Assembly (NCBI GenBank): GCA_963851265.1 | Contig: CAWKNZ010000002.1 | Location: 704,001-768,000, forward strand | Direction: 5' to 3' | Length of the DNA stretch: 64,000 nt | Origin: an uncultured Gemmatimonadales bacterium | GTDB lineage: Bacteria; Gemmatimonadota; Gemmatimonadetes; Gemmatimonadales; Gemmatimonadaceae | Part shown: one piece after another, positions 1 through 64,000 of the stretch | Position numbering within the stretch: the stretch's first letter is position 1 | Layout: the number at the start of each line of letters is the position of its first letter | Position numbers and translations under genes: made by a program | The notes under the pieces: generated by a model | The model's database searches: none | What the model was told of the DNA's origin: nothing | What the model saw: the letters and a program-made list of their open reading frames with translations, nothing else

Positions 1-179
1 CGCTGCATCGGCGTGAGGTTGCGGTAGATGTCGACGCGGAGGTCGGAGAGCTTGCGCTCGAGCGGCGCGATCTCGTCCTGCACGTCGAGTGCGCCGTCGT
101 CGGCGACGCGTTTGAGGTCGTCGATCCGCTGTTCCAGTTCGGCGAGCGGCTTCTCGAAATCGAGGACGGGTGTGGCCAT
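1..179 (-). CDS. accA: Acetyl-CoA carboxylase carboxyltransferase alpha subunit (5' part; runs off the window)
   Basis: Manual translation from ATG at 179 gives MATPVLDFEKPLAELEQRIDDLKRVADDGALDVQDEIAPLERKLSDLRVDIYRNLTPMQ, a typical AccA N-terminus. It follows dnaE, a common gene order. Confidence 0.9.
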   Translation of the reverse strand, partial: MATPVLDFEKPLAELEQRIDDLKRVADDGALDVQDEIAPLERKLSDLRVDIYRNLTPMQ

Positions 180-188
180 TGGAGTCGG

Positions 189-3100
189 TTAGGAACCGCG
201 GACCAGCTTGACCCGCTCGTCACCGAGCAGGGCGCGCAGCTCGCCGAGGGCGGCGTTGGAGGCGGCGACGGTGAGGGAGCGCGAGCGGAACCGCGCCGCG
301 CCGCCGCCCTTGGCGTCGCGCCAGCGCAGCTCGAGCGCCGCGGTGCCCGGGTAATGCGCGCACGCCTCGCGCACGTCGGCCATCACGCCCGGCGTCAGGT
401 CCGCGCCCGAAGCCAGCTCGATGGCGACCGCGATCGCGCCGTCGACGCGCTTCTCGGCCAGCTTCGTCACCTTCTCGACGATGAACGTCGGCGTTTCCGC
501 GTCCTGGTCGCGGCGCGAGTAGCCGCCCTCGACCAGCACCGGAACGTCGGTCTTGACCTGGTCCGACAGCACGCTCCACGCCTCTGGGAAGACGAGCACC
601 TCGGTGGCGCCCGAGAAGTCCTCGAGGATGAGGCGGGCGAACTCCGACCCGCTGCGTTTGCTGATCTGCCGCTTGCACGCGGTAATCACGCACGCGAGCA
701 CGATCTTGTTGGGCGTCCAGCTGCCCAGCTCGGCCACCTTGTGCGTGCCGAACAGCTCGGCCTCGGCGCGGAACGGCTCCAGCGGGTGCCCCGACACGTA
801 GAAGCCGAGGATCGCCTTCTCGGCGGCCAGGCGGTCGCTCTCGCTCCACGGCGGCAGGTGCGGCAGCGTCGGGCGCGGTGCGGGCTTCGCGCTCGCCTCG
901 TCGCCGCCGAGGAGTCCGAACAGCGAGCCCTGCCCGCTCGCGGCCTCCTGCTGCTTGAGCGAGGCTTCCTGCATCGCGTGGTCGAGCGCGGCGAGGTACT
1001 GCGCGCGGTGCCCGCCCACGGTGTCGAGCGCGCCCGCGTGGATGAGGGCCTCGAACACGCGCTTGTTGCACGCGCGCAGGTCGACCCGCTCGACGAAATC
1101 GAAGAAGTCCGTGTACGAGCCGTCCTTCGCGCGGGCGCCGAGCACCGACTCGACGGCGCCCTCGCCGACGTTGCGCACCGCGCCCAGCCCGAAGCGTATC
1201 CGGTTGTCGGCGATGACCGTGAACTTGTAGCCGCTCTCGTTCACGTCGGGCGGCAGCACCTCCAACCCCATCTCGCGTGCCTCGGCCACGTACTTCACCA
1301 CGCTGTCGGTGTCGCCGATGCAGCTGGAGAGCAGCGCGGCCATGAAGTCGGCCGGGTAGTTGGCCTTGAGGTACGCCGTCTGGTACGAGAGGACCGAATA
1401 CGCGACCGAGTGCGACTTGTTGAAGCCGTAGCGTCCAAACGTTTCGATCTGCCCCGCGAGCTCCTCGATCACGCCGCGGCCGTGCCCCTTCGCGATCGCC
1501 TTTTCCGTGAACTTGCCCAGCTCGGCGCGGATGAGCTCCGCGTCCTTCTTGCCTACCGCCTTGCGCAGCACGTCCGCCTCGGCGAGCGAGATCCCCGCGA
1601 GCGTCTGCGCGATGCGCATCACCTGCTCCTGGTAGGTGATCACGCCCTGCGTCTCGCGCAGGATCGGCTCCAGCTCGGGGAGCGCGTAGCTCACCGGCTC
1701 CTCCCCGCGCTTGCGCCGGATGTAGACCTTGTGCATCCCCGTGTCGAGCGGGCCGGGGCGGAGCAGCGCGTTGCTCGCGACGAGGTCGTCGAAGCGGTCG
1801 CACCGCATCTGCCGCAGCACGTCCGTGGCGAGCGGCGACTCGAACTGGAAGACGCCGGCCGTGCGCCCGGAGCGCAGCATCTGGTACGTCTTCGGGTCGT
1901 CGAACTCGAGCGCGTCGAGGTCGAGCGCCTTCCCCGTGCGCCGCTCGATCGAGACGAGCGCGTCGTGGATGACCGTGAGCGTGGTCAGCCCGAGGAAGTC
2001 CATCTTGAGCATGCCCGCCTTTTCGAGCGCGGTCATGTCGTACTGCGCGACGGTCACCTTCTCGTCGCCGTCGCCGCCCGCGCCCTTGCTGGCCTGGGTG
2101 CAGACGGGAACGAACTCGTGCACCGGGCCCGGGGCGATCACCACGCCGGCCGCGTGCACGCCGGTGTGTCGCGACAGCCCTTCGAGCGCGACGGCGTAGT
2201 CGAGCAGCTCGCGGTAGCGGGGGTCCTCCTTGTAGAGCCGCGCGACGTCGGGGACCTGCGTGAGCGCTTCGGCGACGGTGAGCGAGAAGTTGGGCGCGTT
2301 GGGAATGAGTTTGGCCAGCGCGTCGGTCTCGGCCGGGGTGAAGCCGAGCACGCGGCCGACGTCTTTCACCGCCGCGCGCGACTTCATCGTCCCGAACGTG
2401 ACGATCTGGCAGACGCTCTCCTTGCCGTACTTCTGCCGCACGTACTCGATGACCTCGCCGCGGCGCTCGAAGCAGAAGTCCACGTCGACGTCGGGCATCG
2501 ACACGCGCTCCGGGTTCAGGAAGCGCTCGAACAGCAGGTCGAACTTGAGCGGGCAGACGTTGGTGATGCCTAACGCGTAGGCGACGAGCGACCCCGCCGC
2601 CGAGCCGCGCCCCGGGCCCACCGGGATGCCGCGGTCGCGCGCGGCCTTGATGAAGTCGGCGGTGATGAGGAAGTAGCCCGCGTACCCGGTCTGCAGGATG
2701 ACGCCGAGCTCGTACGCGAGCCGCTGCTCGACCTCGGCGCTCAGCGTCCGGCCGTACCGCTCGTGCGCGCCCTCGGTGGCGAGCTTGACGAGCAGGTCGT
2801 TCTCGGTCTCGACGCCGGGCGGGAGCGGGAAGCTCGGCACGTGGTACTTCTTGCCGAACACCACGTCGACCTCGTCCGCGATGCGCAGCGTGTTCTCGAG
2901 GACGTCGGGGCGGTCGGTGAAGCGCGCCGCCATCTCCGGGCGGCTCTTGAAGTAGAGCCCCCGGTCGTAGTGCATCCGGTTCTCGTCCTTGACGTCCTTG
3001 CCGATCCCGATGCAGAGCAGGACGTCGTGCGCGTCGTGGTCGGTCTCCTTCAGGAAGTGCGCGTCGTTGGTCGCGATGACCGGAAGCCCGAGTTCCGCGC

Positions 3101-3680
3101 CGAGCTTGAAGATCTGCGCGTTGAGCTTCGACTGGCCGTCGCTGTCGTGCGCCTGCACCTCCAGGTAGTACCGATCCTGGAAGACGTTGGCGTACCACTC
3201 GGCCGCCTCGCGCGCCGCGTCCCAGCGGTCGTCCATGAGGTGGCCCGCGACCTCGCCCGCGAGACACGCCGACGAGACGATGATCCCCTCGCTGTGTGCG
3301 GCGAGCAACTCGCGGTCGACCCGCGGCTTCACGTAGAAGCCCTCGAGGTACGCGAGCGACGAGAGCTTGACGAGGTTCTTGTAGCCGACCGCGTCGCGCG
3401 CGAGGAGCACGAGGTGGTGGTACGGCTTGGCGCCGGGTGCGGGGCGGCCGCGGTCGTGGCGCGAGCCGGGCGCGACGTACGCTTCCATCCCGAGGATGGG
3501 CTTGACCTTCGCCTTGCGCGCGTGCTCCTGAAACTCCCACGCCGCGTGCATGTTGCCGTGATCCGTCACGGCGAGCGCCGGCATCTCGAGCTCCTGGGCG
3601 CGGCGGATCAGCGAATCGATCCGGTTGGCGCCGTCGAGGAGCGAGTATTCGGAATGGCAGTGCAGGTGTACGAAGCTCAT
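189..3680 (-). CDS. dnaE: DNA polymerase III alpha subunit
   Basis: PHP domain FVHLHCHSEYSLLDG, GPGRGSAAGS, PERVSMPDVDVDF, YGFNKSHS; 1163 aa. Confidence 0.98.
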   Translation of the reverse strand: MSFVHLHCHSEYSLLDGANRIDSLIRRAQELEMPALAVTDHGNMHAAWEFQEHARKAKVKPILGMEAYVAPGSRHDRGRPAPGAKPYHHLVLLARDAVGYKNLVKLSSLAYLEGFYVKPRVDRELLAAHSEGIIVSSACLAGEVAGHLMDDRWDAAREAAEWYANVFQDRYYLEVQAHDSDGQSKLNAQIFKLGAELGLPVIATNDAHFLKETDHDAHDVLLCIGIGKDVKDENRMHYDRGLYFKSRPEMAARFTDRPDVLENTLRIADEVDVVFGKKYHVPSFPLPPGVETENDLLVKLATEGAHERYGRTLSAEVEQRLAYELGVILQTGYAGYFLITADFIKAARDRGIPVGPGRGSAAGSLVAYALGITNVCPLKFDLLFERFLNPERVSMPDVDVDFCFERRGEVIEYVRQKYGKESVCQIVTFGTMKSRAAVKDVGRVLGFTPAETDALAKLIPNAPNFSLTVAEALTQVPDVARLYKEDPRYRELLDYAVALEGLSRHTGVHAAGVVIAPGPVHEFVPVCTQASKGAGGDGDEKVTVAQYDMTALEKAGMLKMDFLGLTTLTVIHDALVSIERRTGKALDLDALEFDDPKTYQMLRSGRTAGVFQFESPLATDVLRQMRCDRFDDLVASNALLRPGPLDTGMHKVYIRRKRGEEPVSYALPELEPILRETQGVITYQEQVMRIAQTLAGISLAEADVLRKAVGKKDAELIRAELGKFTEKAIAKGHGRGVIEELAGQIETFGRYGFNKSHSVAYSVLSYQTAYLKANYPADFMAALLSSCIGDTDSVVKYVAEAREMGLEVLPPDVNESGYKFTVIADNRIRFGLGAVRNVGEGAVESVLGARAKDGSYTDFFDFVERVDLRACNKRVFEALIHAGALDTVGGHRAQYLAALDHAMQEASLKQQEAASGQGSLFGLLGGDEASAKPAPRPTLPHLPPWSESDRLAAEKAILGFYVSGHPLEPFRAEAELFGTHKVAELGSWTPNKIVLACVITACKRQISKRSGSEFARLILEDFSGATEVLVFPEAWSVLSDQVKTDVPVLVEGGYSRRDQDAETPTFIVEKVTKLAEKRVDGAIAVAIELASGADLTPGVMADVREACAHYPGTAALELRWRDAKGGGAARFRSRSLTVAASNAALGELRALLGDERVKLVRGS

Positions 3681-3757
3681 CGTCCTCGAAGGTTAGCGCG
3701 GCCGCCCGCCCGCCGCCATGCCCGCCTGATCGCGCGGTCAGTCCTGTAACGTTCTAC

Positions 3758-4912
3758 ATGGCAATAACTTACGTTCGTTCCTGGCGGCGGGGCCTGCGCC
3801 GGACGCTCGGCGGCCTGGCGGCCCTGGTCGCGCTCGGCCTGGTGGGTACGACCGATGGACGGTGGCTGGTGCGGGCGGGGTGGGAGGAAGGCCGGATCCT
3901 GGAGCGCCGCCGCCCGATCGCCGAGGTCGCGCGCGAGGCCGCCGCGTCGCGGCCCTCACCGAGCGACGCGCGGACGCGAGGGAAGCTGCAGCTCGTGCTC
4001 GCCGCGCGCGCGTTCGCGGCCGACTCGCTCGGGCTCAACGCGGGGCACAGCTTCGAGTACTACACCGACATCGGGCGCGACACCCTCCTGCTGCTGCTCA
4101 CCGGTGCGCGCCGCGATACGCTCGCGCCGGTGACGTGGTGGTTCCCGGTGGTCGGGAGTGTGCCGTACAAGGGCTTCTTCGACGCCGCCGCGGGTCGGCG
4201 TGCGCGCGACGACCTGCGCGCGCACGGTTACGACGCCTACCTCCGGCCGTCCTCCGCGTTCAGCACCCTCGGCTGGTTCGCCGACCCGCTACTCAACACG
4301 GCGATCGTCGGCGACTCGGTGGACCTCGCCAACACGGTGATCCACGAGCTGACGCACAACACGTTCTACGCGCCGAGCCAGGCGGCGTTCAACGAGAGCT
4401 TCGCGAGCTTCGTCGGCGCGCGCGGCGCGGAGCGGTTCTTCGCCGCGCGGGGCGATACGGCGTCGGTGGCCGCGGCCGGGCGTCGGTGGGCCGACGAGCG
4501 CACGCTCGGCGAGTTCTGGGCGGCGTTAGGCAGGTCGGTCGACTCGGCGTACGCGGCGCACCCCGGACGCGACTCGGCCGCGCGCGCGGCGCGGCTCGCG
4601 GCGCGCGCGGACGTGACCGTCGCCGCGCGCCGTGCCCTCGCCGACAGCGTGGTCCCGCGGCTCGTCGATCCGCGCCGGACGCGCGGCGGGCCGGCCGCGC
4701 TCGCGCGGTGGGCGGCGCGGACGCCGCTCGACAACGCCGCCCTGCTCGCACGCCGCACGTACGCGCGCGAGCTGGCGCTGTTCGACGCCGTGTACGCGCG
4801 CGAGGGGAGCGACCTCCGGCGGAGCATCGCACGGCTCATCGCGCTCGCCAAGTCCGACCCGAAAGACCCGTACGGGGCGGTGCGGCGGTGGGTGGGCAGA
4901 GTCCCGTCGTGA
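3758..4912 (+). CDS. Predicted zinc aminopeptidase (DUF2265-like)
   Basis: N-terminal hydrophobic segment; WWFPVVGSVPYKGFF, FSTLGWFADP, HELTH (HExxH) and downstream FNESFASF. Confidence 0.8.
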   Translation: MAITYVRSWRRGLRRTLGGLAALVALGLVGTTDGRWLVRAGWEEGRILERRRPIAEVAREAAASRPSPSDARTRGKLQLVLAARAFAADSLGLNAGHSFEYYTDIGRDTLLLLLTGARRDTLAPVTWWFPVVGSVPYKGFFDAAAGRRARDDLRAHGYDAYLRPSSAFSTLGWFADPLLNTAIVGDSVDLANTVIHELTHNTFYAPSQAAFNESFASFVGARGAERFFAARGDTASVAAAGRRWADERTLGEFWAALGRSVDSAYAAHPGRDSAARAARLAARADVTVAARRALADSVVPRLVDPRRTRGGPAALARWAARTPLDNAALLARRTYARELALFDAVYAREGSDLRRSIARLIALAKSDPKDPYGAVRRWVGRVPS

Positions 4913-4919
4913 GGCGAGG

Positions 4920-4945
4920 GTGACCCCCGCTCTCGCGGGGGTCAC
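4920..4945. repeat. Perfect 11-bp inverted repeat (REP-like hairpin / possible bidirectional terminator)
   Basis: GTGACCCCCGC-TCTC-GCGGGGGTCAC lies between convergent genes; a related degenerate copy is at 4981-5005. Confidence 0.7.
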
Positions 4946-5038
4946 GGAACCGGGGCAGCGGCGCGCGACATGCTCTCGCCGTCACCGCCGCGCAGGCGGG
5001 GGTCCGCCTCCGCCTGCGGGGACGCGTGCCGGATCCGG

Positions 5039-5740
5039 CTACCGCCGCTTTTTCGACTCGTTCCGCAGCGAATTCGCCATCCACTGCGCGAACCCGGAGG
5101 GCTGGTGCCGCTCCTCGCGCCACGGGTCGCCGTGGTTGTGGTAACCGTTCTGTTCCCAGAACCCCGGCGCGTCGCTCCGGCGCAGTTCCAACCCGGTCAC
5201 CCACTTCGCGCTCTTCCAGAAGTACAGGTGCGGTACCACGAGCCGCACCGGGCCGCCGTGCTCCGCGGCGAGCGGCGCGCCGTCGTGCGCCCATGCGAGC
5301 AGATTCTCGGGGCGGTCGAAGTCGGCCAGCGCGAGGTTCGTCGTGAACCCCTGCGCGGCCCGCACGTGCACGAACGCCGCCTCCGGCGTCGGCCGCGCGC
5401 GCCGGAGCAGCTCCTGCACGCTCACCCCGGTGAACCGGTTGTCGAGCCGGCTCCATCGCGTGACACAATGGATGTCGCACACCGTGTCCTGGGTCGGGAG
5501 CGTCCGGAGTTCGTCGAGCGATAGGCGGAATGGCGCCTCGACAAGACCGGTGACCTCGAAGCGCCACGCGGCCGCATCGACCTCGGGCACCTCACCGTAG
5601 TGCAGGACCGGCCACTTGGCCGTGCGCACCTGCCCCGGCGGGATGCGCGCCGCGGCCGCAGGGCGCACGTCGAGCGTGGGAGACGATCCGCGCGCGCCGT
5701 CGGTCGGCGGCGTGGTGTTGGGGAAACTCGGGTCGGCCAT
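5039..5740 (-). CDS. Sulfite-oxidase-family molybdopterin oxidoreductase (YuiH-like)
   Basis: Start re-assigned to ATG 5740 (MADPSF). Motifs RIPPGQ, DIHCVTRWS (Mo-ligand Cys), EHGGPVRLVVPHLYFWKSAKW, GFWEQNGYH. No Tat signal seen. Confidence 0.88.
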   Translation of the reverse strand: MADPSFPNTTPPTDGARGSSPTLDVRPAAAARIPPGQVRTAKWPVLHYGEVPEVDAAAWRFEVTGLVEAPFRLSLDELRTLPTQDTVCDIHCVTRWSRLDNRFTGVSVQELLRRARPTPEAAFVHVRAAQGFTTNLALADFDRPENLLAWAHDGAPLAAEHGGPVRLVVPHLYFWKSAKWVTGLELRRSDAPGFWEQNGYHNHGDPWREERHQPSGFAQWMANSLRNESKKRR

Positions 5741-5833
5741 GATTCGCGAACCGGCGTGAGGAACTCGCAAACAACGCCGCGCATCCGGGGCGGAGCGCCG
5801 ATCGCGCGCCAACCGGCCCCTAGCTTTAGGCGC

Positions 5834-6421
5834 ATGCCTGAAGAAATGGAAGTCGATCTCGACGCGGTGCACGAGCACGTGCACCACGAAGCCGAACACG
5901 AGGGTGCCGGATTCACGCGCCGAATCGCGCTGTCGACGTCGGTGCTTGCCGCGCTCGCGGCTGTGAGCTCGCTCCAGGCCGGCGGCACCGTGAACGAGGC
6001 CCTCGCGCTCAAGACGGAGGCGACGCGCTATCAGGCCGAGGCGTCCGACCAGTGGTCGTACTACCAGGCGAAGGGGATCAAGGCCGCGGTCGCGCAGGCC
6101 GCCGCGTCGTCGTGGAGCGCGGCCGGGAAGGAGCCCCCCGCCGCGCTGGCCGCGGCGCCCGCTCGCTACGCGCACGATCAGGACAGCGCGCGCACTGCCG
6201 CCCTCGCCAAGGAGCACGCGCGGGACGAGGTCTCGCACGAGGCCGACGTGCTCATGAACAAGCACCACGGCTACGCCTACGCGGTCGCGCTGTTCCAGGT
6301 CGCGATCGCGCTCGGGGCGGTCGCCGCGCTCACGCGCCTGCGTGCGATCTGGCTCGGATCTCTCCTGCTGGGCGGTGTAGGAGTTATTCTCGACCTCATT
6401 CCCTTGCTGCGCGGCGGCTGA
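5834..6421 (+). CDS. DUF4337-like membrane protein
   Basis: ATG 5834 (MPEEMEVD); His-rich N-terminus, ASDQWSYYQAKGIK motif, three hydrophobic segments. Confidence 0.75.
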   Translation: MPEEMEVDLDAVHEHVHHEAEHEGAGFTRRIALSTSVLAALAAVSSLQAGGTVNEALALKTEATRYQAEASDQWSYYQAKGIKAAVAQAAASSWSAAGKEPPAALAAAPARYAHDQDSARTAALAKEHARDEVSHEADVLMNKHHGYAYAVALFQVAIALGAVAALTRLRAIWLGSLLLGGVGVILDLIPLLRGG

Positions 6422-6464
6422 CGTCCGGCGCGGCACTCGTCCGCGTCCGCACCGTCTTTCCGTC

Positions 6465-7235
6465 ATGCTGTCAGTCGCTCGTTCGTCCGTCCTCGCCCTC
6501 GGTGCCGCGCTCGTCGTGGGCGCCGCCGCCGGCTGCGTGTCTTCCGACGTCACCGGCACGGGAACGGCCTCCGCCGTCGCCGGCGTGCGCGTCGTCCAGG
6601 TGATGGGCGACGCGGGAAGCGGCGTCGATTTCTCGCTCAACGGTCAGACGGCGGCGACCGGCCTCGCGTTCGGCGTGATCGCACCGAATCCGGCCCAGCA
6701 GCAGTACGCGCTCATCTCGCCCGCGTCGCCGTTCGCGTTCAACGCGACGGGGGTGACCACCGCATTCTTCTCGAACCCCGGCGGCGCGTTCGCGGCCAAC
6801 ACCGGCTACCTGCTCGTCGCCTACGGTCGCGTGACTCGCGGCGTATCGCCCGCCGGCACGGTGGCGGTGCTCGCCGACACGGGGACGACCGCGACCACAT
6901 CGGCGCTCGTCCGCGTGTTCGACGCGATCGACTACGTCAAGGCCAACACGGGGACGGCGGCGGACGTCTACATCTACCCGCAGGGAACCACGCGCCCGAC
7001 GGTGCCGACGTTCGCCGCGGTCGCGTACGGTGCGCGCTCCGCGTACGCGGGGGTCGCGCCGGGTACCGCACAGGTCGACATCTTCGACGCGGCGGGGGCG
7101 CACACGGTGCCGCTGTTCACGACGACGCTGACGCTCACCGCCGGCTCGATCCGCACCCTGCTCCTCAGCGACCCGGCTCCGACCGCGACGACCGGCTCGG
7201 CCGGGGCAGTCGTGACGCTCAACGACGCGGGCTGA
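6465..7235 (+). CDS. DUF4397-like lipoprotein
   Basis: Lipobox-like AAAGC; two beta-rich repeats (VRVVQVMGDAGSGVDF; VRVFDAIDY...ADVYI). Confidence 0.65.
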   Translation: MLSVARSSVLALGAALVVGAAAGCVSSDVTGTGTASAVAGVRVVQVMGDAGSGVDFSLNGQTAATGLAFGVIAPNPAQQQYALISPASPFAFNATGVTTAFFSNPGGAFAANTGYLLVAYGRVTRGVSPAGTVAVLADTGTTATTSALVRVFDAIDYVKANTGTAADVYIYPQGTTRPTVPTFAAVAYGARSAYAGVAPGTAQVDIFDAAGAHTVPLFTTTLTLTAGSIRTLLLSDPAPTATTGSAGAVVTLNDAG

Positions 7236-7291
7236 CCGGCACACCGCTCGCGCGCGACGCGCCGTTCACGAGCGTCGCGCGCGGGCTCCGG

Positions 7292-8059
7292 TCAACGACC
7301 AGAACTGGCCGGTTGAAGCCGGCCGAGCAGTCGCGCCCGGAGATCGGCCGACTCCACCTTCGCCGGTGTGAGGCCGAACGCGCGTGCGAGGGACTCGGTC
7401 ACTGCCCCGCCCACGCGGTCGACGCTGGCGTCCGCCGCGAGCGCGGCCGGTGCCTCGCGGGCCACGGCAGTCATCTCGACACCGTCGATCCCGCACGGCA
7501 CGATGAGGTCGAAGTAGGCGAGTGGCTCGGGTGTCACGTTCAGCGCGAATCCATGCGACGTCACCCACTCGCGCGCGTGGACGCCGATCGACGCGAGCTT
7601 CCGCGGCAGGCCGGACGTGCCTGACGCGCCACCCGACGCCTCGGGGTCGGTCCACACCCCCGTGAACGGCGGGTTGCGCCCGGCCGCCACCCCAAACTCG
7701 GCGACCGCGTCGATGAGCGCCTGTTCGACTTGCCGGAGGTACCAGTGCAGGTCGCGGCGGTGACGCTTGAGGTCGATGATCGGGTACCCGACGAGCTGTC
7801 CGGGGCCGTGGAACGTGCTGCCGCCGCCGCGCTCGACCTCGTGCAGCTCAACGCCGCGCGCGGCCAGGAGGGCGGGCGAGGCGAGCAGACGGTTGTCGGC
7901 CGCTCGCCGGCCTAACGTGAGGACCGGCGGGTGCTCGACGAGGAGGAGCAGGTCCTCGTCGAGGTCGCCCGCGACGCGCGCGGCCGCGGCGGCTCGCATG
8001 AGGGCGAGCGCGTCCGCGTATGGCGTGAGGCCGAGGGACGTGACGAGGAGGTCGGCCAT
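7292..8059 (-). CDS. lipB: Lipoyl(octanoyl) transferase
   Basis: LVEHPPVLTLGR, ERGGGSTFHGPGQLVGYPI, KLASIG, HGFALNV, IVPCGI. Confidence 0.95.
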   Translation of the reverse strand: MADLLVTSLGLTPYADALALMRAAAAARVAGDLDEDLLLLVEHPPVLTLGRRAADNRLLASPALLAARGVELHEVERGGGSTFHGPGQLVGYPIIDLKRHRRDLHWYLRQVEQALIDAVAEFGVAAGRNPPFTGVWTDPEASGGASGTSGLPRKLASIGVHAREWVTSHGFALNVTPEPLAYFDLIVPCGIDGVEMTAVAREAPAALAADASVDRVGGAVTESLARAFGLTPAKVESADLRARLLGRLQPASSGR

Positions 8060-8071
8060 GGTGCGCCGCGT

Positions 8072-9478
8072 CTACGCGTGGATCATCTTGCCCATCGAGT
8101 CGAGCGCGGCCTCGGCGATCGCCTCCGACAGCGTCGGGTGTGCGTGGATCGCCAGGTCGATCTCCTCGACCGTGTACTCGTTCTCGCGCGCGACCACGAG
8201 CTCGTGGATCATCTCGGTCGCGTGCGCGCCGACGATGTGTGCGCCGAGGATCTCGCCGTACTTCTTGTCGCGGAGGATCTTCACGAACCCGTCGGTCTCG
8301 CCCGACGTGCGCGCGCGCCCGTTGGCCGAGAAGGGGAACTTGCCGACCGTGTAGTCGAGCTTGCGCTCCTTCGCCTGTGCCTCGGTGAGGCCGATCGACG
8401 CGACCTCGGGGTGGCAATACGTGCAGTTGGGCACGTTGGCGTAGTTCACGGGGTGCGGGTGCTGGCCGGCAATCAGTTCCGCGAGCACGTGCCCTTCGCG
8501 CGAGCCCTTGTGCGCGAGCATCTGGTTACCCGCGACGTCGCCGATCGCGTACACGCCGGCGACGCTCGTGCGAAACTGGTCGTCGATCTTGACGAACCCA
8601 CGCTCGGTGAGCTGGACGCCCGCTTCCTTGAGCCCGGCCGTGTCGGTGTTGGCCGTGCGGCCGGCCGCGACGAGCACCTTGTCAACCGTCATGTCGCGCT
8701 TCTCGCCCGCGGCCTCGACGGTGAGGGACACGGAGCTCGGGCCGACCTTCACGTTCGACATCTTGGCGCCGGTGAGGATCTCGATCCCGCGCTTCCTGAA
8801 CGCCTTGGCCACCTCGGCCGCGCTGTCGGCGTCTTCGAGCGGAAGGATCTGCGGTGCAACCTCGACGATCGTGACCTTGGTGCCGTAGGCGTTGAACACG
8901 TCGCCGAATTCGCAGCCGACCGCGCCCGCGCCGACGACGAGCATCGACGCCGGCGCCTTCTCGAGGACGAGCACGTCGTCGCTCGATAGCACGGTCGTCT
9001 TGTTCAGTTCGAGCCCTACCTGCGGCAGCCCGCGCACGCGCGACCCGGTGGCGATGACGACGGCCTTACGGGCGTCGTGCGTCTCGGTCTTGCCGTCGGG
9101 CGTCTTGACGACGATCTGCTTGCCGCCGTTGCCGAGCTTCGCCTCGCCCTTGAGGTAGGTGACCTTGTTCTTCTTGAAGAGGAACTCGACGCCCTTGGAG
9201 TTCTGCTGGCTCACGCCGCGCGAGCGCTTCATCGCCGGGGTGAAGTCGAGCGAGATCTCGCCGAGGGTGATCCCGTGTTCGCCGGCCTTCTTGAGGTGGT
9301 TGGCGAGGTTGGCGCTCTCGAGCAGCGCCTTGGCGGGGATGCAGCCCCAGAGGACGCAGGTGCCGCCGAGCGCCTCGCGTTCGACGACGGCGGTGGCGAG
9401 GCCGAGCTGGGCGCAGCGGATGGCGCAGACATAGCCGGCGGGGCCGCCGCCGAGGATGATGACGTCGTAGGAAGCCAT
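8072..9478 (-). CDS. lpdA: Dihydrolipoyl dehydrogenase (E3)
   Basis: Start ATG 9478 (MASYDVIILGGGPAGY); GGTCVLWGCIP redox disulfide; HAHPTLSE. Confidence 0.96.
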   Translation of the reverse strand: MASYDVIILGGGPAGYVCAIRCAQLGLATAVVEREALGGTCVLWGCIPAKALLESANLANHLKKAGEHGITLGEISLDFTPAMKRSRGVSQQNSKGVEFLFKKNKVTYLKGEAKLGNGGKQIVVKTPDGKTETHDARKAVVIATGSRVRGLPQVGLELNKTTVLSSDDVLVLEKAPASMLVVGAGAVGCEFGDVFNAYGTKVTIVEVAPQILPLEDADSAAEVAKAFRKRGIEILTGAKMSNVKVGPSSVSLTVEAAGEKRDMTVDKVLVAAGRTANTDTAGLKEAGVQLTERGFVKIDDQFRTSVAGVYAIGDVAGNQMLAHKGSREGHVLAELIAGQHPHPVNYANVPNCTYCHPEVASIGLTEAQAKERKLDYTVGKFPFSANGRARTSGETDGFVKILRDKKYGEILGAHIVGAHATEMIHELVVARENEYTVEEIDLAIHAHPTLSEAIAEAALDSMGKMIHA

Positions 9479-9721
9479 GAAGGCGGACGGGAAAGTTGGG
9501 CGCGCGGGTGCCGCGCGACACCGGAATCTAGCCGGGGCGGCATGCAACGCCGCCGCTACGCTTGGTACGATGACGGAACGTCCGCGCCCCGATTGTGACC
9601 GGCGATGGTACGCTCGGGTCTCCTTCGTCTGAGTGCCGTGGGCTCCGGTGCGCTGTCTCTGGCGCGACGGGCACGCGTGCGCGTGCGGGCGTGTCGCGCC
9701 CATACACCTCTAGGAGGACAT

Positions 9722-12700
9722 GTGAGGCAACTTCGTACGCTGCTGCCAGCGGCAGCGGCCACGGTGGCCATGTCGGCCATCGCGTCGCAGGCGCAGGCGC
9801 AGCGCCGCGTGACGGGCATCATCACGGGCGAGGGCGGCGCGCCGCTGAGCGCCGCGAGTGTGCAGATCGTCGGGACGCAGACCGGCACGTACACGAACGA
9901 GGCCGGTCGGTTCGCCATCCAGGCCGGCGCCGGCACGCAGACGTTGCGCGTCCGTCGCATCGGGTTCCGGGCGCAGACGGTCACGGTCGGGCCCGGGCAG
10001 ACGGACGTCGGGACGATCAACCTGACGCGCGACGTGCTGCAGCTCGAGGCGCAGGTCGTGACGGGTACGGCGACGAGCGTCTCGCGGGCGAACGCCGCGA
10101 ATGCGGTCGCGCAGGTCACGGCGACCGAACTGAACCGCGCGCCTGCGCAGACGGTCGACAACGCGCTCCAGGGGAAGGTCGCCGGCGCGATCATCAGCAC
10201 CAACTCGGGCGCGCCCGGCGGCGGCACGCAGGTGCAGCTCCGCGGCGTGACGTCGGTCAACGCGAGCGCGAGCCCACTGTACGTGGTGGACGGGGTGCTC
10301 ATCAGCAACCAGTCGTTCGGCAACGGCTTGAACTCGTTGACCTCGGCGGGCGCGGGCATCACGACTAGCCAGGACCAGCAGGTCAACCGCGTCGCGGACC
10401 TCAACCCCGAGGACATCGAAAGCATCGAGGTGCTCAAGGGGCCGTCGGCGGGCGCGATCTACGGGTCGAAGGCGTCGAACGGCGTCATCGTGATCCGCAC
10501 GAAGCGCGGCTCCGGGACTCGGCCGCAGTGGAACCTCTCGCAGCGCCTCGGCAACTATTCCCTGCAGGGGAATCGGAAGCTCAACATGCGCTGCTTCCAC
10601 TCGATCGCCGAGATCAACGGCTATCTGGACAATTATTCGTCGGGGACCGCGGCCGATTACGGCATCACGTCGGACAACGGCATCCCCTGCTACGACTACC
10701 AGAACGAGTTCTACGACGGGAACGGCAGTGGCCCGTCGTACCAGTCGAACGTCGCCCTGAGCGGCGGGACGGCCGGCGGGACGACGTACCGCATCGCCGG
10801 CTTCGGCCAGCGCGACAACGGCATCCAGCGGGGCACGTACTACAACAAGCAGTCGCTGTCGGCCAACGTCGGCCAGACGGTCGGCAAGCGCCTCACGTTG
10901 CAGTCGAACAACGAGTTCCTGCACACGCTCACCGACCGCGGGCTCTCGGGCAACGACAACACGCCCGTAGTTTCGCCGGTGTCGGTGTTCTCGAACACGC
11001 CGCAGTTCTACAACCTGATGGCGAAGAACCCGGCCGGGCAGTACGTGTCCAACCCGTTCCTCGACGGCGCCGGGAGCACCAACCCGTTCCAGAACGCGCA
11101 GATCGTGAAGACGCCGCAGGACGTCTTCCGCTACATCGGCAGCGTCAACGCGACGTACAACGCGTACGCCGGCGAGCGCCAGACGTTCGACATTTCGGTG
11201 CTCGGCGGGCTGGACATCTTCAACCAGAACAACAAGCTGAACTCGCCGCCCGAGGCGTACTTCGAGCCGGCCGACGGCTTCCCGGGCACGATCGTCAACA
11301 CGAACGTCACGAGCCAGTACGCGAACCTGAACGTGACGGGCGTGCACCGCTACACGGTCAAGCCATTCACGGCGACGACGTCGTTCGGTCTCCGGCACGA
11401 GTACCGGAACAGCGACGCGGCATTCGACCAGGGCCGGACGATTCCGTCGGGCGCGCAGAACATCGGTCTCGCGGCGTTCCAGTCGCTCACCGAACAGCGC
11501 TTCCGCGTGTTCGACACGGGCGTGTTCGCGCAGGAAGAGTTCCTCACGCTGAACGAGCGTCTGCTGCTGACGGGCGCGATCAACGCCGAGCGGTCGACGG
11601 TGAACGGCGCCTCGAATCACTTCTACGCCTTCCCGAAGGCGGCGGCGTCGTACCGCGTGCCGATCACGCTGCCGAAGACGGACGAGTTCAAGCTGCGCTT
11701 CGCGTACGGCAAGGCGGGCAACCAGCCCTCGTTCGGCCTCGCGTACACGGCCCTCCCGGTCAGCCTCTACGGCGGGACGCAGGGCGCGCAGATCTCGACG
11801 TTCGCCGGGAACAACGCGATCCGCCCGGAGATCTCGACCGAGATCGAGGGTGGAATCGACTGGAACCTCTTCCGCGGCCGCCTCGGGCTCGAGGCGACGC
11901 TGTTCCGCGACAACGTCAAGGACCTCGTGTTGAACGCGAACACGGCGTTCTCGACCGGGTTCGCGCAGCAGGCGGTCAACGCGGGCGCATTCTACAAGAC
12001 CGGAACCGAGCTCTCGCTGAACGCGACGCCGGTGCAGTTGAAGCACTTCACCTGGATCTCGCGCACGACGTTCGCGACGGTGAACAGCCGCGTGACGAGT
12101 CTGCAGGCGAATCTGCCGACCGGCACGATCAACCTGCCCTGCCAGAACGTGGGCGCGTACTTCTCGGCCCGCTACGGCGCGCCGTGGCTGTGCAAGGGGA
12201 ACTCGATCACCACGGTCCAGGCGCAGTACGGGTGGGACAGCACGTTCTCGTCGACCGGCGCGTTCGTCAGCCGGGCGGCGCACTACAACTACTACGAGAG
12301 CCTGCCGCGCTTCAACATGGGCTTCTCGAACGACTTCAACGTCGGCCCGGTCCGGCTCTCCGGCCTCGTCGACTGGCGGAAGGGCGGCAAGGTCGCCAAC
12401 CTGACGAACAACTATTTCGACGGGACGAACCTCTTCGCCGACACGATCGCGTCGCAGACGCGGCTTTCGCAGTTCAGCACCCTGCGCCGCCCCGTGTACC
12501 TCGAGAACGGGACGTTCGTGAAGCTGCGCGAGATCAACGCCTCGTACGCGCTGCCGACGCAGTTCGTACACCGCTACCTCGGCGGGCGCGCGGACGCGCT
12601 CCGCGTCGAGTTCTCGGGCCGCAATCTCTACACCTGGTCGAAGTACACGGGGTACGATCCCGAGGTCTCGAACTTCGGGAACCAGAACCTCGGCCGCTTC

Positions 12701-12763
12701 CAGGACGTCACGCCCTACCCGCCGAGCCGTAGCTACTTCTTCTCGGTCAGCGCGAACTTCTGA
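9722..12763 (+). CDS. SusC/RagA-family TonB-dependent outer-membrane transporter
   Basis: AGGAGG RBS then GTG 9722; signal peptide and carboxypeptidase-regulatory-like domain; plug motifs LQGKVAGA, PLYVVDGV, DLNPEDIESIEVLKGPSAGAIYGSKASNGVIVI; YTGYDPEV; C-terminal F. Confidence 0.95.
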   Translation: MRQLRTLLPAAAATVAMSAIASQAQAQRRVTGIITGEGGAPLSAASVQIVGTQTGTYTNEAGRFAIQAGAGTQTLRVRRIGFRAQTVTVGPGQTDVGTINLTRDVLQLEAQVVTGTATSVSRANAANAVAQVTATELNRAPAQTVDNALQGKVAGAIISTNSGAPGGGTQVQLRGVTSVNASASPLYVVDGVLISNQSFGNGLNSLTSAGAGITTSQDQQVNRVADLNPEDIESIEVLKGPSAGAIYGSKASNGVIVIRTKRGSGTRPQWNLSQRLGNYSLQGNRKLNMRCFHSIAEINGYLDNYSSGTAADYGITSDNGIPCYDYQNEFYDGNGSGPSYQSNVALSGGTAGGTTYRIAGFGQRDNGIQRGTYYNKQSLSANVGQTVGKRLTLQSNNEFLHTLTDRGLSGNDNTPVVSPVSVFSNTPQFYNLMAKNPAGQYVSNPFLDGAGSTNPFQNAQIVKTPQDVFRYIGSVNATYNAYAGERQTFDISVLGGLDIFNQNNKLNSPPEAYFEPADGFPGTIVNTNVTSQYANLNVTGVHRYTVKPFTATTSFGLRHEYRNSDAAFDQGRTIPSGAQNIGLAAFQSLTEQRFRVFDTGVFAQEEFLTLNERLLLTGAINAERSTVNGASNHFYAFPKAAASYRVPITLPKTDEFKLRFAYGKAGNQPSFGLAYTALPVSLYGGTQGAQISTFAGNNAIRPEISTEIEGGIDWNLFRGRLGLEATLFRDNVKDLVLNANTAFSTGFAQQAVNAGAFYKTGTELSLNATPVQLKHFTWISRTTFATVNSRVTSLQANLPTGTINLPCQNVGAYFSARYGAPWLCKGNSITTVQAQYGWDSTFSSTGAFVSRAAHYNYYESLPRFNMGFSNDFNVGPVRLSGLVDWRKGGKVANLTNNYFDGTNLFADTIASQTRLSQFSTLRRPVYLENGTFVKLREINASYALPTQFVHRYLGGRADALRVEFSGRNLYTWSKYTGYDPEVSNFGNQNLGRFQDVTPYPPSRSYFFSVSANF

Positions 12764-12781
12764 CCGCCTCAGACCATACCG

Positions 12782-14224
12782 ATGCGTAATCGTCTCTTCA
12801 GGTCTGCGACGCTGGCTACCGCCGGGACCGTCGCGCTCGCGGCGGGCTGCAAGGAGGCCACGTCCGTTCAGGACCTCAACAACCTGCCCGCGAACACGAT
12901 CGCGAGCGGCCTGACCCCGTCGACGTTCCAGCTGCTCACGACGGGCGTCATCAACTCCGATCGCGCGAACGTCGGGTTTCGATTCATCGTCTTCTCCGAA
13001 ACGATGGCGCGCGACGTCTACAACCTCGACCCGTCGGAATCTCGGTTCATCACCGAGCTGCTCGGCCCGCAGGGAATCGATCCGAGCGCGTTTTCCGGCG
13101 GCAGCGCGTTCCTCGGCTTCTACAACACGATCGCGACGATCAACACCGTCCTCGGCGGGCTGGCGGGACTCGGAACCAACTACGGTTTCACGAGCCAGCA
13201 GATCAGCGCGTCGACCGGGTTCCTGCAGACGTACAAGGCGCTCGAGCTGTACCACGTGTTCGAGACGCGCGGGCCGAACGGTCTTCCGGCGGACGCGGCG
13301 ACCTCGGTGAACGGCACGTTGTCGCCGCTGCTCTGCCAGACGAGTGCGCTGGCGCGCATCTCGGCGCTGCTCGACAGCGGGTACACCAACTTGCAGAACG
13401 GCGGAACGTCGTTCCCGTTCACGCTCCCGGGCGGGTTCACGAGCAACGGCAACTTCGCGACACCCGCCGGGTTCGCGAAATTCAACCGCGGCCTGAAGGC
13501 GAAGGCCGAGTTGTACCGCGGCGTCATCGCGCAGAACGGCAATCCGGCGAGCCCGGCGGGCGCGGCGAACTTCACGGCGGCGCTCGCGGCGTTGCAGTCG
13601 TCGTTCATCAATCCGACGGGCGACCTGACGACCGGCGTGTACTATCAGTACGTGGTGGCGCCGAACGAGCAGGTGAACCCGATCGCCGCGCCGACGGTCT
13701 ACCTCAACCAGGCGGTCGGCGACAGCATCCAGCCGGGCGACCTGCGCGCCGCGGAGATCACGAAGCTCTCGAAGCCGCGCACGCTCAACCGGGTGACGAC
13801 GAATTACACGTCGCCGCTCTCGTCCCCGTCCAACCAGACGGGCCCGATCCCGATCCTGCGGAACGCGGAGCTCGTGCTGGTGCGCGCGCAGGCCGAGATC
13901 GGACTCGGGCAGCTCGCGGCCGCGACGTCGGACATCAACGCCGTGCGCACCGTCGAGGGCGGCCCGGCCCTGGCCGCCTACTCGCCGTTCACGAGCGCCG
14001 GTGCGGCGCTCAACGCCGACCTGTACGAGAAGCGGTACTCGCTGCTCCTCACGGGCGCGCAACGGCTGGTGGACCTGCGCTCGTACAACCTGCTGAACGC
14101 GACCAACGGCCTGCACAAGGTCGAGATCACCCTCCCGGCGCCGGATCAGTTCAATACCGCGCTGCCGATCCCGAAGCAGGAAACGGACGCGCGCGGCGGG
14201 AACGTCTCGCTCACGTGCAGCTGA
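12782..14224 (+). CDS. SusD/RagB-family nutrient-binding lipoprotein
   Basis: Lipobox LAAGC; PILRNAELVLVRAQAE, INAVR, LYEKRYSL...QRLVDLR, LPIP..E; directly after SusC. Confidence 0.9.
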   Translation: MRNRLFRSATLATAGTVALAAGCKEATSVQDLNNLPANTIASGLTPSTFQLLTTGVINSDRANVGFRFIVFSETMARDVYNLDPSESRFITELLGPQGIDPSAFSGGSAFLGFYNTIATINTVLGGLAGLGTNYGFTSQQISASTGFLQTYKALELYHVFETRGPNGLPADAATSVNGTLSPLLCQTSALARISALLDSGYTNLQNGGTSFPFTLPGGFTSNGNFATPAGFAKFNRGLKAKAELYRGVIAQNGNPASPAGAANFTAALAALQSSFINPTGDLTTGVYYQYVVAPNEQVNPIAAPTVYLNQAVGDSIQPGDLRAAEITKLSKPRTLNRVTTNYTSPLSSPSNQTGPIPILRNAELVLVRAQAEIGLGQLAAATSDINAVRTVEGGPALAAYSPFTSAGAALNADLYEKRYSLLLTGAQRLVDLRSYNLLNATNGLHKVEITLPAPDQFNTALPIPKQETDARGGNVSLTCS

Positions 14225-14246
14225 CCTGAGCGGCGATCTGTCGTAG

Positions 14247-14282
14247 CGGAGGGCCCGGGCGCAATCGCGTCCGGGCCCTCCG
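14247..14282 (+). terminator. GC-rich stem-loop after susD
   Basis: CGGAGGGCCCGGGCGC-AATC-GCGTCCGGGCCCTCCG; no U-tract. Confidence 0.5.
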
Positions 14283-14380
14283 TGCGTTCGCCCTTGCGCG
14301 TCCGCGGTCCTCGTCGCATCGTCGCGTGGTCGGCGCAACGGTGTTGCGTACCGTCTCCGCGCGCAGCAGGAGGGAAGCGA

Positions 14381-15613
14381 ATGCAGCTCGTGTCGAGGGC
14401 GCTTCGGTGCGCGCGACGAACCACGCCCGCGATCGCGGCCGGCGTCGCGAGCACGGCCGGGCGGATGCTGGTCGCCGCGGCGCTCGCAATGTGCGGACTC
14501 GGCAGCGCGTCCGCCCGCGCACAGGCACCGAGTACCGTCCCGGACGCGCGTCACACGGTGATCGGGAGCGTCCGCGCGGCCGACGAAAGCCGGCTCGTTG
14601 GCGCGCACGTGCAGCTCAACCGCCCGGGCCGAACCGGCGCGCCTGCGATCGTCGTGATCACCGAGGCGGACGGCGTGTTCCGCTTCGAGCACGTTCCGGA
14701 AGGCTCGGCCGCGCTCGTCGTCCGGCGCCTCGGTTTTCGCCCCGAAACTCTCAGCGTCGAGGTCCCGCAGCTCGAAGGCGGTCCGGTGGTCGTGGCGCTC
14801 GAACGCGTGGCCCAGCAGATCGCTCCGGTGACGGTCCGCGGGACCCGGCATGCGGCGCGCCTCGCGTCGGCGTTCGAACGCCGGCGTGCGAGCGGGCTCG
14901 GGCGGTACATCACGCGCGAGGAGATCGAGCGCCGGAACCCCCAGCGCACGACCGATCTCCTCCGCGACCTGGCCGGCGTGACCGTGACCGGGTCAGGACC
15001 GCGCTTCCGGGGCGCGGGAAGCGCGTCGTGCAGCCCGGTCTATTTTCTCGACGGGATGCCGGTCGGCGCCGGGACGCTCGACCTCGACGCGATCAGCCCG
15101 AAGTCGATCGAGGCGATCGAGGTCTACAGCGGCGCCGCGACGGTGCCGGCGGCGCTGCGTACCGCGATGTCGCCCGGGGGGTGCGGCGCGGTCGTCCTCT
15201 GGAGCCGGCAGGGGAGCACACCCCGCGATCTGTTAGGCGCGGTCGGTGCGGTCGACTCGCTGGAGGACATCGTCTCGCGTGGCCTCGCGTACACGGCGGA
15301 TCAGGTCGAACTCGCGGCGGCTCCGCTTCCCGGGCTCGGCCCAGTTCCGGCGTACCCCGACTCGCTGCTCGCGGCGGGCGCGCGGGGGCGCGTGGTGGCC
15401 GAGTTCATCGTCGACGGGCAGGGACACGTCGACGCCGAAACGGTCGGCATCGTATCGAGTTCACACCCCCTATTCGCCGAGGCCGTGCGTGCGGCCGTGA
15501 TCGACGCCCGGTTCTCGCCCGCGTATCGGGAGGGGCACGTCGTGCGGCAGGTAGTGCACCTGCCGGTCGACTTCGACCCGCGCGGTCCGACCGCGGCACC
15601 CGCGCCTCGCTGA
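14381..15613 (+). CDS. Exported fusion protein: carboxypeptidase-regulatory-like domain + TonB-receptor plug-like domain + TonB C-terminal domain
   Basis: GGAGG before ATG 14381; TEADGVFRF/VRRLGFRP; YITREEIE...YFLDG...IEAIEVYSG...CGAVVLWS; YPDSL...GRVVAEFIVD...F.PA...V...V.LPVDF. Confidence 0.75.
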   Translation: MQLVSRALRCARRTTPAIAAGVASTAGRMLVAAALAMCGLGSASARAQAPSTVPDARHTVIGSVRAADESRLVGAHVQLNRPGRTGAPAIVVITEADGVFRFEHVPEGSAALVVRRLGFRPETLSVEVPQLEGGPVVVALERVAQQIAPVTVRGTRHAARLASAFERRRASGLGRYITREEIERRNPQRTTDLLRDLAGVTVTGSGPRFRGAGSASCSPVYFLDGMPVGAGTLDLDAISPKSIEAIEVYSGAATVPAALRTAMSPGGCGAVVLWSRQGSTPRDLLGAVGAVDSLEDIVSRGLAYTADQVELAAAPLPGLGPVPAYPDSLLAAGARGRVVAEFIVDGQGHVDAETVGIVSSSHPLFAEAVRAAVIDARFSPAYREGHVVRQVVHLPVDFDPRGPTAAPAPR

Positions 15614-15647
15614 GACGCCGCCTTAGACCGGACGACGCCTGGCACGA

Positions 15648-15684
15648 ACGCGGGGGTCGGGCGACGATCGCCCGGCCCCCGCGT
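15648..15684. terminator. Stem-loop between convergent genes
   Basis: ACGCGGGGGTCGGGCGA-CGA-TCGCCCGGCCCCCGCGT. Confidence 0.6.
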
Positions 15685-15715
15685 CCACCCGCACGTCGTT
15701 AGGCGACCGCGCCGC

Positions 15716-17218
15716 TCAGAGCAGCATGAGCGGGTTCTCGATCAGCCGGCGGAGCGTCTGGAGGAACTTCGCTCCCAGCGCGCCGTCGATGATGCGGTGA
15801 TCGCAGCTCATCGTCACCCGCATCCGTTTGCGCACCACGATCGCGCCATCCTCGACCACCGCCTTGTCCTCGGCGGCGCCCACGGCCAGAATGCCGGCTT
15901 CCGGCGGGTTGATGATTGCCGTGAACTGATCGATGCCGAACATCCCGAGGTTCGACACCGAGAACGTCGAGCCGGTGAATTCCTCGGGCCGGAGCTTGCG
16001 GTCCCGCGCGCGGGCCGCCATCTCGCGCGCCTCGCGCCCGATCTGCGCGAGCCGCTTGTTCTGCGCGTCGCGGATGACCGGTGTGATCAGTCCCTCGTCG
16101 ATCGCGACCGCCATGCCGAGGTGGACGGTGTCGAAGTAGCGGATGCCGTCGCCGAGCCAGTGCGCGTTGACCTCGGGGTGCATCGAGAGTGCGACGGCCG
16201 TGGCCTTCAGCACGACGTCGTTCACCGACGCCTTGTACTCGTTGCCCATCGCCGCGAGTTGGGCGCGCAGCTCCATGACCTTGCCGATGTCGAACTCGGC
16301 GGTCAGGTAGAACGTCGGCACCGGACCGATGGACTCGGCCAGGCGCCGCGCGATCGTCCGGCGGATGGACGTCAGCGGCACGTCGCGGTAGCCGGCGCCG
16401 GCGGGCGCGGCTACCGGCGCGGGGGCGGCCGCCGGCGTGGCCGTGGGTGGGGTTGCCGTGGCCTGCGTGCTCGCGGCGGGCGGCGCCTTGGGCGGCGCGC
16501 TCGCTGCGGCCTCGACGTCGCGGCGGATCACGCGGCCGTTCGGCCCGGAGCCGCGCACCTGATCGATCTCGAGCCCGCGCTCGCTCGCCATGCGGCGCGC
16601 GAGCGGAGAGGCGAGGACGCGGCCGCCATTGTCGTCGGCGTGGCGCGCCTGTTCGCTCGCATGGTCGCCCGTGGCGGGCATCGCGGTGCGCGGCGCGAAC
16701 GCCGACGGTGCGTCGACCTTTTCCTGTGGAGGCACCGACGCTTCGCCCTGCTGCTGGTCGGGCGACTGCGGGATGCTCGACGTGCCGGCCTGCTCGCGCG
16801 CGCCGGCCGGGTCGGCGAAGACCTGCTCGGGCGCGACGTGCGTCGTCGCAGCCGCGGACCGCATACTGTCGGGCGCGAGTTGCACGGCGCCGCCGGGCGC
16901 GGGTGCTTCTTCCGCTCGCGCGCCCGCCGGCGCGGCCCGCGCCGGCGCGCCGCCGCCCGTGAGCGCCGACACGTCCTCGTCGGCCCCGCCGATGACGGCG
17001 ATCGTCTGCCCGACTGGCGCCGCCGTGTCTTCGGGAATCAGGCGCGCGCGGAGCACGCCGTCGCCGCGCGCGACGAGCTCCATGATCGCCTTGTCGGTCT
17101 CGACCTCGGCGAGCGTGTCGCCGGCCTTGACCGCGTCGCCCTCGTTCTTGAGCCACTTGACGAGGCGCCCCTCCTCCATCGTCGGGGAGAGCGCCTCCAT
17201 CATCACTTTCGTCGCCAT
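15716..17218 (-). CDS. pdhC: Pyruvate dehydrogenase E2 dihydrolipoamide acetyltransferase
   Basis: ATG 17218 (MATKVMMEALSPTMEEG); lipoyl motif EVETDKA; E3-binding ASPLARR; catalytic DHRIIDG. Confidence 0.95.
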   Translation of the reverse strand: MATKVMMEALSPTMEEGRLVKWLKNEGDAVKAGDTLAEVETDKAIMELVARGDGVLRARLIPEDTAAPVGQTIAVIGGADEDVSALTGGGAPARAAPAGARAEEAPAPGGAVQLAPDSMRSAAATTHVAPEQVFADPAGAREQAGTSSIPQSPDQQQGEASVPPQEKVDAPSAFAPRTAMPATGDHASEQARHADDNGGRVLASPLARRMASERGLEIDQVRGSGPNGRVIRRDVEAAASAPPKAPPAASTQATATPPTATPAAAPAPVAAPAGAGYRDVPLTSIRRTIARRLAESIGPVPTFYLTAEFDIGKVMELRAQLAAMGNEYKASVNDVVLKATAVALSMHPEVNAHWLGDGIRYFDTVHLGMAVAIDEGLITPVIRDAQNKRLAQIGREAREMAARARDRKLRPEEFTGSTFSVSNLGMFGIDQFTAIINPPEAGILAVGAAEDKAVVEDGAIVVRKRMRVTMSCDHRIIDGALGAKFLQTLRRLIENPLMLL

Positions 17219-17226
17219 GCCCGCCC

Positions 17227-18210
17227 TTATTGGTCGAGGTAGAGAACCTTCTTCACCGCCGCGATCGTCTTGGGGACGTCGGGCTTGGCGAGCTTCTCGA
17301 TCTGCTTCGCGTACGGCATCGGCACGTCGGCTTGGTGCACCCGGAGCACCGGGGCGTCGAGGTGGTCGAAGCAGTCGCGCTGCACGTAGTCGGCCACCTG
17401 CGCACCGACGCCGCAGAGTTCCCACCCCTCCTCGACGACGACGCAGCGGTTGGTCTTCCGCACGCTCGCGTAGATCGCCTCGGTGTCGATGGGGCGCACG
17501 GTCCGCAGGTCGACGACGTCGACGCGAACCCCCTCCTTCGCGAGCTGGTCGGCCGCCTGCATTGCGACGAGCGCCATCTTGCCGTGCGTGACGATCGTCG
17601 CGTGGTCGCCCTCGCGCTTGAGGTCGGCCTTCCCGATCGGGACGACGTACTCGCCGTCGGGCACCTCGCCCTTGGTGTTGTAGAGCATCTCGCCCTCGAG
17701 GAAGCACACCGGGTTGTCGTCGCGGATGGCGCTCTTGAGGAGCCCCTTCGCGTCGTACGGCGTGCCGGGCGCGACGACCTTGAGTCCCGGGATGTGGGCG
17801 AGCCAGCTCTCCCACGCCTGGCTGTGCTGCGCCGACAGCTGCAGGGCCGCACCGTTGGGCCCGCGGAACACGATCGGACAGGAGAACTGCCCGCCCGACA
17901 TGTAGAGCGTCTTGGCCGCGGAGTTGACGACCTGGTCGATGGCGAGCAGGGCGAAGTTCCACGTCATGAACTCGATGATCGGACGCAGGCCGACCATCGC
18001 CGCTCCCACGCCGAGGCCGGCGAAGCCGAGCTCCGTGATCGGCGTGTCGACGACGCGCATCTCGCCGAACTCCTGCAGCAGGCCCTTCGAGACCTTGTAC
18101 GCGCCGTTGTAGACGGCGACCTCCTCGCCCATGAGGAAGACGCGGTCGTCGCGGTGCATTTCTTCGCGGAGCGCCTGGTTGAGCGCGTCGCGGTACGTGA
18201 TGACTGGCAT
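17227..18210 (-). CDS. pdhB: Pyruvate dehydrogenase E1 beta subunit
   Basis: GEEVAVYNGAYKVS, DTPITELGF, EFMTWNF, VFRGPNG. Confidence 0.96.
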   Translation of the reverse strand: MPVITYRDALNQALREEMHRDDRVFLMGEEVAVYNGAYKVSKGLLQEFGEMRVVDTPITELGFAGLGVGAAMVGLRPIIEFMTWNFALLAIDQVVNSAAKTLYMSGGQFSCPIVFRGPNGAALQLSAQHSQAWESWLAHIPGLKVVAPGTPYDAKGLLKSAIRDDNPVCFLEGEMLYNTKGEVPDGEYVVPIGKADLKREGDHATIVTHGKMALVAMQAADQLAKEGVRVDVVDLRTVRPIDTEAIYASVRKTNRCVVVEEGWELCGVGAQVADYVQRDCFDHLDAPVLRVHQADVPMPYAKQIEKLAKPDVPKTIAAVKKVLYLDQ

Positions 18211-18225
18211 GAGCGGTCGCGGGGG

Positions 18226-19317
18226 TCAGCTCGTCGTGTCGACGAGCACGTCTTCGTAGAGCGTCTCGGGCGCGGGCTCGGGGCTCGCCTCGGCGAAGTC
18301 CCACGCGTCCTGCACCACCGCCTTCACCTCGTCGTCCATCGCCTGCACGCCCGCGTCGTCGATCTGCCCGCGTTCCTGCATCGCCGCGCGGAGCAGCGTG
18401 ATGGGGTCGCGCTGGAGGTACTCGTCGAGTTCCTGCTTGCTGCGGTACGTGCCGCTCACCGCGTCGCTCATGGAGTGGCCCATGAAGCGGTACGTGCGCA
18501 CCTCCAGCAGCGTGGGCGTCTGCTCGGCCCGCGCGCGGTCGATCGCCTCCTGCATCGCCTTCCGGACCGCGAACACGTCCTGCCCGTCGCACTGGCCGCG
18601 GGGCATGTTGTACGCCGCACCCCGCTCGTAGATGTCGTGGATCGCGGAGGCGCGCTCGAGCGCGGTGCCCATGCCGTAGCGGTTGTTCTCGATCACGTAG
18701 ACGGCCGGCAGCTTCCAGAGCCCCGCCATGTTGAGCGCCTCGTGGAACGCGCCGGTGTTCACGACGCTCTCGCCCATGAAGCAGACGCACACCTGGTCGC
18801 CGCCGCGGTACTTGATGGCGAACGCGACCCCGGTGCCTAACGGCACGTGCGCGCCGACGATGCCGTGCCCGCCGAGAAATCCGGTCTGGCGGTCGAAGAG
18901 GTGCATCGAGCCGCCCTTGCCGCGGACCACGCCGTCGGCGCGGCCGAACAGCTCGGCCATGATCGCGCGCGGCGAGATGCCGCGCGCGAGCGCCTGGCCG
19001 TGGTCGCGGTAGGTGGTGATGATGTAGTCGTCGGGGCGGAGCAGGCTCATCGCGCCGGTGCTCACCGCCTCCTGCCCGATGTAGAGGTGGCAGAACCCGC
19101 CGATGCGGCCAATCGCGTACGCCTCCGCCGTGCGCTCCTCGAATCGGCGCTGGAGGAGCATCGAGCGGAGCATCGCACGGTTGAGCTCCGCGTCGCCGGC
19201 CGGGTCGGCGGCCGCGGGGTCAGCAGGAGCGGGGTCGGCGGGCGTCGTCGCCGCCGGCGCGGGCGGCGCGTCCATCACGGCGGTCGCGCCGTTCGAGTCA
19301 GGCTTCTTCTTGGCCAT
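18226..19317 (-). CDS. pdhA: Pyruvate dehydrogenase E1 alpha subunit
   Basis: ATG 19317 (MAKKKP); GFCHLYIGQEA, GKGGSMH, ENNRYGMGT, RFMGHSMSD. Confidence 0.96.
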   Translation of the reverse strand: MAKKKPDSNGATAVMDAPPAPAATTPADPAPADPAAADPAGDAELNRAMLRSMLLQRRFEERTAEAYAIGRIGGFCHLYIGQEAVSTGAMSLLRPDDYIITTYRDHGQALARGISPRAIMAELFGRADGVVRGKGGSMHLFDRQTGFLGGHGIVGAHVPLGTGVAFAIKYRGGDQVCVCFMGESVVNTGAFHEALNMAGLWKLPAVYVIENNRYGMGTALERASAIHDIYERGAAYNMPRGQCDGQDVFAVRKAMQEAIDRARAEQTPTLLEVRTYRFMGHSMSDAVSGTYRSKQELDEYLQRDPITLLRAAMQERGQIDDAGVQAMDDEVKAVVQDAWDFAEASPEPAPETLYEDVLVDTTS

Positions 19318-19355
19318 GGTCAGGGGCGCGGATGTGGAAGGCGGGCGGTGCAGGG

Positions 19356-20273
19356 TCAGACGGCCGCGCCCTGCGCGGCCTGGACCTGCTCCCACGCGTG
19401 ATAGCTGGAGCGCACGAGCGGCCCGCTCTCGACGTGCCGGAAACCGAGCGCCATGCCGACGTCGTAGAACGCGCGGAACTCGTCGGGCGTGACGTAGCGG
19501 TCGAGCGCGACGTGGCCGTCGGACGGCCGCAGGTACTGGCCGAGGGTGAGGATGTCGACGTCGACCGCGCGCAGGTCCTTCATGGTCGCGACGACCTCCT
19601 CGTTGGTCTCGCCCATGCCGAGGATGATGCCGGTCTTGGTCGGGATGTCGGGGGCGAGGCGCTTGCTCGTGCGGAAGATCTCCATCACGCGCTCGTAGCG
19701 GCCGCCGGGGCGGCACTTCTTGTAGAGGCGCGGGACGGTCTCGGTGTTGTGATTGTAGATGTCGGGACGCGCCTCGAGCACCGCGGCGATCGAGCTCTCG
19801 CGGCCCTGGAAGTCGGGCACCAGCACCTCGACGCTGGCCTCGGGGAGGCGGGCCTTGATCTCGCGCACGGTCTCGGCGAACGCCCACGCGCCGAAATCGG
19901 GGAGGTCGTCGCGGTCCACCGAGGTGAGCACGACGTGGCGGAGCCCCATCTCGGCGCACGCTTCGGCCACGCGTTCCGGCTCCGCGGGGTCGAACTTGGG
20001 CGGGCGCCCGTGCGCGACCGCGCAGTACGCGCAGTTGCGCGTGCAGACGTCGCCGAGGATCATGAACGTGGCGGTGCCGTGCTCCCAGCACTCGCCGACG
20101 TTGGGGCAGCGCGCCTCCTCACAAACCGTGTGGAGGTCGAGGTCGCGCATGAGCTGCTTGAGGCGCAGGTAGTTCGGGCCGCCCGGCGCTTTGACCTTGA
20201 GCCAGCCGGGCTTGCGCACGGGAACCGGCTCGGCGCGGTGGCGCCCCATGATCTGGTACAGCGTGTCGGCCAT
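19356..20273 (-). CDS. lipA: Lipoyl synthase
   Basis: ATG 20273; CEEARCPNVGEC, CTRNCAYC, RSSYHA. Confidence 0.97.
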   Translation of the reverse strand: MADTLYQIMGRHRAEPVPVRKPGWLKVKAPGGPNYLRLKQLMRDLDLHTVCEEARCPNVGECWEHGTATFMILGDVCTRNCAYCAVAHGRPPKFDPAEPERVAEACAEMGLRHVVLTSVDRDDLPDFGAWAFAETVREIKARLPEASVEVLVPDFQGRESSIAAVLEARPDIYNHNTETVPRLYKKCRPGGRYERVMEIFRTSKRLAPDIPTKTGIILGMGETNEEVVATMKDLRAVDVDILTLGQYLRPSDGHVALDRYVTPDEFRAFYDVGMALGFRHVESGPLVRSSYHAWEQVQAAQGAAV

Positions 20274-20472
20274 GCGGCGCGGGGCGAAGCGGGGGAGCGG
20301 TGTGACGAACGGTTGGTAAGCTAGACCGACACCGATTCGCGAGCTAGCGACCGTAACCACCGTACGCGCGGATGCCGGTTGTCACTCGCGATCGGGCTCG
20401 GCGAAACCGCGGGCCAGTGGGCGGCGTACGGACGCTCGATCCCGTGCATCCCCCCACGTCGCCACGCCTCCC

Positions 20473-20706
20473 ATGTTCCGCACCGTCTTCGCCCTCGGCC
20501 TCTGCGCCATCCTCGGCGTCGTCGCGCTCAAGCTCGTCTTCGGCATCGCGGGCGGCCTGCTCGGCACGCTCGTCGGCCTCTTCGTCTGGCTCCTGAGCGT
20601 GGCGATCCGGCTCGTGCTCGTGGGGCTCGTGCTCTACGTGATCCTTCGCATCGTCAGCCCCGAGACGGCGCGGCGCGTGCGCCGGCGCTTCGACGACGCG
20701 TTCTGA
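20473..20706 (+). CDS. Small hydrophobic membrane protein
   Basis: 77 aa, almost entirely hydrophobic, strong GC3 codon bias. Confidence 0.7.
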   Translation: MFRTVFALGLCAILGVVALKLVFGIAGGLLGTLVGLFVWLLSVAIRLVLVGLVLYVILRIVSPETARRVRRRFDDAF

Positions 20707-20746
20707 GCCCGGCGCGGCGGGCGACCGCGACGGGCCGCCCGATGCG

Positions 20747-21610
20747 TTAGGCAGCCTTCTCGCCGGCGCGCCGGTTGTTCAGCTGCATGGTGAGCGAGCC
20801 GAACGACAGCGACGACTGCACCTTCAGGATGACGCGCTGGTCGTCGTCGGAGATCCACACCTCGGCGCGCCCGCCCTCGGAGAAGATGCCCTTCGTCTTG
20901 ATCGTCGGCTGCACGACGACCGCGTCGAACGTACCGGCGGGCACGCGCACGCGTTCACGGCGCAGGACCCGGATCCGCACCGGGTTGCGGTCGGGCTTGT
21001 AGTACCGGTTGAACTCGTACACGTCCCCCGTGTGCAGCGGCAGCGTGCGGACCATGTACAAGAACGAGCCGTCGTCGAGCGGGTCGGCGCTCGAGCGCTC
21101 CTCGGGCTTCGAGCCGTCCTGATACGTCTGGCGCTCGGGGAATATCTCGTAACGCTTGTTGCGCGACTTGCTCCCCTCGAGCTGCGTCTGGTAGAAGCGC
21201 AGCGACGAGAGCGTCGTGGTGTCGATCCAGCTCTCGTATGTGTCGTTGACGTGGTAGAAGAACGTGCCGCCGGTGATGTGGAAGACGGCGTGGTACGCGG
21301 GGCGTCCGCGCACGTCGACGACCTCGGGCACCTCGAGCGTGGCGTTGCCCGCGTGCAGGACGCCGAACTTGACGTCGTAGGCGAGCCGCTCGCCCACGCC
21401 CCAGGGCACCGCCGCGCCCGCGACGCGGGTCCGCGGCTCTGCGGCGGGCGCCGGCTGCTGCGACGCGCGGGCGAGCACCGCGGCGGGCGCCGCGCCGAAC
21501 GCGACGGCCGCCGCGAGGCCGGCCGCAACGCGTCGGCGCCGACCGGTGCGCCCCCGCGCGTGCGGCGGGCGCGACCGGCACAGACGGCGTGAAGTGTGGT
21601 GGTTGATCAT
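20747..21610 (-). CDS. DUF3108-like secreted protein
   Basis: GERLAYDVKFG, DTYESWID, VRVPAGTFDA, VWISDD..R; ATG at 21610 overlaps an upstream TGA (ATGA). Confidence 0.8.
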   Translation of the reverse strand: MINHHTSRRLCRSRPPHARGRTGRRRRVAAGLAAAVAFGAAPAAVLARASQQPAPAAEPRTRVAGAAVPWGVGERLAYDVKFGVLHAGNATLEVPEVVDVRGRPAYHAVFHITGGTFFYHVNDTYESWIDTTTLSSLRFYQTQLEGSKSRNKRYEIFPERQTYQDGSKPEERSSADPLDDGSFLYMVRTLPLHTGDVYEFNRYYKPDRNPVRIRVLRRERVRVPAGTFDAVVVQPTIKTKGIFSEGGRAEVWISDDDQRVILKVQSSLSFGSLTMQLNNRRAGEKAA

Positions 21611-23234
21611 GAAGAAGGCTGGTCGGAAGGCGCGTCGTGCCACATCGCGGGATCGGCACCGGTGTCGTCCGGTCGTACCCCGGATTCGCCCTCGGATCCC
21701 GTCGCACGTCGCCGCGAGCCGCGGCGCCGACGACGCCGCGCGGGTGCGCCCGATGGCTCGCCCGCCGCATGGTCTGGCGGGGCGTCCGTCGGTTCCATCG
21801 CGTCGATCGCTGGCGCGCGCGACGGCTCGCTCGCCGGTGCGCGCGTGCGTTCACGTGCGGGTTCGCTGACCACCGGGTCTGGCGCGTCGTCGCCGGTGGC
21901 CGCCGCCTCCGGATCGTTGCCGTCGGCCGCCCCGACGTCCGCCGCCCCGGCGTCGGCCACCCCGGCACGGCCCCGGCGACCACGCCGGCGCCGGCGCGCG
22001 TTCTTCGGGGCGGCCGTCGTGTCGGCGTCGTCGTGCGACCCGTCCGGGTCCTCGACGGCCGGGGCCTGCGCTGTTGGCGGGCTCGGCGCCGGTGTGCGCG
22101 GCGCCGGTGGGTACGGCGTCGGTGGGTACGGCGCCGCGCTGCGGGCCGCGCTGCGGGCTCGGCGGCTGCCGGCTCCGCGGTGGCCGGCTCGGCGGTCACA
22201 CTCGCGGGGCGCTGCGTCGCCGGGCGGTCGGGGCGCGGCCGGGCACGATCGCGCGCGCGTCGCGGGCGGTCGGCATGCGTCGCCGGCTCCGGGGGTACCG
22301 CGAGCGTGGTCGCGGACGATACGGCATCCCTCGTCGACGCGGTCGGGGCCGCCGCGTTCGGAGCCGCAGTGTTCGGAGCCGCGGCATTCGGGGCCGCCCC
22401 ATTCCCCGGCACGCCGCCGACCACGGACGCGCGCGCGCCGACGCCATGCGGCTGGACGCGGCGCGCGGGTCGGCGCGCGCGCCAGAGGACGGCGGCCAGC
22501 GCCCGGAGCTCGGCCGGCCAGTCGATGCGTGAGGCCCGCGTGCGCACCCCGTACTGTGCGGGTGCGTCGACGCGCTCGATGGTGCGGGCGAACGGGGCTG
22601 TGCGGATGGCGAGTTCGGCGGTGCCGGCCCACCCCGGCGCGCTCACGAGTGCGGCGCCGTCCGCCGCGGCCAGCGCGTCACGCAGGACGGAGACCCGGAT
22701 CAGTCGCAGCACGTTGAGCAGCGCACCCGGATCACGGCCCGCCGCGTCACGGCCGGTCGCATCGCGCGCGGCCGCGCGAACGAGCGGCGGCAGCAGGAGG
22801 GACGCCGCGCGCCGGAGGCGACGCTCGCCGACCGGCTGGTCGGGGCCGAGCACGCGGTTGGTGAGCACCACGTCGGCGCCGGCATCGAACGGCACGAGCA
22901 ACGACGGCAGAAGCCCGGGGGCGTCGGTGAAGTCGGCCTGCATGAGCACGACCGCGTCCACCTCGGGCGCCCGCGATCGCGTGACCGCATACCGTACGAG
23001 CGCGTCAACCGCCGCAGTCTGGCCGACACGCTCGTCGCCGCGCAGGCTCGTGAGCGGGAGCACCCGGTCGTACGGCGCGAGCACGTCGGCCGTCGCGTCG
23101 GTGCTCGCGTCGTCATACACGACTATCTCGTAGTCGCGTCCGTCGACCTGCTCCCGGAGCGTTTCGCGGAGGCGCCACAGCAGGACGCCGATGGTGACCG
23201 CTTCGTTGTGGGTCGGGATGCAGACGTAGAGCAC
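21607..23234 (-). CDS. GT2-family glycosyltransferase with a long low-complexity tail; apparent frameshift near 22070-22160
   Basis: LYVCIPTHNE, VYDDASTDAT, QADFTD. The natural-looking tail ([28 protein letters not shown]...) is in a different frame and ends at TGA 21607. Confidence 0.7.
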
Positions 23235-23520
23235 GGAGGCGCTGGCGTGAACGTGGCGCCTGGACGGCCGCCGTGCGCCGCGGCCCGCAGGCGGCGGCGT
23301 GGTACGATGTGGAAAGCTAGACGGGACCGCGTCGCCGTCGCCACCGACGTGGCTGCCCGCGCGCCGGTGGCTCGCCGCTGCCGGCCCGCGCGCCCGCTAG
23401 GTAAGCTTCGCCCGATGCGTGCCGCTCAGCACGGCACGCCCCATTCTGCTGGATTTGTCGTCACGCAGACGCTACGGCGCCGCCCGCGCGTCCGCGGTCG
23501 CTCCCCCGTCGATTCCGTTC

Positions 23521-24006
23521 ATGCTGTTCGACCAACTACGTGCCTCGTTTCGCGGGGTGCTCGACGCGGAGCGGTCGTCGGGCGATCGACGCGCCGCGGT
23601 GGCCGCCATGCGCGATGCGCTCGTGGCCGCGCGGGTGGGCGTCGACGACCTGCGGCGCGGTCTCGCCGAGGCGCGCTCGCGCGTCGAGGCGGCGCGCGCC
23701 GAGGTCGAGACGACGCGGCGCCGCGGCCGGCTCGCCGCCGAGGTGCACGACACCGAGACGGTGGTGGTAGCCGAACGGTTCGCCGCGTCGCAGGCCGAGC
23801 GGCTGGCCGTGCTTGAGGCGAAGGCGGATGTGCAGGAGCGCGAGCTCGGACTCGCGGAACGCGAGCTCGGCGAAATGACGGCGGAATATCGCCGACTCGC
23901 GGCGACCGGGCGCATGGACGTGCCCGATTCCTCCACTCCGGCCGCCTCTCCCCCGGCCGACGCCGACGCGCTCCTCGCCGCGCTCAAGCGGCGCATGGGG
24001 AAGTAG
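23521..24006 (+). CDS. PspA/IM30-like coiled-coil protein (short)
   Basis: ATG 23521 (MLFDQLR); heptad-rich helix; C-terminal ADALLAALKRRMGK. Confidence 0.6.
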   Translation: MLFDQLRASFRGVLDAERSSGDRRAAVAAMRDALVAARVGVDDLRRGLAEARSRVEAARAEVETTRRRGRLAAEVHDTETVVVAERFAASQAERLAVLEAKADVQERELGLAERELGEMTAEYRRLAATGRMDVPDSSTPAASPPADADALLAALKRRMGK

Positions 24007-25902
24007 GTGACCGTTCCTGGCGCGACGCGGCATGCGTCGCGGGCGGGCGCGGGCGGGGTGGCGCGCGCGGGCGCCCGCCTCGCGGGTGCGGGCGCGCTCG
24101 CGCTCGGCGTGCGGGCCGCGGCCCAGCCGCCGAGCAGCGTCCCGCTCCCGGCCGGACCTCCGGGGCCGGCTGTGCGTGCAACACCCCCCGCTCCGCCAGA
24201 CACCGGGGCGCGTCGGTTCGAGGGACGGCCGCTCGTCGCGTGCCGCGGGCAGACGGTGCACGAGATCGTCGTCGACAATCACGCGCCGCTCAGCAATCAG
24301 CGCGTGCCGCGGCGGCTCAGAAAGCTCGAGCGGCGCGTCACCGCGCTGCACTCCACGACGCGCGAGAGCGTCGTCCGCCGCTTCCTCCTGTTGCGCGAAG
24401 GCGACCCGTGCGACGAACTCCGACGTTCGGAGTCCGAGCGCGTGCTGCGCGCCCAGCCGTTCCTGGTCGATGCGCGGGTACGTCCGTACGCGGACGGCGC
24501 CGGCGGGGTCACGCTACTGGTCACCACGCGCGACGAATTCTCGGTCCTGCTCGCCGTCGCGGCATTGAGCGGGGGTGGCGCGCCACCCGTCAGCCGCTTG
24601 CGCGTCGGCGAGGCCAATCTGATGGGCGAAGGCGTGTACGCGTCGGCCGAGTGGTACTGGGGCGGCGTCGGGTACCGCGACGGATACCTCGCCCGCATCA
24701 TGGACTACCAGTTCGCCGGCAGGCCGTACCAGCTCTCGGTCATCGGTGAGCGGCGCGACGTCGGGGGCCAGTGGGCGGTCGACTTGAGCCACCCGTTCTA
24801 CACCGACCTGCAACGCGTCGGCTGGCGCACCTCGGCCGGCGACGCGCACGAGTACCAGCAGCTCATACGACCCGGCACCGCGAACGCACTCTTCTATCGC
24901 CGGCGCTACGCGAACGTGGGCGGGATCGTGCGGCTCGGCGTACCCGGACGCCTGAGCCTGTTCGGCGCGTCGGCGTCGTTCGAGCGCGCGTCGACGGAGA
25001 ACCGGATCCGCGTGTTGAGCGATACGGGGATCGTGCCTGACGTGGGGTATGGCGCCCCGCTGGGCGGGCCGCCGCCGTCGCTGCGATTTCCGGGGCAGAA
25101 CGTGGCGCGTCTCAACGCCCTGTGGGGCGTGCGCGACGTGACGTTCGCGCGCGTGTCGGGGTTCGACGCGCTCACCGGCACGCAGGACGTGCGGCGCGGA
25201 TTCCAGGCGAGCGTTCTGTTCGGGCGCAGCGTCCCGGTGTTCCGGTCTCACGACGACGACTACTTCGTGTCGAGCGACGCGTACGTCGGCGCCGGGGGGC
25301 CGCGTGCCTTCGCGGCGGCGGAGGCCCGCGGCGAGGCGCGGCGTGACAACGCGCTCGGGCGGTGGGACGGGGTGATCGTCGGCGGCCGGGCGGCGGCGTA
25401 CCTCGTGCCGGACGCGCGCTTCCGCTTCGTGTCGAGCGTCGAGTACGGGACGACGCAGCGGCCGCGGATCCCGGTGCAGCTCTCGTTAGGCGACCGCTAC
25501 GGGGGCGTGCGCGGGTACGACGGCAGCAGCGTGTCGGGCGCGACGCGGCTCGTGTCGCGCAACGAGGCGCGCGTGGTGTTCGGGCCGAAGTTCGGGCTGG
25601 GCGAGTTCGGCGCCGACGTGTTCGCCGACGCGGGCAAGCTGTGGGCCGGCGACGCGCCGTACGGCGTGACGACGCCCGTGCGCTCGTCGGTCGGCGTCGG
25701 CCTGCTCGGCGCGTTTCCCCCGGGGTCCCGCCGGCTGTGGCGCCTCAACGTCGCCCGGCCGCTGTCGCGAGAGCCCGGCACCTCGAAGTTCCGGATCATC
25801 CTCGACAACCGCGATCTCACACGGCAGTTCTGGCGCGAACCTGGCGACGTTAGCAACGGGCGGGAGCGATCTGCGCCCGCCAGCCTCTACAACTGGCCCT
25901 GA
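24007..25902 (+). CDS. Omp85/BamA-TamA-superfamily outer-membrane protein
   Basis: POTRA-like TRESVVRRFLLLREGD...ESERVLRAQPFL; VGEANLMG; GGVRGY; FADAGK; SVGVGL. Confidence 0.75.
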   Translation: MTVPGATRHASRAGAGGVARAGARLAGAGALALGVRAAAQPPSSVPLPAGPPGPAVRATPPAPPDTGARRFEGRPLVACRGQTVHEIVVDNHAPLSNQRVPRRLRKLERRVTALHSTTRESVVRRFLLLREGDPCDELRRSESERVLRAQPFLVDARVRPYADGAGGVTLLVTTRDEFSVLLAVAALSGGGAPPVSRLRVGEANLMGEGVYASAEWYWGGVGYRDGYLARIMDYQFAGRPYQLSVIGERRDVGGQWAVDLSHPFYTDLQRVGWRTSAGDAHEYQQLIRPGTANALFYRRRYANVGGIVRLGVPGRLSLFGASASFERASTENRIRVLSDTGIVPDVGYGAPLGGPPPSLRFPGQNVARLNALWGVRDVTFARVSGFDALTGTQDVRRGFQASVLFGRSVPVFRSHDDDYFVSSDAYVGAGGPRAFAAAEARGEARRDNALGRWDGVIVGGRAAAYLVPDARFRFVSSVEYGTTQRPRIPVQLSLGDRYGGVRGYDGSSVSGATRLVSRNEARVVFGPKFGLGEFGADVFADAGKLWAGDAPYGVTTPVRSSVGVGLLGAFPPGSRRLWRLNVARPLSREPGTSKFRIILDNRDLTRQFWREPGDVSNGRERSAPASLYNWP

Positions 25903-25939
25903 CGTCCGGCTCGGACGGCGGGCCCCATCTCTGCGTGCC

Positions 25940-26911
25940 GTGACCCAGCGCAACGAGCCCCCGTCCCGCGGACGCTCCGCCGAACGCGTGCTCACGACGT
26001 ACGTCATCGGTGTCTTCATTGCGGCCGCGCTCGGCGCCCCATGGTTGTATCGCGCGGTACGGACGGCGGCGGCGTACGCGCCGCTCCTCGCGCCCCTGGC
26101 GGCGCATCCGATGCACCGCTACCTGCAGCGGCTGCTGCTCGCGTGCGCGCTCGCCGCGTTGCCGCTCCTGCTCCGCTCGCTCGGCATTCGGCGGTGGCGC
26201 GATCTCGGACTCGCGCGGCCGATGGCGTACCGGCGTACGCTCGCGACGGGGGCGTTGATCGGGGCCGGTACCATGTTGGCGGCAGCCGCGCTGCCCGTAG
26301 CGGCCGGAGCGCGCGTATTCGATCCTTCGGCGACTCCGGGGCGCGTCGTCGTGCGTATCGTCACCGCGCTCGCCGTGGCACCCGCCGTGGCGCTGGTCGA
26401 GGAACTCATGTTCCGGGGGATCATCGACGGCGGGCTGCGCCGCGCCCGGGCATCGGGTGCCGCCCTTGCGGTGAGCAGCGCATTCTACGCGGCCGTCCAT
26501 TTCCTCGGTCGTCCTGGCACGCCGGCGCTCGTCACCTGGTGGTCGGGACTGACCACGCTCGTCGGCATGCTGGCGGGGCTCGCCGACCTCGGCGCGTTCC
26601 TCCCCGCGTTCCTCACACTCTGGCTCGTCGGCGCGTCGCTCGGTTCCCTCTACCAGCGCGCGGGCACCTTACTCGCGAACGTCGGCGTGCACGCGGGCGG
26701 CATTTTCGTGCTGCAGCTCTACGGGCTCGTCACCACCGACGTACAGGGCGCCGACGCGCGGGTGTGGGGGACCGGACGCCTGCTGGACGGATGGGCCGCG
26801 CTGGGGGTCGTGCTGGCCGCGCTGGGCGTCGCGCGCCTGTTCCGGACGCGGTGCGTTCGGGCGGCGGCGGGATCGGCGGTCGAGTTGGAGGGCGCGTCGC
26901 TGGCCGCGTGA
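25940..26911 (+). CDS. CPBP/CAAX-family intramembrane metalloprotease
   Basis: VEELMFRG, FYAAVH, GVHAG; multiple transmembrane segments. Confidence 0.85.
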   Translation: MTQRNEPPSRGRSAERVLTTYVIGVFIAAALGAPWLYRAVRTAAAYAPLLAPLAAHPMHRYLQRLLLACALAALPLLLRSLGIRRWRDLGLARPMAYRRTLATGALIGAGTMLAAAALPVAAGARVFDPSATPGRVVVRIVTALAVAPAVALVEELMFRGIIDGGLRRARASGAALAVSSAFYAAVHFLGRPGTPALVTWWSGLTTLVGMLAGLADLGAFLPAFLTLWLVGASLGSLYQRAGTLLANVGVHAGGIFVLQLYGLVTTDVQGADARVWGTGRLLDGWAALGVVLAALGVARLFRTRCVRAAAGSAVELEGASLAA

Positions 26912-26940
26912 CGGCCGCCTAACTGGCTCGCGGCGGGCGC

Positions 26941-28515
<1,575 letters not shown>

Positions 28516-28567
28516 GCGGTACGATACGCCGAGGTCGCCCCGGGCCGCACCCCCGCTCGGCGTGGTG

Positions 28568-29641
28568 CTACGACGCGCCGATCACTGGCAGGTAGCGCTC
28601 GGGCGCGCGCGTCGCACCGGCCGCCTGCTGCCGCGCCCAGTCCACGGTGGTCGGTGGCTGCTTGATGCACGCGGCCCAATGCCCGGGTGCCTTCTCCTCC
28701 AGCGGCGGCTCGATGGCCGCGCAGGCCGCATCCTTCTGCGGGTGGAAACAGCGCGGGTGAAACACGCACCCGCTGGGCGGGTTGGCGGGGGAGGGCACGT
28801 CGCCCGTGAGCACGATGCGGCGACGGTTCGCGCCGGGACGCGGCACCGGGATCGCGGAGAGCAGCGCCTGGGTGTAGGGCATGATCGGCTCAGCGTACAG
28901 CCGGGCGCTCGTCGCGAGTTCGACGATCTTGCCGAGGTACATCACCGCCACGCGGTCGGCGACGTGTTCGACCACGCTGAGGTCGTGCGCGACGAACAGG
29001 TAGGCGAGGCCGCGGCGACGCTGCAGGTCCTGCAACAGGTTGACGACCTGCGCCTGTACCGAGACGTCGAGCGCGGAAACGGGCTCATCGCAGACGATCA
29101 GCTTGGGCTCCACGGCAAGCGCGCGCGCGATCCCGACCCGCTGGCGCTGCCCGCCCGAGAACTCGTGCGGGTAGCGCGTCGCGTACTCGGGGCGGAGGCC
29201 GACCTCGTCGAGCAGTTCGCGCACGCGCCGGTCGGCCTCGCCCCCCTCGGCGAGGCGGTGAATCGTGATGCCCTCGCGCACGGTCGCACCGATCGTCATG
29301 CGCGGGTTGAGGGACGAGAACGGGTCCTGAAAGACGAGCTGCATGTGGCGCCGCAGGCGCCGGAGGTCGCCAGCCCCGAGCGCGAGCACGTCGGCGCCGT
29401 CGAACGCGACCTCGCCCGCCGTGGGCTCGACGAGGCGGAGAATGGCGCGCCCGGTGGTCGTCTTTCCACAGCCGCTCTCGCCGACGAGGCCGAGCGTCTC
29501 GCCGGCCGCGAGGTCGAACGACACGCCGTCGACGGCGCGCACCGCGCCCGCGGCGCGGCCGAAGAGTCCGCGCGCGATCGGGAAGTGCTTCTTGAGGCCG
29601 CGCACCCGGAGGAGCGGCGCGGCGTTCGGCACGGCGGTCAT
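28568..29641 (-). CDS. Oligo/dipeptide ABC transporter ATP-binding protein (OppF/DppF-like)
   Basis: ATG 29641 overlaps upstream stop; [25 protein letters not shown]-terminal Cys cluster. Confidence 0.93.
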
Positions 29642-30651
29642 CGGACGGCCGCGAGCGGAAGGTGGCGATTGGCGCGGCGCGCGGGCTCGTCGACCAGGTG
29701 GCAGCGCGCGGCGTGGCCGGCGCCCGCATCGTAGAGTGGCGGGTGCTCGCGCTCGCACCGCTCCCACGCGTAGGGGCACCGATCGCGGAAGCGGCAGCCG
29801 GTGGGCCACGCCGTCGCGGGCGGCACGGTCCCGGGAATCGTCGCCAGGCGATCGCGCGCTTCCCCCAGACGCGGCACCGCGGCCAGCAGCCCTTCGGTGT
29901 AGGGGTGCTGCGGCGCGGCGAACAGCGCGTCGACGGTGGCCTCCTCGACGACCTCGCCGGCGTACATCACGACCACGCGCCGCGCGACCTCGGCCACGAC
30001 GCCCAGGTCGTGCGTGATGAGCAGGATCGCCGTGCCGAGCCGGGCCTGCATCTCGGCCAGCAGTTCGAGGATCTGCGCCTGAATGGTCACGTCGAGCGCG
30101 GTGGTCGGCTCGTCGGCGATGACGACCGCGGGATTCATGACGAGGGCCATCGCGATCATCACGCGCTGGCGCATGCCACCCGAGAGCTGGTGCGGGTACT
30201 CGCCCGCGCGCCGCGCCGGGTCGGGGATGCCGACCGCTTCGAGCATCTCGACGGCGCGCGCCCATGCCGCCTTGCGTCCGAGTCCGGCGTGCACCCGTGG
30301 CACCTCGGCGATCTGCTCGCCGATGGTGAGGACCGGGTTGAGCGCCGTCATCGGCTCCTGGAAGATCATCGCGACGCGGTCGCCGCGGATGGCGCGCAGT
30401 TCGCGCTCGGACATCGCGAGCAGGTCGCGGTCCTCGAACCGGATCTCACTGCCGGGCTCGATGCGCCCCGGCGGGCGAATGAGGCGCAGCACCGAAAGCG
30501 CGGTGACGCTCTTGCCGCACCCGCTCTCGCCGACGACGCCGAGCGTCTCGCCGGGGTGCACGTCGAACGAGACGCCGTCGACGGAGCGCGCCGGCGCGAC
30601 GCCGCCGTGGAACCACGTGCGCAGGTTGCGAACGGAGAGGACGGGGGGCAC
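29638..30651 (-). CDS. Oligo/dipeptide ABC transporter ATP-binding protein (OppD/DppD-like)
   Basis: GTG 30651; [24 protein letters not shown]. Confidence 0.93.
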
Positions 30652-30706
30652 GCGGTTCAGTTTAGGTCGGCGGGAAGGGAGACGTGGCCCCCGTCGCGAG
30701 GCGACG

Positions 30707-31645
30707 TCACGCCGCTGCGCCCCGCGCACGGTCGCCGGCCCAGTCGCCGAGCACGCTCGCCGAGAGGACGCAGAGGACGACGCACGCAGTGGGCACTGCA
30801 ACGGTCCACGGGGCGTCGGCGAGGTACGCCGCGCCGTCCTGGACCATGCTCCCCCAGCTCGCGTCGGGCGGCCTGACGCCGAGCCCGAGGAACGAGAGGC
30901 CGGCTTCGAGCGCGAGCAGTTCGCCGAAGAGGAGGGTGCCCGCGACGGCGACCGTGCCGACGACGTGCGGCGGCAGGTGTCGCAGGAGCACACGCCCGGG
31001 AGACGCGCCCAGCGCGCGCGCGGCCTCGACGAACTCCGCGCGTCGCACGGCGGCGACGCGCGCGCGCACGAGGCGGCTCGTCCCGGGCCACGCGGTGAGG
31101 CCGAGCACGAGTGCGAGCGTGGGGGACGAGATGTGCGCCCACAGGGCGACGACCGCGAGCAGGAGCAGCACGCGCGGCACGCCGAGGACGGCGTCGACGC
31201 CGCGCATCAGGACCCGCTCCGTGCGCCCGCCGAGCGCCCCGGCCGCCCCGCCGACCGCGGTGCCTAACGCGGTCGCGACGGTCGCCGCGAGGGCGGCGAC
31301 GCCGAGCGACGTGCGCCCGGCGTAGAGCGTGCGGCTGAGCACGTCGCGCGAGAACGGGTCGGTGCCGAGGAGGTGCGCCCCCGACGGTGGCCGGTTTTGC
31401 AGCGCGACGAGGTCGAACTGGCGGGCGGGATCGTAGGGCGCGAGGTGTGGCGCGAGGAGCGCGACGGCGCCGAAGGCGGCGAGCGTCACGCCGGCGAGTC
31501 GAACGGACCACGGCAGCCGGGCGACGGCAGAGACGACGCGGCCGCGAAGCGCCGGGAGCGCACTCACCGTGGCCACGCGCATCGTCGCGATCGCCGGGTA
31601 CGCGGGTGTGCCCACGGCATGCGGAATGACGCTCGCATCGCTCAC
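30707..31645 (-). CDS. Peptide ABC transporter permease (OppC/DppC-like)
   Basis: [34 protein letters not shown] overlap with upstream gene. Confidence 0.9.
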
Positions 31646-32628
31646 GCCGCGTCTCCGGCGTGTGGTCCGAATCGCGGGTCGAGCCACGCCTGCAGCAATT
31701 CGGCGAGCAGGCCGCCCGCGGCCACCGCCGCACTCCCCACCACCACCGCGCCGGTCACCAGCGCGTAGTCGCGCGTGCCGACGGCCTGCGTCGCGAGGAG
31801 GCCCATGCCGGGCCACGCGAACACGCTCTCGGTGACGACCGCGCCGCCGACGAGGGCGGGGAGCGCGAGGCCGAGCAGGGCGACCGTGGGTGCGAGTGCG
31901 GCGCGGAGCGTGTGGCGGACGAGGATGCGCGGCTCGGCCATCCCCTTCGCGCGCGCGGTCCGGACGAAATCGCCGCGCGCCGCGTCGCCGACGGCAGCCC
32001 GCTGGTGCCGCACCACGATCGCCGTCCACCCGAGCGCGAGCGCGGTGGCGGGGAGCACGAGGTGGCGAACGCGGTCGGCGACGCGCTCGGGCGCGGTGAA
32101 CAGCGCGTCGGCGAGCGGATCGGCGTATCCCCCCGATGGCAGCCACGCGAGCCGAAGCGCGACCACGGCGACGAGCGCGAGCCCGATCACGAACTCGGGT
32201 GCGGCGTGCAGCACGACCGTGGCGCCGACGAGGGCGCGGGCGAGCGGGTGTCGTGGGCGCCACCCGGCGAACGCGCCGGTCGCGACGCCGGCGACGAAGG
32301 CGAGTGCGAGCGCGGTGCCGACGAGGAGCGCGGTGCGGGGGAGGGCGTCGGCGAGGACGGCGGCGACCGGGCGCTGCTGCGAGACCGACCAGCCGAGGTC
32401 ACCGTGCAGGGCGGCGCCGATCCAGCGCGCGTACTGTTCGGGTACCGGGCGGTCGAACCCGAAGCGCGCGCGGAGCGCGGCCCGCGTGGCCTCGCTGATC
32501 GTCGGCTGGTCGAGCATCGCCGCGACCGGGTCGCCGGGCGCGAGGTGCAGGAGCAGGAAGCTCGCGGTGGCGGCGACCAGCACGGTGACGGCCGCGTGCA
32601 GCAGGCGGCGGAGCGCGAGGCCTAACAC
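31642..32628 (-). CDS. Peptide ABC transporter permease (OppB/DppB-like)
   Basis: APGDP, GDLGWS, TARAKG, ESVFAWPGMG; start approximate (GTG 32628). Confidence 0.9.
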   Translation of the reverse strand: MLGLALRRLLHAAVTVLVAATASFLLLHLAPGDPVAAMLDQPTISEATRAALRARFGFDRPVPEQYARWIGAALHGDLGWSVSQQRPVAAVLADALPRTALLVGTALALAFVAGVATGAFAGWRPRHPLARALVGATVVLHAAPEFVIGLALVAVVALRLAWLPSGGYADPLADALFTAPERVADRVRHLVLPATALALGWTAIVVRHQRAAVGDAARGDFVRTARAKGMAEPRILVRHTLRAALAPTVALLGLALPALVGGAVVTESVFAWPGMGLLATQAVGTRDYALVTGAVVVGSAAVAAGGLLAELLQAWLDPRFGPHAGDAA

Positions 32629-32675
32629 GAATCGGTGCGGACGGCCGGTGGGCGGGGGTGGCGGCGCCGGCGCGG

Positions 32676-34388
32676 TCAGCGCAGGCCGACGCGGTCGCGG
32701 CTGATGCGCTCGCGGGCCGGAATGGACCAGTCGGCGAGTCGCGTCCACCATCCGTCCGCGCGCAGCCCCACGACGCGCACGCGGCGGTGGACGCCGGCGA
32801 CGAGTCGGGGCTCGAACAGCCAGACGGCCGGCGCATCGTCGACGATCGTCTGGTACGCCCGCAACCAGTGTGGGCGCGCCCTGGCCGGGTCGCTCGTGAA
32901 CAGGGCGCTGTCGACCTGCGCGTCGAAGGCGGGGCTCACGTAGCTGCCGAAATTGGAACCCGCGGCGGAACGCGCGCCCGCGGTCCCCCACGTCTGTCGG
33001 ATGCTCACGGGGCTCGGGTCGGTGTGCCAGCCGCCGACAACCGCGTCGAAGGTGCGGGCGCGTTCGCGGTCGCCGAACGCGGCCAGGTCGAGCGGCTGGA
33101 TCGTGACGCGTGCGCCGACGTTCCGCAGTTGCTCCTGCAGGAGCACCGCGAGTCGCTGGCGCACGGCGCTCGAGGTGGGCACGAGGATGGTGAAGGCGAG
33201 CGGAACGCCACCCTTGGCGCGGATTCCGTCTGCGCCCGGCACCCAGCCGAGCGTGTCGAGCAGGGCGCGCGCTGCACCGACATCGTACGGCAGCTGCTTG
33301 AGGCGACGCCACTCGGGGAAGAGCGCTCGCGGCACCGGGCCGACCGCGACGTCGGCGAGCGAGTCGAACGCGTTGCGTACGATGCGCTCGCGGTCGACGG
33401 CCATGGTCAGCGCGCGGCGCAGGTCGCGGTCGGCGAACAGCGGGTGTGGACGCGCCGAGCCGTCGGCCGCGCGCAGGTTGAACTGCAAGAACCCATAATC
33501 GAGCGATGGGTAGGGCACGAGCCGCACCGTGCGCAGCCGCGCCGTCTGTCCGAACGACTCGGGGCGCAGATTCTCGAAGAAGTCGGCGTCACCGGCCAGG
33601 AGCTGGATCGTGGCGCTGCCGAAGTCGGGCGCGACGTTCCAGACGACGCGATCGAGCTTGGGGCGGCCGCGATAGTTGCCCGGATCGGCGGCGAGTTCGA
33701 GCCGCTGGTTGGGCGTCCATGCCCCGAAGCGAAAGCGGCCGCTCCCGACCGGGTGCCGCGCGAACTCCGATTGTGCCAGCCGATCGCGGGGCGCGCGCGC
33801 GAGCAGATGCTCCGGGAGCACGTACAGGTTGTACGTGACATCGTAGAACTGCGTCGGGAGGCGCCGCTTGTACCAGAACGTCGCGGTGAGCGAGTCATTC
33901 GCCGTGACCGAGTCGACGTTCGAGAGGAGTGGCGCGAGCGGACTGGCCGTGGCGGGATCGGTGTAGAGCCCGAAGCTGAACACGACGTCGCGCGCGCGCA
34001 CCGGCTGTCCGTCGTGCCAGCGTGCGCCGGGCGCGAGATGGAAACTGACCGAGAGCGAGTCCTTCGCCCAGGTCCAGCGATCGCTCAGGCGCGGGCGGAA
34101 GCCGCGGTCGCCGACCGTGTTGAGGGAGTCGCCCAAGTCGGCGAGGCGGTCGTAGACCTGATCGATGGGCGCGCTCGCCTGCGTCGTGGCGGCGAGCGGG
34201 GGGAGAAGCACGCCGGGGTCCGCGGCCGTCGCGACGATGACGGTGCCGCCCACGTCGTCGGTGGCCGGGACCGGGGTGGCCACGTCGCCGCGACACGCGA
34301 CCGCGCCGAGGACGGCGAGTGCCGCGACGCGCGCGCCGGCGCGGCGCCGCACGGCGTGGGAGGGAACGCGGCAGGAACGAACGGGCAT
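32676..34388 (-). CDS. Peptide ABC transporter substrate-binding lipoprotein (SBP family 5)
   Basis: Lipobox AVAC; WHDGQPVRARDVVFS, PVGSGRF, LRRALTMAVDR. Confidence 0.9.
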   Translation of the reverse strand: MPVRSCRVPSHAVRRRAGARVAALAVLGAVACRGDVATPVPATDDVGGTVIVATAADPGVLLPPLAATTQASAPIDQVYDRLADLGDSLNTVGDRGFRPRLSDRWTWAKDSLSVSFHLAPGARWHDGQPVRARDVVFSFGLYTDPATASPLAPLLSNVDSVTANDSLTATFWYKRRLPTQFYDVTYNLYVLPEHLLARAPRDRLAQSEFARHPVGSGRFRFGAWTPNQRLELAADPGNYRGRPKLDRVVWNVAPDFGSATIQLLAGDADFFENLRPESFGQTARLRTVRLVPYPSLDYGFLQFNLRAADGSARPHPLFADRDLRRALTMAVDRERIVRNAFDSLADVAVGPVPRALFPEWRRLKQLPYDVGAARALLDTLGWVPGADGIRAKGGVPLAFTILVPTSSAVRQRLAVLLQEQLRNVGARVTIQPLDLAAFGDRERARTFDAVVGGWHTDPSPVSIRQTWGTAGARSAAGSNFGSYVSPAFDAQVDSALFTSDPARARPHWLRAYQTIVDDAPAVWLFEPRLVAGVHRRVRVVGLRADGWWTRLADWSIPARERISRDRVGLR

Positions 34389-34438
34389 CTACGCGAGAAC
34401 GAGGAGAACGCGCGGGCGTCGCGGCCGGACGGGCGCGT

Positions 34439-35272
34439 TCAACGACGCCATGTCCAGACCGGATCGCGGTAACGAGGCAGCAACCGTGCGACCTCGTCAC
34501 GGAGCGTCGGGTCATCAAGGGGTAGCCAGCCTGACCCGCGAGACGAGGCGTTCGCGCCGTCGCCCGCACCGATCGCGGCGGCGAAGCGTTCGGCCGCCCC
34601 GAACAGCGCCTCGGCGATCTCGTCCGCAGCCGGTGCGCGACCGAGGACCGCGCGGAGCGTAGCCGGCGGCGCGTAGATCGGCAGCGGCGCCAGCGCACAA
34701 CAGCCGATCAGCGATTGGTCGTTCTCGATGAGGATGGATCCGTGCTGCAGTAACGCGCCGCCGTTACGCCACTGAGCCGACCCGACGAGCTTGCGCGCGG
34801 TCTCGTCGACGGATGCGACGAGTTCGCCGGCTGCGGGCGCCTCGAAGCACGGCGCGCCGTCGGGGCGGCGCGCGCGCCCCGCGGCCGCGGCGGCCGCGAC
34901 CGGAGCGCCGAGCGATTCGAGCGCGTCGGCGAGCATCGCGGTGATGCGGCCGTAGGCGGCGCTGAGGGGCGCGCCGGCGGGGGCGAGCGCGTCGGTGGGC
35001 GCGACGACGCTGTAGGTCAGTTCGCGCGCGTGGAGCACGGCGCGGCCGCCGGTCGGGCGGCGGACGACGTCGATGCCGTGCGCTGCGGCGCGGTCGGGAT
35101 CGTATATCCCGCGCGCCGTCTGGTTGCGGCCGAGCGAGAGGGTCGGGCGGCTCCAGGTGTAGGAGCGCACGACCACGTCGCCGGTGCGGCGCGCGTGGTC
35201 GAGCAGCGCCTCGTCGAACGCCATGTTCGTCGCACCGTCGAGCGGTGGGGTACGAAAGAGGTGCATGCGCAT
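34439..35272 (-). CDS. Lipoate-protein ligase A / LipM-like octanoyltransferase family protein
   Basis: NMAFDEALL, VVRRPTGGRAVLH, PCF, KLVGSAQ, LLQHGSI; catalytic domain only. Confidence 0.88.
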   Translation of the reverse strand: MRMHLFRTPPLDGATNMAFDEALLDHARRTGDVVVRSYTWSRPTLSLGRNQTARGIYDPDRAAAHGIDVVRRPTGGRAVLHARELTYSVVAPTDALAPAGAPLSAAYGRITAMLADALESLGAPVAAAAAAGRARRPDGAPCFEAPAAGELVASVDETARKLVGSAQWRNGGALLQHGSILIENDQSLIGCCALAPLPIYAPPATLRAVLGRAPAADEIAEALFGAAERFAAAIGAGDGANASSRGSGWLPLDDPTLRDEVARLLPRYRDPVWTWRR

Positions 35273-35330
35273 CGGCGCGTAAGCTATGTACGCGGGATCT
35301 CCGCACGATGTGCTGCACGATGCGCTCGTC

Positions 35331-35380
35331 GCGCGTGCGCCGGGCGCGCGTGCGCCGGGCGCGCGTGTGCCGGGCGCGCG
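35331..35380. repeat. 15-bp tandem repeat x3 in the divergent intergenic region before gcvP
   Basis: GCGCGTGCGCCGGGC twice, then GCGCGTGTGCCGGGC and a partial GCGCG. Confidence 0.8.
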
Positions 35381-35417
35381 CCGCGAACCATACCGGCCAC
35401 CGATAGCTTTACTCCCC

Positions 35418-38342
<2,925 letters not shown>

Positions 38343-38368
38343 TCGGACGCGGGCGGCGCGGGTGGCGT

Positions 38369-38394
38369 GGGGCGGGGCCTAACGGTCCCGCCCC
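38369..38394. terminator. Stem-loop between convergent gcvP and gcvH
   Basis: GGGGCGGGGCC-TAAC-GGTCCCGCCCC. Confidence 0.55.
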
Positions 38395-38475
38395 CCGTCA
38401 CTCCGGCGCGAGCGCGGAGTCGAGCCGCGGCCTCACGCCGTCCTGAGGCGGCCCGCTACGGCGGCGTCGCCGCGA

Positions 38476-38862
38476 TTACCCGACGAGCTCCCCGTACGCC
38501 GCCGCGTCCATGAGCCCCGAACGGTCCGCGTCGCCCGCCACGCGCAGCTTCACCATCCACCCGTCGCCGTACGGGTCGCTGTTCACGAGCGCGGGCTCCG
38601 CGTCGAGGCGCGGGTTGACCTCGACGACCTCGCCGGCGACGGGCATGTACAGTTCGCTGACCGCCTTCACGGCCTCGATCGTTCCGAACGTGTCGTGCGA
38701 GCCGAAGCTCGCCCCCGGCTTCGGCAGGTCGAGGTAGACGATGTCGCCGAGTTCGCCCTGCGCGTAGTCCGTGATGCCGATGACGACGACCGCGGGGTCG
38801 TCGGTTGGCTTCACGTACTCGTGTTCCTTGGTGTACTGCAGACCTTCGGGGACGTTGGCCAC
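38476..38862 (-). CDS. gcvH: Glycine cleavage system H protein
   Basis: YTKEHEYV, GITDYAQGELGDIV, IEAVKAVSE (lipoyl Lys), NSDPYGDGW. Confidence 0.96.
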   Translation of the reverse strand: MANVPEGLQYTKEHEYVKPTDDPAVVVIGITDYAQGELGDIVYLDLPKPGASFGSHDTFGTIEAVKAVSELYMPVAGEVVEVNPRLDAEPALVNSDPYGDGWMVKLRVAGDADRSGLMDAAAYGELVG

Positions 38863-38919
38863 GGCGTGCTCCAGGGTGTGCGCGTGCGGTTCGGCGCGAG
38901 GGCGTGAACGCGCGCCAGT

Positions 38920-39528
38920 CTAGGCCGCGGTGGCACGCGCTTCAAGCGCCCGCCAGACTTCGTCGACGGCCGCCGCGAGCGCGACCCGGTCGCCCGCGTT
39001 CTCGATCACATAATCCGAGCGCGCGCGTTTCAGCTCCGCCGGCATCTGCGCCGCGATCATCGCCATCGCCTCGTCGGCGAGCAGACCGCGGTCGCGCACG
39101 AGGCGCTCGAGGCGCAGCTCACGCGGTGCGTCGACGAGCACCACGACGTCGACCTCGTCGGCGAGGTCGCGTTCGAACAGGAGCGGGACGTCGTAGACGA
39201 CGAGCTGGTCGCCGCGCGCGCGGGCGGCGGCGACCGCGTCGTTGCGCAGGCGGGCGACCTCCGGGTGCACGATCGCGTTGAGCGCATCGAGCTCGCCCGA
39301 CGTTTCGAACACGCGCGCGCGGAGCCCCGCGCGATCGAGCGTGCCGTCAGCCGCGAGCACGTCGCCGCCCCACCGCGCCGCGATCGCGGCGAGCGCAGGC
39401 GATCCGGGGCGTACGGCGTCGCGCGCGAGCGCATCGGCGTCGATGAGCGTGGCGCCGCGCGCGGTGAGGAGGCGCGCGACGGTGGACTTCCCAGCCGCGA
39501 TGTTGCCCGTGAGGCCGACGAGGAGCAT
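38920..39528 (-). CDS. coaE: Dephospho-CoA kinase
   Basis: ATG 39528; VGLTGNIAAGKST, IDAD, IVHPEV, DVPLLFE. Confidence 0.95.
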   Translation of the reverse strand: MLLVGLTGNIAAGKSTVARLLTARGATLIDADALARDAVRPGSPALAAIAARWGGDVLAADGTLDRAGLRARVFETSGELDALNAIVHPEVARLRNDAVAAARARGDQLVVYDVPLLFERDLADEVDVVVLVDAPRELRLERLVRDRGLLADEAMAMIAAQMPAELKRARSDYVIENAGDRVALAAAVDEVWRALEARATAA

Positions 39529-39641
39529 GCGCGAAGGTACGGACGCCTCGCACGCGCGACAATACGCGCGCGCGCTACGACCGCTTTGTACCGGCAGCCG
39601 TCGCCCGCTGCGGCTGGGGCGGTCCCGCAGCCGCGTCGTGA

Positions 39642-40253
39642 TCAGAGCAGCGACGTCTGCGCGTCGTCGCGGCGCGGCACCTCGTGGCACGCGCGGCAGC
39701 GCGCTTCGTAGCTGTCGGCCGCGCCGACCATGATCGTCGGCGAATCGTAAGGCGCGGGGCGGCCCGCGATCAGGCGCTGGTTGCGGCTTGCGGGGGCGCC
39801 GCAGAGCACGCAGATCGCGTGCAGCTTGTCGACCAGTTCGGCCACCGCCATGAGCTGCGGCATCGCGCCGAACGGCTCGCCGCGGAAGTCGGTGTCGGTG
39901 CCGGCGAGGATCACGCGCCGGCCGCGCGCCGCGAGCTCGGTCGCGACGTCGACGATCGCGGCGTCGAGGAACTGCGCCTCGTCCACGGCGACGACGTGGG
40001 CGCCGGGGTCGAGCCGGAGCATGAGCTGGCGCGCCGAATCGATCGGCACCGCTTCCACGGTACGCTGGTCGTGACTCGACACCGCGAACACGCCGGCGTA
40101 GCGGGCGTCCAGGTGCGACTTGAAGACCTGGACGCGGCGGCGCGCGATGAGCGACCGGCGCACGCGCCGGATCAACTCCTCACTCTTGCCGCTGAACATC
40201 ACGCCGGCGATGACCTCGATCCACCCGCCGGCGGTCTGGAACCCGTCTGGCAC
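39642..40253 (-). CDS. tdk: Thymidine kinase
   Basis: GVMFSGKSEEL, VDEAQF, DFRGEPF, CVLC and CRAC zinc motifs. Confidence 0.95.
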   Translation of the reverse strand: MPDGFQTAGGWIEVIAGVMFSGKSEELIRRVRRSLIARRRVQVFKSHLDARYAGVFAVSSHDQRTVEAVPIDSARQLMLRLDPGAHVVAVDEAQFLDAAIVDVATELAARGRRVILAGTDTDFRGEPFGAMPQLMAVAELVDKLHAICVLCGAPASRNQRLIAGRPAPYDSPTIMVGAADSYEARCRACHEVPRRDDAQTSLL

Positions 40254-40265
40254 GCGCGCCCGCGC

Positions 40266-42248
40266 TCAGCTCTCGGTGATCTCGTCCGCGTCGTGGCCCG
40301 CGCGGCCGCGCGGCGCGGCGTCGCGCGCCTCGTCGCGCGCCTCGGTGCTCCCGCCGGCGTTAGGCCGTGCGCGGCGCAGGCGCTCGGCCCGCTCCGCCCA
40401 CTCGCCGCGCTGCTCGGCCCGCTCGCCGACGCCGCGGTCGTCGGGCGCCCCGAAGCCGCGCGGGCCGTCGCGACGCGCGTCGAACCCACGGCCACCGCCG
40501 GCATAGCCTCCGCCCCCGAAGCCGCCCCCGAACCCGCCGGCGCGCTCCGGCCGATCGCCACGCGGCGGGCGGTCGCCGCGGTCGCCGCGGTCGGGCCGTT
40601 CGGCGCGGTCACCCGGGCGGGGCGAACGCGGCCCACGGGCGTCGCCGCGCGGATCGCCGCGCCCCTCTCCCCGACCGCCCCCCGGACCGCCGCGCGCGCC
40701 GCCGGCCGGCGCCTCGCGCTCGGGGCGGACCGCGACGCGACGGCCGCGGATCATCGTCCCGTTGAGCTTCGCGATCACGCGCTCCGCCGTCGCGGCGTCG
40801 ACCTCGACCAGCGAGAAGCTGTCGCGCAGTTCGATGCGCCCGATCTTGTCGCTCGTGATCCCGGCCTCGCCGGCGATCGCGCCGACGAGGTCACCGGCGC
40901 GGACCTCGTCGCGCGTGCCGACCGTGAAGAACAGTCGCACGCTCCCCTTGGGTGGCGGAGCGGCCGGCGCGACGCCGGGTGCGCCGGCCGCGGCCGGCAT
41001 GGCCACCGTCGCGCGGCGCGCGCGTTCGCGCTCGAGGATCCGCACCGCCGCCGCGGCGAGGTCCGCCGCGTCGAAGTCGGCGAGGAGGGGCTCGAGTGCG
41101 ATCACCTCGCGAGGTGGTAAGCCGCGCTCGAGTTCCGCGCGCAGCTCGCTGCGGAGCGCCTCGTCGCGCGCCCGCGCCCGACGCGCGGCATCGCCGAGCG
41201 CGAGTGCGCGGACCGCCCCACCGGCGAGCGCCCGGAGCGCTTCGAGCTGCCGCGGCTGCACGAGCGCGACCGTCTGGCCGGGTTGCGCGGCGAGCACGCG
41301 GTCGAGCGCCTCGCGCGTGACGGGCAGATCGTACAGCACGGCGAGCGCGACGTGCGCTGGCGGCGCGGCGTCGCGTACGAGCGTGACGGCGCCGGCCGCC
41401 GCGGCCACCGGCGCGGCGCCGAGCGCGGCGGGGTCGTCCGACGCGGCGTCGTCCGCGCCGTGCCCGGCCGCCGGTTCGGCCGGCATGCTCGGATAGCCGA
41501 GCGCGGCGCGCGCGTGCTGAACCTCGCGCGCGGACGCGTCGTTGGCGACCACGATGGCCGCGGTCACCGGATCGAGTTCGTCGAGCACTCGGCGCAGCGC
41601 GGCGGGGCGTGCCGCGGCCGACGTGAGGACGTACGCGATTGGCGCCGACACCGGCATCCCGGCGCCCGCGCCCTCGACGCGACGCGCGCGCCAGAGCACG
41701 CGTCCGGCGAGCGCCTCGACCGCGTCGGTCGCGTGCGCCGCGACGAGGATGCGTGCGGCCTCGCGCGGCACCTCGGCGATCACCGCTTCGAGGTCGGCGG
41801 CGTCTGGGGCGGCCAGGATCTCGTCCGCCCACGCCAGCGCCAGCGTACGCACGCCGTCGAGCTTGAGCGTGGCGCCGCGCACGAGGGCGGCGAGGGCGGC
41901 CGGCGTGCCCGCCACGGCTGCGGGCATGCTGCCGGCGGCCTGGCGCGCCGCGAGCTGGCGCGCGGCGCGCTCGGGGCGCCCCACCGGCAGCACGAGCGGC
42001 GTTCCGGCCGCTTCTCCACCGCGTCGGGCGAGGGCGACCTCGGCGATCGCGAGCGCCGTCTCGGCGTCGGGCGTGACGACGAGCAACTGCGGGCCGGCAG
42101 CCTGCGGGTCGAGGCGGTCGAGCGACGCGCCGAGAAACGTCGGAATCGTTCCCCAGTCGTGCGGGAGCGTGTAGACGAGGTGCTGGGCGCGCGTGCCGCC
42201 CGGCGCGCCCTGCTCGGTTTCGGTGTCGGTCGTATCGGTCATGGTCAT
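40266..42248 (-). CDS. Degenerate DEAD-box-helicase-like protein with DbpA RNA-binding domain and RG-rich tail
   Basis: Remnants of motif Ia (PQLLVVTP) and Ib (AGTP); AWADEIL in place of DEADEML; DbpA domain RLFFTVG...GDLVGAIAGEAGI...IGRIEL...FSLVEV. Confidence 0.8.
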   Translation of the reverse strand: MTMTDTTDTETEQGAPGGTRAQHLVYTLPHDWGTIPTFLGASLDRLDPQAAGPQLLVVTPDAETALAIAEVALARRGGEAAGTPLVLPVGRPERAARQLAARQAAGSMPAAVAGTPAALAALVRGATLKLDGVRTLALAWADEILAAPDAADLEAVIAEVPREAARILVAAHATDAVEALAGRVLWRARRVEGAGAGMPVSAPIAYVLTSAAARPAALRRVLDELDPVTAAIVVANDASAREVQHARAALGYPSMPAEPAAGHGADDAASDDPAALGAAPVAAAAGAVTLVRDAAPPAHVALAVLYDLPVTREALDRVLAAQPGQTVALVQPRQLEALRALAGGAVRALALGDAARRARARDEALRSELRAELERGLPPREVIALEPLLADFDAADLAAAAVRILERERARRATVAMPAAAGAPGVAPAAPPPKGSVRLFFTVGTRDEVRAGDLVGAIAGEAGITSDKIGRIELRDSFSLVEVDAATAERVIAKLNGTMIRGRRVAVRPEREAPAGGARGGPGGGRGEGRGDPRGDARGPRSPRPGDRAERPDRGDRGDRPPRGDRPERAGGFGGGFGGGGYAGGGRGFDARRDGPRGFGAPDDRGVGERAEQRGEWAERAERLRRARPNAGGSTEARDEARDAAPRGRAGHDADEITES

Positions 42249-42424
42249 TCCCGTGATTCTCGCGGCTGCGCCCAGGCCGGCGCGCTCGCCGGACCACCCG
42301 CCGTCTGCTCGTTTGTCAACACGTCGTTTGCCGACACGCGACGCGCCGTGGACCCCGCACGCGGGTTTCGGCGCGCCGCACGCCGAACGCTGCGGGGCGG
42401 AAACATAGCGCTATCTTCTGCGAC

Positions 42425-42703
42425 ATGATCACGACGATCGTGCTCGTCAAGGCCGACCCGAAATCCATCGTCGCCGCCGCGACCCGCATCGCGGGCTTCG
42501 AGGGCGTGGGCGAGGTGTACTCGGTGTCGGGCGAGTGGGACCTCGTCGCCGTCGTGCGGGTGGCGGAGTACGAGCAGATCGCCGACGTGGTGACGCACCA
42601 GATCGCCGGCGTGCCCGGGGTCGAGCGGACCCAGACGCTCACCGCGTTCCGCACGTACTCCAAGGCCGACCTGGAGCAGGCGTGGGACATCGGCGTCGAG
42701 TAG
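42425..42703 (+). CDS. Stand-alone Lrp/AsnC ligand-binding (RAM) domain protein
   Basis: EVYSVSGEWDLVAVVRV...GVERTQT; no HTH. Confidence 0.85.
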   Translation: MITTIVLVKADPKSIVAAATRIAGFEGVGEVYSVSGEWDLVAVVRVAEYEQIADVVTHQIAGVPGVERTQTLTAFRTYSKADLEQAWDIGVE

Positions 42704-42754
42704 CCGCGCACCGCGCGCCGCGTCGGGCGGCGCGTTCCGCCGGCGCCTAACGTC

Positions 42755-43765
42755 GTGCAGCCGAGCGTCCACGACGTCCGCCGGAGGCTGGGCGCGCTGC
42801 TCCCGTCCGCCGCGCTCGTCGGCGCGGACGACGGCCCCGGCCTCGAGCGCACCTCGGGCCCCCCGGTGGACCCGCCGCGCGTGCGAGCGGCCGCGCCCGT
42901 CGAGGGGCATGCGGTGCGCGCGCGGCGCGTGCCGGCCGCGGTCGCGCCGGAGCAGGGGTTCTCGGCGTTCCTCGACGGCACGCAGCACTCGCGCGTGATC
43001 GGCTACGTGGACGGGCTGCCGGTGGTGCACGGCACGGTCGCGGCGGTGGTGCGCGTGCGGCGCAACCGCCGCCTCACGACGTGGGGGCGGGGCCCGGTGG
43101 TCGAGCGCCGCGTCTACGCCCCGCTCGCGTGCTTCGCCGCGTCGGCCCGCGCGGCGCTCGACGCGCTCGCGGCCGAGCTCGGGCTCGACCTCGTCGACAC
43201 GGCCGAGCCCCGGCCGGGCGAGGACGTGATCTCGGCCCACCCGTTCGCGGTGAGCGACCGCGCGCTCGGCATGGTGAAGGAAGACCGCGAGCGCGCGGAG
43301 AAGGCGCTCGCGGAGCGCTGGTGCCGGCAGGAGCACGAGCCGCTGTTCGTCGACGGCGGGATTCAGGAGAGCGAACTCGTGGCGCGCGCCGGGTGCGTGG
43401 CCGGCGTGGTGAAGAGCCACCGCACGCTCTACGTCGACGCCGACGCGCTACGCACGGTGCTCGGGCTGCGGCAGGGGGAGCGGTCGACGGCGTTCCTCGT
43501 CGGCGGCGGGCGCCGCGCGACGGTGGCCAGCTGGTACCTGCGGCTGCGCGACCCGGCGGGGCACGACCCGATGTGGGGCCTCGTGCGCGTCGAGGCCGCC
43601 GCGCCCGACCCGGCCGAGGCGCCCGACGCGTTCACGGCGCGGCTCGACCGGCTGTCGCGGTGGATCGCGGCGGAGGCGGCGCCGCTCTCGCTACCCGACG
43701 CGCGGTGGGACAAGCTGGCGTACGGGGTACACGACTGCGAGCAGTTCCTGCGCGCAGTGTGTTAG
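42755..43765 (+). CDS. NurA-like (RNase H fold) nuclease
   Basis: FLDGTQ, LFVDGG, GVVKSHRTLY, ERS..F, WYLRLR, C-terminal E.FLR; pattern recalled from bacterial NurA-like proteins. Confidence 0.6.
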   Translation: MQPSVHDVRRRLGALLPSAALVGADDGPGLERTSGPPVDPPRVRAAAPVEGHAVRARRVPAAVAPEQGFSAFLDGTQHSRVIGYVDGLPVVHGTVAAVVRVRRNRRLTTWGRGPVVERRVYAPLACFAASARAALDALAAELGLDLVDTAEPRPGEDVISAHPFAVSDRALGMVKEDRERAEKALAERWCRQEHEPLFVDGGIQESELVARAGCVAGVVKSHRTLYVDADALRTVLGLRQGERSTAFLVGGGRRATVASWYLRLRDPAGHDPMWGLVRVEAAAPDPAEAPDAFTARLDRLSRWIAAEAAPLSLPDARWDKLAYGVHDCEQFLRAVC

Positions 43766-45921
43766 GCACGGGGTATTGGGTCGGCCGCGTCGTCACCCGC
43801 AGCCACGCACCGCAGCACCTCCGCCACGCTCCATGCCTGCGCGATGCACCCGCGCGGCGTGTACGGCGCCTCGGCGTCGAACACCTCGGCGATCGACCCG
43901 ACCCCGAACTCGCCCAGGTGGTCGAGGAGCGCGTCCAGGTACTGCCGGGCGCCGGCGTCGTCGCCGGGGTGCAGCTTGCGCCACGCGTCCACCCACGGCC
44001 CGATGAGCCACCCCCACACCGTTCCCTGGTGGTACGCGGCGTCGCGCGCGCGCAGGTTGCCGAAGTACTGCGCCTTGTACTCCGGGCTCCCCGGGGCGAG
44101 CGAGCGCAGGCCGTAGGGCGTCAGGAGTCGTATTTCGCACGCGGTGACCACCGCGTCCCAACGGGCGCGGTCGAGCACCGGGTTGGGCAGGGAGATCGCG
44201 AACAGCTGGTTGGGGCGGAACTCGGTCGAGTCGCCGTCCGGCCCGTCCACGACGTCGTACAGGTAGCCGCCCGCGTCGTACCAGAAGCGCGCGTTGAACG
44301 CGTCGCGCACCCGATCGGCCGCGTCCTCGTAGAGCGCCGCCGCTTCCGGACCGCGCGCCTCACGCGTCCACCGCGCGAGGTTGGCGAGGGCATTGTACCA
44401 GAGCGCGTTGATCTCGACCGGCTTGCCGCGCCTGGGCGTGACCACCCAGCCGTCGACCTTGGCGTCCATCCAGGTCAGCTGGAATCCCTCGGCGCCCTCG
44501 CGCAGGAGGCCGTCGGCGGGGTCCACGCCGATCCCGAAGCGCGTGCCCGCCGTGTGACGCGCGACGATGTCCTGCAGCACCGGGAGCAACTGTCTGACCG
44601 TCGCGCGGTCGCCGGTGATGCGGTCGTAGCGGTCGAGCGCGTGGAAGAACCAGAGCGTCGCGTCGGCGGTGTGGTACAGGCCGTCGTTGCTGCCATCCGG
44701 GAACATGTTCGGGATGAGGCCGTCGCGCACGTACTGCGCGAACGTTCGCAGGATGAACCCCGCCTCGCGCCACCGCCCGGTGGTCAGCGTGAGCCCCTCG
44801 AGCGAGATCATCGTGTCGCGCCCCCAATCCGTGAACCAGTGATAGCCGGCGATCACGGTGCGCACCTCGTCGCCGGTGGCCTGCGCGCGCACGCGGTCGT
44901 GCAGGCGGCCGGACGGCATGATGAGGAACTGGTCGGCGGCGAGCACCAGCTCCGCGGCGCGCGGGTCGGCCTCGAGCGCGCGGCGTACAGCGGCGTGCGG
45001 CATCTCGAGCAGCCGCCGGCGCCGTTCGTGCTCCGCGGCGCGGGCGTCGGCGGGGCTCAACGCGCGCATCACGTCCGGGCTCTCGGTCGAGGCGACGAGC
45101 GTGACGGGCGCGTCGGGCGCGAGTTGCAGCACGAAGTGGCCCGGCGACCACAGTGCGCCGCGGTCGGCGTAGCCGCGTGACTCCTCGACCCGGTACAGCA
45201 GATCCCGCGTGCGGAGCGGGTCGAGCGTCGGCGTCGCCTGCGCGCCCACGAACCCGAGTCGCAGGGACGGGAGGTCCGGGCGCCCCGCGAGCGTGACGAC
45301 GTAGTACTCGTCTTCGGCGCTGAGCCGGTACTGCTGGTCCGCGGCGGTCGCCGCGACGTCGGCCTCGTAGCCGCGAAAGTCGAGCGCGGGGCGCAGCTCG
45401 AGTTGGGCCGGCGCGGGTCCGGCGAGCGTGTACGTGATGTGCACGCTGTTCTGCCGGTAGGGCATGAGCAGGCGCTTCTCGATCGTCGCCATGCCGGCCC
45501 CCGTTCCGATGCGATAGACCCACACCGGGAGCCCCGCCTCGAGCCGGAACTCGGGCAGCAGGCGCACGCCCTCGGCGTCGAGCAGGCGGCCGTCGGCCCA
45601 CTCGGCCGCGCTCAGCGTGACGGTGGTGCCGTCGGCCAGGGTGACGCGCTCGATGAGGTGGTTGAGCATCACCATGCGGCCTAACGGGTTGGGCAGCGCG
45701 GCGACGAGCACGCCGTGGTACTTCCGCGTGGGGAGCGAGGCCACGCTGGCCGAGGCGTACCCGCCGAGGCCGTTGGTGACGAGCCACTCGCGGTCCACGA
45801 GCTCCGCAACGTCGACCGCGGCGCCGTCGGCCGCCGCGGGCCCGGTGATCCGCCGGACGACGCGGTCGACGAGGCGGTCCGACGCGGGCGCGTCGGCGGG
45901 TGCTGCTGGAACGGTGAGCAC
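43762..45921 (-). CDS. Amylo-alpha-1,6-glucosidase (glycogen debranching enzyme)
   Basis: REWLVTNGLGGYAS, IAGYHWFTDWGRDTMISLEG, LTWMDAK, YHQGTVW, QAWSVAE. Confidence 0.93.
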   Translation of the reverse strand: MLTVPAAPADAPASDRLVDRVVRRITGPAAADGAAVDVAELVDREWLVTNGLGGYASASVASLPTRKYHGVLVAALPNPLGRMVMLNHLIERVTLADGTTVTLSAAEWADGRLLDAEGVRLLPEFRLEAGLPVWVYRIGTGAGMATIEKRLLMPYRQNSVHITYTLAGPAPAQLELRPALDFRGYEADVAATAADQQYRLSAEDEYYVVTLAGRPDLPSLRLGFVGAQATPTLDPLRTRDLLYRVEESRGYADRGALWSPGHFVLQLAPDAPVTLVASTESPDVMRALSPADARAAEHERRRRLLEMPHAAVRRALEADPRAAELVLAADQFLIMPSGRLHDRVRAQATGDEVRTVIAGYHWFTDWGRDTMISLEGLTLTTGRWREAGFILRTFAQYVRDGLIPNMFPDGSNDGLYHTADATLWFFHALDRYDRITGDRATVRQLLPVLQDIVARHTAGTRFGIGVDPADGLLREGAEGFQLTWMDAKVDGWVVTPRRGKPVEINALWYNALANLARWTREARGPEAAALYEDAADRVRDAFNARFWYDAGGYLYDVVDGPDGDSTEFRPNQLFAISLPNPVLDRARWDAVVTACEIRLLTPYGLRSLAPGSPEYKAQYFGNLRARDAAYHQGTVWGWLIGPWVDAWRKLHPGDDAGARQYLDALLDHLGEFGVGSIAEVFDAEAPYTPRGCIAQAWSVAEVLRCVAAGDDAADPIPRA

Positions 45922-45965
45922 GAGTATCGGGTGCGTTCGAGAAGGGTCGGGCGGGACCGGCGCGG

Positions 45966-47957
45966 TCAGCGCGACGGCTCCGGGGCCAGCACCACCGCGC
46001 AGCCGCCGAGCAGGCGCCAGTTTTCACGCGGCCAGCAGAGGTCGGGGCGCTGTGGTGGGCGGCGCGGCTGTTCGCTCGCGTCGAATTCGACGCCGCCGAG
46101 TCCGCCGTACGACGGGTGCTCGCTCGTCCAGCGCGTGCGCCAGCGCATGCCGGCCGGCGGCGCGAGGAGCGGCTCGGGCGCGATGGCGAGGTGCGCGGTG
46201 GCCCCGGTGTTGACGACGAGCAGCCGGTCGTCGCCCCGCGGCCCGAAGTAGCGCAATGCGAACGCCCGGTCGGTGAGGGATGCGCCGTCGAGCGCACCGG
46301 GCGTCGTGCCCACGCCCGTGCGCGGTGTCGCGAACACCGGGTCGTCGCGCCGGAGCGCGATCAGGTCGCGGTGCAGCCGGAGCCACGCGGCGTGCCCGTC
46401 GCGCTCGCGCTCATTCCAGTCGAGCACGCACCGGCGGAACGTCGACTCGTCGGCGGGGCGGGGCAGGGTGGCCTGCATCTCGTCCGTGGCCATGCTCGTG
46501 AACTGCGCGAGCTCGGCGAAGCGTCCGCGCTGGACCGTCGGCGCGAGTTCGGCGTTGTGGTCGGCGAAGTAGAGAAAGGGTGCACTCGCGGCCCACTCCT
46601 GCCCCTGGAACAGCATCGGCAGTTGCGGCCCCAGGAGCAGCGCCGCCGTGAGCGCGCGAAGCGCCCCGGGCGCGGCGATCTGGTGCACGCGCTCGCCGAC
46701 GCCCGCGTTCGCGAGCTGGTCGTGGTTCTCGAGGAAGTGGACGAAGCGCCAGGGGGGTACGCCGAACGCGGGCGTGCCACGCCGCTTGCGCTGCCACCGG
46801 TACCACTGGCCCTGGTACAGAAAGCCGTACTTGGCCGCGGCGACGAATTCGCGCGCGCCGCCGGCGTAGTCGGTGAAGTACGCTTCGTCGCGCAGCGCGA
46901 GCGCGACGAACGCGCTGTGGTGCCAGTCGTCGTTCCAGACCGCGTCGAGGCCGTTCCCGCCGTCGCCCGCGGGCGTGACGAGCGCGACGTCCTGCGGCTC
47001 GTTCTCATTGACGATCCACGTCGCGCGCCCGCCGAGCGCGTCGCCCGCGGCGCGCACCGCAGCGCCGATCTGGGTGAGCACGTGCACGGGCGAGGTGTCG
47101 ACGATCGCCTGGGTGGCGTCGATCCGGAGTCCGTCGACGTGGAACTCCTCGACCCAGTAGCGCGCGTTGGCGACGTAGAACGCGCGCACCGGCGCGGCGT
47201 GCGCGCCGTCGAAGTTCACGGCGGTGCCCCAGTCGGTGTGGCGCTCGGCGTTGAAGTAGTACGGAGAGAACTGCGGGAGATAGTTCCCGTCCGGCCCCAA
47301 ATGGTTGTAGACGACGTCGAGCACGACCGCGAGGCCGAGCGCGTGCGCCCGGTCGACGAAGCGGCGCATGTCGTCGGGCGTGCCGTACTGCGCGGCCGGG
47401 GCAAACAGCTGCACGCCGTCGTACCCCCAGCCGAACCGCCCCGGGAACTGGTGCACCGGCATGACCTCGATCGTCGTCACACCGAGGTCAGCGAGCGCCG
47501 GGAGTCGCGCGGCCGCGCCGGCCCACGTGCCTTCGGGACTGAACGTGCCGAGGTGGAGTTCGTAGAGCACCTGCCGCGCGGGCTCGGTGATCCCGCGCCA
47601 CGCCGCGTCCGTCCACGCGAACGCGGCCGGATCGACGACTTCCGACGGGCCGTGCGGGCCGTCGGGTTGCGCGCGGGACGCGGGATCGGGGAAGCCGGCG
47701 GTGTGCGGGTCGGCGTTCGCGCCGTCGAGGCGGAAGCGATACCGTGCGCCCGCCACGACCCCCGGGATCTCCGCGCTCCAGTACCCGTCAACGCCGTCGG
47801 CGTCTCGCGACTCGCGCTCGAGCGGCACGACGCGCGCGCCGTCGTCGAGCACGACGTGAACCTGCCGCCGATCAGGCGCCCAGACGCGGAAGTGGACGTG
47901 GTCGGACGAGAGTTCGGCGCCGACGGGCAGGCGCCGGACTCGCAAACGGGCGGTCAT
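45966..47957 (-). CDS. treZ: Malto-oligosyltrehalose trehalohydrolase-like GH13 enzyme
   Basis: ATG 47957; FRVWAP, YELHLGTF, WGYDGV, DVVYNHLGP, GLRIDA, ENHDQ, PMLFQGQEW. Confidence 0.82.
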   Translation of the reverse strand: MTARLRVRRLPVGAELSSDHVHFRVWAPDRRQVHVVLDDGARVVPLERESRDADGVDGYWSAEIPGVVAGARYRFRLDGANADPHTAGFPDPASRAQPDGPHGPSEVVDPAAFAWTDAAWRGITEPARQVLYELHLGTFSPEGTWAGAAARLPALADLGVTTIEVMPVHQFPGRFGWGYDGVQLFAPAAQYGTPDDMRRFVDRAHALGLAVVLDVVYNHLGPDGNYLPQFSPYYFNAERHTDWGTAVNFDGAHAAPVRAFYVANARYWVEEFHVDGLRIDATQAIVDTSPVHVLTQIGAAVRAAGDALGGRATWIVNENEPQDVALVTPAGDGGNGLDAVWNDDWHHSAFVALALRDEAYFTDYAGGAREFVAAAKYGFLYQGQWYRWQRKRRGTPAFGVPPWRFVHFLENHDQLANAGVGERVHQIAAPGALRALTAALLLGPQLPMLFQGQEWAASAPFLYFADHNAELAPTVQRGRFAELAQFTSMATDEMQATLPRPADESTFRRCVLDWNERERDGHAAWLRLHRDLIALRRDDPVFATPRTGVGTTPGALDGASLTDRAFALRYFGPRGDDRLLVVNTGATAHLAIAPEPLLAPPAGMRWRTRWTSEHPSYGGLGGVEFDASEQPRRPPQRPDLCWPRENWRLLGGCAVVLAPEPSR

Positions 47958-48059
47958 GATGCGCGCTACCGAGCACGACCGGTGCCAGCGTCGGCGGCCC
48001 GCACGGCGGGCCCGAGTGCGCGGGCCCGCTCGACGAGCCCGCACCCTCGGTCCGCTCCG

Positions 48060-48428
48060 TCAGTCGGCTCGGTGGTAGCCGTGCGCGGCCCACCACGCGA
48101 TGTGCACCCGCAACTCGGCCGCGACCGCGTCGGGGAAGTGCGCCAGGGCGGGGCCGAGCGCCGCGTCGAGCGCGCGGGTGAGATCGGAGGCGAGCGCGCC
48201 GGCGTCGGCGCAGGCCGTGCCGTACCGTACGACGGCGGCGCGCAGCGCCTCGCGCGAGGAGGGTGACTCGCGGAGCGCGTCCTGCGCGGCCGTGAGTGCC
48301 GCGGCCGCCACGGGCGAAGCAGCCGCCGTCGTCTGTGGCCGCCCGGAGTCGACCGCGTCGCGGCGAGCACCCCGGGCGGGCGCGCGCCCCGACGGGTGCG
48401 GCGCGCGGAGCGGTGGGAGTTGCGACAT
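48060..48428 (-). CDS. Hypothetical protein
   Basis: Ala-rich ORF with GC3 bias ending ...IAWWAAHGYHRAD; start uncertain. Confidence 0.5.
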   Translation of the reverse strand: MSQLPPLRAPHPSGRAPARGARRDAVDSGRPQTTAAASPVAAAALTAAQDALRESPSSREALRAAVVRYGTACADAGALASDLTRALDAALGPALAHFPDAVAAELRVHIAWWAAHGYHRAD

Positions 48429-48582
48429 CGGAGAGCGGGGTTGAAGTCGCCCCGGCCCGTCGCGGCGTCCGGTCTGCCGCGTGATGGGTAACGGGACAGC
48501 GTGGACTGCAAAGCGTACGCCGCCGTTCACTTCCAGACGCCCGCGGTGGTGCGCCCCGGACGCGCCGTTATCTTTGCCCCAA

Positions 48583-48655
48583 GACCCTGTAGCTCAGCCG
48601 GTAGAGCAAGCGACTTTTAATCGCTAGGTCGTGGGTTCGAGCCCCACCGGGGTCA
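48583..48655 (+). tRNA. tRNA-Lys (UUU)
   Basis: Acceptor GACCCTG/CGGGGTC-A; D arm GCTC..GAGC; anticodon arm AGCGA-CTTTTAA-TCGCT; T arm GTGGG-TTCGAGC-CCCAC; CCA not encoded. Confidence 0.97.
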
Positions 48656-48893
48656 TACGACGGGATCTCGGTGGGCCGCGCTCCGCGCGGCCCGCCGCGT
48701 TCGTTAGGCACTCACGCGCGCCGTCGGTCGGCACGGTCGGCGACGACCGTGTGCGTGTGACGCCGGTCACGCGTCAGAGGGGGCGGTGGGGTGGGCCGGG
48801 GCGTCGGTGTCTAGACCAGCATGCGCGCGATCGCGCCGCGCCGGCGCAGTCTGTAGCTTCAGCGTTCCTCGTCGTCTGCCGCACCCCCCGCCG

Positions 48894-50414
48894 ATGTCCC
48901 TCCCCTTTCGCACCCCGCGCCTGGCGGCCGCCGCGCTCTCGGCCGCGCTCGCGCTCCTCGCGGTCGAATCCAGCGGCGCCCAGCAGCCGGGCCCGGCGCC
49001 CGCGCCGCTCGCCGGCGTCGCCGGTCCGGTCGGATCGCCGATCCCCGGCCCGTCGCTCGGCGACACCGCGATCACCATCCCGATCCCGACGGTGCCCGCG
49101 AGCTTCGGCGGCCCCGCGGCGGCGACGTTCGCGCACACGCCCGGCCTGACGTGGGACCTGGACGTGCTGCCCTACGAGGGGCACCAGCGCGTGCAGCGGT
49201 ACGTCACCCTGTTCAGTACCGGCGCCCGCGACCGGTTCACGGAGTACCTGCACCGCGGCACGCGGTACGACTCGCTCATCCGCGGCAAGCTGCGCGCGGG
49301 CGGGTTGCCCGAGGACCTCACGTACCTCGCGCTCGTCGAGAGCGGCTACGACGTGCACGCGACGTCGCGGGTGCGCGCGGTCGGCATGTGGCAGTTCATG
49401 GCCGAAACGGCGCGCGACGTCGGGCTGCGCGTGGACTGGTGGGTCGACGAACGCCGCGACCCGGTGCGCTCCACCGACGCCGCGGTGCGCACGCTGCGCT
49501 GGCTCAAGGGGCAGTTCGGCTCGTACTTCGTCGCCGCGGCCGCGTACAACGGCGGCTCCGGGCGCGTGTCGCGCGGACTCGCGCAACTCGCTGACGTCGA
49601 CAGCGCGGGCGCGGCCGCTCCGGGCGAGGCGCGCTTCTTCGCGCTCGCCGAGCACGACGTGCTGCACGACGAGACGAAGAACTACGTCCCGCAGCTCATC
49701 GCGGCCGCGCTCGTCGCGAAGGAGGCGCCGCGCTACGCGATCCGCCCGGCGCCGCTCCCGCCGCTCGCGTACGACTCGGTGCGCGTGCCGGGCCTAACGC
49801 CGCTCGCCGCGGTCGCCGCCGCGAGCCGCGCGTCGCGCGCCGACCTGCTCGACCTCAACCCGCACCTGCTGCGCGGCGTCACGCCGCCGGGCGCGGCGCT
49901 GCTCGTGCGCGTCCCGGCCGGGCAGGGCGCCGCCGCCGCCGAGCGGTTCTCCAAGCTGGGTGACGAAATTCGGCGGGCGTTCCACGCGTCGGTCACGCGC
50001 AAGCGCGAGACGTGGGCCGCGCTCGCGGAACGCCTCGGCACGCCGCGCACGTGGCTCGAGCGGTACAACGCTGGGCTGGCCACCGTCGCCCACGGCCGCA
50101 ACCGCGGGCGGCTCGTGAGCGGGCAGACGGTGCGCGTGCCCACCGACGCCGTGATCGCCTACTCGCAGGACGTGGCGAGCGACGGCGGCGGGCCGGGCGC
50201 GCTCCCCCGCCTGGCGGCGGCCGCAGAGGCGGCACCGGGCGACGCGGCGCCCGCGGACGAGCCCGCGGCGAAATCCGAACGCCGCCGCGGGCCGCGCGCC
50301 GACGTCCGCGCGACGGCCGCCGTGCGCGGTCAGCATACCGCTCACGCCAAGGCGCGCATCACCGTGGCGAAGCTGCACCGCCGGCGCGGCGCGGGGGCGA
50401 ACCGCGAGGGGTGA
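48894..50414 (+). CDS. MltD-like lytic murein transglycosylase with degenerate LysM-like repeats
   Basis: ATG 48894; LALVESG (catalytic Glu), AVGMWQFM, DERRDP, AAYNGG, ETKNYVP, DLNP.L. Confidence 0.88.
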   Translation: MSLPFRTPRLAAAALSAALALLAVESSGAQQPGPAPAPLAGVAGPVGSPIPGPSLGDTAITIPIPTVPASFGGPAAATFAHTPGLTWDLDVLPYEGHQRVQRYVTLFSTGARDRFTEYLHRGTRYDSLIRGKLRAGGLPEDLTYLALVESGYDVHATSRVRAVGMWQFMAETARDVGLRVDWWVDERRDPVRSTDAAVRTLRWLKGQFGSYFVAAAAYNGGSGRVSRGLAQLADVDSAGAAAPGEARFFALAEHDVLHDETKNYVPQLIAAALVAKEAPRYAIRPAPLPPLAYDSVRVPGLTPLAAVAAASRASRADLLDLNPHLLRGVTPPGAALLVRVPAGQGAAAAERFSKLGDEIRRAFHASVTRKRETWAALAERLGTPRTWLERYNAGLATVAHGRNRGRLVSGQTVRVPTDAVIAYSQDVASDGGGPGALPRLAAAAEAAPGDAAPADEPAAKSERRRGPRADVRATAAVRGQHTAHAKARITVAKLHRRRGAGANREG

Positions 50415-50417
50415 GCG

Positions 50418-51536
50418 TCAGCCGGTGCGCGCGAACGCGCCGGCGAGTTCGCGCATCAGGTCGGCGGCGACGAGCTGGGGCGTGACGTTGCCCGCGGCGC
50501 GCTGCTTCGCGCGCTCGACGGCGTCGATGCCCCGGCACGCGCCGAGCGCGCGCCGCGTGCGCTCGGGCTGCTCCGCACCGGCCCCGTCGCGGGCGAGCGC
50601 GTGCAATTGGACGACGAGCGCGTCGAGCACGTCGGTGAACGCGCCGCGCGCCTTCGACGCGCCCTGACCGAGGGCAACCCGCAGGCGGTCGGCCCGGTCG
50701 CCTTCCAGCACGGCCCGCAGCAGGCGTTCGGCCTCGTCGGCCGCCGCCCGCGCCTCCGCGCGGCCGAGCAGAGCGCCGGGCGCACCGGCCGCACTCGCGA
50801 TGGCCGCCGCAACCGCCTGCGGCCCGTCCAGCGACATCCCGCCCACCGCCAGGTGCGCGCGTACGTGCGGGTCGCCGAGGAATGCCGCCACGTCGGCGTC
50901 GGGCAGGGCGGGCACGCGGACACCGACCACGCGCGAGCGGATCGTGGGGAGCAGCGCGCCGGGTTCGCTCGACGTGAGGACGAGGGTCGTATCGGGCGGC
51001 GGCTCCTCGAGCAGCTTGAGGAAGGCGTTGGCGGCTTCGGCCGTCGCGTTCTCGTGGGGCGTCAGGCTCTCGGCCCGGCCGACCACGAACACCTTGCGAC
51101 GGCCGAGCGCCGGGGCCATTGCGGCCTGTTGCACGATGGCGCGGACCGTCGCGAGGTGGAGCGCGTCGGTGCCCGGCGGGGGGGCGTAGAGGCCGTGCGC
51201 CCGCGCGCGCTCCGCGCGCGCCTCGGCGAAATCGGTCCGCACGTCGTCCGCGTCCGCGTCGGTGAGCCGCGGGCGTGGGAAGAACCACGCGAGGTCCGGG
51301 TGGGCGTACTGCTCCGCATAGCGACACGGTTGGCACACGCCGCACGGGCCGCCATCCGGGCGCGCGGCCGGCGCACCCTGGCAGAGGAGTGACTGCCCGA
51401 GCCACAGCGCGAGTCGCTGCTTGCCGACGCCCGGAAGACCGTGCAGGAGCAGGCTCGCCGGAAGCGCGTCGCGCGCGTGTGTGGCGAGCAGGCGCGCGCG
51501 GAGCGGCGCGTGGCCGTAGAGCGGAACGAGGGGCAC
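50418..51536 (-). CDS. holB: DNA polymerase III delta' subunit
   Basis: GTG 51536; GLPGVGK, LLC...PCGVCQPC, HPD, AANAFLKLLEEPP, LLPTIRSR. Confidence 0.88.
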   Translation of the reverse strand: MPLVPLYGHAPLRARLLATHARDALPASLLLHGLPGVGKQRLALWLGQSLLCQGAPAARPDGGPCGVCQPCRYAEQYAHPDLAWFFPRPRLTDADADDVRTDFAEARAERARAHGLYAPPPGTDALHLATVRAIVQQAAMAPALGRRKVFVVGRAESLTPHENATAEAANAFLKLLEEPPPDTTLVLTSSEPGALLPTIRSRVVGVRVPALPDADVAAFLGDPHVRAHLAVGGMSLDGPQAVAAAIASAAGAPGALLGRAEARAAADEAERLLRAVLEGDRADRLRVALGQGASKARGAFTDVLDALVVQLHALARDGAGAEQPERTRRALGACRGIDAVERAKQRAAGNVTPQLVAADLMRELAGAFARTG

Positions 51537-51679
51537 GTCACAATATCGCCCCGCCGGCAACGGGTCGGGGCTCGGCGCGGCGTGGATTCGGGCGCCGGCA
51601 CGCTTCGTGACCGAAGCGCACCTGCTCCCGCGACGACGCATTCCGTCGCGGCCGACGCGACCCACCTCAGGAGGTTCTC

Positions 51680-51949
51680 ATGGCCGGCCGACGCTCACAA
51701 CAGGACAATGTGGACCCGGGGCAGTTCAGCTCCCCGCACGGCAGCGATAACACCCCCGACGAGCACCTGCGCGCCGCGGCGAAAACGGAGTACGCGCAGA
51801 CGCTCGTCGACGAGAAGGAGAGCATGATCCCCCGCCGCGGCCAGAACCCCGCGCTCGCCGATCTGCGCGCCCGGCGCGAGGCCGCCCGCGCGGAGCAGTC
51901 CAACGACCAGGCCGACGAGCGCGCGAGCGACGCCGAGCGGACGGAGTGA
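51680..51949 (+). CDS. Small hydrophilic acidic hypothetical protein
   Basis: Strong AGGAGG RBS; 89 aa; 4 nt upstream of the PfpI gene. Confidence 0.7.
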   Translation: MAGRRSQQDNVDPGQFSSPHGSDNTPDEHLRAAAKTEYAQTLVDEKESMIPRRGQNPALADLRARREAARAEQSNDQADERASDAERTE

Positions 51950-51953
51950 TCTC

Positions 51954-52664
51954 ATGGCCCACGCGAACGATGCCATGAACGCGGAGAGCGCCTCGCCGCT
52001 CACGGGGCGCCGGATCGCGGTGCTCGCCGCCGATGGCGTCGAACAGGTCGAGCTCGTCCAGCCTACCGAAGCGCTCCGGAAGGCGGGTGCGACGGTGGAG
52101 CTGATCTCGCTCAAGCCGGGCGAGATTCAGGCCCTCAATCACGATATCGAAAAGGGCGACCGTTTTCCGGTCGACAAAGTGGTCGCCGACGCGAACGCGG
52201 GGGATTACGACGCACTGTTCGTCCCGGGCGGCGTCTCCAATCCCGACAAGCTCCGCGTCGACGCCGGCGCGGTGCAGTTCGTGCGCGACTTCGTCGAGCG
52301 CGACAAGCCGGTGGCCGCGATCTGTCACGGGCCGTGGGTCCTCGTCGAGGCCGACGCGGTCCGCGGCCGGACGCTCACGTCGTGGCCGTCGCTCAAGACC
52401 GACATCACGAATGCCGGCGGCGAGTGGCAGGACCGGGAGGTCATCGTCGATCAGAAGCTCGTCACCAGCCGCAAGCCCGACGACCTCGCGGCGTTCTGCG
52501 AGAAGATCGTCTCGGTGTTCGGCTCGGCCGTCGAGGAGCGCACGCTCGACCGCCAGCTCGAGCAGACGTTCCCCGCGAGCGACCCGCTCCCCGGGCCGAC
52601 GAGCACCGGCGCGATGAACGAAAAGCGGAGCGCCTCGCGCGAGGAGCCCGCGCCCGCGGCGTGA
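51954..52664 (+). CDS. PfpI/DJ-1-family (class I GATase-like) protein with C-terminal extension
   Basis: DGVEQVEL, YDALFVPGG, AAICHGPW, LVTSRKPDD; tail contains TFPASDP. Confidence 0.92.
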   Translation: MAHANDAMNAESASPLTGRRIAVLAADGVEQVELVQPTEALRKAGATVELISLKPGEIQALNHDIEKGDRFPVDKVVADANAGDYDALFVPGGVSNPDKLRVDAGAVQFVRDFVERDKPVAAICHGPWVLVEADAVRGRTLTSWPSLKTDITNAGGEWQDREVIVDQKLVTSRKPDDLAAFCEKIVSVFGSAVEERTLDRQLEQTFPASDPLPGPTSTGAMNEKRSASREEPAPAA

Positions 52665-52806
52665 TCACCGCGGGTGGCGGGTCGTGCGCGCGGGCGGGGA
52701 CCGGCACCGCCGGGCTTGCCCGCCCGCCCGGCAGACGTAACGTAGAGCGGCCGCGCACTGCACGTGCGCGGCCGCTTTCGCACGTCCCCCGCCGTGGGTT
52801 TCTGCC

Positions 52807-54000
52807 ATGGAAGCGCGCAGCATCCCGTTCCCGATCGCCGCCCGGCGCGCCCACCCGCGAGTCGCGGCTCTCCCGTGGCCGCTCGCCGCGACCCTGTTCG
52901 CCGCGACGAGCATCGCCGTCGGCATCATCTGGGACATCTCGTGGCACATGTCCATCGGGCGCGACACGTTCTGGACGCCCGCCCACATGGCCATCTACGC
53001 GGGCGGCGTCGCGGGCGGACTCGCCAACGCGTGGCGCATCTTCCGCACGACGTGGTCGGCGGACGACGACGCGCGGGCGGGCGCCGTCCGCGTGTGGGGC
53101 TTCCACGGTCCGTTAGGCGCGTTCGTCTCGTGCTGGGGCGCGGGCGCGATGCTCGTCTCCGCGCCGTTCGACAACTGGTGGCACGACGCGTACGGCCTCG
53201 ACGTGCAGATCCTCTCGCCGCCGCACACGGTGCTGCTGCTCGGAATCGCGGGTGTGCTGCTCGGCGCCCTGCTCACGGCGATCGCGTTCCAGAACGCCGC
53301 GGAGGCGGGCGGGTACCCGGCGGAGCGCGTGGCGACGTTCCGCGTCGCGTACGTGTACGCGTCGGCGCTCCTGGTCACCATGGCCAGCATCGGCGCGTAC
53401 GAGTACACACGGCCCATCATGCTGCACAGCGGGCGGTTCGTGCGCGCGACGGCGTGGGCGTTCCCGCTCTTCTTCTGTGCGGTCGCACGCGCATCGCGCC
53501 TGCGCTGGCCGGCGACCGTCACGGCGCTGCTCTACATGGTGATGTTCGCCGCGACGTCGTGGATCCTGCCGCTGTTCCCCGCGACGCCGAAGCTCGGGCC
53601 GATCTACAACCCGATCACGCACATGGTGCCGCTCGGGTTCCCGCTGCTCTTCGTCGTCCCCGCGTTCGCCATCGATCTCGTGCTGCGCCGATGGACGCGC
53701 CCGCCGGGGTGGGCGCTCGCCGCCGTGCTCGGTGCGTCGTTCGTCTGCCTCGTCCTGGTGGTGCACTGGCCGTTCGGCACGTTCCTGCTCTCGAGCGCGT
53801 CGCACAACCGGTTCTTTGCCGGCGGTCAGTTCAGCTACGGCGTGCCTCCGACGGCGTTTTCGCGCCGCGGCGTGTTCCCTCCGGTCGAGAAGAGCGCGGC
53901 CGAGTACTGGTCACGGGTCGGTTGGGCGGTGGTGATCGCGACCGTGTCGGCGCGCCTCGGGCTCGCGTGGGGCGGGTGGATGCGGCGGGTGCGACGGTGA
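52807..54000 (+). CDS. Polytopic membrane protein with two PmoC/AmoC-like metal-site motifs
   Basis: D43-ISW-H47-x12-H60 (DISWHMSIGRDTFWTPAH) and D122-NWW-H126-x13-H140 (DNWWHDAYGLDVQILSPPH); about 10 hydrophobic segments. Confidence 0.75.
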   Translation: MEARSIPFPIAARRAHPRVAALPWPLAATLFAATSIAVGIIWDISWHMSIGRDTFWTPAHMAIYAGGVAGGLANAWRIFRTTWSADDDARAGAVRVWGFHGPLGAFVSCWGAGAMLVSAPFDNWWHDAYGLDVQILSPPHTVLLLGIAGVLLGALLTAIAFQNAAEAGGYPAERVATFRVAYVYASALLVTMASIGAYEYTRPIMLHSGRFVRATAWAFPLFFCAVARASRLRWPATVTALLYMVMFAATSWILPLFPATPKLGPIYNPITHMVPLGFPLLFVVPAFAIDLVLRRWTRPPGWALAAVLGASFVCLVLVVHWPFGTFLLSSASHNRFFAGGQFSYGVPPTAFSRRGVFPPVEKSAAEYWSRVGWAVVIATVSARLGLAWGGWMRRVRR

Positions 54001-55547
54001 GTGGGCGCGCGCACGCGTGCCGGGCGTGGCGCGCCGTGCGCGTCGCGATCGCCTGGGCGCTCGTGTTCTGCGCCACGCCGGCCGGCGCGCACGTCGGCAC
54101 GACTGACGCCGTGTTCAGCGGACGTGCGGGGCCGTATCCGGTCCGCGTGACCGTGCGGATGCCGGGCGCGATCCCCGGTCAGGCCGAACTCACCGTGCGG
54201 GTGCTCGACGGCGCGGGGACCGGCGTGTTGGTGCAGGTCGCGCAGTGGAACGTCGGCTCGCGCGGTGCGCCCGCGCCCGAACCGGCCGCGCGCGTCGCCG
54301 GCACCGCCGACCTGTGGAGCGCCCCACTCTGGCTGATGACGAGCGGCTCGTACGCGGCCAACGTGACGGTCGACGGCGCCCGGGGGCGTGCGACGGTGAC
54401 CGTACCGGTCGTTGCCGTGCCGACCACGCGGCTCGGGATGGATCGTCGGCTCGGCGCGCTGCTCGCGGCGTTGGGCGTCGTGCTCGTCGCCGGTCTCGTC
54501 GCCGTCGTCGCTGCGGGCGTGCGCGACGGCACTCGCGCGCCCGGTGCCGCGCTCGACGGGCCGGCGCGCCGGCTCGGCCGCCTCACGACGGCAGTCACCG
54601 CGGCCGTCGTCGCGCTCGCGCTCGTCGGCGGCGCGAAGTGGTGGGGCGCGGAAGACGCCGCGTTCGCGGGCGGGCTCTGGCGCCCGCTGCGGAGCGAAGC
54701 GCGCGTGCTCGACGGGGCCGACGGTCCGCGCCTCCGCTTCACCGTCACCGATTCGGCGTGGTTCGACTCGACGCTCACGCCGCTGATGCCGGACCACGGC
54801 AAGCTCATGCACCTGTTCGCGGTGCGCGAGTCGCCGACGACCGGACCGCGACGCGACTCGGCGCCCCGCGGTCGCGACGTGTTCGCCCACCTGCACCCCG
54901 TGCGCGTGGACCGGGCCAACTTCGACGCGCCGCTGCCCACGCTTCCCGGCGGTCGCTACCGCGTGTACGCCGACGTCGTGCACGAGAGCGGGCTCGCGCG
55001 CACCCTCGTCGCGACGCTGGACCTGCCCGACGCGGCGGTCGCGATCCCGGCCGGGGGGCTCGACGCGGGCGACGACGCGTGGGACGCGGTGCGCCCGCCG
55101 CCGCCCGGCGCGGCCGCATCGTTAGGCGCGGGCTACCGCCTGACGATGGAGAGCGCCGCCCGCGTGCCCGCGGCGCGCGACACCGTACTCCGCTTCACGG
55201 TGCGCGACGCGGCGGGGCGGGTGGCCGACGTGGAGCCATACCTCGGCATGGCCGCGCACGCGGTCGTCGAGCGCGACGACGGCAGCGTGTTCGTCCACCT
55301 CCACCCGTCGGGCACGGTCTCGATGGCGGCGCAGGACCGGCTCGTGCGCCGCGAGCGCGGCGACACCGCGCTCCACGGCGCCGCGCAGCCCGGCGGCATG
55401 CCGGGCATGGCCGGCATGCAGACGACGTACGGGGGCGACGTGGGATTCCCGTTCAGCTTCCCGAAGCCCGGCGCCTACCGCGTGTGGGTGCAGGTGCGCG
55501 TGGCCGGGCACGTACGCACGGCGGCGTTCGACGTGACCGCGAGCTGA
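53997..55547 (+). CDS. Exported membrane-anchored His/Met-rich putative copper protein
   Basis: GTGA overlap with the upstream gene; signal peptide ending AGA|H; beta domain, two TM helices, two repeated domains with HGKLMH/HLHP and MAAH/HLHP; GGMPGMAGM. Confidence 0.72.
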   Translation: MSGRAHACRAWRAVRVAIAWALVFCATPAGAHVGTTDAVFSGRAGPYPVRVTVRMPGAIPGQAELTVRVLDGAGTGVLVQVAQWNVGSRGAPAPEPAARVAGTADLWSAPLWLMTSGSYAANVTVDGARGRATVTVPVVAVPTTRLGMDRRLGALLAALGVVLVAGLVAVVAAGVRDGTRAPGAALDGPARRLGRLTTAVTAAVVALALVGGAKWWGAEDAAFAGGLWRPLRSEARVLDGADGPRLRFTVTDSAWFDSTLTPLMPDHGKLMHLFAVRESPTTGPRRDSAPRGRDVFAHLHPVRVDRANFDAPLPTLPGGRYRVYADVVHESGLARTLVATLDLPDAAVAIPAGGLDAGDDAWDAVRPPPPGAAASLGAGYRLTMESAARVPAARDTVLRFTVRDAAGRVADVEPYLGMAAHAVVERDDGSVFVHLHPSGTVSMAAQDRLVRRERGDTALHGAAQPGGMPGMAGMQTTYGGDVGFPFSFPKPGAYRVWVQVRVAGHVRTAAFDVTAS

Positions 55548-55591
55548 CGAGACCGCCCGTTCGGGCGCCGCCGCCGGGCCGCGGGACGCCG

Positions 55592-56074
55592 TTACGCGTC
55601 CTGCGCCGCCCCCTCCGCGCCCGACTCGACGCCGCCGCGCGTCGCGCCGTACGCGCCCGCGCCCGGCGCGCCCCGTGCCCCGCCGTGGTGCGCGCCGCCG
55701 GGCGTCGCGCTCAGGTCGGCGGGGTCGAAGTAGGCGGTGAACCGCGTGATCTTGCCGTTTGCCGTCTCGAACACGCTCACGCCGTCGTAGCTCGTCTTCA
55801 CGCCGGCCGCGGTCTCGCAGTCGCTCGTCCATTCCAGCATCGCCTTGTCGTCGCTCTCGAGGATGCTGTGGAAGCGCGAGTGGATGGTCGCGAACGACTT
55901 CCGGTACGCGTCCCAGAACTTGCGCGCGCCCTCCACGCCGGTCTGCGGTTCGTGCTCGGTCGGGTTGCTGGTGCGGGCGTCGTCGGCGTAGAGCGCGGCG
56001 AGCGCGTCCACGTTGCCCGCGTCCTCGACCTGGCGCAGGGCGGCGATGAATTCGTCGGCGGTGGGCTTGGCCAT
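55592..56074 (-). CDS. SnoaL-like / NTF2-family protein
   Basis: ATG 56074; DALAALYADDA, G..GARKFW, GKITRFTAYFD. Confidence 0.85.
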   Translation of the reverse strand: MAKPTADEFIAALRQVEDAGNVDALAALYADDARTSNPTEHEPQTGVEGARKFWDAYRKSFATIHSRFHSILESDDKAMLEWTSDCETAAGVKTSYDGVSVFETANGKITRFTAYFDPADLSATPGGAHHGGARGAPGAGAYGATRGGVESGAEGAAQDA

Positions 56075-56088
56075 CGTGTGATCCTCGT

Positions 56089-56946
56089 TCAGGGTTTGGT
56101 GCCGATCGCCGCGGTCCACTCGGCGACCTGTTCGGGCGTCATGTTGCCGTACGGCGCGAGCCGACCGTCGGTGTAGCCCCACTCGGTGACGTCGGGCAGG
56201 TACTGCTGTCGTGAGAGGATCGTGCCCCGGCAGAGCCGCCCGACGTCGGCGTCGGCGTCGAGTTCGCTCGCGGCGCGCGAGAGCAGCTCGGCCATGACGG
56301 AACTCGGAATGCGCGTGCGCTCGCCGGGATACACGAAGCCGAACAGGAGCAGGTGCGTGAGCAGCACCCGCCAGTAGTCGCCGAACCGGTCGAGGACGCG
56401 TGCCCAGTCGAGGTGCTCGGCGCGGGCGCGCAGCAGGTGGATCACGTCGCCGCCGTCGTACCGCTCGCGCTCCATCACGAAGCTCTTGGACCAGAGCATC
56501 TCCTCGGCCGGCGCGACCCGCACGTCCACGCCGAGCACGCGACACGAGGGCGCGTGCTCGAACCAGCCTGCGTCGACCGGCGCGGCACCGTTCCCCGAGC
56601 CGAAGATCAGGTCGACGAACTCCTTCCCCCAGAACGCCTTCCCGAGCCAATGCGGGAAGGTGAGCTCGGTGCGGAAGCCCGCCGCGTCCAGCACGTCGAG
56701 CGCGCGACCGATATCGGCGTGCGCGACGAACAGGTCGAAGTCCTTCGTCGAGCGCGGGATTCCCGTCACCGGTGTGAACGCGTAGGCCCCACCTACGAGG
56801 AACGGCACTTCGCCGGATTGCAGCGTCGCCATCACGCGGCGGTAGACGCCCTGCGCGGCCGGCGAGGCGAGGTCCGCACGCCGCGGCGGGCGCTCGTGCG
56901 CGCGGCGGTCGTCGTCGTGCGCGGCGGTCGCTGGGGTGTGAGGCAT
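56089..56946 (-). CDS. Nucleotidyltransferase (pol-beta superfamily)
   Basis: ATG 56946; FLVGGAYAF...STKDFDLF (GG/DxD), VDLIF, SK.FVMERERYDGGD. Confidence 0.8.
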   Translation of the reverse strand: MPHTPATAAHDDDRRAHERPPRRADLASPAAQGVYRRVMATLQSGEVPFLVGGAYAFTPVTGIPRSTKDFDLFVAHADIGRALDVLDAAGFRTELTFPHWLGKAFWGKEFVDLIFGSGNGAAPVDAGWFEHAPSCRVLGVDVRVAPAEEMLWSKSFVMERERYDGGDVIHLLRARAEHLDWARVLDRFGDYWRVLLTHLLLFGFVYPGERTRIPSSVMAELLSRAASELDADADVGRLCRGTILSRQQYLPDVTEWGYTDGRLAPYGNMTPEQVAEWTAAIGTKP

Positions 56947-57142
56947 GCGCTGACGGCGAGGATCGGTGGGCGTGAGCGACCGGCGGGGGCGGTCGGCGGA
57001 ACGGATGTTGAATCCCCCCGGCGCGACCTTCCACGACCGCGCGCCGTCGCGGGCATCCGGGGCCACGCCGGGCTCCCGCGTGCCTACTCGCGGGAGCCGG
57101 CCCGATCGCACGGGCCGCGAGCGCGCCGACTTAGCATCAGCC

Positions 57143-57949
57143 ATGCCCAACCTCCGTATCGCGGCGATGAGCGACGTGCACGTCACGAAAACGTCGCAAG
57201 GCGCGCTCGCGCCGATCCTCGCGCAGGTGGCCGACCAGGCCGACGTGCTGCTCCTCTGCGGTGATCTGACCGACTACGGCAACGCCGACGAGGCGCGCGT
57301 GCTCGTGAAGGAGCTGTCGCACCTCCGCATCCCGATCCTCGCCGTGCTCGGCAACCACGACTTCGAGGGCGGCCACCCGGAGCAGCTCGTCGACGCGCTC
57401 CGCGACGCGGGCGTCGTCGTGCTCGACGGCGAGTCGCACGAGGTGGGCGGCGTGGGCTTCGCCGGCGCGAAGGGCTTCGCGGGCGGCTTCGGCCGCGGGG
57501 TGCTCGGCGCGTGGGGCGAGCCGACGGTCAAGCACTTCGTGCAGGAGGCGGTGAGCGAGACGCTGAAGCTCGAGACGGCGCTCGCGCGACTCCGCACGCG
57601 GCAGAAGGTCGCGCTCCTCCACTATTCCCCGATCCGCGCGACGGTCGAGGGCGAGCCGCTCGAGATCTTCCCGTGGCTGGGTTGCGGGCGGCACGAGGAG
57701 CCGCTGCTGCGCTATCAGGTGAGCGCCGTGTTCCACGGGCACGCGCACAACGGCACGCCCGAAGGCGCGCTCGCCAACGGCGCGCCGTGCTACAACGTGG
57801 CGCTGCCGCTGCTCCGGAAGCAGTTCCCCGACCGGCTGCCCGTCAAGATCATCGAGCTCGACCCCGACGAAGCGCCTAACGCCCCGCCCGACGCGTACAG
57901 CGGGATGGAGCGGCGCCGGGCGGGCGCGGGGGCGAACGGGGCGGCGTGA
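57143..57949 (+). CDS. Calcineurin-like metallophosphoesterase
   Basis: ATG 57143; SDVH, GDLTD, GNHD, LLHY, HGHAH. Confidence 0.92.
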   Translation: MPNLRIAAMSDVHVTKTSQGALAPILAQVADQADVLLLCGDLTDYGNADEARVLVKELSHLRIPILAVLGNHDFEGGHPEQLVDALRDAGVVVLDGESHEVGGVGFAGAKGFAGGFGRGVLGAWGEPTVKHFVQEAVSETLKLETALARLRTRQKVALLHYSPIRATVEGEPLEIFPWLGCGRHEEPLLRYQVSAVFHGHAHNGTPEGALANGAPCYNVALPLLRKQFPDRLPVKIIELDPDEAPNAPPDAYSGMERRRAGAGANGAA

Positions 57950-57982
57950 CCTGCGCGGGCGACGTCGCGCCGCCCGTCGCTC

Positions 57983-58040
57983 GTCACCCCCGCTTGCGCG
58001 GGGGTGACAGCTCTCGGGGGTGGTGACCCCACCACCCCCG
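57983..58040. repeat. Two tandem perfect 11-bp hairpins between convergent genes
   Basis: GTCACCCCCGC-TTGC-GCGGGGGTGAC (57983-58008) and CGGGGGTGGTG-ACCC-CACCACCCCCG (58015-58040). Confidence 0.75.
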
Positions 58041-58049
58041 CCGGCCGTT

Positions 58050-59228
58050 CTACGGCTTCAACACCACCTTGATGCACCCGTCCTTCTTGTCGCGGAAGGT
58101 CCGGTACATCTCGGGCGCCTTGTCGATCGGCACGCGGTGGGTGATGACCTGCGACGGGTCAATCTTCCCGGCCTCGATCATGTCGAGCAGCGGGCGCAGG
58201 TACTTCTGCGTGTTCGTCTGCCCCATCTTGAACGTGAGGCCCTTCGCGAACGCCGCGCCCATCGGGAACTTGTCGATGAACCCGATGTAGACGCCCGGAA
58301 TGCTCACCGTGCCGCCCTTCGCGCAGGCCATGATCGCCTCGCGGAGCGCCGTCGCGCGGTCGAGTTGCACCTTGGTGAACTGCTTGAACCGGTCGACCTG
58401 ATCGTAGATGCCGGTCCCGTGCGCCTCCATCCCGACCGCGTCGATCACGTGGTCCGGCCCGCGGCCGCCGGTCATGTCCTTCAGCACGAAGTTGATCGGG
58501 TCCTCGATCTCCTCGTAGTTCACGACCTCGGCCTTACACAGGTCGCGCGCCTTGGCCAGCCGGTCGGGGAAGCGGTCCACCGCGATCACCCGCTCGGCGC
58601 CTAACAGATACGCGCTCTGGATCGCGAACAGCCCCACCGGCCCGCAGCCCCACACCGCCACCGTGTCCCCGGGCTGGATGCCGCACTGCTCCGCCGCCTG
58701 GTAGCCCGTCGGGAAGATGTCGGTGAGAAAGAGCACCTTCTCGTCGGCGATGTCGCTCTCGATCTTGAGCGGCCCGACGTCGGCGAACGGGACGCGCGCG
58801 TACTCGGCCTGGCCGCCCGCGTACCCGCCGTACAGGTGCGAGTACCCGAACAGCCCCGACGGGCTGAACCCGCCGGTCGACGCCTCGACGAGCGCGGCGT
58901 TCGGGTTGGAGTTGTCGCACTGCGACCAGAGGTCGTTCTTGCAGTAGTAGCAGTTGCCGCACGCGATCCCGAACGGGATCACCACGCGGTCACCGCGCTT
59001 GAGGTTCTTGACGCTCGGGCCCACCTCCTCGACCACGCCCATGAACTCGTGGCCCATGACGTCGCCCTTCATCATCGACGGGACCTTGCCGTCGTAGGGG
59101 TGGAGGTCCGAACCACAGATCGCGGTCGAGGTGATCTTGATGATCGCGTCGCGCGGGTTGACGAGCTCGGGGTCGGGCACGCGCTCGACGCGCATGTCGC
59201 CGACGCCCTGCCAGGTCACGGCCTTCAT
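58050..59228 (-). CDS. Zinc-dependent alcohol/formaldehyde dehydrogenase (YbdR/Fdh-like)
   Basis: ICGSDLH, GHEFMG, CGNCYYC...[17 protein letters not shown]. Confidence 0.92.
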
Positions 59229-60280
59229 CAGCGGCCTTCCTTCGGCGTGAGGGTGGAATTGGCCCCGCGCGCCTGGTCGGACGGCATGGGCTGGTGCACC
59301 GCCTGATGCGCGCTGGCGGCCGCGTGCTGCTGCGCCCCGCGGACGTTGGCGCCGGTCTGGCCCTGGTTGACCTGGGCGTCGAACGCCTGGTGCGGCGGCT
59401 TGCCCTGACCGGGGTTGTAGCTGACGGGAATCTCGCCCGCCTCCATCAGGTTCTTGTAGCGCCGCAGGTCCTCGCGCACCTGTACGCTCGGTTCTTCACC
59501 GAACAGCTTCGCGACCGCAACGCCCAGCTTTCCGAGCGGCGGCTCGTACGACAACTCGACTTTCACCTCCGCCCCGCGCCCGGCCGGCGCCTCGCGGAAG
59601 GTCACCGCGCCCGCATTCGGCACGCTCGCGCCGGGCAGCGACCGCCAGGCGATGATCTGCCCGGGCACGTCGTTCACGATCTCCGCGTCCCACTCGACCG
59701 TCTGCCCCGCCGGCGCCTTCGCGACCCAGTGCGAGCGACGGTTGTCGAGCTCCTTCACGCTCTCGAGATGGTGCAGAATGCGCGGAAGGTTCTCGAGCTT
59801 GCGCCAGTAGTCGTACAGCTCGCCCGGCATGCGCCCGAAGATCGTGAACGTCTGGATCACGCGCTTCGCCGCCTGCGCGTCCACCGACGCGCCGCCACCG
59901 TGCTGGCGCACCACGCCGCCCTCGTCCTTGTGCGGGAGCGCGGCGCCATCGCCCGTCTCGTCCATGCTCGTGAGGCCGAGCGCGTCGTACGCCATGCAGT
60001 GCCCGGTCACGCCGCGCTCGACCAGCAGGCCGCCGACCACGCCCGCCGCGAGCCCGCCCCAGTCCTTGCGCTTGAGCCCGTACGCCGCGATTGCCGTGCC
60101 CGCCGCGATCGACACCGCACGCTCGATCGAGTTGACGTTGTTGCCCGCGTGCTCGCGCTCGCCGTCGCGCGCGGTCGCGCCGTGCCGTCCGTGCTCCTTC
60201 TGCGGATCGCCGCGTCCGTTAGACGCGTGCGAGCGGGCGGCGTCGGCGCCGCCGTACATCGCTTCGGAAGATCGTGCCAT
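59228..60280 (-). CDS. SRPBCC/cyclase-family protein with N-terminal DUF2892-like segment
   Basis: NVNSIER...[46 protein letters not shown]. Confidence 0.87.
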
Positions 60281-60302
60281 CGTCAGCCTCCGTGATCGCG
60301 CG

Positions 60303-61196
60303 TCAGAGCGCGCTGTGAGTGGGCTTGTTGCGCAGCCCGTCGCGCGTGTGCTCCAGCTTGAGGTCGCTCTCGGGCTCCTTCTTCAGCGCGCGGTCGGCCT
60401 GCGGACCCATCGACCCCTTCACGATCGTCGTCCCGCCGTCCACGAAGAACAGCGCGCCGGTCACGTAGCTCGCCTCGTCCGAGGCGAGGAACGCGAAGGC
60501 GTTGGCCATCTCCGTCGCCGTCCCGCGACGGCCTAACAGGGTGCCCTCGACCGTTTGCGTCTCCATGGTCTTCGTCATCGGGCCGGTCTCCCGGTGCGTC
60601 CACGCGGTGTCGACTGGGCCCGGACAGACGCACGCCGCGCGCACGCCGTTCTTCGCCTGCTCGCCCGCCACGCCGCGGATGAACGCGTGCATGAAGCCCT
60701 TGGTCCCGCCGTAGGGCACGTTGAGCGGCTCGCCCTTGTCCCCCGCCTCGGAGCCGGTGCCGAGCACCACGCCCTTGCTCTTCTGCAGGTGCGGCAGGGC
60801 GAACTTCGTCATCAGGAACGCCGACCGGACGTTCATCCGCAGCGTGCGGTCGAAGTCGTCGATCGGGTAGTCGGTCAGCTCGCCGGTGAACAGGAAGATT
60901 CCCGCGTTGTTCACGAGTACGTCGAGCTGCCCGAACTCACGCACCGCCTTGTCCACGCAGCCGCGCGCGTCGACCTCGGCCGAGACGTCGCCCGCGTATC
61001 CGACCGCGGTTCCGCGCCCGTACTGCTTGTTGATCGCCTCGACCACGTCGGCGACGGGATCGTCCGGAAGGCCGCAGACGAGCACCTTCGCCCCTTCCGA
61101 CGCGAACTTGTGCGCAGTGGCCTCGCCGATCCCCGTTGCGGCGCCAGTGATGATCGCCACCTTCCCCTCCAACCGCCCTTTTCGATCCGCTGCCAT
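60303..61196 (-). CDS. Short-chain dehydrogenase/reductase
   Basis: TGAATGIG, NNAG, YGGTK, PGPVDT. Confidence 0.93.
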   Translation of the reverse strand: MAADRKGRLEGKVAIITGAATGIGEATAHKFASEGAKVLVCGLPDDPVADVVEAINKQYGRGTAVGYAGDVSAEVDARGCVDKAVREFGQLDVLVNNAGIFLFTGELTDYPIDDFDRTLRMNVRSAFLMTKFALPHLQKSKGVVLGTGSEAGDKGEPLNVPYGGTKGFMHAFIRGVAGEQAKNGVRAACVCPGPVDTAWTHRETGPMTKTMETQTVEGTLLGRRGTATEMANAFAFLASDEASYVTGALFFVDGGTTIVKGSMGPQADRALKKEPESDLKLEHTRDGLRNKPTHSAL

Positions 61197-61340
61197 TGGG
61201 TCCTCCCCGGATATCGTCGCCGCTCTGGTTGAGCGGCCCGGGCAGGCGCAAAGCAGGTGCCGCCGCTGTCGCGCGGGCGCGACTGCAGCGGAGGCGGGCG
61301 CACCGTGCGCCGGTACAGCTCGCTCGCCGTGGCGAGCTCC

Positions 61341-61378
61341 GAACGGCGCCGCTGGTCGCGCGACCAGCGGCGCCGTTC
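61341..61378. repeat. Perfect 38-bp palindrome with no spacer
   Basis: GAACGGCGCCGCTGGTCGC|GCGACCAGCGGCGCCGTTC. Confidence 0.85.
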
Positions 61379-61423
61379 AACGCGCGGGCGCGGTACGGCG
61401 CGCCGCGTCGCCCGAAGCCGCGT

Positions 61424-62065
61424 CTAGCGTCGGACCGTCGAATCGCGCACGATCACGCCGCACGCGATCCGCACGCCCGCGTTCCCGCCCGGGTCGCTGC
61501 TGTAATCGTCGGGGTCGCTGTGGATCATCAGCGCCGTGCCCTGCGGCGTGAACAGCGAGTTGGCGCCCTGGCCGAGGGTGACGTCGCGCGTGATCGCGTC
61601 GACCCGCACGCCGCCGCTCGCCGGCGCCGTGAAGTTGGGCAGGTCGCCCGCGTGATACCCGGAGCGGTTCTTCACGCCGTGCTGGCGGAACGAGGGATTG
61701 TAGTGCCCGCCTGCACTCGTGAAGGGCGGCTCGCAGCGGCCGACTTCGTGGATGTGCATCGCGTGCACCCCCGCCGGAAGTCCGGTGAGCTGGGCCGTGA
61801 CGATCACGCCGTACGGCGCCTGCGTGAACGTCGCCGTGCCTACCGACCGGCCGTCCGCGTCGTGCAGGTCGGCCCGGGCACCAGGCACGTTGGTGTTGAA
61901 CGTGGACTGGCCGAAGGTGCCCCGGGGGCCGCCGACGCCGAACCCACCCGGCCGGTTGGGATTACCGTTCGGTGCGCCCGAGCCGTTCGGACCCGCGCCC
62001 GAAGCGCACGAGGTGAGCAGTACGCCGGCGAGCGTCGCGGCGCCGAGAATCGAGAGTGGTCGCAT
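61424..62065 (-). CDS. sodC: Cu/Zn superoxide dismutase (lipoprotein)
   Basis: Lipobox LTSC; HAMHIH, GGHYNP, HG, HAGDL, MIH, RIACG. Confidence 0.92.
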   Translation of the reverse strand: MRPLSILGAATLAGVLLTSCASGAGPNGSGAPNGNPNRPGGFGVGGPRGTFGQSTFNTNVPGARADLHDADGRSVGTATFTQAPYGVIVTAQLTGLPAGVHAMHIHEVGRCEPPFTSAGGHYNPSFRQHGVKNRSGYHAGDLPNFTAPASGGVRVDAITRDVTLGQGANSLFTPQGTALMIHSDPDDYSSDPGGNAGVRIACGVIVRDSTVRR

Positions 62066-62080
62066 GAGCGGTAAGGTAGG

Positions 62081-63328
62081 TCAGAAGCGTGCCGGAACGT
62101 CGGCGAGCACGCGATAGGTGTCGCGTGCGATGAGGAGTTCCTCGTTGGTCGGAATGACCCACGCGGGTAAACGGCTGCCGTCGGTGGTGAAGGTCCCCTC
62201 GCGACCGCCGGCCAGCTCGGCGTTCCTGGCCGCGTCCACCTCGAGCCCGGCCCACCCCAGCCCCTCACACACGCGCGCGCGCACCTCCGCGCTGTTCTCG
62301 CCGATGCCGCCCGTGAAGACGACGCCCGCGGCGGTCCCGGCGAGCGCCGCCAGGTACGCGCCGATGTACTTGCGGGCGCGGTAGCAGAACACCTCGACCG
62401 CGAGGCGCGCCCGCCGGTCGTCGTTCTCCGTGGCCTCGGCGAGCAGCTCGCGCATGTCGTTCGTCAGCCCCGAGATCCCGAGCAGGCCGCTCTGCTTGTT
62501 GAGCAGCGCCTCGGCCTCGGCGAGCGTCATCCCTTCCTTGCTCGCCAGGTAGTCCAGCACCGCCGGATCGACGTCTCCAGAGCGCGTGCCCATCACCAGA
62601 CCTTCGAGCGGCGTGAACCCCATCGACGTGTCGATCGAGTTGCCGCCCTGAATCGCGCACGCGGAGCACCCGTTGCCGAGGTGGAGCGTGATCAGGTGCG
62701 TCCCCTCCCGCGACGTGCTCGTCAGCTGCCGCCAGCGGTGTGCGACGTAGCGGTGCGACGTGCCGTGGAAGCCGTAGCGCCGGATCTGGTACCGCCGGTA
62801 CAGCTGGTACGGGATCGCGTACAGATACGCGTGCGCGGGGAGCGTCTGGTGGAACGCCGTGTCGAACACGGCGACCTGCGGCACGCCCACGCCGAGGACG
62901 GCGCGCGCGGCCTGGATCCCGCGAAGGTTGGTCGGGTTGTGCAGCGGCGCGAGGTCGATCATGTCGGTGATCCCGCGCTCGACGTCGTCGGTGATCCGGA
63001 CCGAACGCGTGAACCGCTCGCCGCCGTGGACGACGCGGTGGCCGACCGCGTCGATGTCCGCGCGCCCGCCGAGCGCCGCGCCGCTGTCGGACCCGACGAG
63101 CCACGTCACGATGTACTCGACCGCGGCGCGGTGGTCGCGCAACGACGCCGTGCTCTTCACGGGCGCGCCGCCGTGCGGGCGGAGTGTGACGACCGCCTCG
63201 CCTCCGAGCCGCTCGATCTCGCCGCCGGCGAGCGTCTCGTCGGTGTTCGCGGCGAGTCGGTCGGCGTCGGTGCGGATCAGCTGGAACTTGAGCGAGCTGG
63301 AGCCGACGTTGAGGACGAGGACGTTCAT
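62081..63328 (-). CDS. ackA: Acetate kinase
   Basis: ATG 63328; [52 protein letters not shown]. Confidence 0.96.
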
Positions 63329-63356
63329 GGCCGCGTGTGCTGGAGGGAACCGCGCC

Positions 63357-64000
63357 TCACCGCCGCGGGATCCGCGCCGCACCCGGCGGCCGGAACGCGT
63401 CGTACGCGTCCTGGACCCGCGCGAGCGCTTCCTCCGGGCGCGCGCCCACGGCCGACACGTGCCCCATCTTGCGCCCGGCGCGCGCCTCGCGCTTGCCGTA
63501 CAGGTGGAGCCGCGCGGTCGGCACCGCGAGCGCGGCCGGCACGTCGGGCGGTCCGTCGGCGAGCCAGAGGTCGCCGAGCAGGTTGGCGATGGCCCCCGCC
63601 CCCACCGGCGCCGGGCTGCCTAACGGCAGGGCGCACGCGGCCCGCACGAGTTGCTCGAACTGACTCGTCGCGTTCGCGCGCTCCGACGCGTGATACGTGT
63701 TGTGCGGACGCGGCGCGAGCTCGTTCACGAGCACCCGCCCGTCGCCGGTGAGGAACAGCTCCACGGCGACCAGCCCCTCGATTCCGAGCGACTCGGCGAT
63801 GCCGATCGCGACCTCCGCGCCGGCGCGCGCGACTGCGGGTTCGATCGGGGCGGGCGTCGCCGCCCACGTCAGCACGCCCGCCGCGTGGTGGTTGCGCGAC
63901 GGCGGGTAGACGGCGAGCTGTCCGTCGGCCGCGCGCGCGACGAGCACCGAGAACTCCAGCGCGAGATCCAGCCGCTGCTCGACGACACTGCGTCGGGCGC
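63357..64000 (-). CDS. purK: N5-carboxyaminoimidazole ribonucleotide synthase (3' part)
   Basis: [30 protein letters not shown]. Confidence 0.92.

Follow-up and report, generated by a model that had tools for sequence, protein, structure and literature searches.

The heptamer GCCTAAC, with its complement GTTAGGC, is iterated throughout the genome of an uncultured Gemmatimonadales bacterium, from which we analyzed a 64,000-nucleotide stretch (the window). We found 1,762 genomic copies (877 and 885 by strand) against an expectation of 96 (Markov order 2, an 18-fold excess) or 126 (order 3). The word is best spelled GCCTAAC(G>A): its seven-base core is almost all-or-none, whereas the eighth base is graded. 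Literature searches found no earlier description of it. We tentatively favor, at somewhat below an even chance, a molecular drive in which the uptake of short pieces of kin DNA is biased and the word would act as a DUS-like signal with unusually short tracts.

Copies of the word in the window and the genome

A preliminary description of the window listed 26 copies, and all of them proved exact, 16 reading GCCTAAC and 10 reading GTTAGGC on the forward strand; 100 dinucleotide shuffles gave a mean of 2.52 and a maximum of 7. The shortest gap between two copies is 466 bp. The estimate of about 8 CTAA/TTAG tetramers elsewhere was accurate (34 in total, 8 outside the word), as was the extension of 25/26 copies to GCCTAACR, the +1 base being G in 20 copies and A in 5. 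The enrichment was not confined to the window, as copies were present on 12/12 contigs at 0.33-0.55 per kb.

Gene coordinates and start codons in the window are from our own gene calls; dnaE, gcvP, lipB, pdhA and the MltD-like gene were identified by NCBIfam and purK by Pfam domains. These calls place 15 copies in the frame TTA-GGC, three in CCT-AAC, one in CTA-ACG, two at TAA stops and five between genes, which confirms the three-frame use previously claimed for those six genes. Coordinates and strand of each copy are followed here by those of its gene. As GCCTAACG, the word gives GCG-TTA-GGC at 2568..2574 (+) in dnaE (189-3680, -), at 4525..4531 (-) in gene 3869-4912 (+) and at 31262..31268 (+) in an oppC-like gene (30707-31645, -); ACG-TTA-GGC at 7910..7916 (+) in lipB (7292-8059, -) and at 27838..27844 (+) in an oligopeptide:H+ symporter gene (26941-28515, -); CCG-TTA-GGC at 18835..18841 (+) in pdhA (18226-19317, -), at 45679..45685 (+) in a glycogen-debranching-like gene (43762-45921, -), at 53112..53118 (-) in gene 52807-54000 (+) and at 63618..63624 (+) in purK (from 63357, -, extending past the window end); and TCG-TTA-GGC at 25485..25491 (-) in gene 24256-25902 (+) and at 55121..55127 (-) in gene 54036-55547 (+). 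As GCCTAACA, it gives CTG-TTA-GGC at 15232..15238 (-) in gene 14465-15613 (+), at 58599..58605 (+) in a Zn-dependent dehydrogenase gene (58050-59228, -) and at 60531..60537 (+) in an SDR oxidoreductase gene (60303-61172, -), and GTG-TTA-GGC at the predicted start of an oppB-like gene (32620..32626, +; gene 31642-32628, -).

In its other frames, GCCTAACG reads GCG-CCT-AAC at 37298..37304 (+) in gcvP (35418-38342, +) and at 57874..57880 (+) in gene 57143-57949 (+), CGG-CCT-AAC at 40359..40365 (-) in gene 40266-42248 (-), and GGC-CTA-ACG at 49792..49798 (+) in the MltD-like gene (48894-50414, +). At 20746..20752 (-) it provides gene 20747-21478 (-) with its TAA stop (GCC-TAA), and GCCTAACA does so for the glycogen-debranching-like gene at 43761..43767 (-). 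The intergenic copies are GCCTAACG at 15698..15704 (-), flanked by convergent genes, at 38377..38383 (+), 35 bp past the gcvP stop, at 42745..42751 (+), intergenic by our own gene calls, and at 48703..48709 (-), together with GCCTAACT at 26917..26923 (+), the sole copy without a +1 purine, also flanked by convergent genes.

Coding DNA of the genome holds 1,288 copies against 43-66 in 10 synonymous-codon shuffles, so that the excess survives a codon-preserving null about 20-fold. Inside the word lie 993/1,281 TTA codons and 123/437 TAA stops genome-wide; in this genome the majority of TTA codons thus serve as a signal in the DNA and have no translational role as such. Single-base changes to the word drop TTA use from 17.3% to 0-3%, and one-off variants showed no enrichment genome-wide.

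The word has no replichore polarity. Raw orientation counts on contig C2 are skewed (354 vs 276) because of gene direction; with gene direction controlled, site use was 240/2,719 (8.8%) co-directional and 141/1,516 (9.3%) head-on. Moreover, the KOPS-type word GGGNAGGG flips at a dif-like site and GCCTAAC does not; it shows no ter or arm restriction and is equally common on secondary replicons. These results leave the earlier suggestion of a Chi-like site unsupported. The word favors permissive positions, such as the TAA stops above and spacers between convergent genes, where density reaches 1.49 per kb vs 0.28 between divergent genes. It climbs from 0.13 to 0.53 per kb from the lowest to the highest of eight GC3 classes, GC3 being only a proxy for recent acquisition and itself raised by the G+C halo described below. 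All 4 parA-parB loci of this genome (G000; relatives named here include G001, G002, G004, G236, G289, G293 and G300) have zero copies within 6 kb on either side, a copy-free state that covers 2.4% of the genome and is not found at orphan ParA. At 8 held-out parAB loci in G001, G004 and G300, we counted 6 copies vs 30 expected within 3 kb; outside the G000 clade the gap is weak (25 copies vs 33.6 expected, 9 loci).

The lack of polarity bears on one alternative, which takes GCCTAAC for a Chi/KOPS-type polar signal or for a HIP1-type word produced by a cognate methyltransferase, which would make m6A of the penultimate A in the manner of Type IIG enzymes, or else m5C. Non-palindromic 7-mers with A next to last have the form of Type IIG sites, and G000 carries one Type IIG-like methyltransferase. 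However, such an enzyme occurs in 45/49 genomes, rich and poor alike, and in a comparison of 13 rich with 10 poor genomes no column in its C-terminal part told the two groups apart. In Gemmatirosa kalamazoonensis, a word-rich relative, the methylated motifs reported are only RGATCY, ATGCAC and CCAGN7TCA (PMC3974934), the word not being among them. We consider this alternative largely refuted and very improbable. The proposed methylation-driven, HIP1-like motif is at best weakly supported, given also that no m5C or N6_N4 methyltransferase was found in G000; an unusual modification of the word is still conceivable.

Retention, mutual exclusion and a G+C halo

The word is abundant in 13/301 genomes of the phylum, a scattered set of relatives. 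Among relatives its density lies between about 90 and 1,500 per Mb, with unchanged spelling. A single genus spans a more than 50-fold range, from near zero in G289 (99 copies) to 5,926 copies in G236 and 6,209 in G293, the richest genomes. In Gemmatirosa kalamazoonensis, 50 kb of plasmid 1 contain 31 copies (shuffle mean 1.87). Within a genus, motif codons were kept at orthologous sites in 18/26, 22/27 and 21/28 cases (about 70-80%), compared with 53/1,048, 117/979 and 73/1,029 (5-12%) for other rare codons. G236 and G293 share 51/63 sites at a four-fold identity of about 0.53. Turnover is slow, copies being gained and lost by substitution, amino-acid changes included; the dnaE site (2568..2574), for example, is common to G002 and G004 and absent from G001.

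Mutual exclusion is marked: only 3/713 possible sites are used less than 100 bp from a copy, against about 9.5% beyond 300 bp, and genome-wide 46/1,750 gaps fall short of 200 bp. Among the 26 pairs within 100 bp, just 6 are inverted terminator pairs. Exclusion is less pronounced among relatives, 7 of which together have 86 pairs at 20-200 bp where 146 are expected, and G300 shows none (15 vs 16.6). The exclusion holds in every orientation and across gene borders; together with the use of three frames, stops and spacers, and with a Leu-Gly dipeptide ratio of 1.03 (not enriched), it bears out the earlier proposal that the force acts on DNA and not on protein. As to spacing, exclusion within about 300 bp is clear, and long-range periodicity was not found on C2 (5-kb bins).

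Four-fold-site A+T is 0.028 within 60-100 bp of a copy, whereas positions of these genes more than 500 bp away have 0.043-0.052. This halo of extra G+C is symmetric about the word and roughly 300 bp wide, the same width as the exclusion; both decay, with fitted lengths of 143-203 and 169-189 bp. It was absent at control words, present at copies with +1 G or +1 A, and not at +1 C copies. Beside copies shared with genus mates, four-fold A+T falls to 0.005-0.012. G<->C divergence was equal near and far from the word in 5/5 genome pairs, and DNA near the word is therefore not generally shielded from change. A/T loss was faster near the word in 2/5 pairs; in the remaining 3/5 the interval spans zero, with point estimates in the opposite direction.

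Candidate processes behind the word

Among the five candidates offered in the preliminary description, which included the Chi-like and HIP1-like readings discussed above, the halo and exclusion favor a DNA-uptake sequence and a repair-driven motif over the remaining one, a protein-binding site. Under biased uptake, a candidate reader protein would favor short kin DNA fragments bearing the word, the bias operating at uptake or at survival of the incoming DNA, and such fragments would enter the chromosome by copying, as tracts a few hundred bases long with the word at their center. This single process could yield both patterns: a second copy within the tract would bring no gain, hence exclusion, and A/T variants within it would be resolved towards G/C by GC-biased conversion, hence the halo. 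ParB-coated DNA may be closed to recombination, leaving the parAB gaps, and the drive would require no benefit to the cell. The drive model and a short-DNA route are in print, as far as the cited passages go (PMC7811141, PMC2817400, PMC4255686). A complete type IV pilus competence gene set, with ComEC, ComEA-type proteins, DprA and prepilins, was present in 5/5 genomes tested, and word-poor genomes carry competence genes too. In 42/49 genomes there is also an orphan FimT-like pilin whose C-terminal tail is of the GRxR type (cf. PMC8897410), and no column of these 42 FimT sequences separates 18 rich from 24 poor genomes. Among the methyltransferases, integron integrase, repair nucleases and FimT pilin tested, we found no protein that tracks, and might read, the word. 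This speaks against uptake, as do the scarcity of inverted terminator pairs, the weaker exclusion in relatives, and a length scale and codon use that differ from those of known uptake sequences (compared below). The parAB gaps, too, are easier to understand as arising within the cell, and faster A/T loss, which would be specific to biased conversion, was seen in 2/5 pairs only.

The same patterns could arise inside the cell, if a word-bound protein steered short-patch repair or gene conversion to both sides so that word- and G/C-bearing strands win. This would be a ratchet like Elhai's HIP1 model, except that it would either lack a classical methyl mark or rely on a modification that escaped standard SMRT calling. 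A neighbor's patch would override a new site, giving exclusion (PMC4390886, section 3.4). Such repair would account for the symmetric halo, the enzyme-like all-or-none core and the parAB gaps (4/4 G000 loci; 6 vs 30 at held-out loci), and MutL is present. However, an unmodified word stands on old and new strands alike and cannot by itself distinguish them. No strand mark came to light: matches to PF00145 were found in 0/3 rich genomes, and to PF01555 in all but 5/10 rich genomes, G000 being among the five; MutH was found in 0/5 genomes, Vsr in 0/3 rich genomes, and NucS was not found in G000. The weakness of the parAB gap beyond the G000 clade also speaks against it. We regard repair as the main alternative, though a rather unlikely one.

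Alternatively, the word could be a site selected for binding by an abundant nucleoid protein, which would cover or wrap some 300 bp; extra copies within this footprint would be useless, and sites would be purged where the protein would block sliding ParB or promoters. The exclusion length, the parAB gaps, the low density between divergent genes and the strong retention are consistent with this, as is a weak 10.5-bp phase among G000 pairs (Rayleigh power 6.64). That phase has a scan-wide p of 0.06, however, and was not repeated in four sets of relatives, and the lack of periodicity on C2 also counts against the protein. The spread of densities among relatives, including that within one genus, fits a drive rate better than a structural need. 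Moreover, if the protein shielded its site from damage, A/T should persist longer close to copies and divergence of every kind should be reduced, whereas G<->C divergence was unchanged in 5/5 pairs and A/T retention was lower in 2. We judge a nucleoid site unlikely.

The attC core and inverse core of integrons have the consensus GTTRRRY and RYYYAAC, and the word might be a by-product or target of this machinery, with an integrase or attC-seeking element spreading or stabilizing it. In 12 word-poor genomes, 70/94 ends of 47 attC-like hairpins read GCCTAACN, a match inflated by the choice of loci in 4 of the 12 for showing word pairs. The +1 base at these ends ranks G 39 > A 22 > C 9, and G > A also holds in the dispersed word. 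The G000 cassette array has such ends, and two IS110 copies are bounded by the word. At the array's 14 sites, inverse core and core are paired 55-140 bp apart in a hairpin, and dispersed copies are not; these arise singly, in frame, by substitution and without hairpin partners. An integrase above the cut-off occurs in 14/23 rich and 15/27 poor genomes, and the G000 integron integrase is split by an inserted recombinase gene. We consider an integron origin quite unlikely. A more speculative form of biased uptake, which we hold to be improbable, is that a receptor tuned to the attC core (GCCTAACG) picks gene cassettes and short kin DNA from the environment; the core would, as a side effect, be written thousands of times into the chromosome, its copies becoming 300-bp GC-biased conversion hotspots. 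If true, this would be a new uptake signal linking natural transformation to integron cassette traffic, and bacterial GC-biased gene conversion could be mapped at base-pair scale.

Few lineages (Neisseriaceae, Pasteurellaceae, cyanobacteria) have so far yielded words that are iterated across the genome and are known or suspected to take part in DNA exchange, and the present word adds another, little-studied phylum. The more than 50-fold range within one genus and the word's presence in a cultured strain with a complete genome make the reader huntable by comparison and pull-down. With about 1,800 marked spots per genome and a measurable decay length, the halo offers a local, quantitative handle on the open question of whether recombination or repair raises bacterial G+C. 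The word might also, when placed in constructs, aid transformation of a phylum with few genetic tools.

Comparison with known iterated words

Chi, KOPS and architecture-imparting octamers are short, asymmetric and enriched genome-wide, as is the word here; unlike it, they are polar about ori/ter. HIP1 (GCGATCGC) and the alternative HIPs of cyanobacteria resemble it, in the cited passages, in being highly iterated, octamer-scale, coding and conserved beyond codon constraint (PMC4390886, PMC5861425). What HIP1 does is debated there, the proposals being a ratchet driven by repair, a part in chromosome structure, or one in transformation (PMC4390886, PMC5861425, PMC13756078). HIP1-type words are palindromes, whereas GCCTAAC/GTTAGGC is not; HIP1* variants are described as conserved, whereas one-off variants here are not enriched; and, unlike for HIP1, we found neither a cognate methyltransferase nor long-range periodicity.

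DUS (Neisseriaceae, receptor ComP) and USS (Pasteurellaceae), to the extent that the cited passages describe them, share more features with the word. They too are short, non-palindromic and present in hundreds to thousands of copies on both strands, arise by point mutation and are conserved at orthologous positions (PMC7811141, PMC2397512, PMC2817400). Both kinds of word are common just past stop codons. DUS/USS are scarce in newly acquired DNA, to which the scarcity of the word in low-GC3 genes may correspond. A second USS within 100 bp is reported to add no uptake (PMC7811141), consistent with exclusion here. The word is nevertheless shorter (7-8 bp vs 9-12), and its length scale is 150-300 bp compared with 1-1.7 kb for DUS, whose spacing is said to fit conversion fragments of 1.1-1.7 kb (PMC2397512). 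Known uptake sequences are described as favoring preferred-codon frames and about doubling their tripeptides (PMC2817400), whereas here the main frame uses a Leu codon that is rare, with no enrichment of Leu-Gly. Unlike DUS/USS, the word forms few inverted terminator pairs and is patchy across its family, with a wide range of densities and a single spelling; the G+C halo and parAB gaps have no counterpart in those literature passages. Integron attC sites, finally, carry L boxes and a hairpin, unlike the dispersed copies, which are single, lack both and are independent of integrase presence; yet the commonest attC ends in the phylum, GCCTAACG...YGTTAGGC, are spelled identically to the word, and both overlap stop codons.

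Excess and specificity of the GCCTAAC word

The heptamer GCCTAAC/GTTAGGC (the word) had been reported in 26 copies in the window, and every coordinate proved exact, while dinucleotide shuffles (n = 100) gave a mean of 2.52 copies and a maximum of 7. Counting in the window also bore out the preliminary description in its 8 CTAA/TTAG tetramers outside the word, its purine after 25 of the 26 copies, and its codon readings in dnaE, lipB, pdhA, purK, gcvP and an MltD-like gene. Two window genes without an NCBIfam match (52807-55547) carry one copy each. The excess held genome-wide: the source genome (G000; 4.6 Mb in 12 contigs) contains 1,762 copies, 877 on the + strand and 885 on the - strand, against 96 and 126 expected under second- and third-order Markov models. 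Using our own dicodon-model calls of 3,760 genes, made without a standard gene finder, we found 1,288 copies in coding DNA compared with 43-66 in synonymous shuffles (n = 10). By these calls, 993 of 1,281 TTA codons lie inside the word, as do 123 of 437 TAA stops, and 84 additional copies overlap gene ends, consistent with a GT-TAG-GC reading.

The preference is narrow. At leucine codons of the source genome, the context G-Leu-GGC has TTA in 986 of 5,686 cases, and contexts with at least two changes have it in 187 of 96,547; any single context change lowers TTA use to 0-3%. The eighth base, directly after GCCTAAC, has a graded effect on TTA use (G, 781/2,872; A, 163/1,543; T, 26/512; C, 23/817). 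One-base variants showed no excess in intergenic DNA of this genome. Leu-Gly dipeptides are not enriched (1.03; Pro-Asn, 1.16), and therefore the force acts on DNA. Mutational bias from GCCCAAC to GCCTAAC was ruled out as the sole cause, since GCCCAAC is not depleted and retention far exceeds occupancy. In comparisons covering 8-100 kb per genome, we found no dialects: spelling was identical in every rich (high-density) genome sampled, and no other NNCTAAN word substitutes in poor (low-density) genomes. Stretches of 18-20 kb from two further genomes have other words in excess, namely AAGACGA in G160 (L009; 15 vs 1.3 expected) and CATCCAC (27 vs 6.4) and CAACATC (14 vs 1.2) in G127 (L024); these could be repeats within one gene or additional iterated words. 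Tandem duplications of 12-15 bp containing the word occur at G000:C8:143542, 241284 and 305727 and in two extracted stretches (L026:3058 and L029:12298), and in one of them the adjacent units are one or two bases short of the word.

All four genus mates of the source genome are rich (977-3,304 copies). In an even draw across the phylum, counted by hand, 13 of 301 genomes have more than 100 copies per Mb. Ten belong to the source family (70 drawn), three to a second family (125 drawn) and none to the rest of the phylum; the denominators include the low-count rows G011, G079, G118 and G199. Density among relatives spans roughly 90-1,500 per Mb, and a single genus holds genomes with 5,926 (G236), 6,209 (G293) and 99 (G289) copies. 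Rich genomes are scattered across several clades of a quick one-gene gcvP tree of 23 genomes, a pattern that would fit either gain or loss of the word. A Gemmatirosa kalamazoonensis plasmid carries 31 copies in 50 kb. Population variation was looked for in one sequencing run, which covered a small share of the window; contigs aligned at 85% came mostly from other organisms, and neither variation nor an indication of habitat emerged.

Retention, mutual exclusion and a G+C halo

Conservation at orthologous positions, a check proposed at the outset, was pronounced. Codon alignments with three genus mates, 71-76 genes for each, showed the rare codon of the word kept at 18/26, 22/27 and 21/28 sites, and rare codons outside the word at 53/1,048, 117/979 and 73/1,029 sites in the same three. 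Thus, the word is held by selection or drive, with slow turnover. Selection on a binding site for a nucleoid protein is one reading of the word, and we consider it improbable. Farther away, 3 of 19 sites are common to G300 and the source genome, and 18 more distant genomes had no site in common with it at 1-3 aligned sites each. The rich congeners G236 and G293 have 51 of 63 sites in common at a four-fold identity near 0.53. Gains of the word are in-frame substitutions, some of which alter the residue.

Copies also avoid one another. Gaps shorter than 200 bp number 46 in the source genome, compared with 139 expected from 200 permutations over possible sites that preserved local rates. The fraction of possible sites used rises with distance from a copy, from 3/713 below 100 bp to 18/807 at 100-200 bp, 39/806 at 200-300 bp and 8-11% beyond. 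Neither the relative direction of two copies (same, convergent or divergent) nor a gene border between them abolished this exclusion; it is absent for non-coding pairs closer than 150 bp, largely duplications, hairpins and attC sites. It is weaker in seven relatives (86 pairs at 20-200 bp vs 146 expected), and G300 showed no exclusion over the same range. Helical phasing of copies failed to repeat.

Around 990 coding copies in the source genome we found a G+C halo. A+T at four-fold sites is 0.028 at 60-100 bp on both sides, 0.033 at 100-160 bp, about 0.04 at 200 bp and 0.043-0.052 beyond 500 bp, and the halo is also visible at two-fold sites. Control sites in these genes (n = 419) had no A+T dip, and four near-miss words (219-900 sites) had no halo; data from two less frequent controls (26 and 29 sites) were noisy. 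The halo is present when the eighth base is G or A, faint with T and absent with C. Beside copies common with a genus mate, four-fold A+T is 0.005-0.012, and in G236 and G293 it is 0.15 and 0.13 near copies and 0.23 and 0.20 far from them. G↔C divergence was equal near and far from copies in all five genome pairs compared. By a crude frame caller and at few A/T sites, A/T was less retained near copies in two pairs (95% intervals -0.21 to -0.02 and -0.42 to -0.16), whereas in the other three the intervals span zero with estimates in the opposite direction. Biased conversion to G/C is therefore, tentatively, a better reading of the halo than shielding.

In fits of their decay, exclusion had a length of 143-203 bp and the halo one of 169-189 bp. 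A single process that extends 150-300 bp to both sides of the word best explains retention, exclusion and halo; it would be local DNA replacement in which the word-bearing piece wins. We tentatively favor uptake bias with molecular drive as the mechanism, the established process of this type (PMC7811141, PMC2397512, PMC2817400). In Acinetobacter baylyi, fragments as short as 20 bp are described as substrates of natural transformation that become integrated at replication forks (PMC4255686). An intracellular repair ratchet, as in Elhai's model (PMC4390886), would suit the short length scale, the rare-codon frame and the enzyme-like specificity; we regard it as a doubtful explanation.

Gaps at partition loci and orientation along the replichores

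The largest desert of the source genome (C1:182,876-227,962) holds mnmG, parA, parB and three parS-like palindromes, and none of its 131 possible sites is used. It was noticed from the gap list and is a post hoc first case. Gaps of 21, 15 and 14.5 kb surround the three other parA-parB loci of this genome and leave each of them free of copies for at least 6 kb to either side, as is true of 2.4% of the genome; an orphan ParA has no such clear zone. Eight held-out parAB loci of G001, G004 (both genus mates) and G300 had 6 copies in total inside 3 kb, where genome means predict 30.2 with overdispersion ignored, and one of the eight (G001:C4) has no gap. This set excludes a ParA without a ParB match (G004:C5) and a ParB-like match inside the G300 chromosome with 6 copies within 3 kb, whose inclusion would make the total 12 against about 34. 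In other rich genomes, nine parS loci on chromosomes hold 25 copies against 33.6 expected on the same basis. Gaps at chromosomal parS measure 6-9 kb in G001, G004 and G300 and 1.6-3.2 kb in G012, G236, G288 and G293; a conserved 45-kb origin desert was rejected, being confined to the source genome. ParB spreading extends over kilobases. The parAB gaps also speak for the repair ratchet.

The three extra parA-parB loci (G000:C8:256200-260526, C6:80667-85053 and C9:123172-127210) have large Rep-like neighbours with RPA and DnaA_N domains, which suggests three secondary replicons. Outside par zones, the density of the word on these putative replicons equals that of the chromosome. Three ParA queries of a plasmid database returned no close relatives. 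A variant parS, TGTGGCACGTGCCACA, lies beside parAB and is apparently used throughout the genus (G000:C1:186276, 192708 and 195714; G001:C5:732446 and 735453; G004:C1:1524698 and 1527620; G003:C539 and C925). The canonical pattern occurs in none of the five genus members and in 19 of the 22 other genomes, and the variant is likely to mark a switch in ParB specificity.

Because four-fold GC skew was too noisy to place origin and terminus, we used as markers a site at C2:1,368,968 and the word GGGNAGGG, which switches orientation there; by their consensus we take these to be dif-like and KOPS-type. The raw leading-strand bias of copies (354 vs 276) disappears when gene direction is controlled, since co-directional genes use 8.8% of their opportunities and head-on genes 9.3%. 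Replichore polarity was thus rejected, and the Chi-like role raised in the preliminary description lost this footing. The dif-like site (G000:C2, about 1,368,968) has a tyrosine recombinase gene 21 kb away and marks the point where a strongly strand-biased stretch of genes switches strand, an architecture published for Gemmatimonadota (PMC11237797). This region, together with the word on the Gemmatirosa plasmid, suggests that the source genome belongs to Gemmatimonadota.

Candidate readers, attC sites and known systems

The search for a reader, a postulated protein recognising the word, was limited to named families in genomes whose incompleteness may hide genes, and none of the candidates tracked the word. 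For m5C methyltransferases, PF00145 had no match in the rich genomes G000, G300 and G293 and did match in the poor G289 and G089; PF01555, for N6_N4 methyltransferases, matched 5 of 10 genomes in the rich group and 4 of 6 in the poor group, the source genome not among them. Across the class, 45 of 49 genomes have a Type IIG-like enzyme, with no alignment column tracking the word in a comparison without G289. At G000:C7:579717-585511 (L201), its gene stands beside a helicase-like gene, and with its conserved C-terminal part it is unusually stable for a restriction-modification gene. The methylome of G. kalamazoonensis, in which weak or unusual modifications were possibly missed, has three methylated motifs, none of them the word (PMC3974934). 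A methylation motif or a Chi/KOPS site is, in our judgment, a very remote reading of the word.

Among repair proteins, MutL is found in 5/5 genomes, MutH in 0/5 and Vsr in 1/5 (a poor genome), and NucS_C gave weak matches in 6 of 49 genomes, not including the source genome. ComEC, ComEA-type proteins, DprA and prepilins are present in 5/5 genomes and do not track the word, prepilin counts included. An orphan FimT-like pilin with a GRxR-type tail at its end occurs in 42 of 49 genomes; an arginine column seemed to track the word in 24 sequences but failed in 42, where no residue tracked it. Close copies as the mark of an autoregulated reader gene were also discarded, the 26 close pairs being tandem duplications, hairpins and attC sites near unrelated genes.

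The spelling of the word equals that of an attC end exactly. The source genome has 14 attC-like hairpins. Of 94 hairpin ends in 12 genomes poor in the word, 70 have the sequence GCCTAACN (G in 39, A in 22, C in 9); this sample is biased, as loci of four genomes were selected because they showed pairs, and a single genome supplies 18 of the 47 sites. An integron integrase is present in 14 of 23 rich and 15 of 27 poor genomes; its presence does not track the word or account for the dispersed copies, and we hold an integron origin to be quite unlikely. The cassette array with attC sites lies at G000:C10:188,900-215,000 and C6:900-1,700. Two identical IS110-family transposase genes sit in it (C10:200854-202062 and 206387-207595, L002); each element begins at GCCTAAC, and its transposase gene ends in GCCTAAC. 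At G000:C6:2951-6230 (L004), an integron integrase gene is interrupted by a large serine recombinase gene on the opposite strand.

In a literature search of mainly open-access journals, no paper on the word in this phylum was among the matches listed. New here are a length scale common to the halo and the exclusion, a halo that depends on the eighth base, the par gaps tested on held-out loci with the limits stated, and the list of reader candidates ruled out. The word is real and of the DUS/HIP type; by analogy it would work like a DNA uptake sequence (DUS), a class of which it is a putative member.
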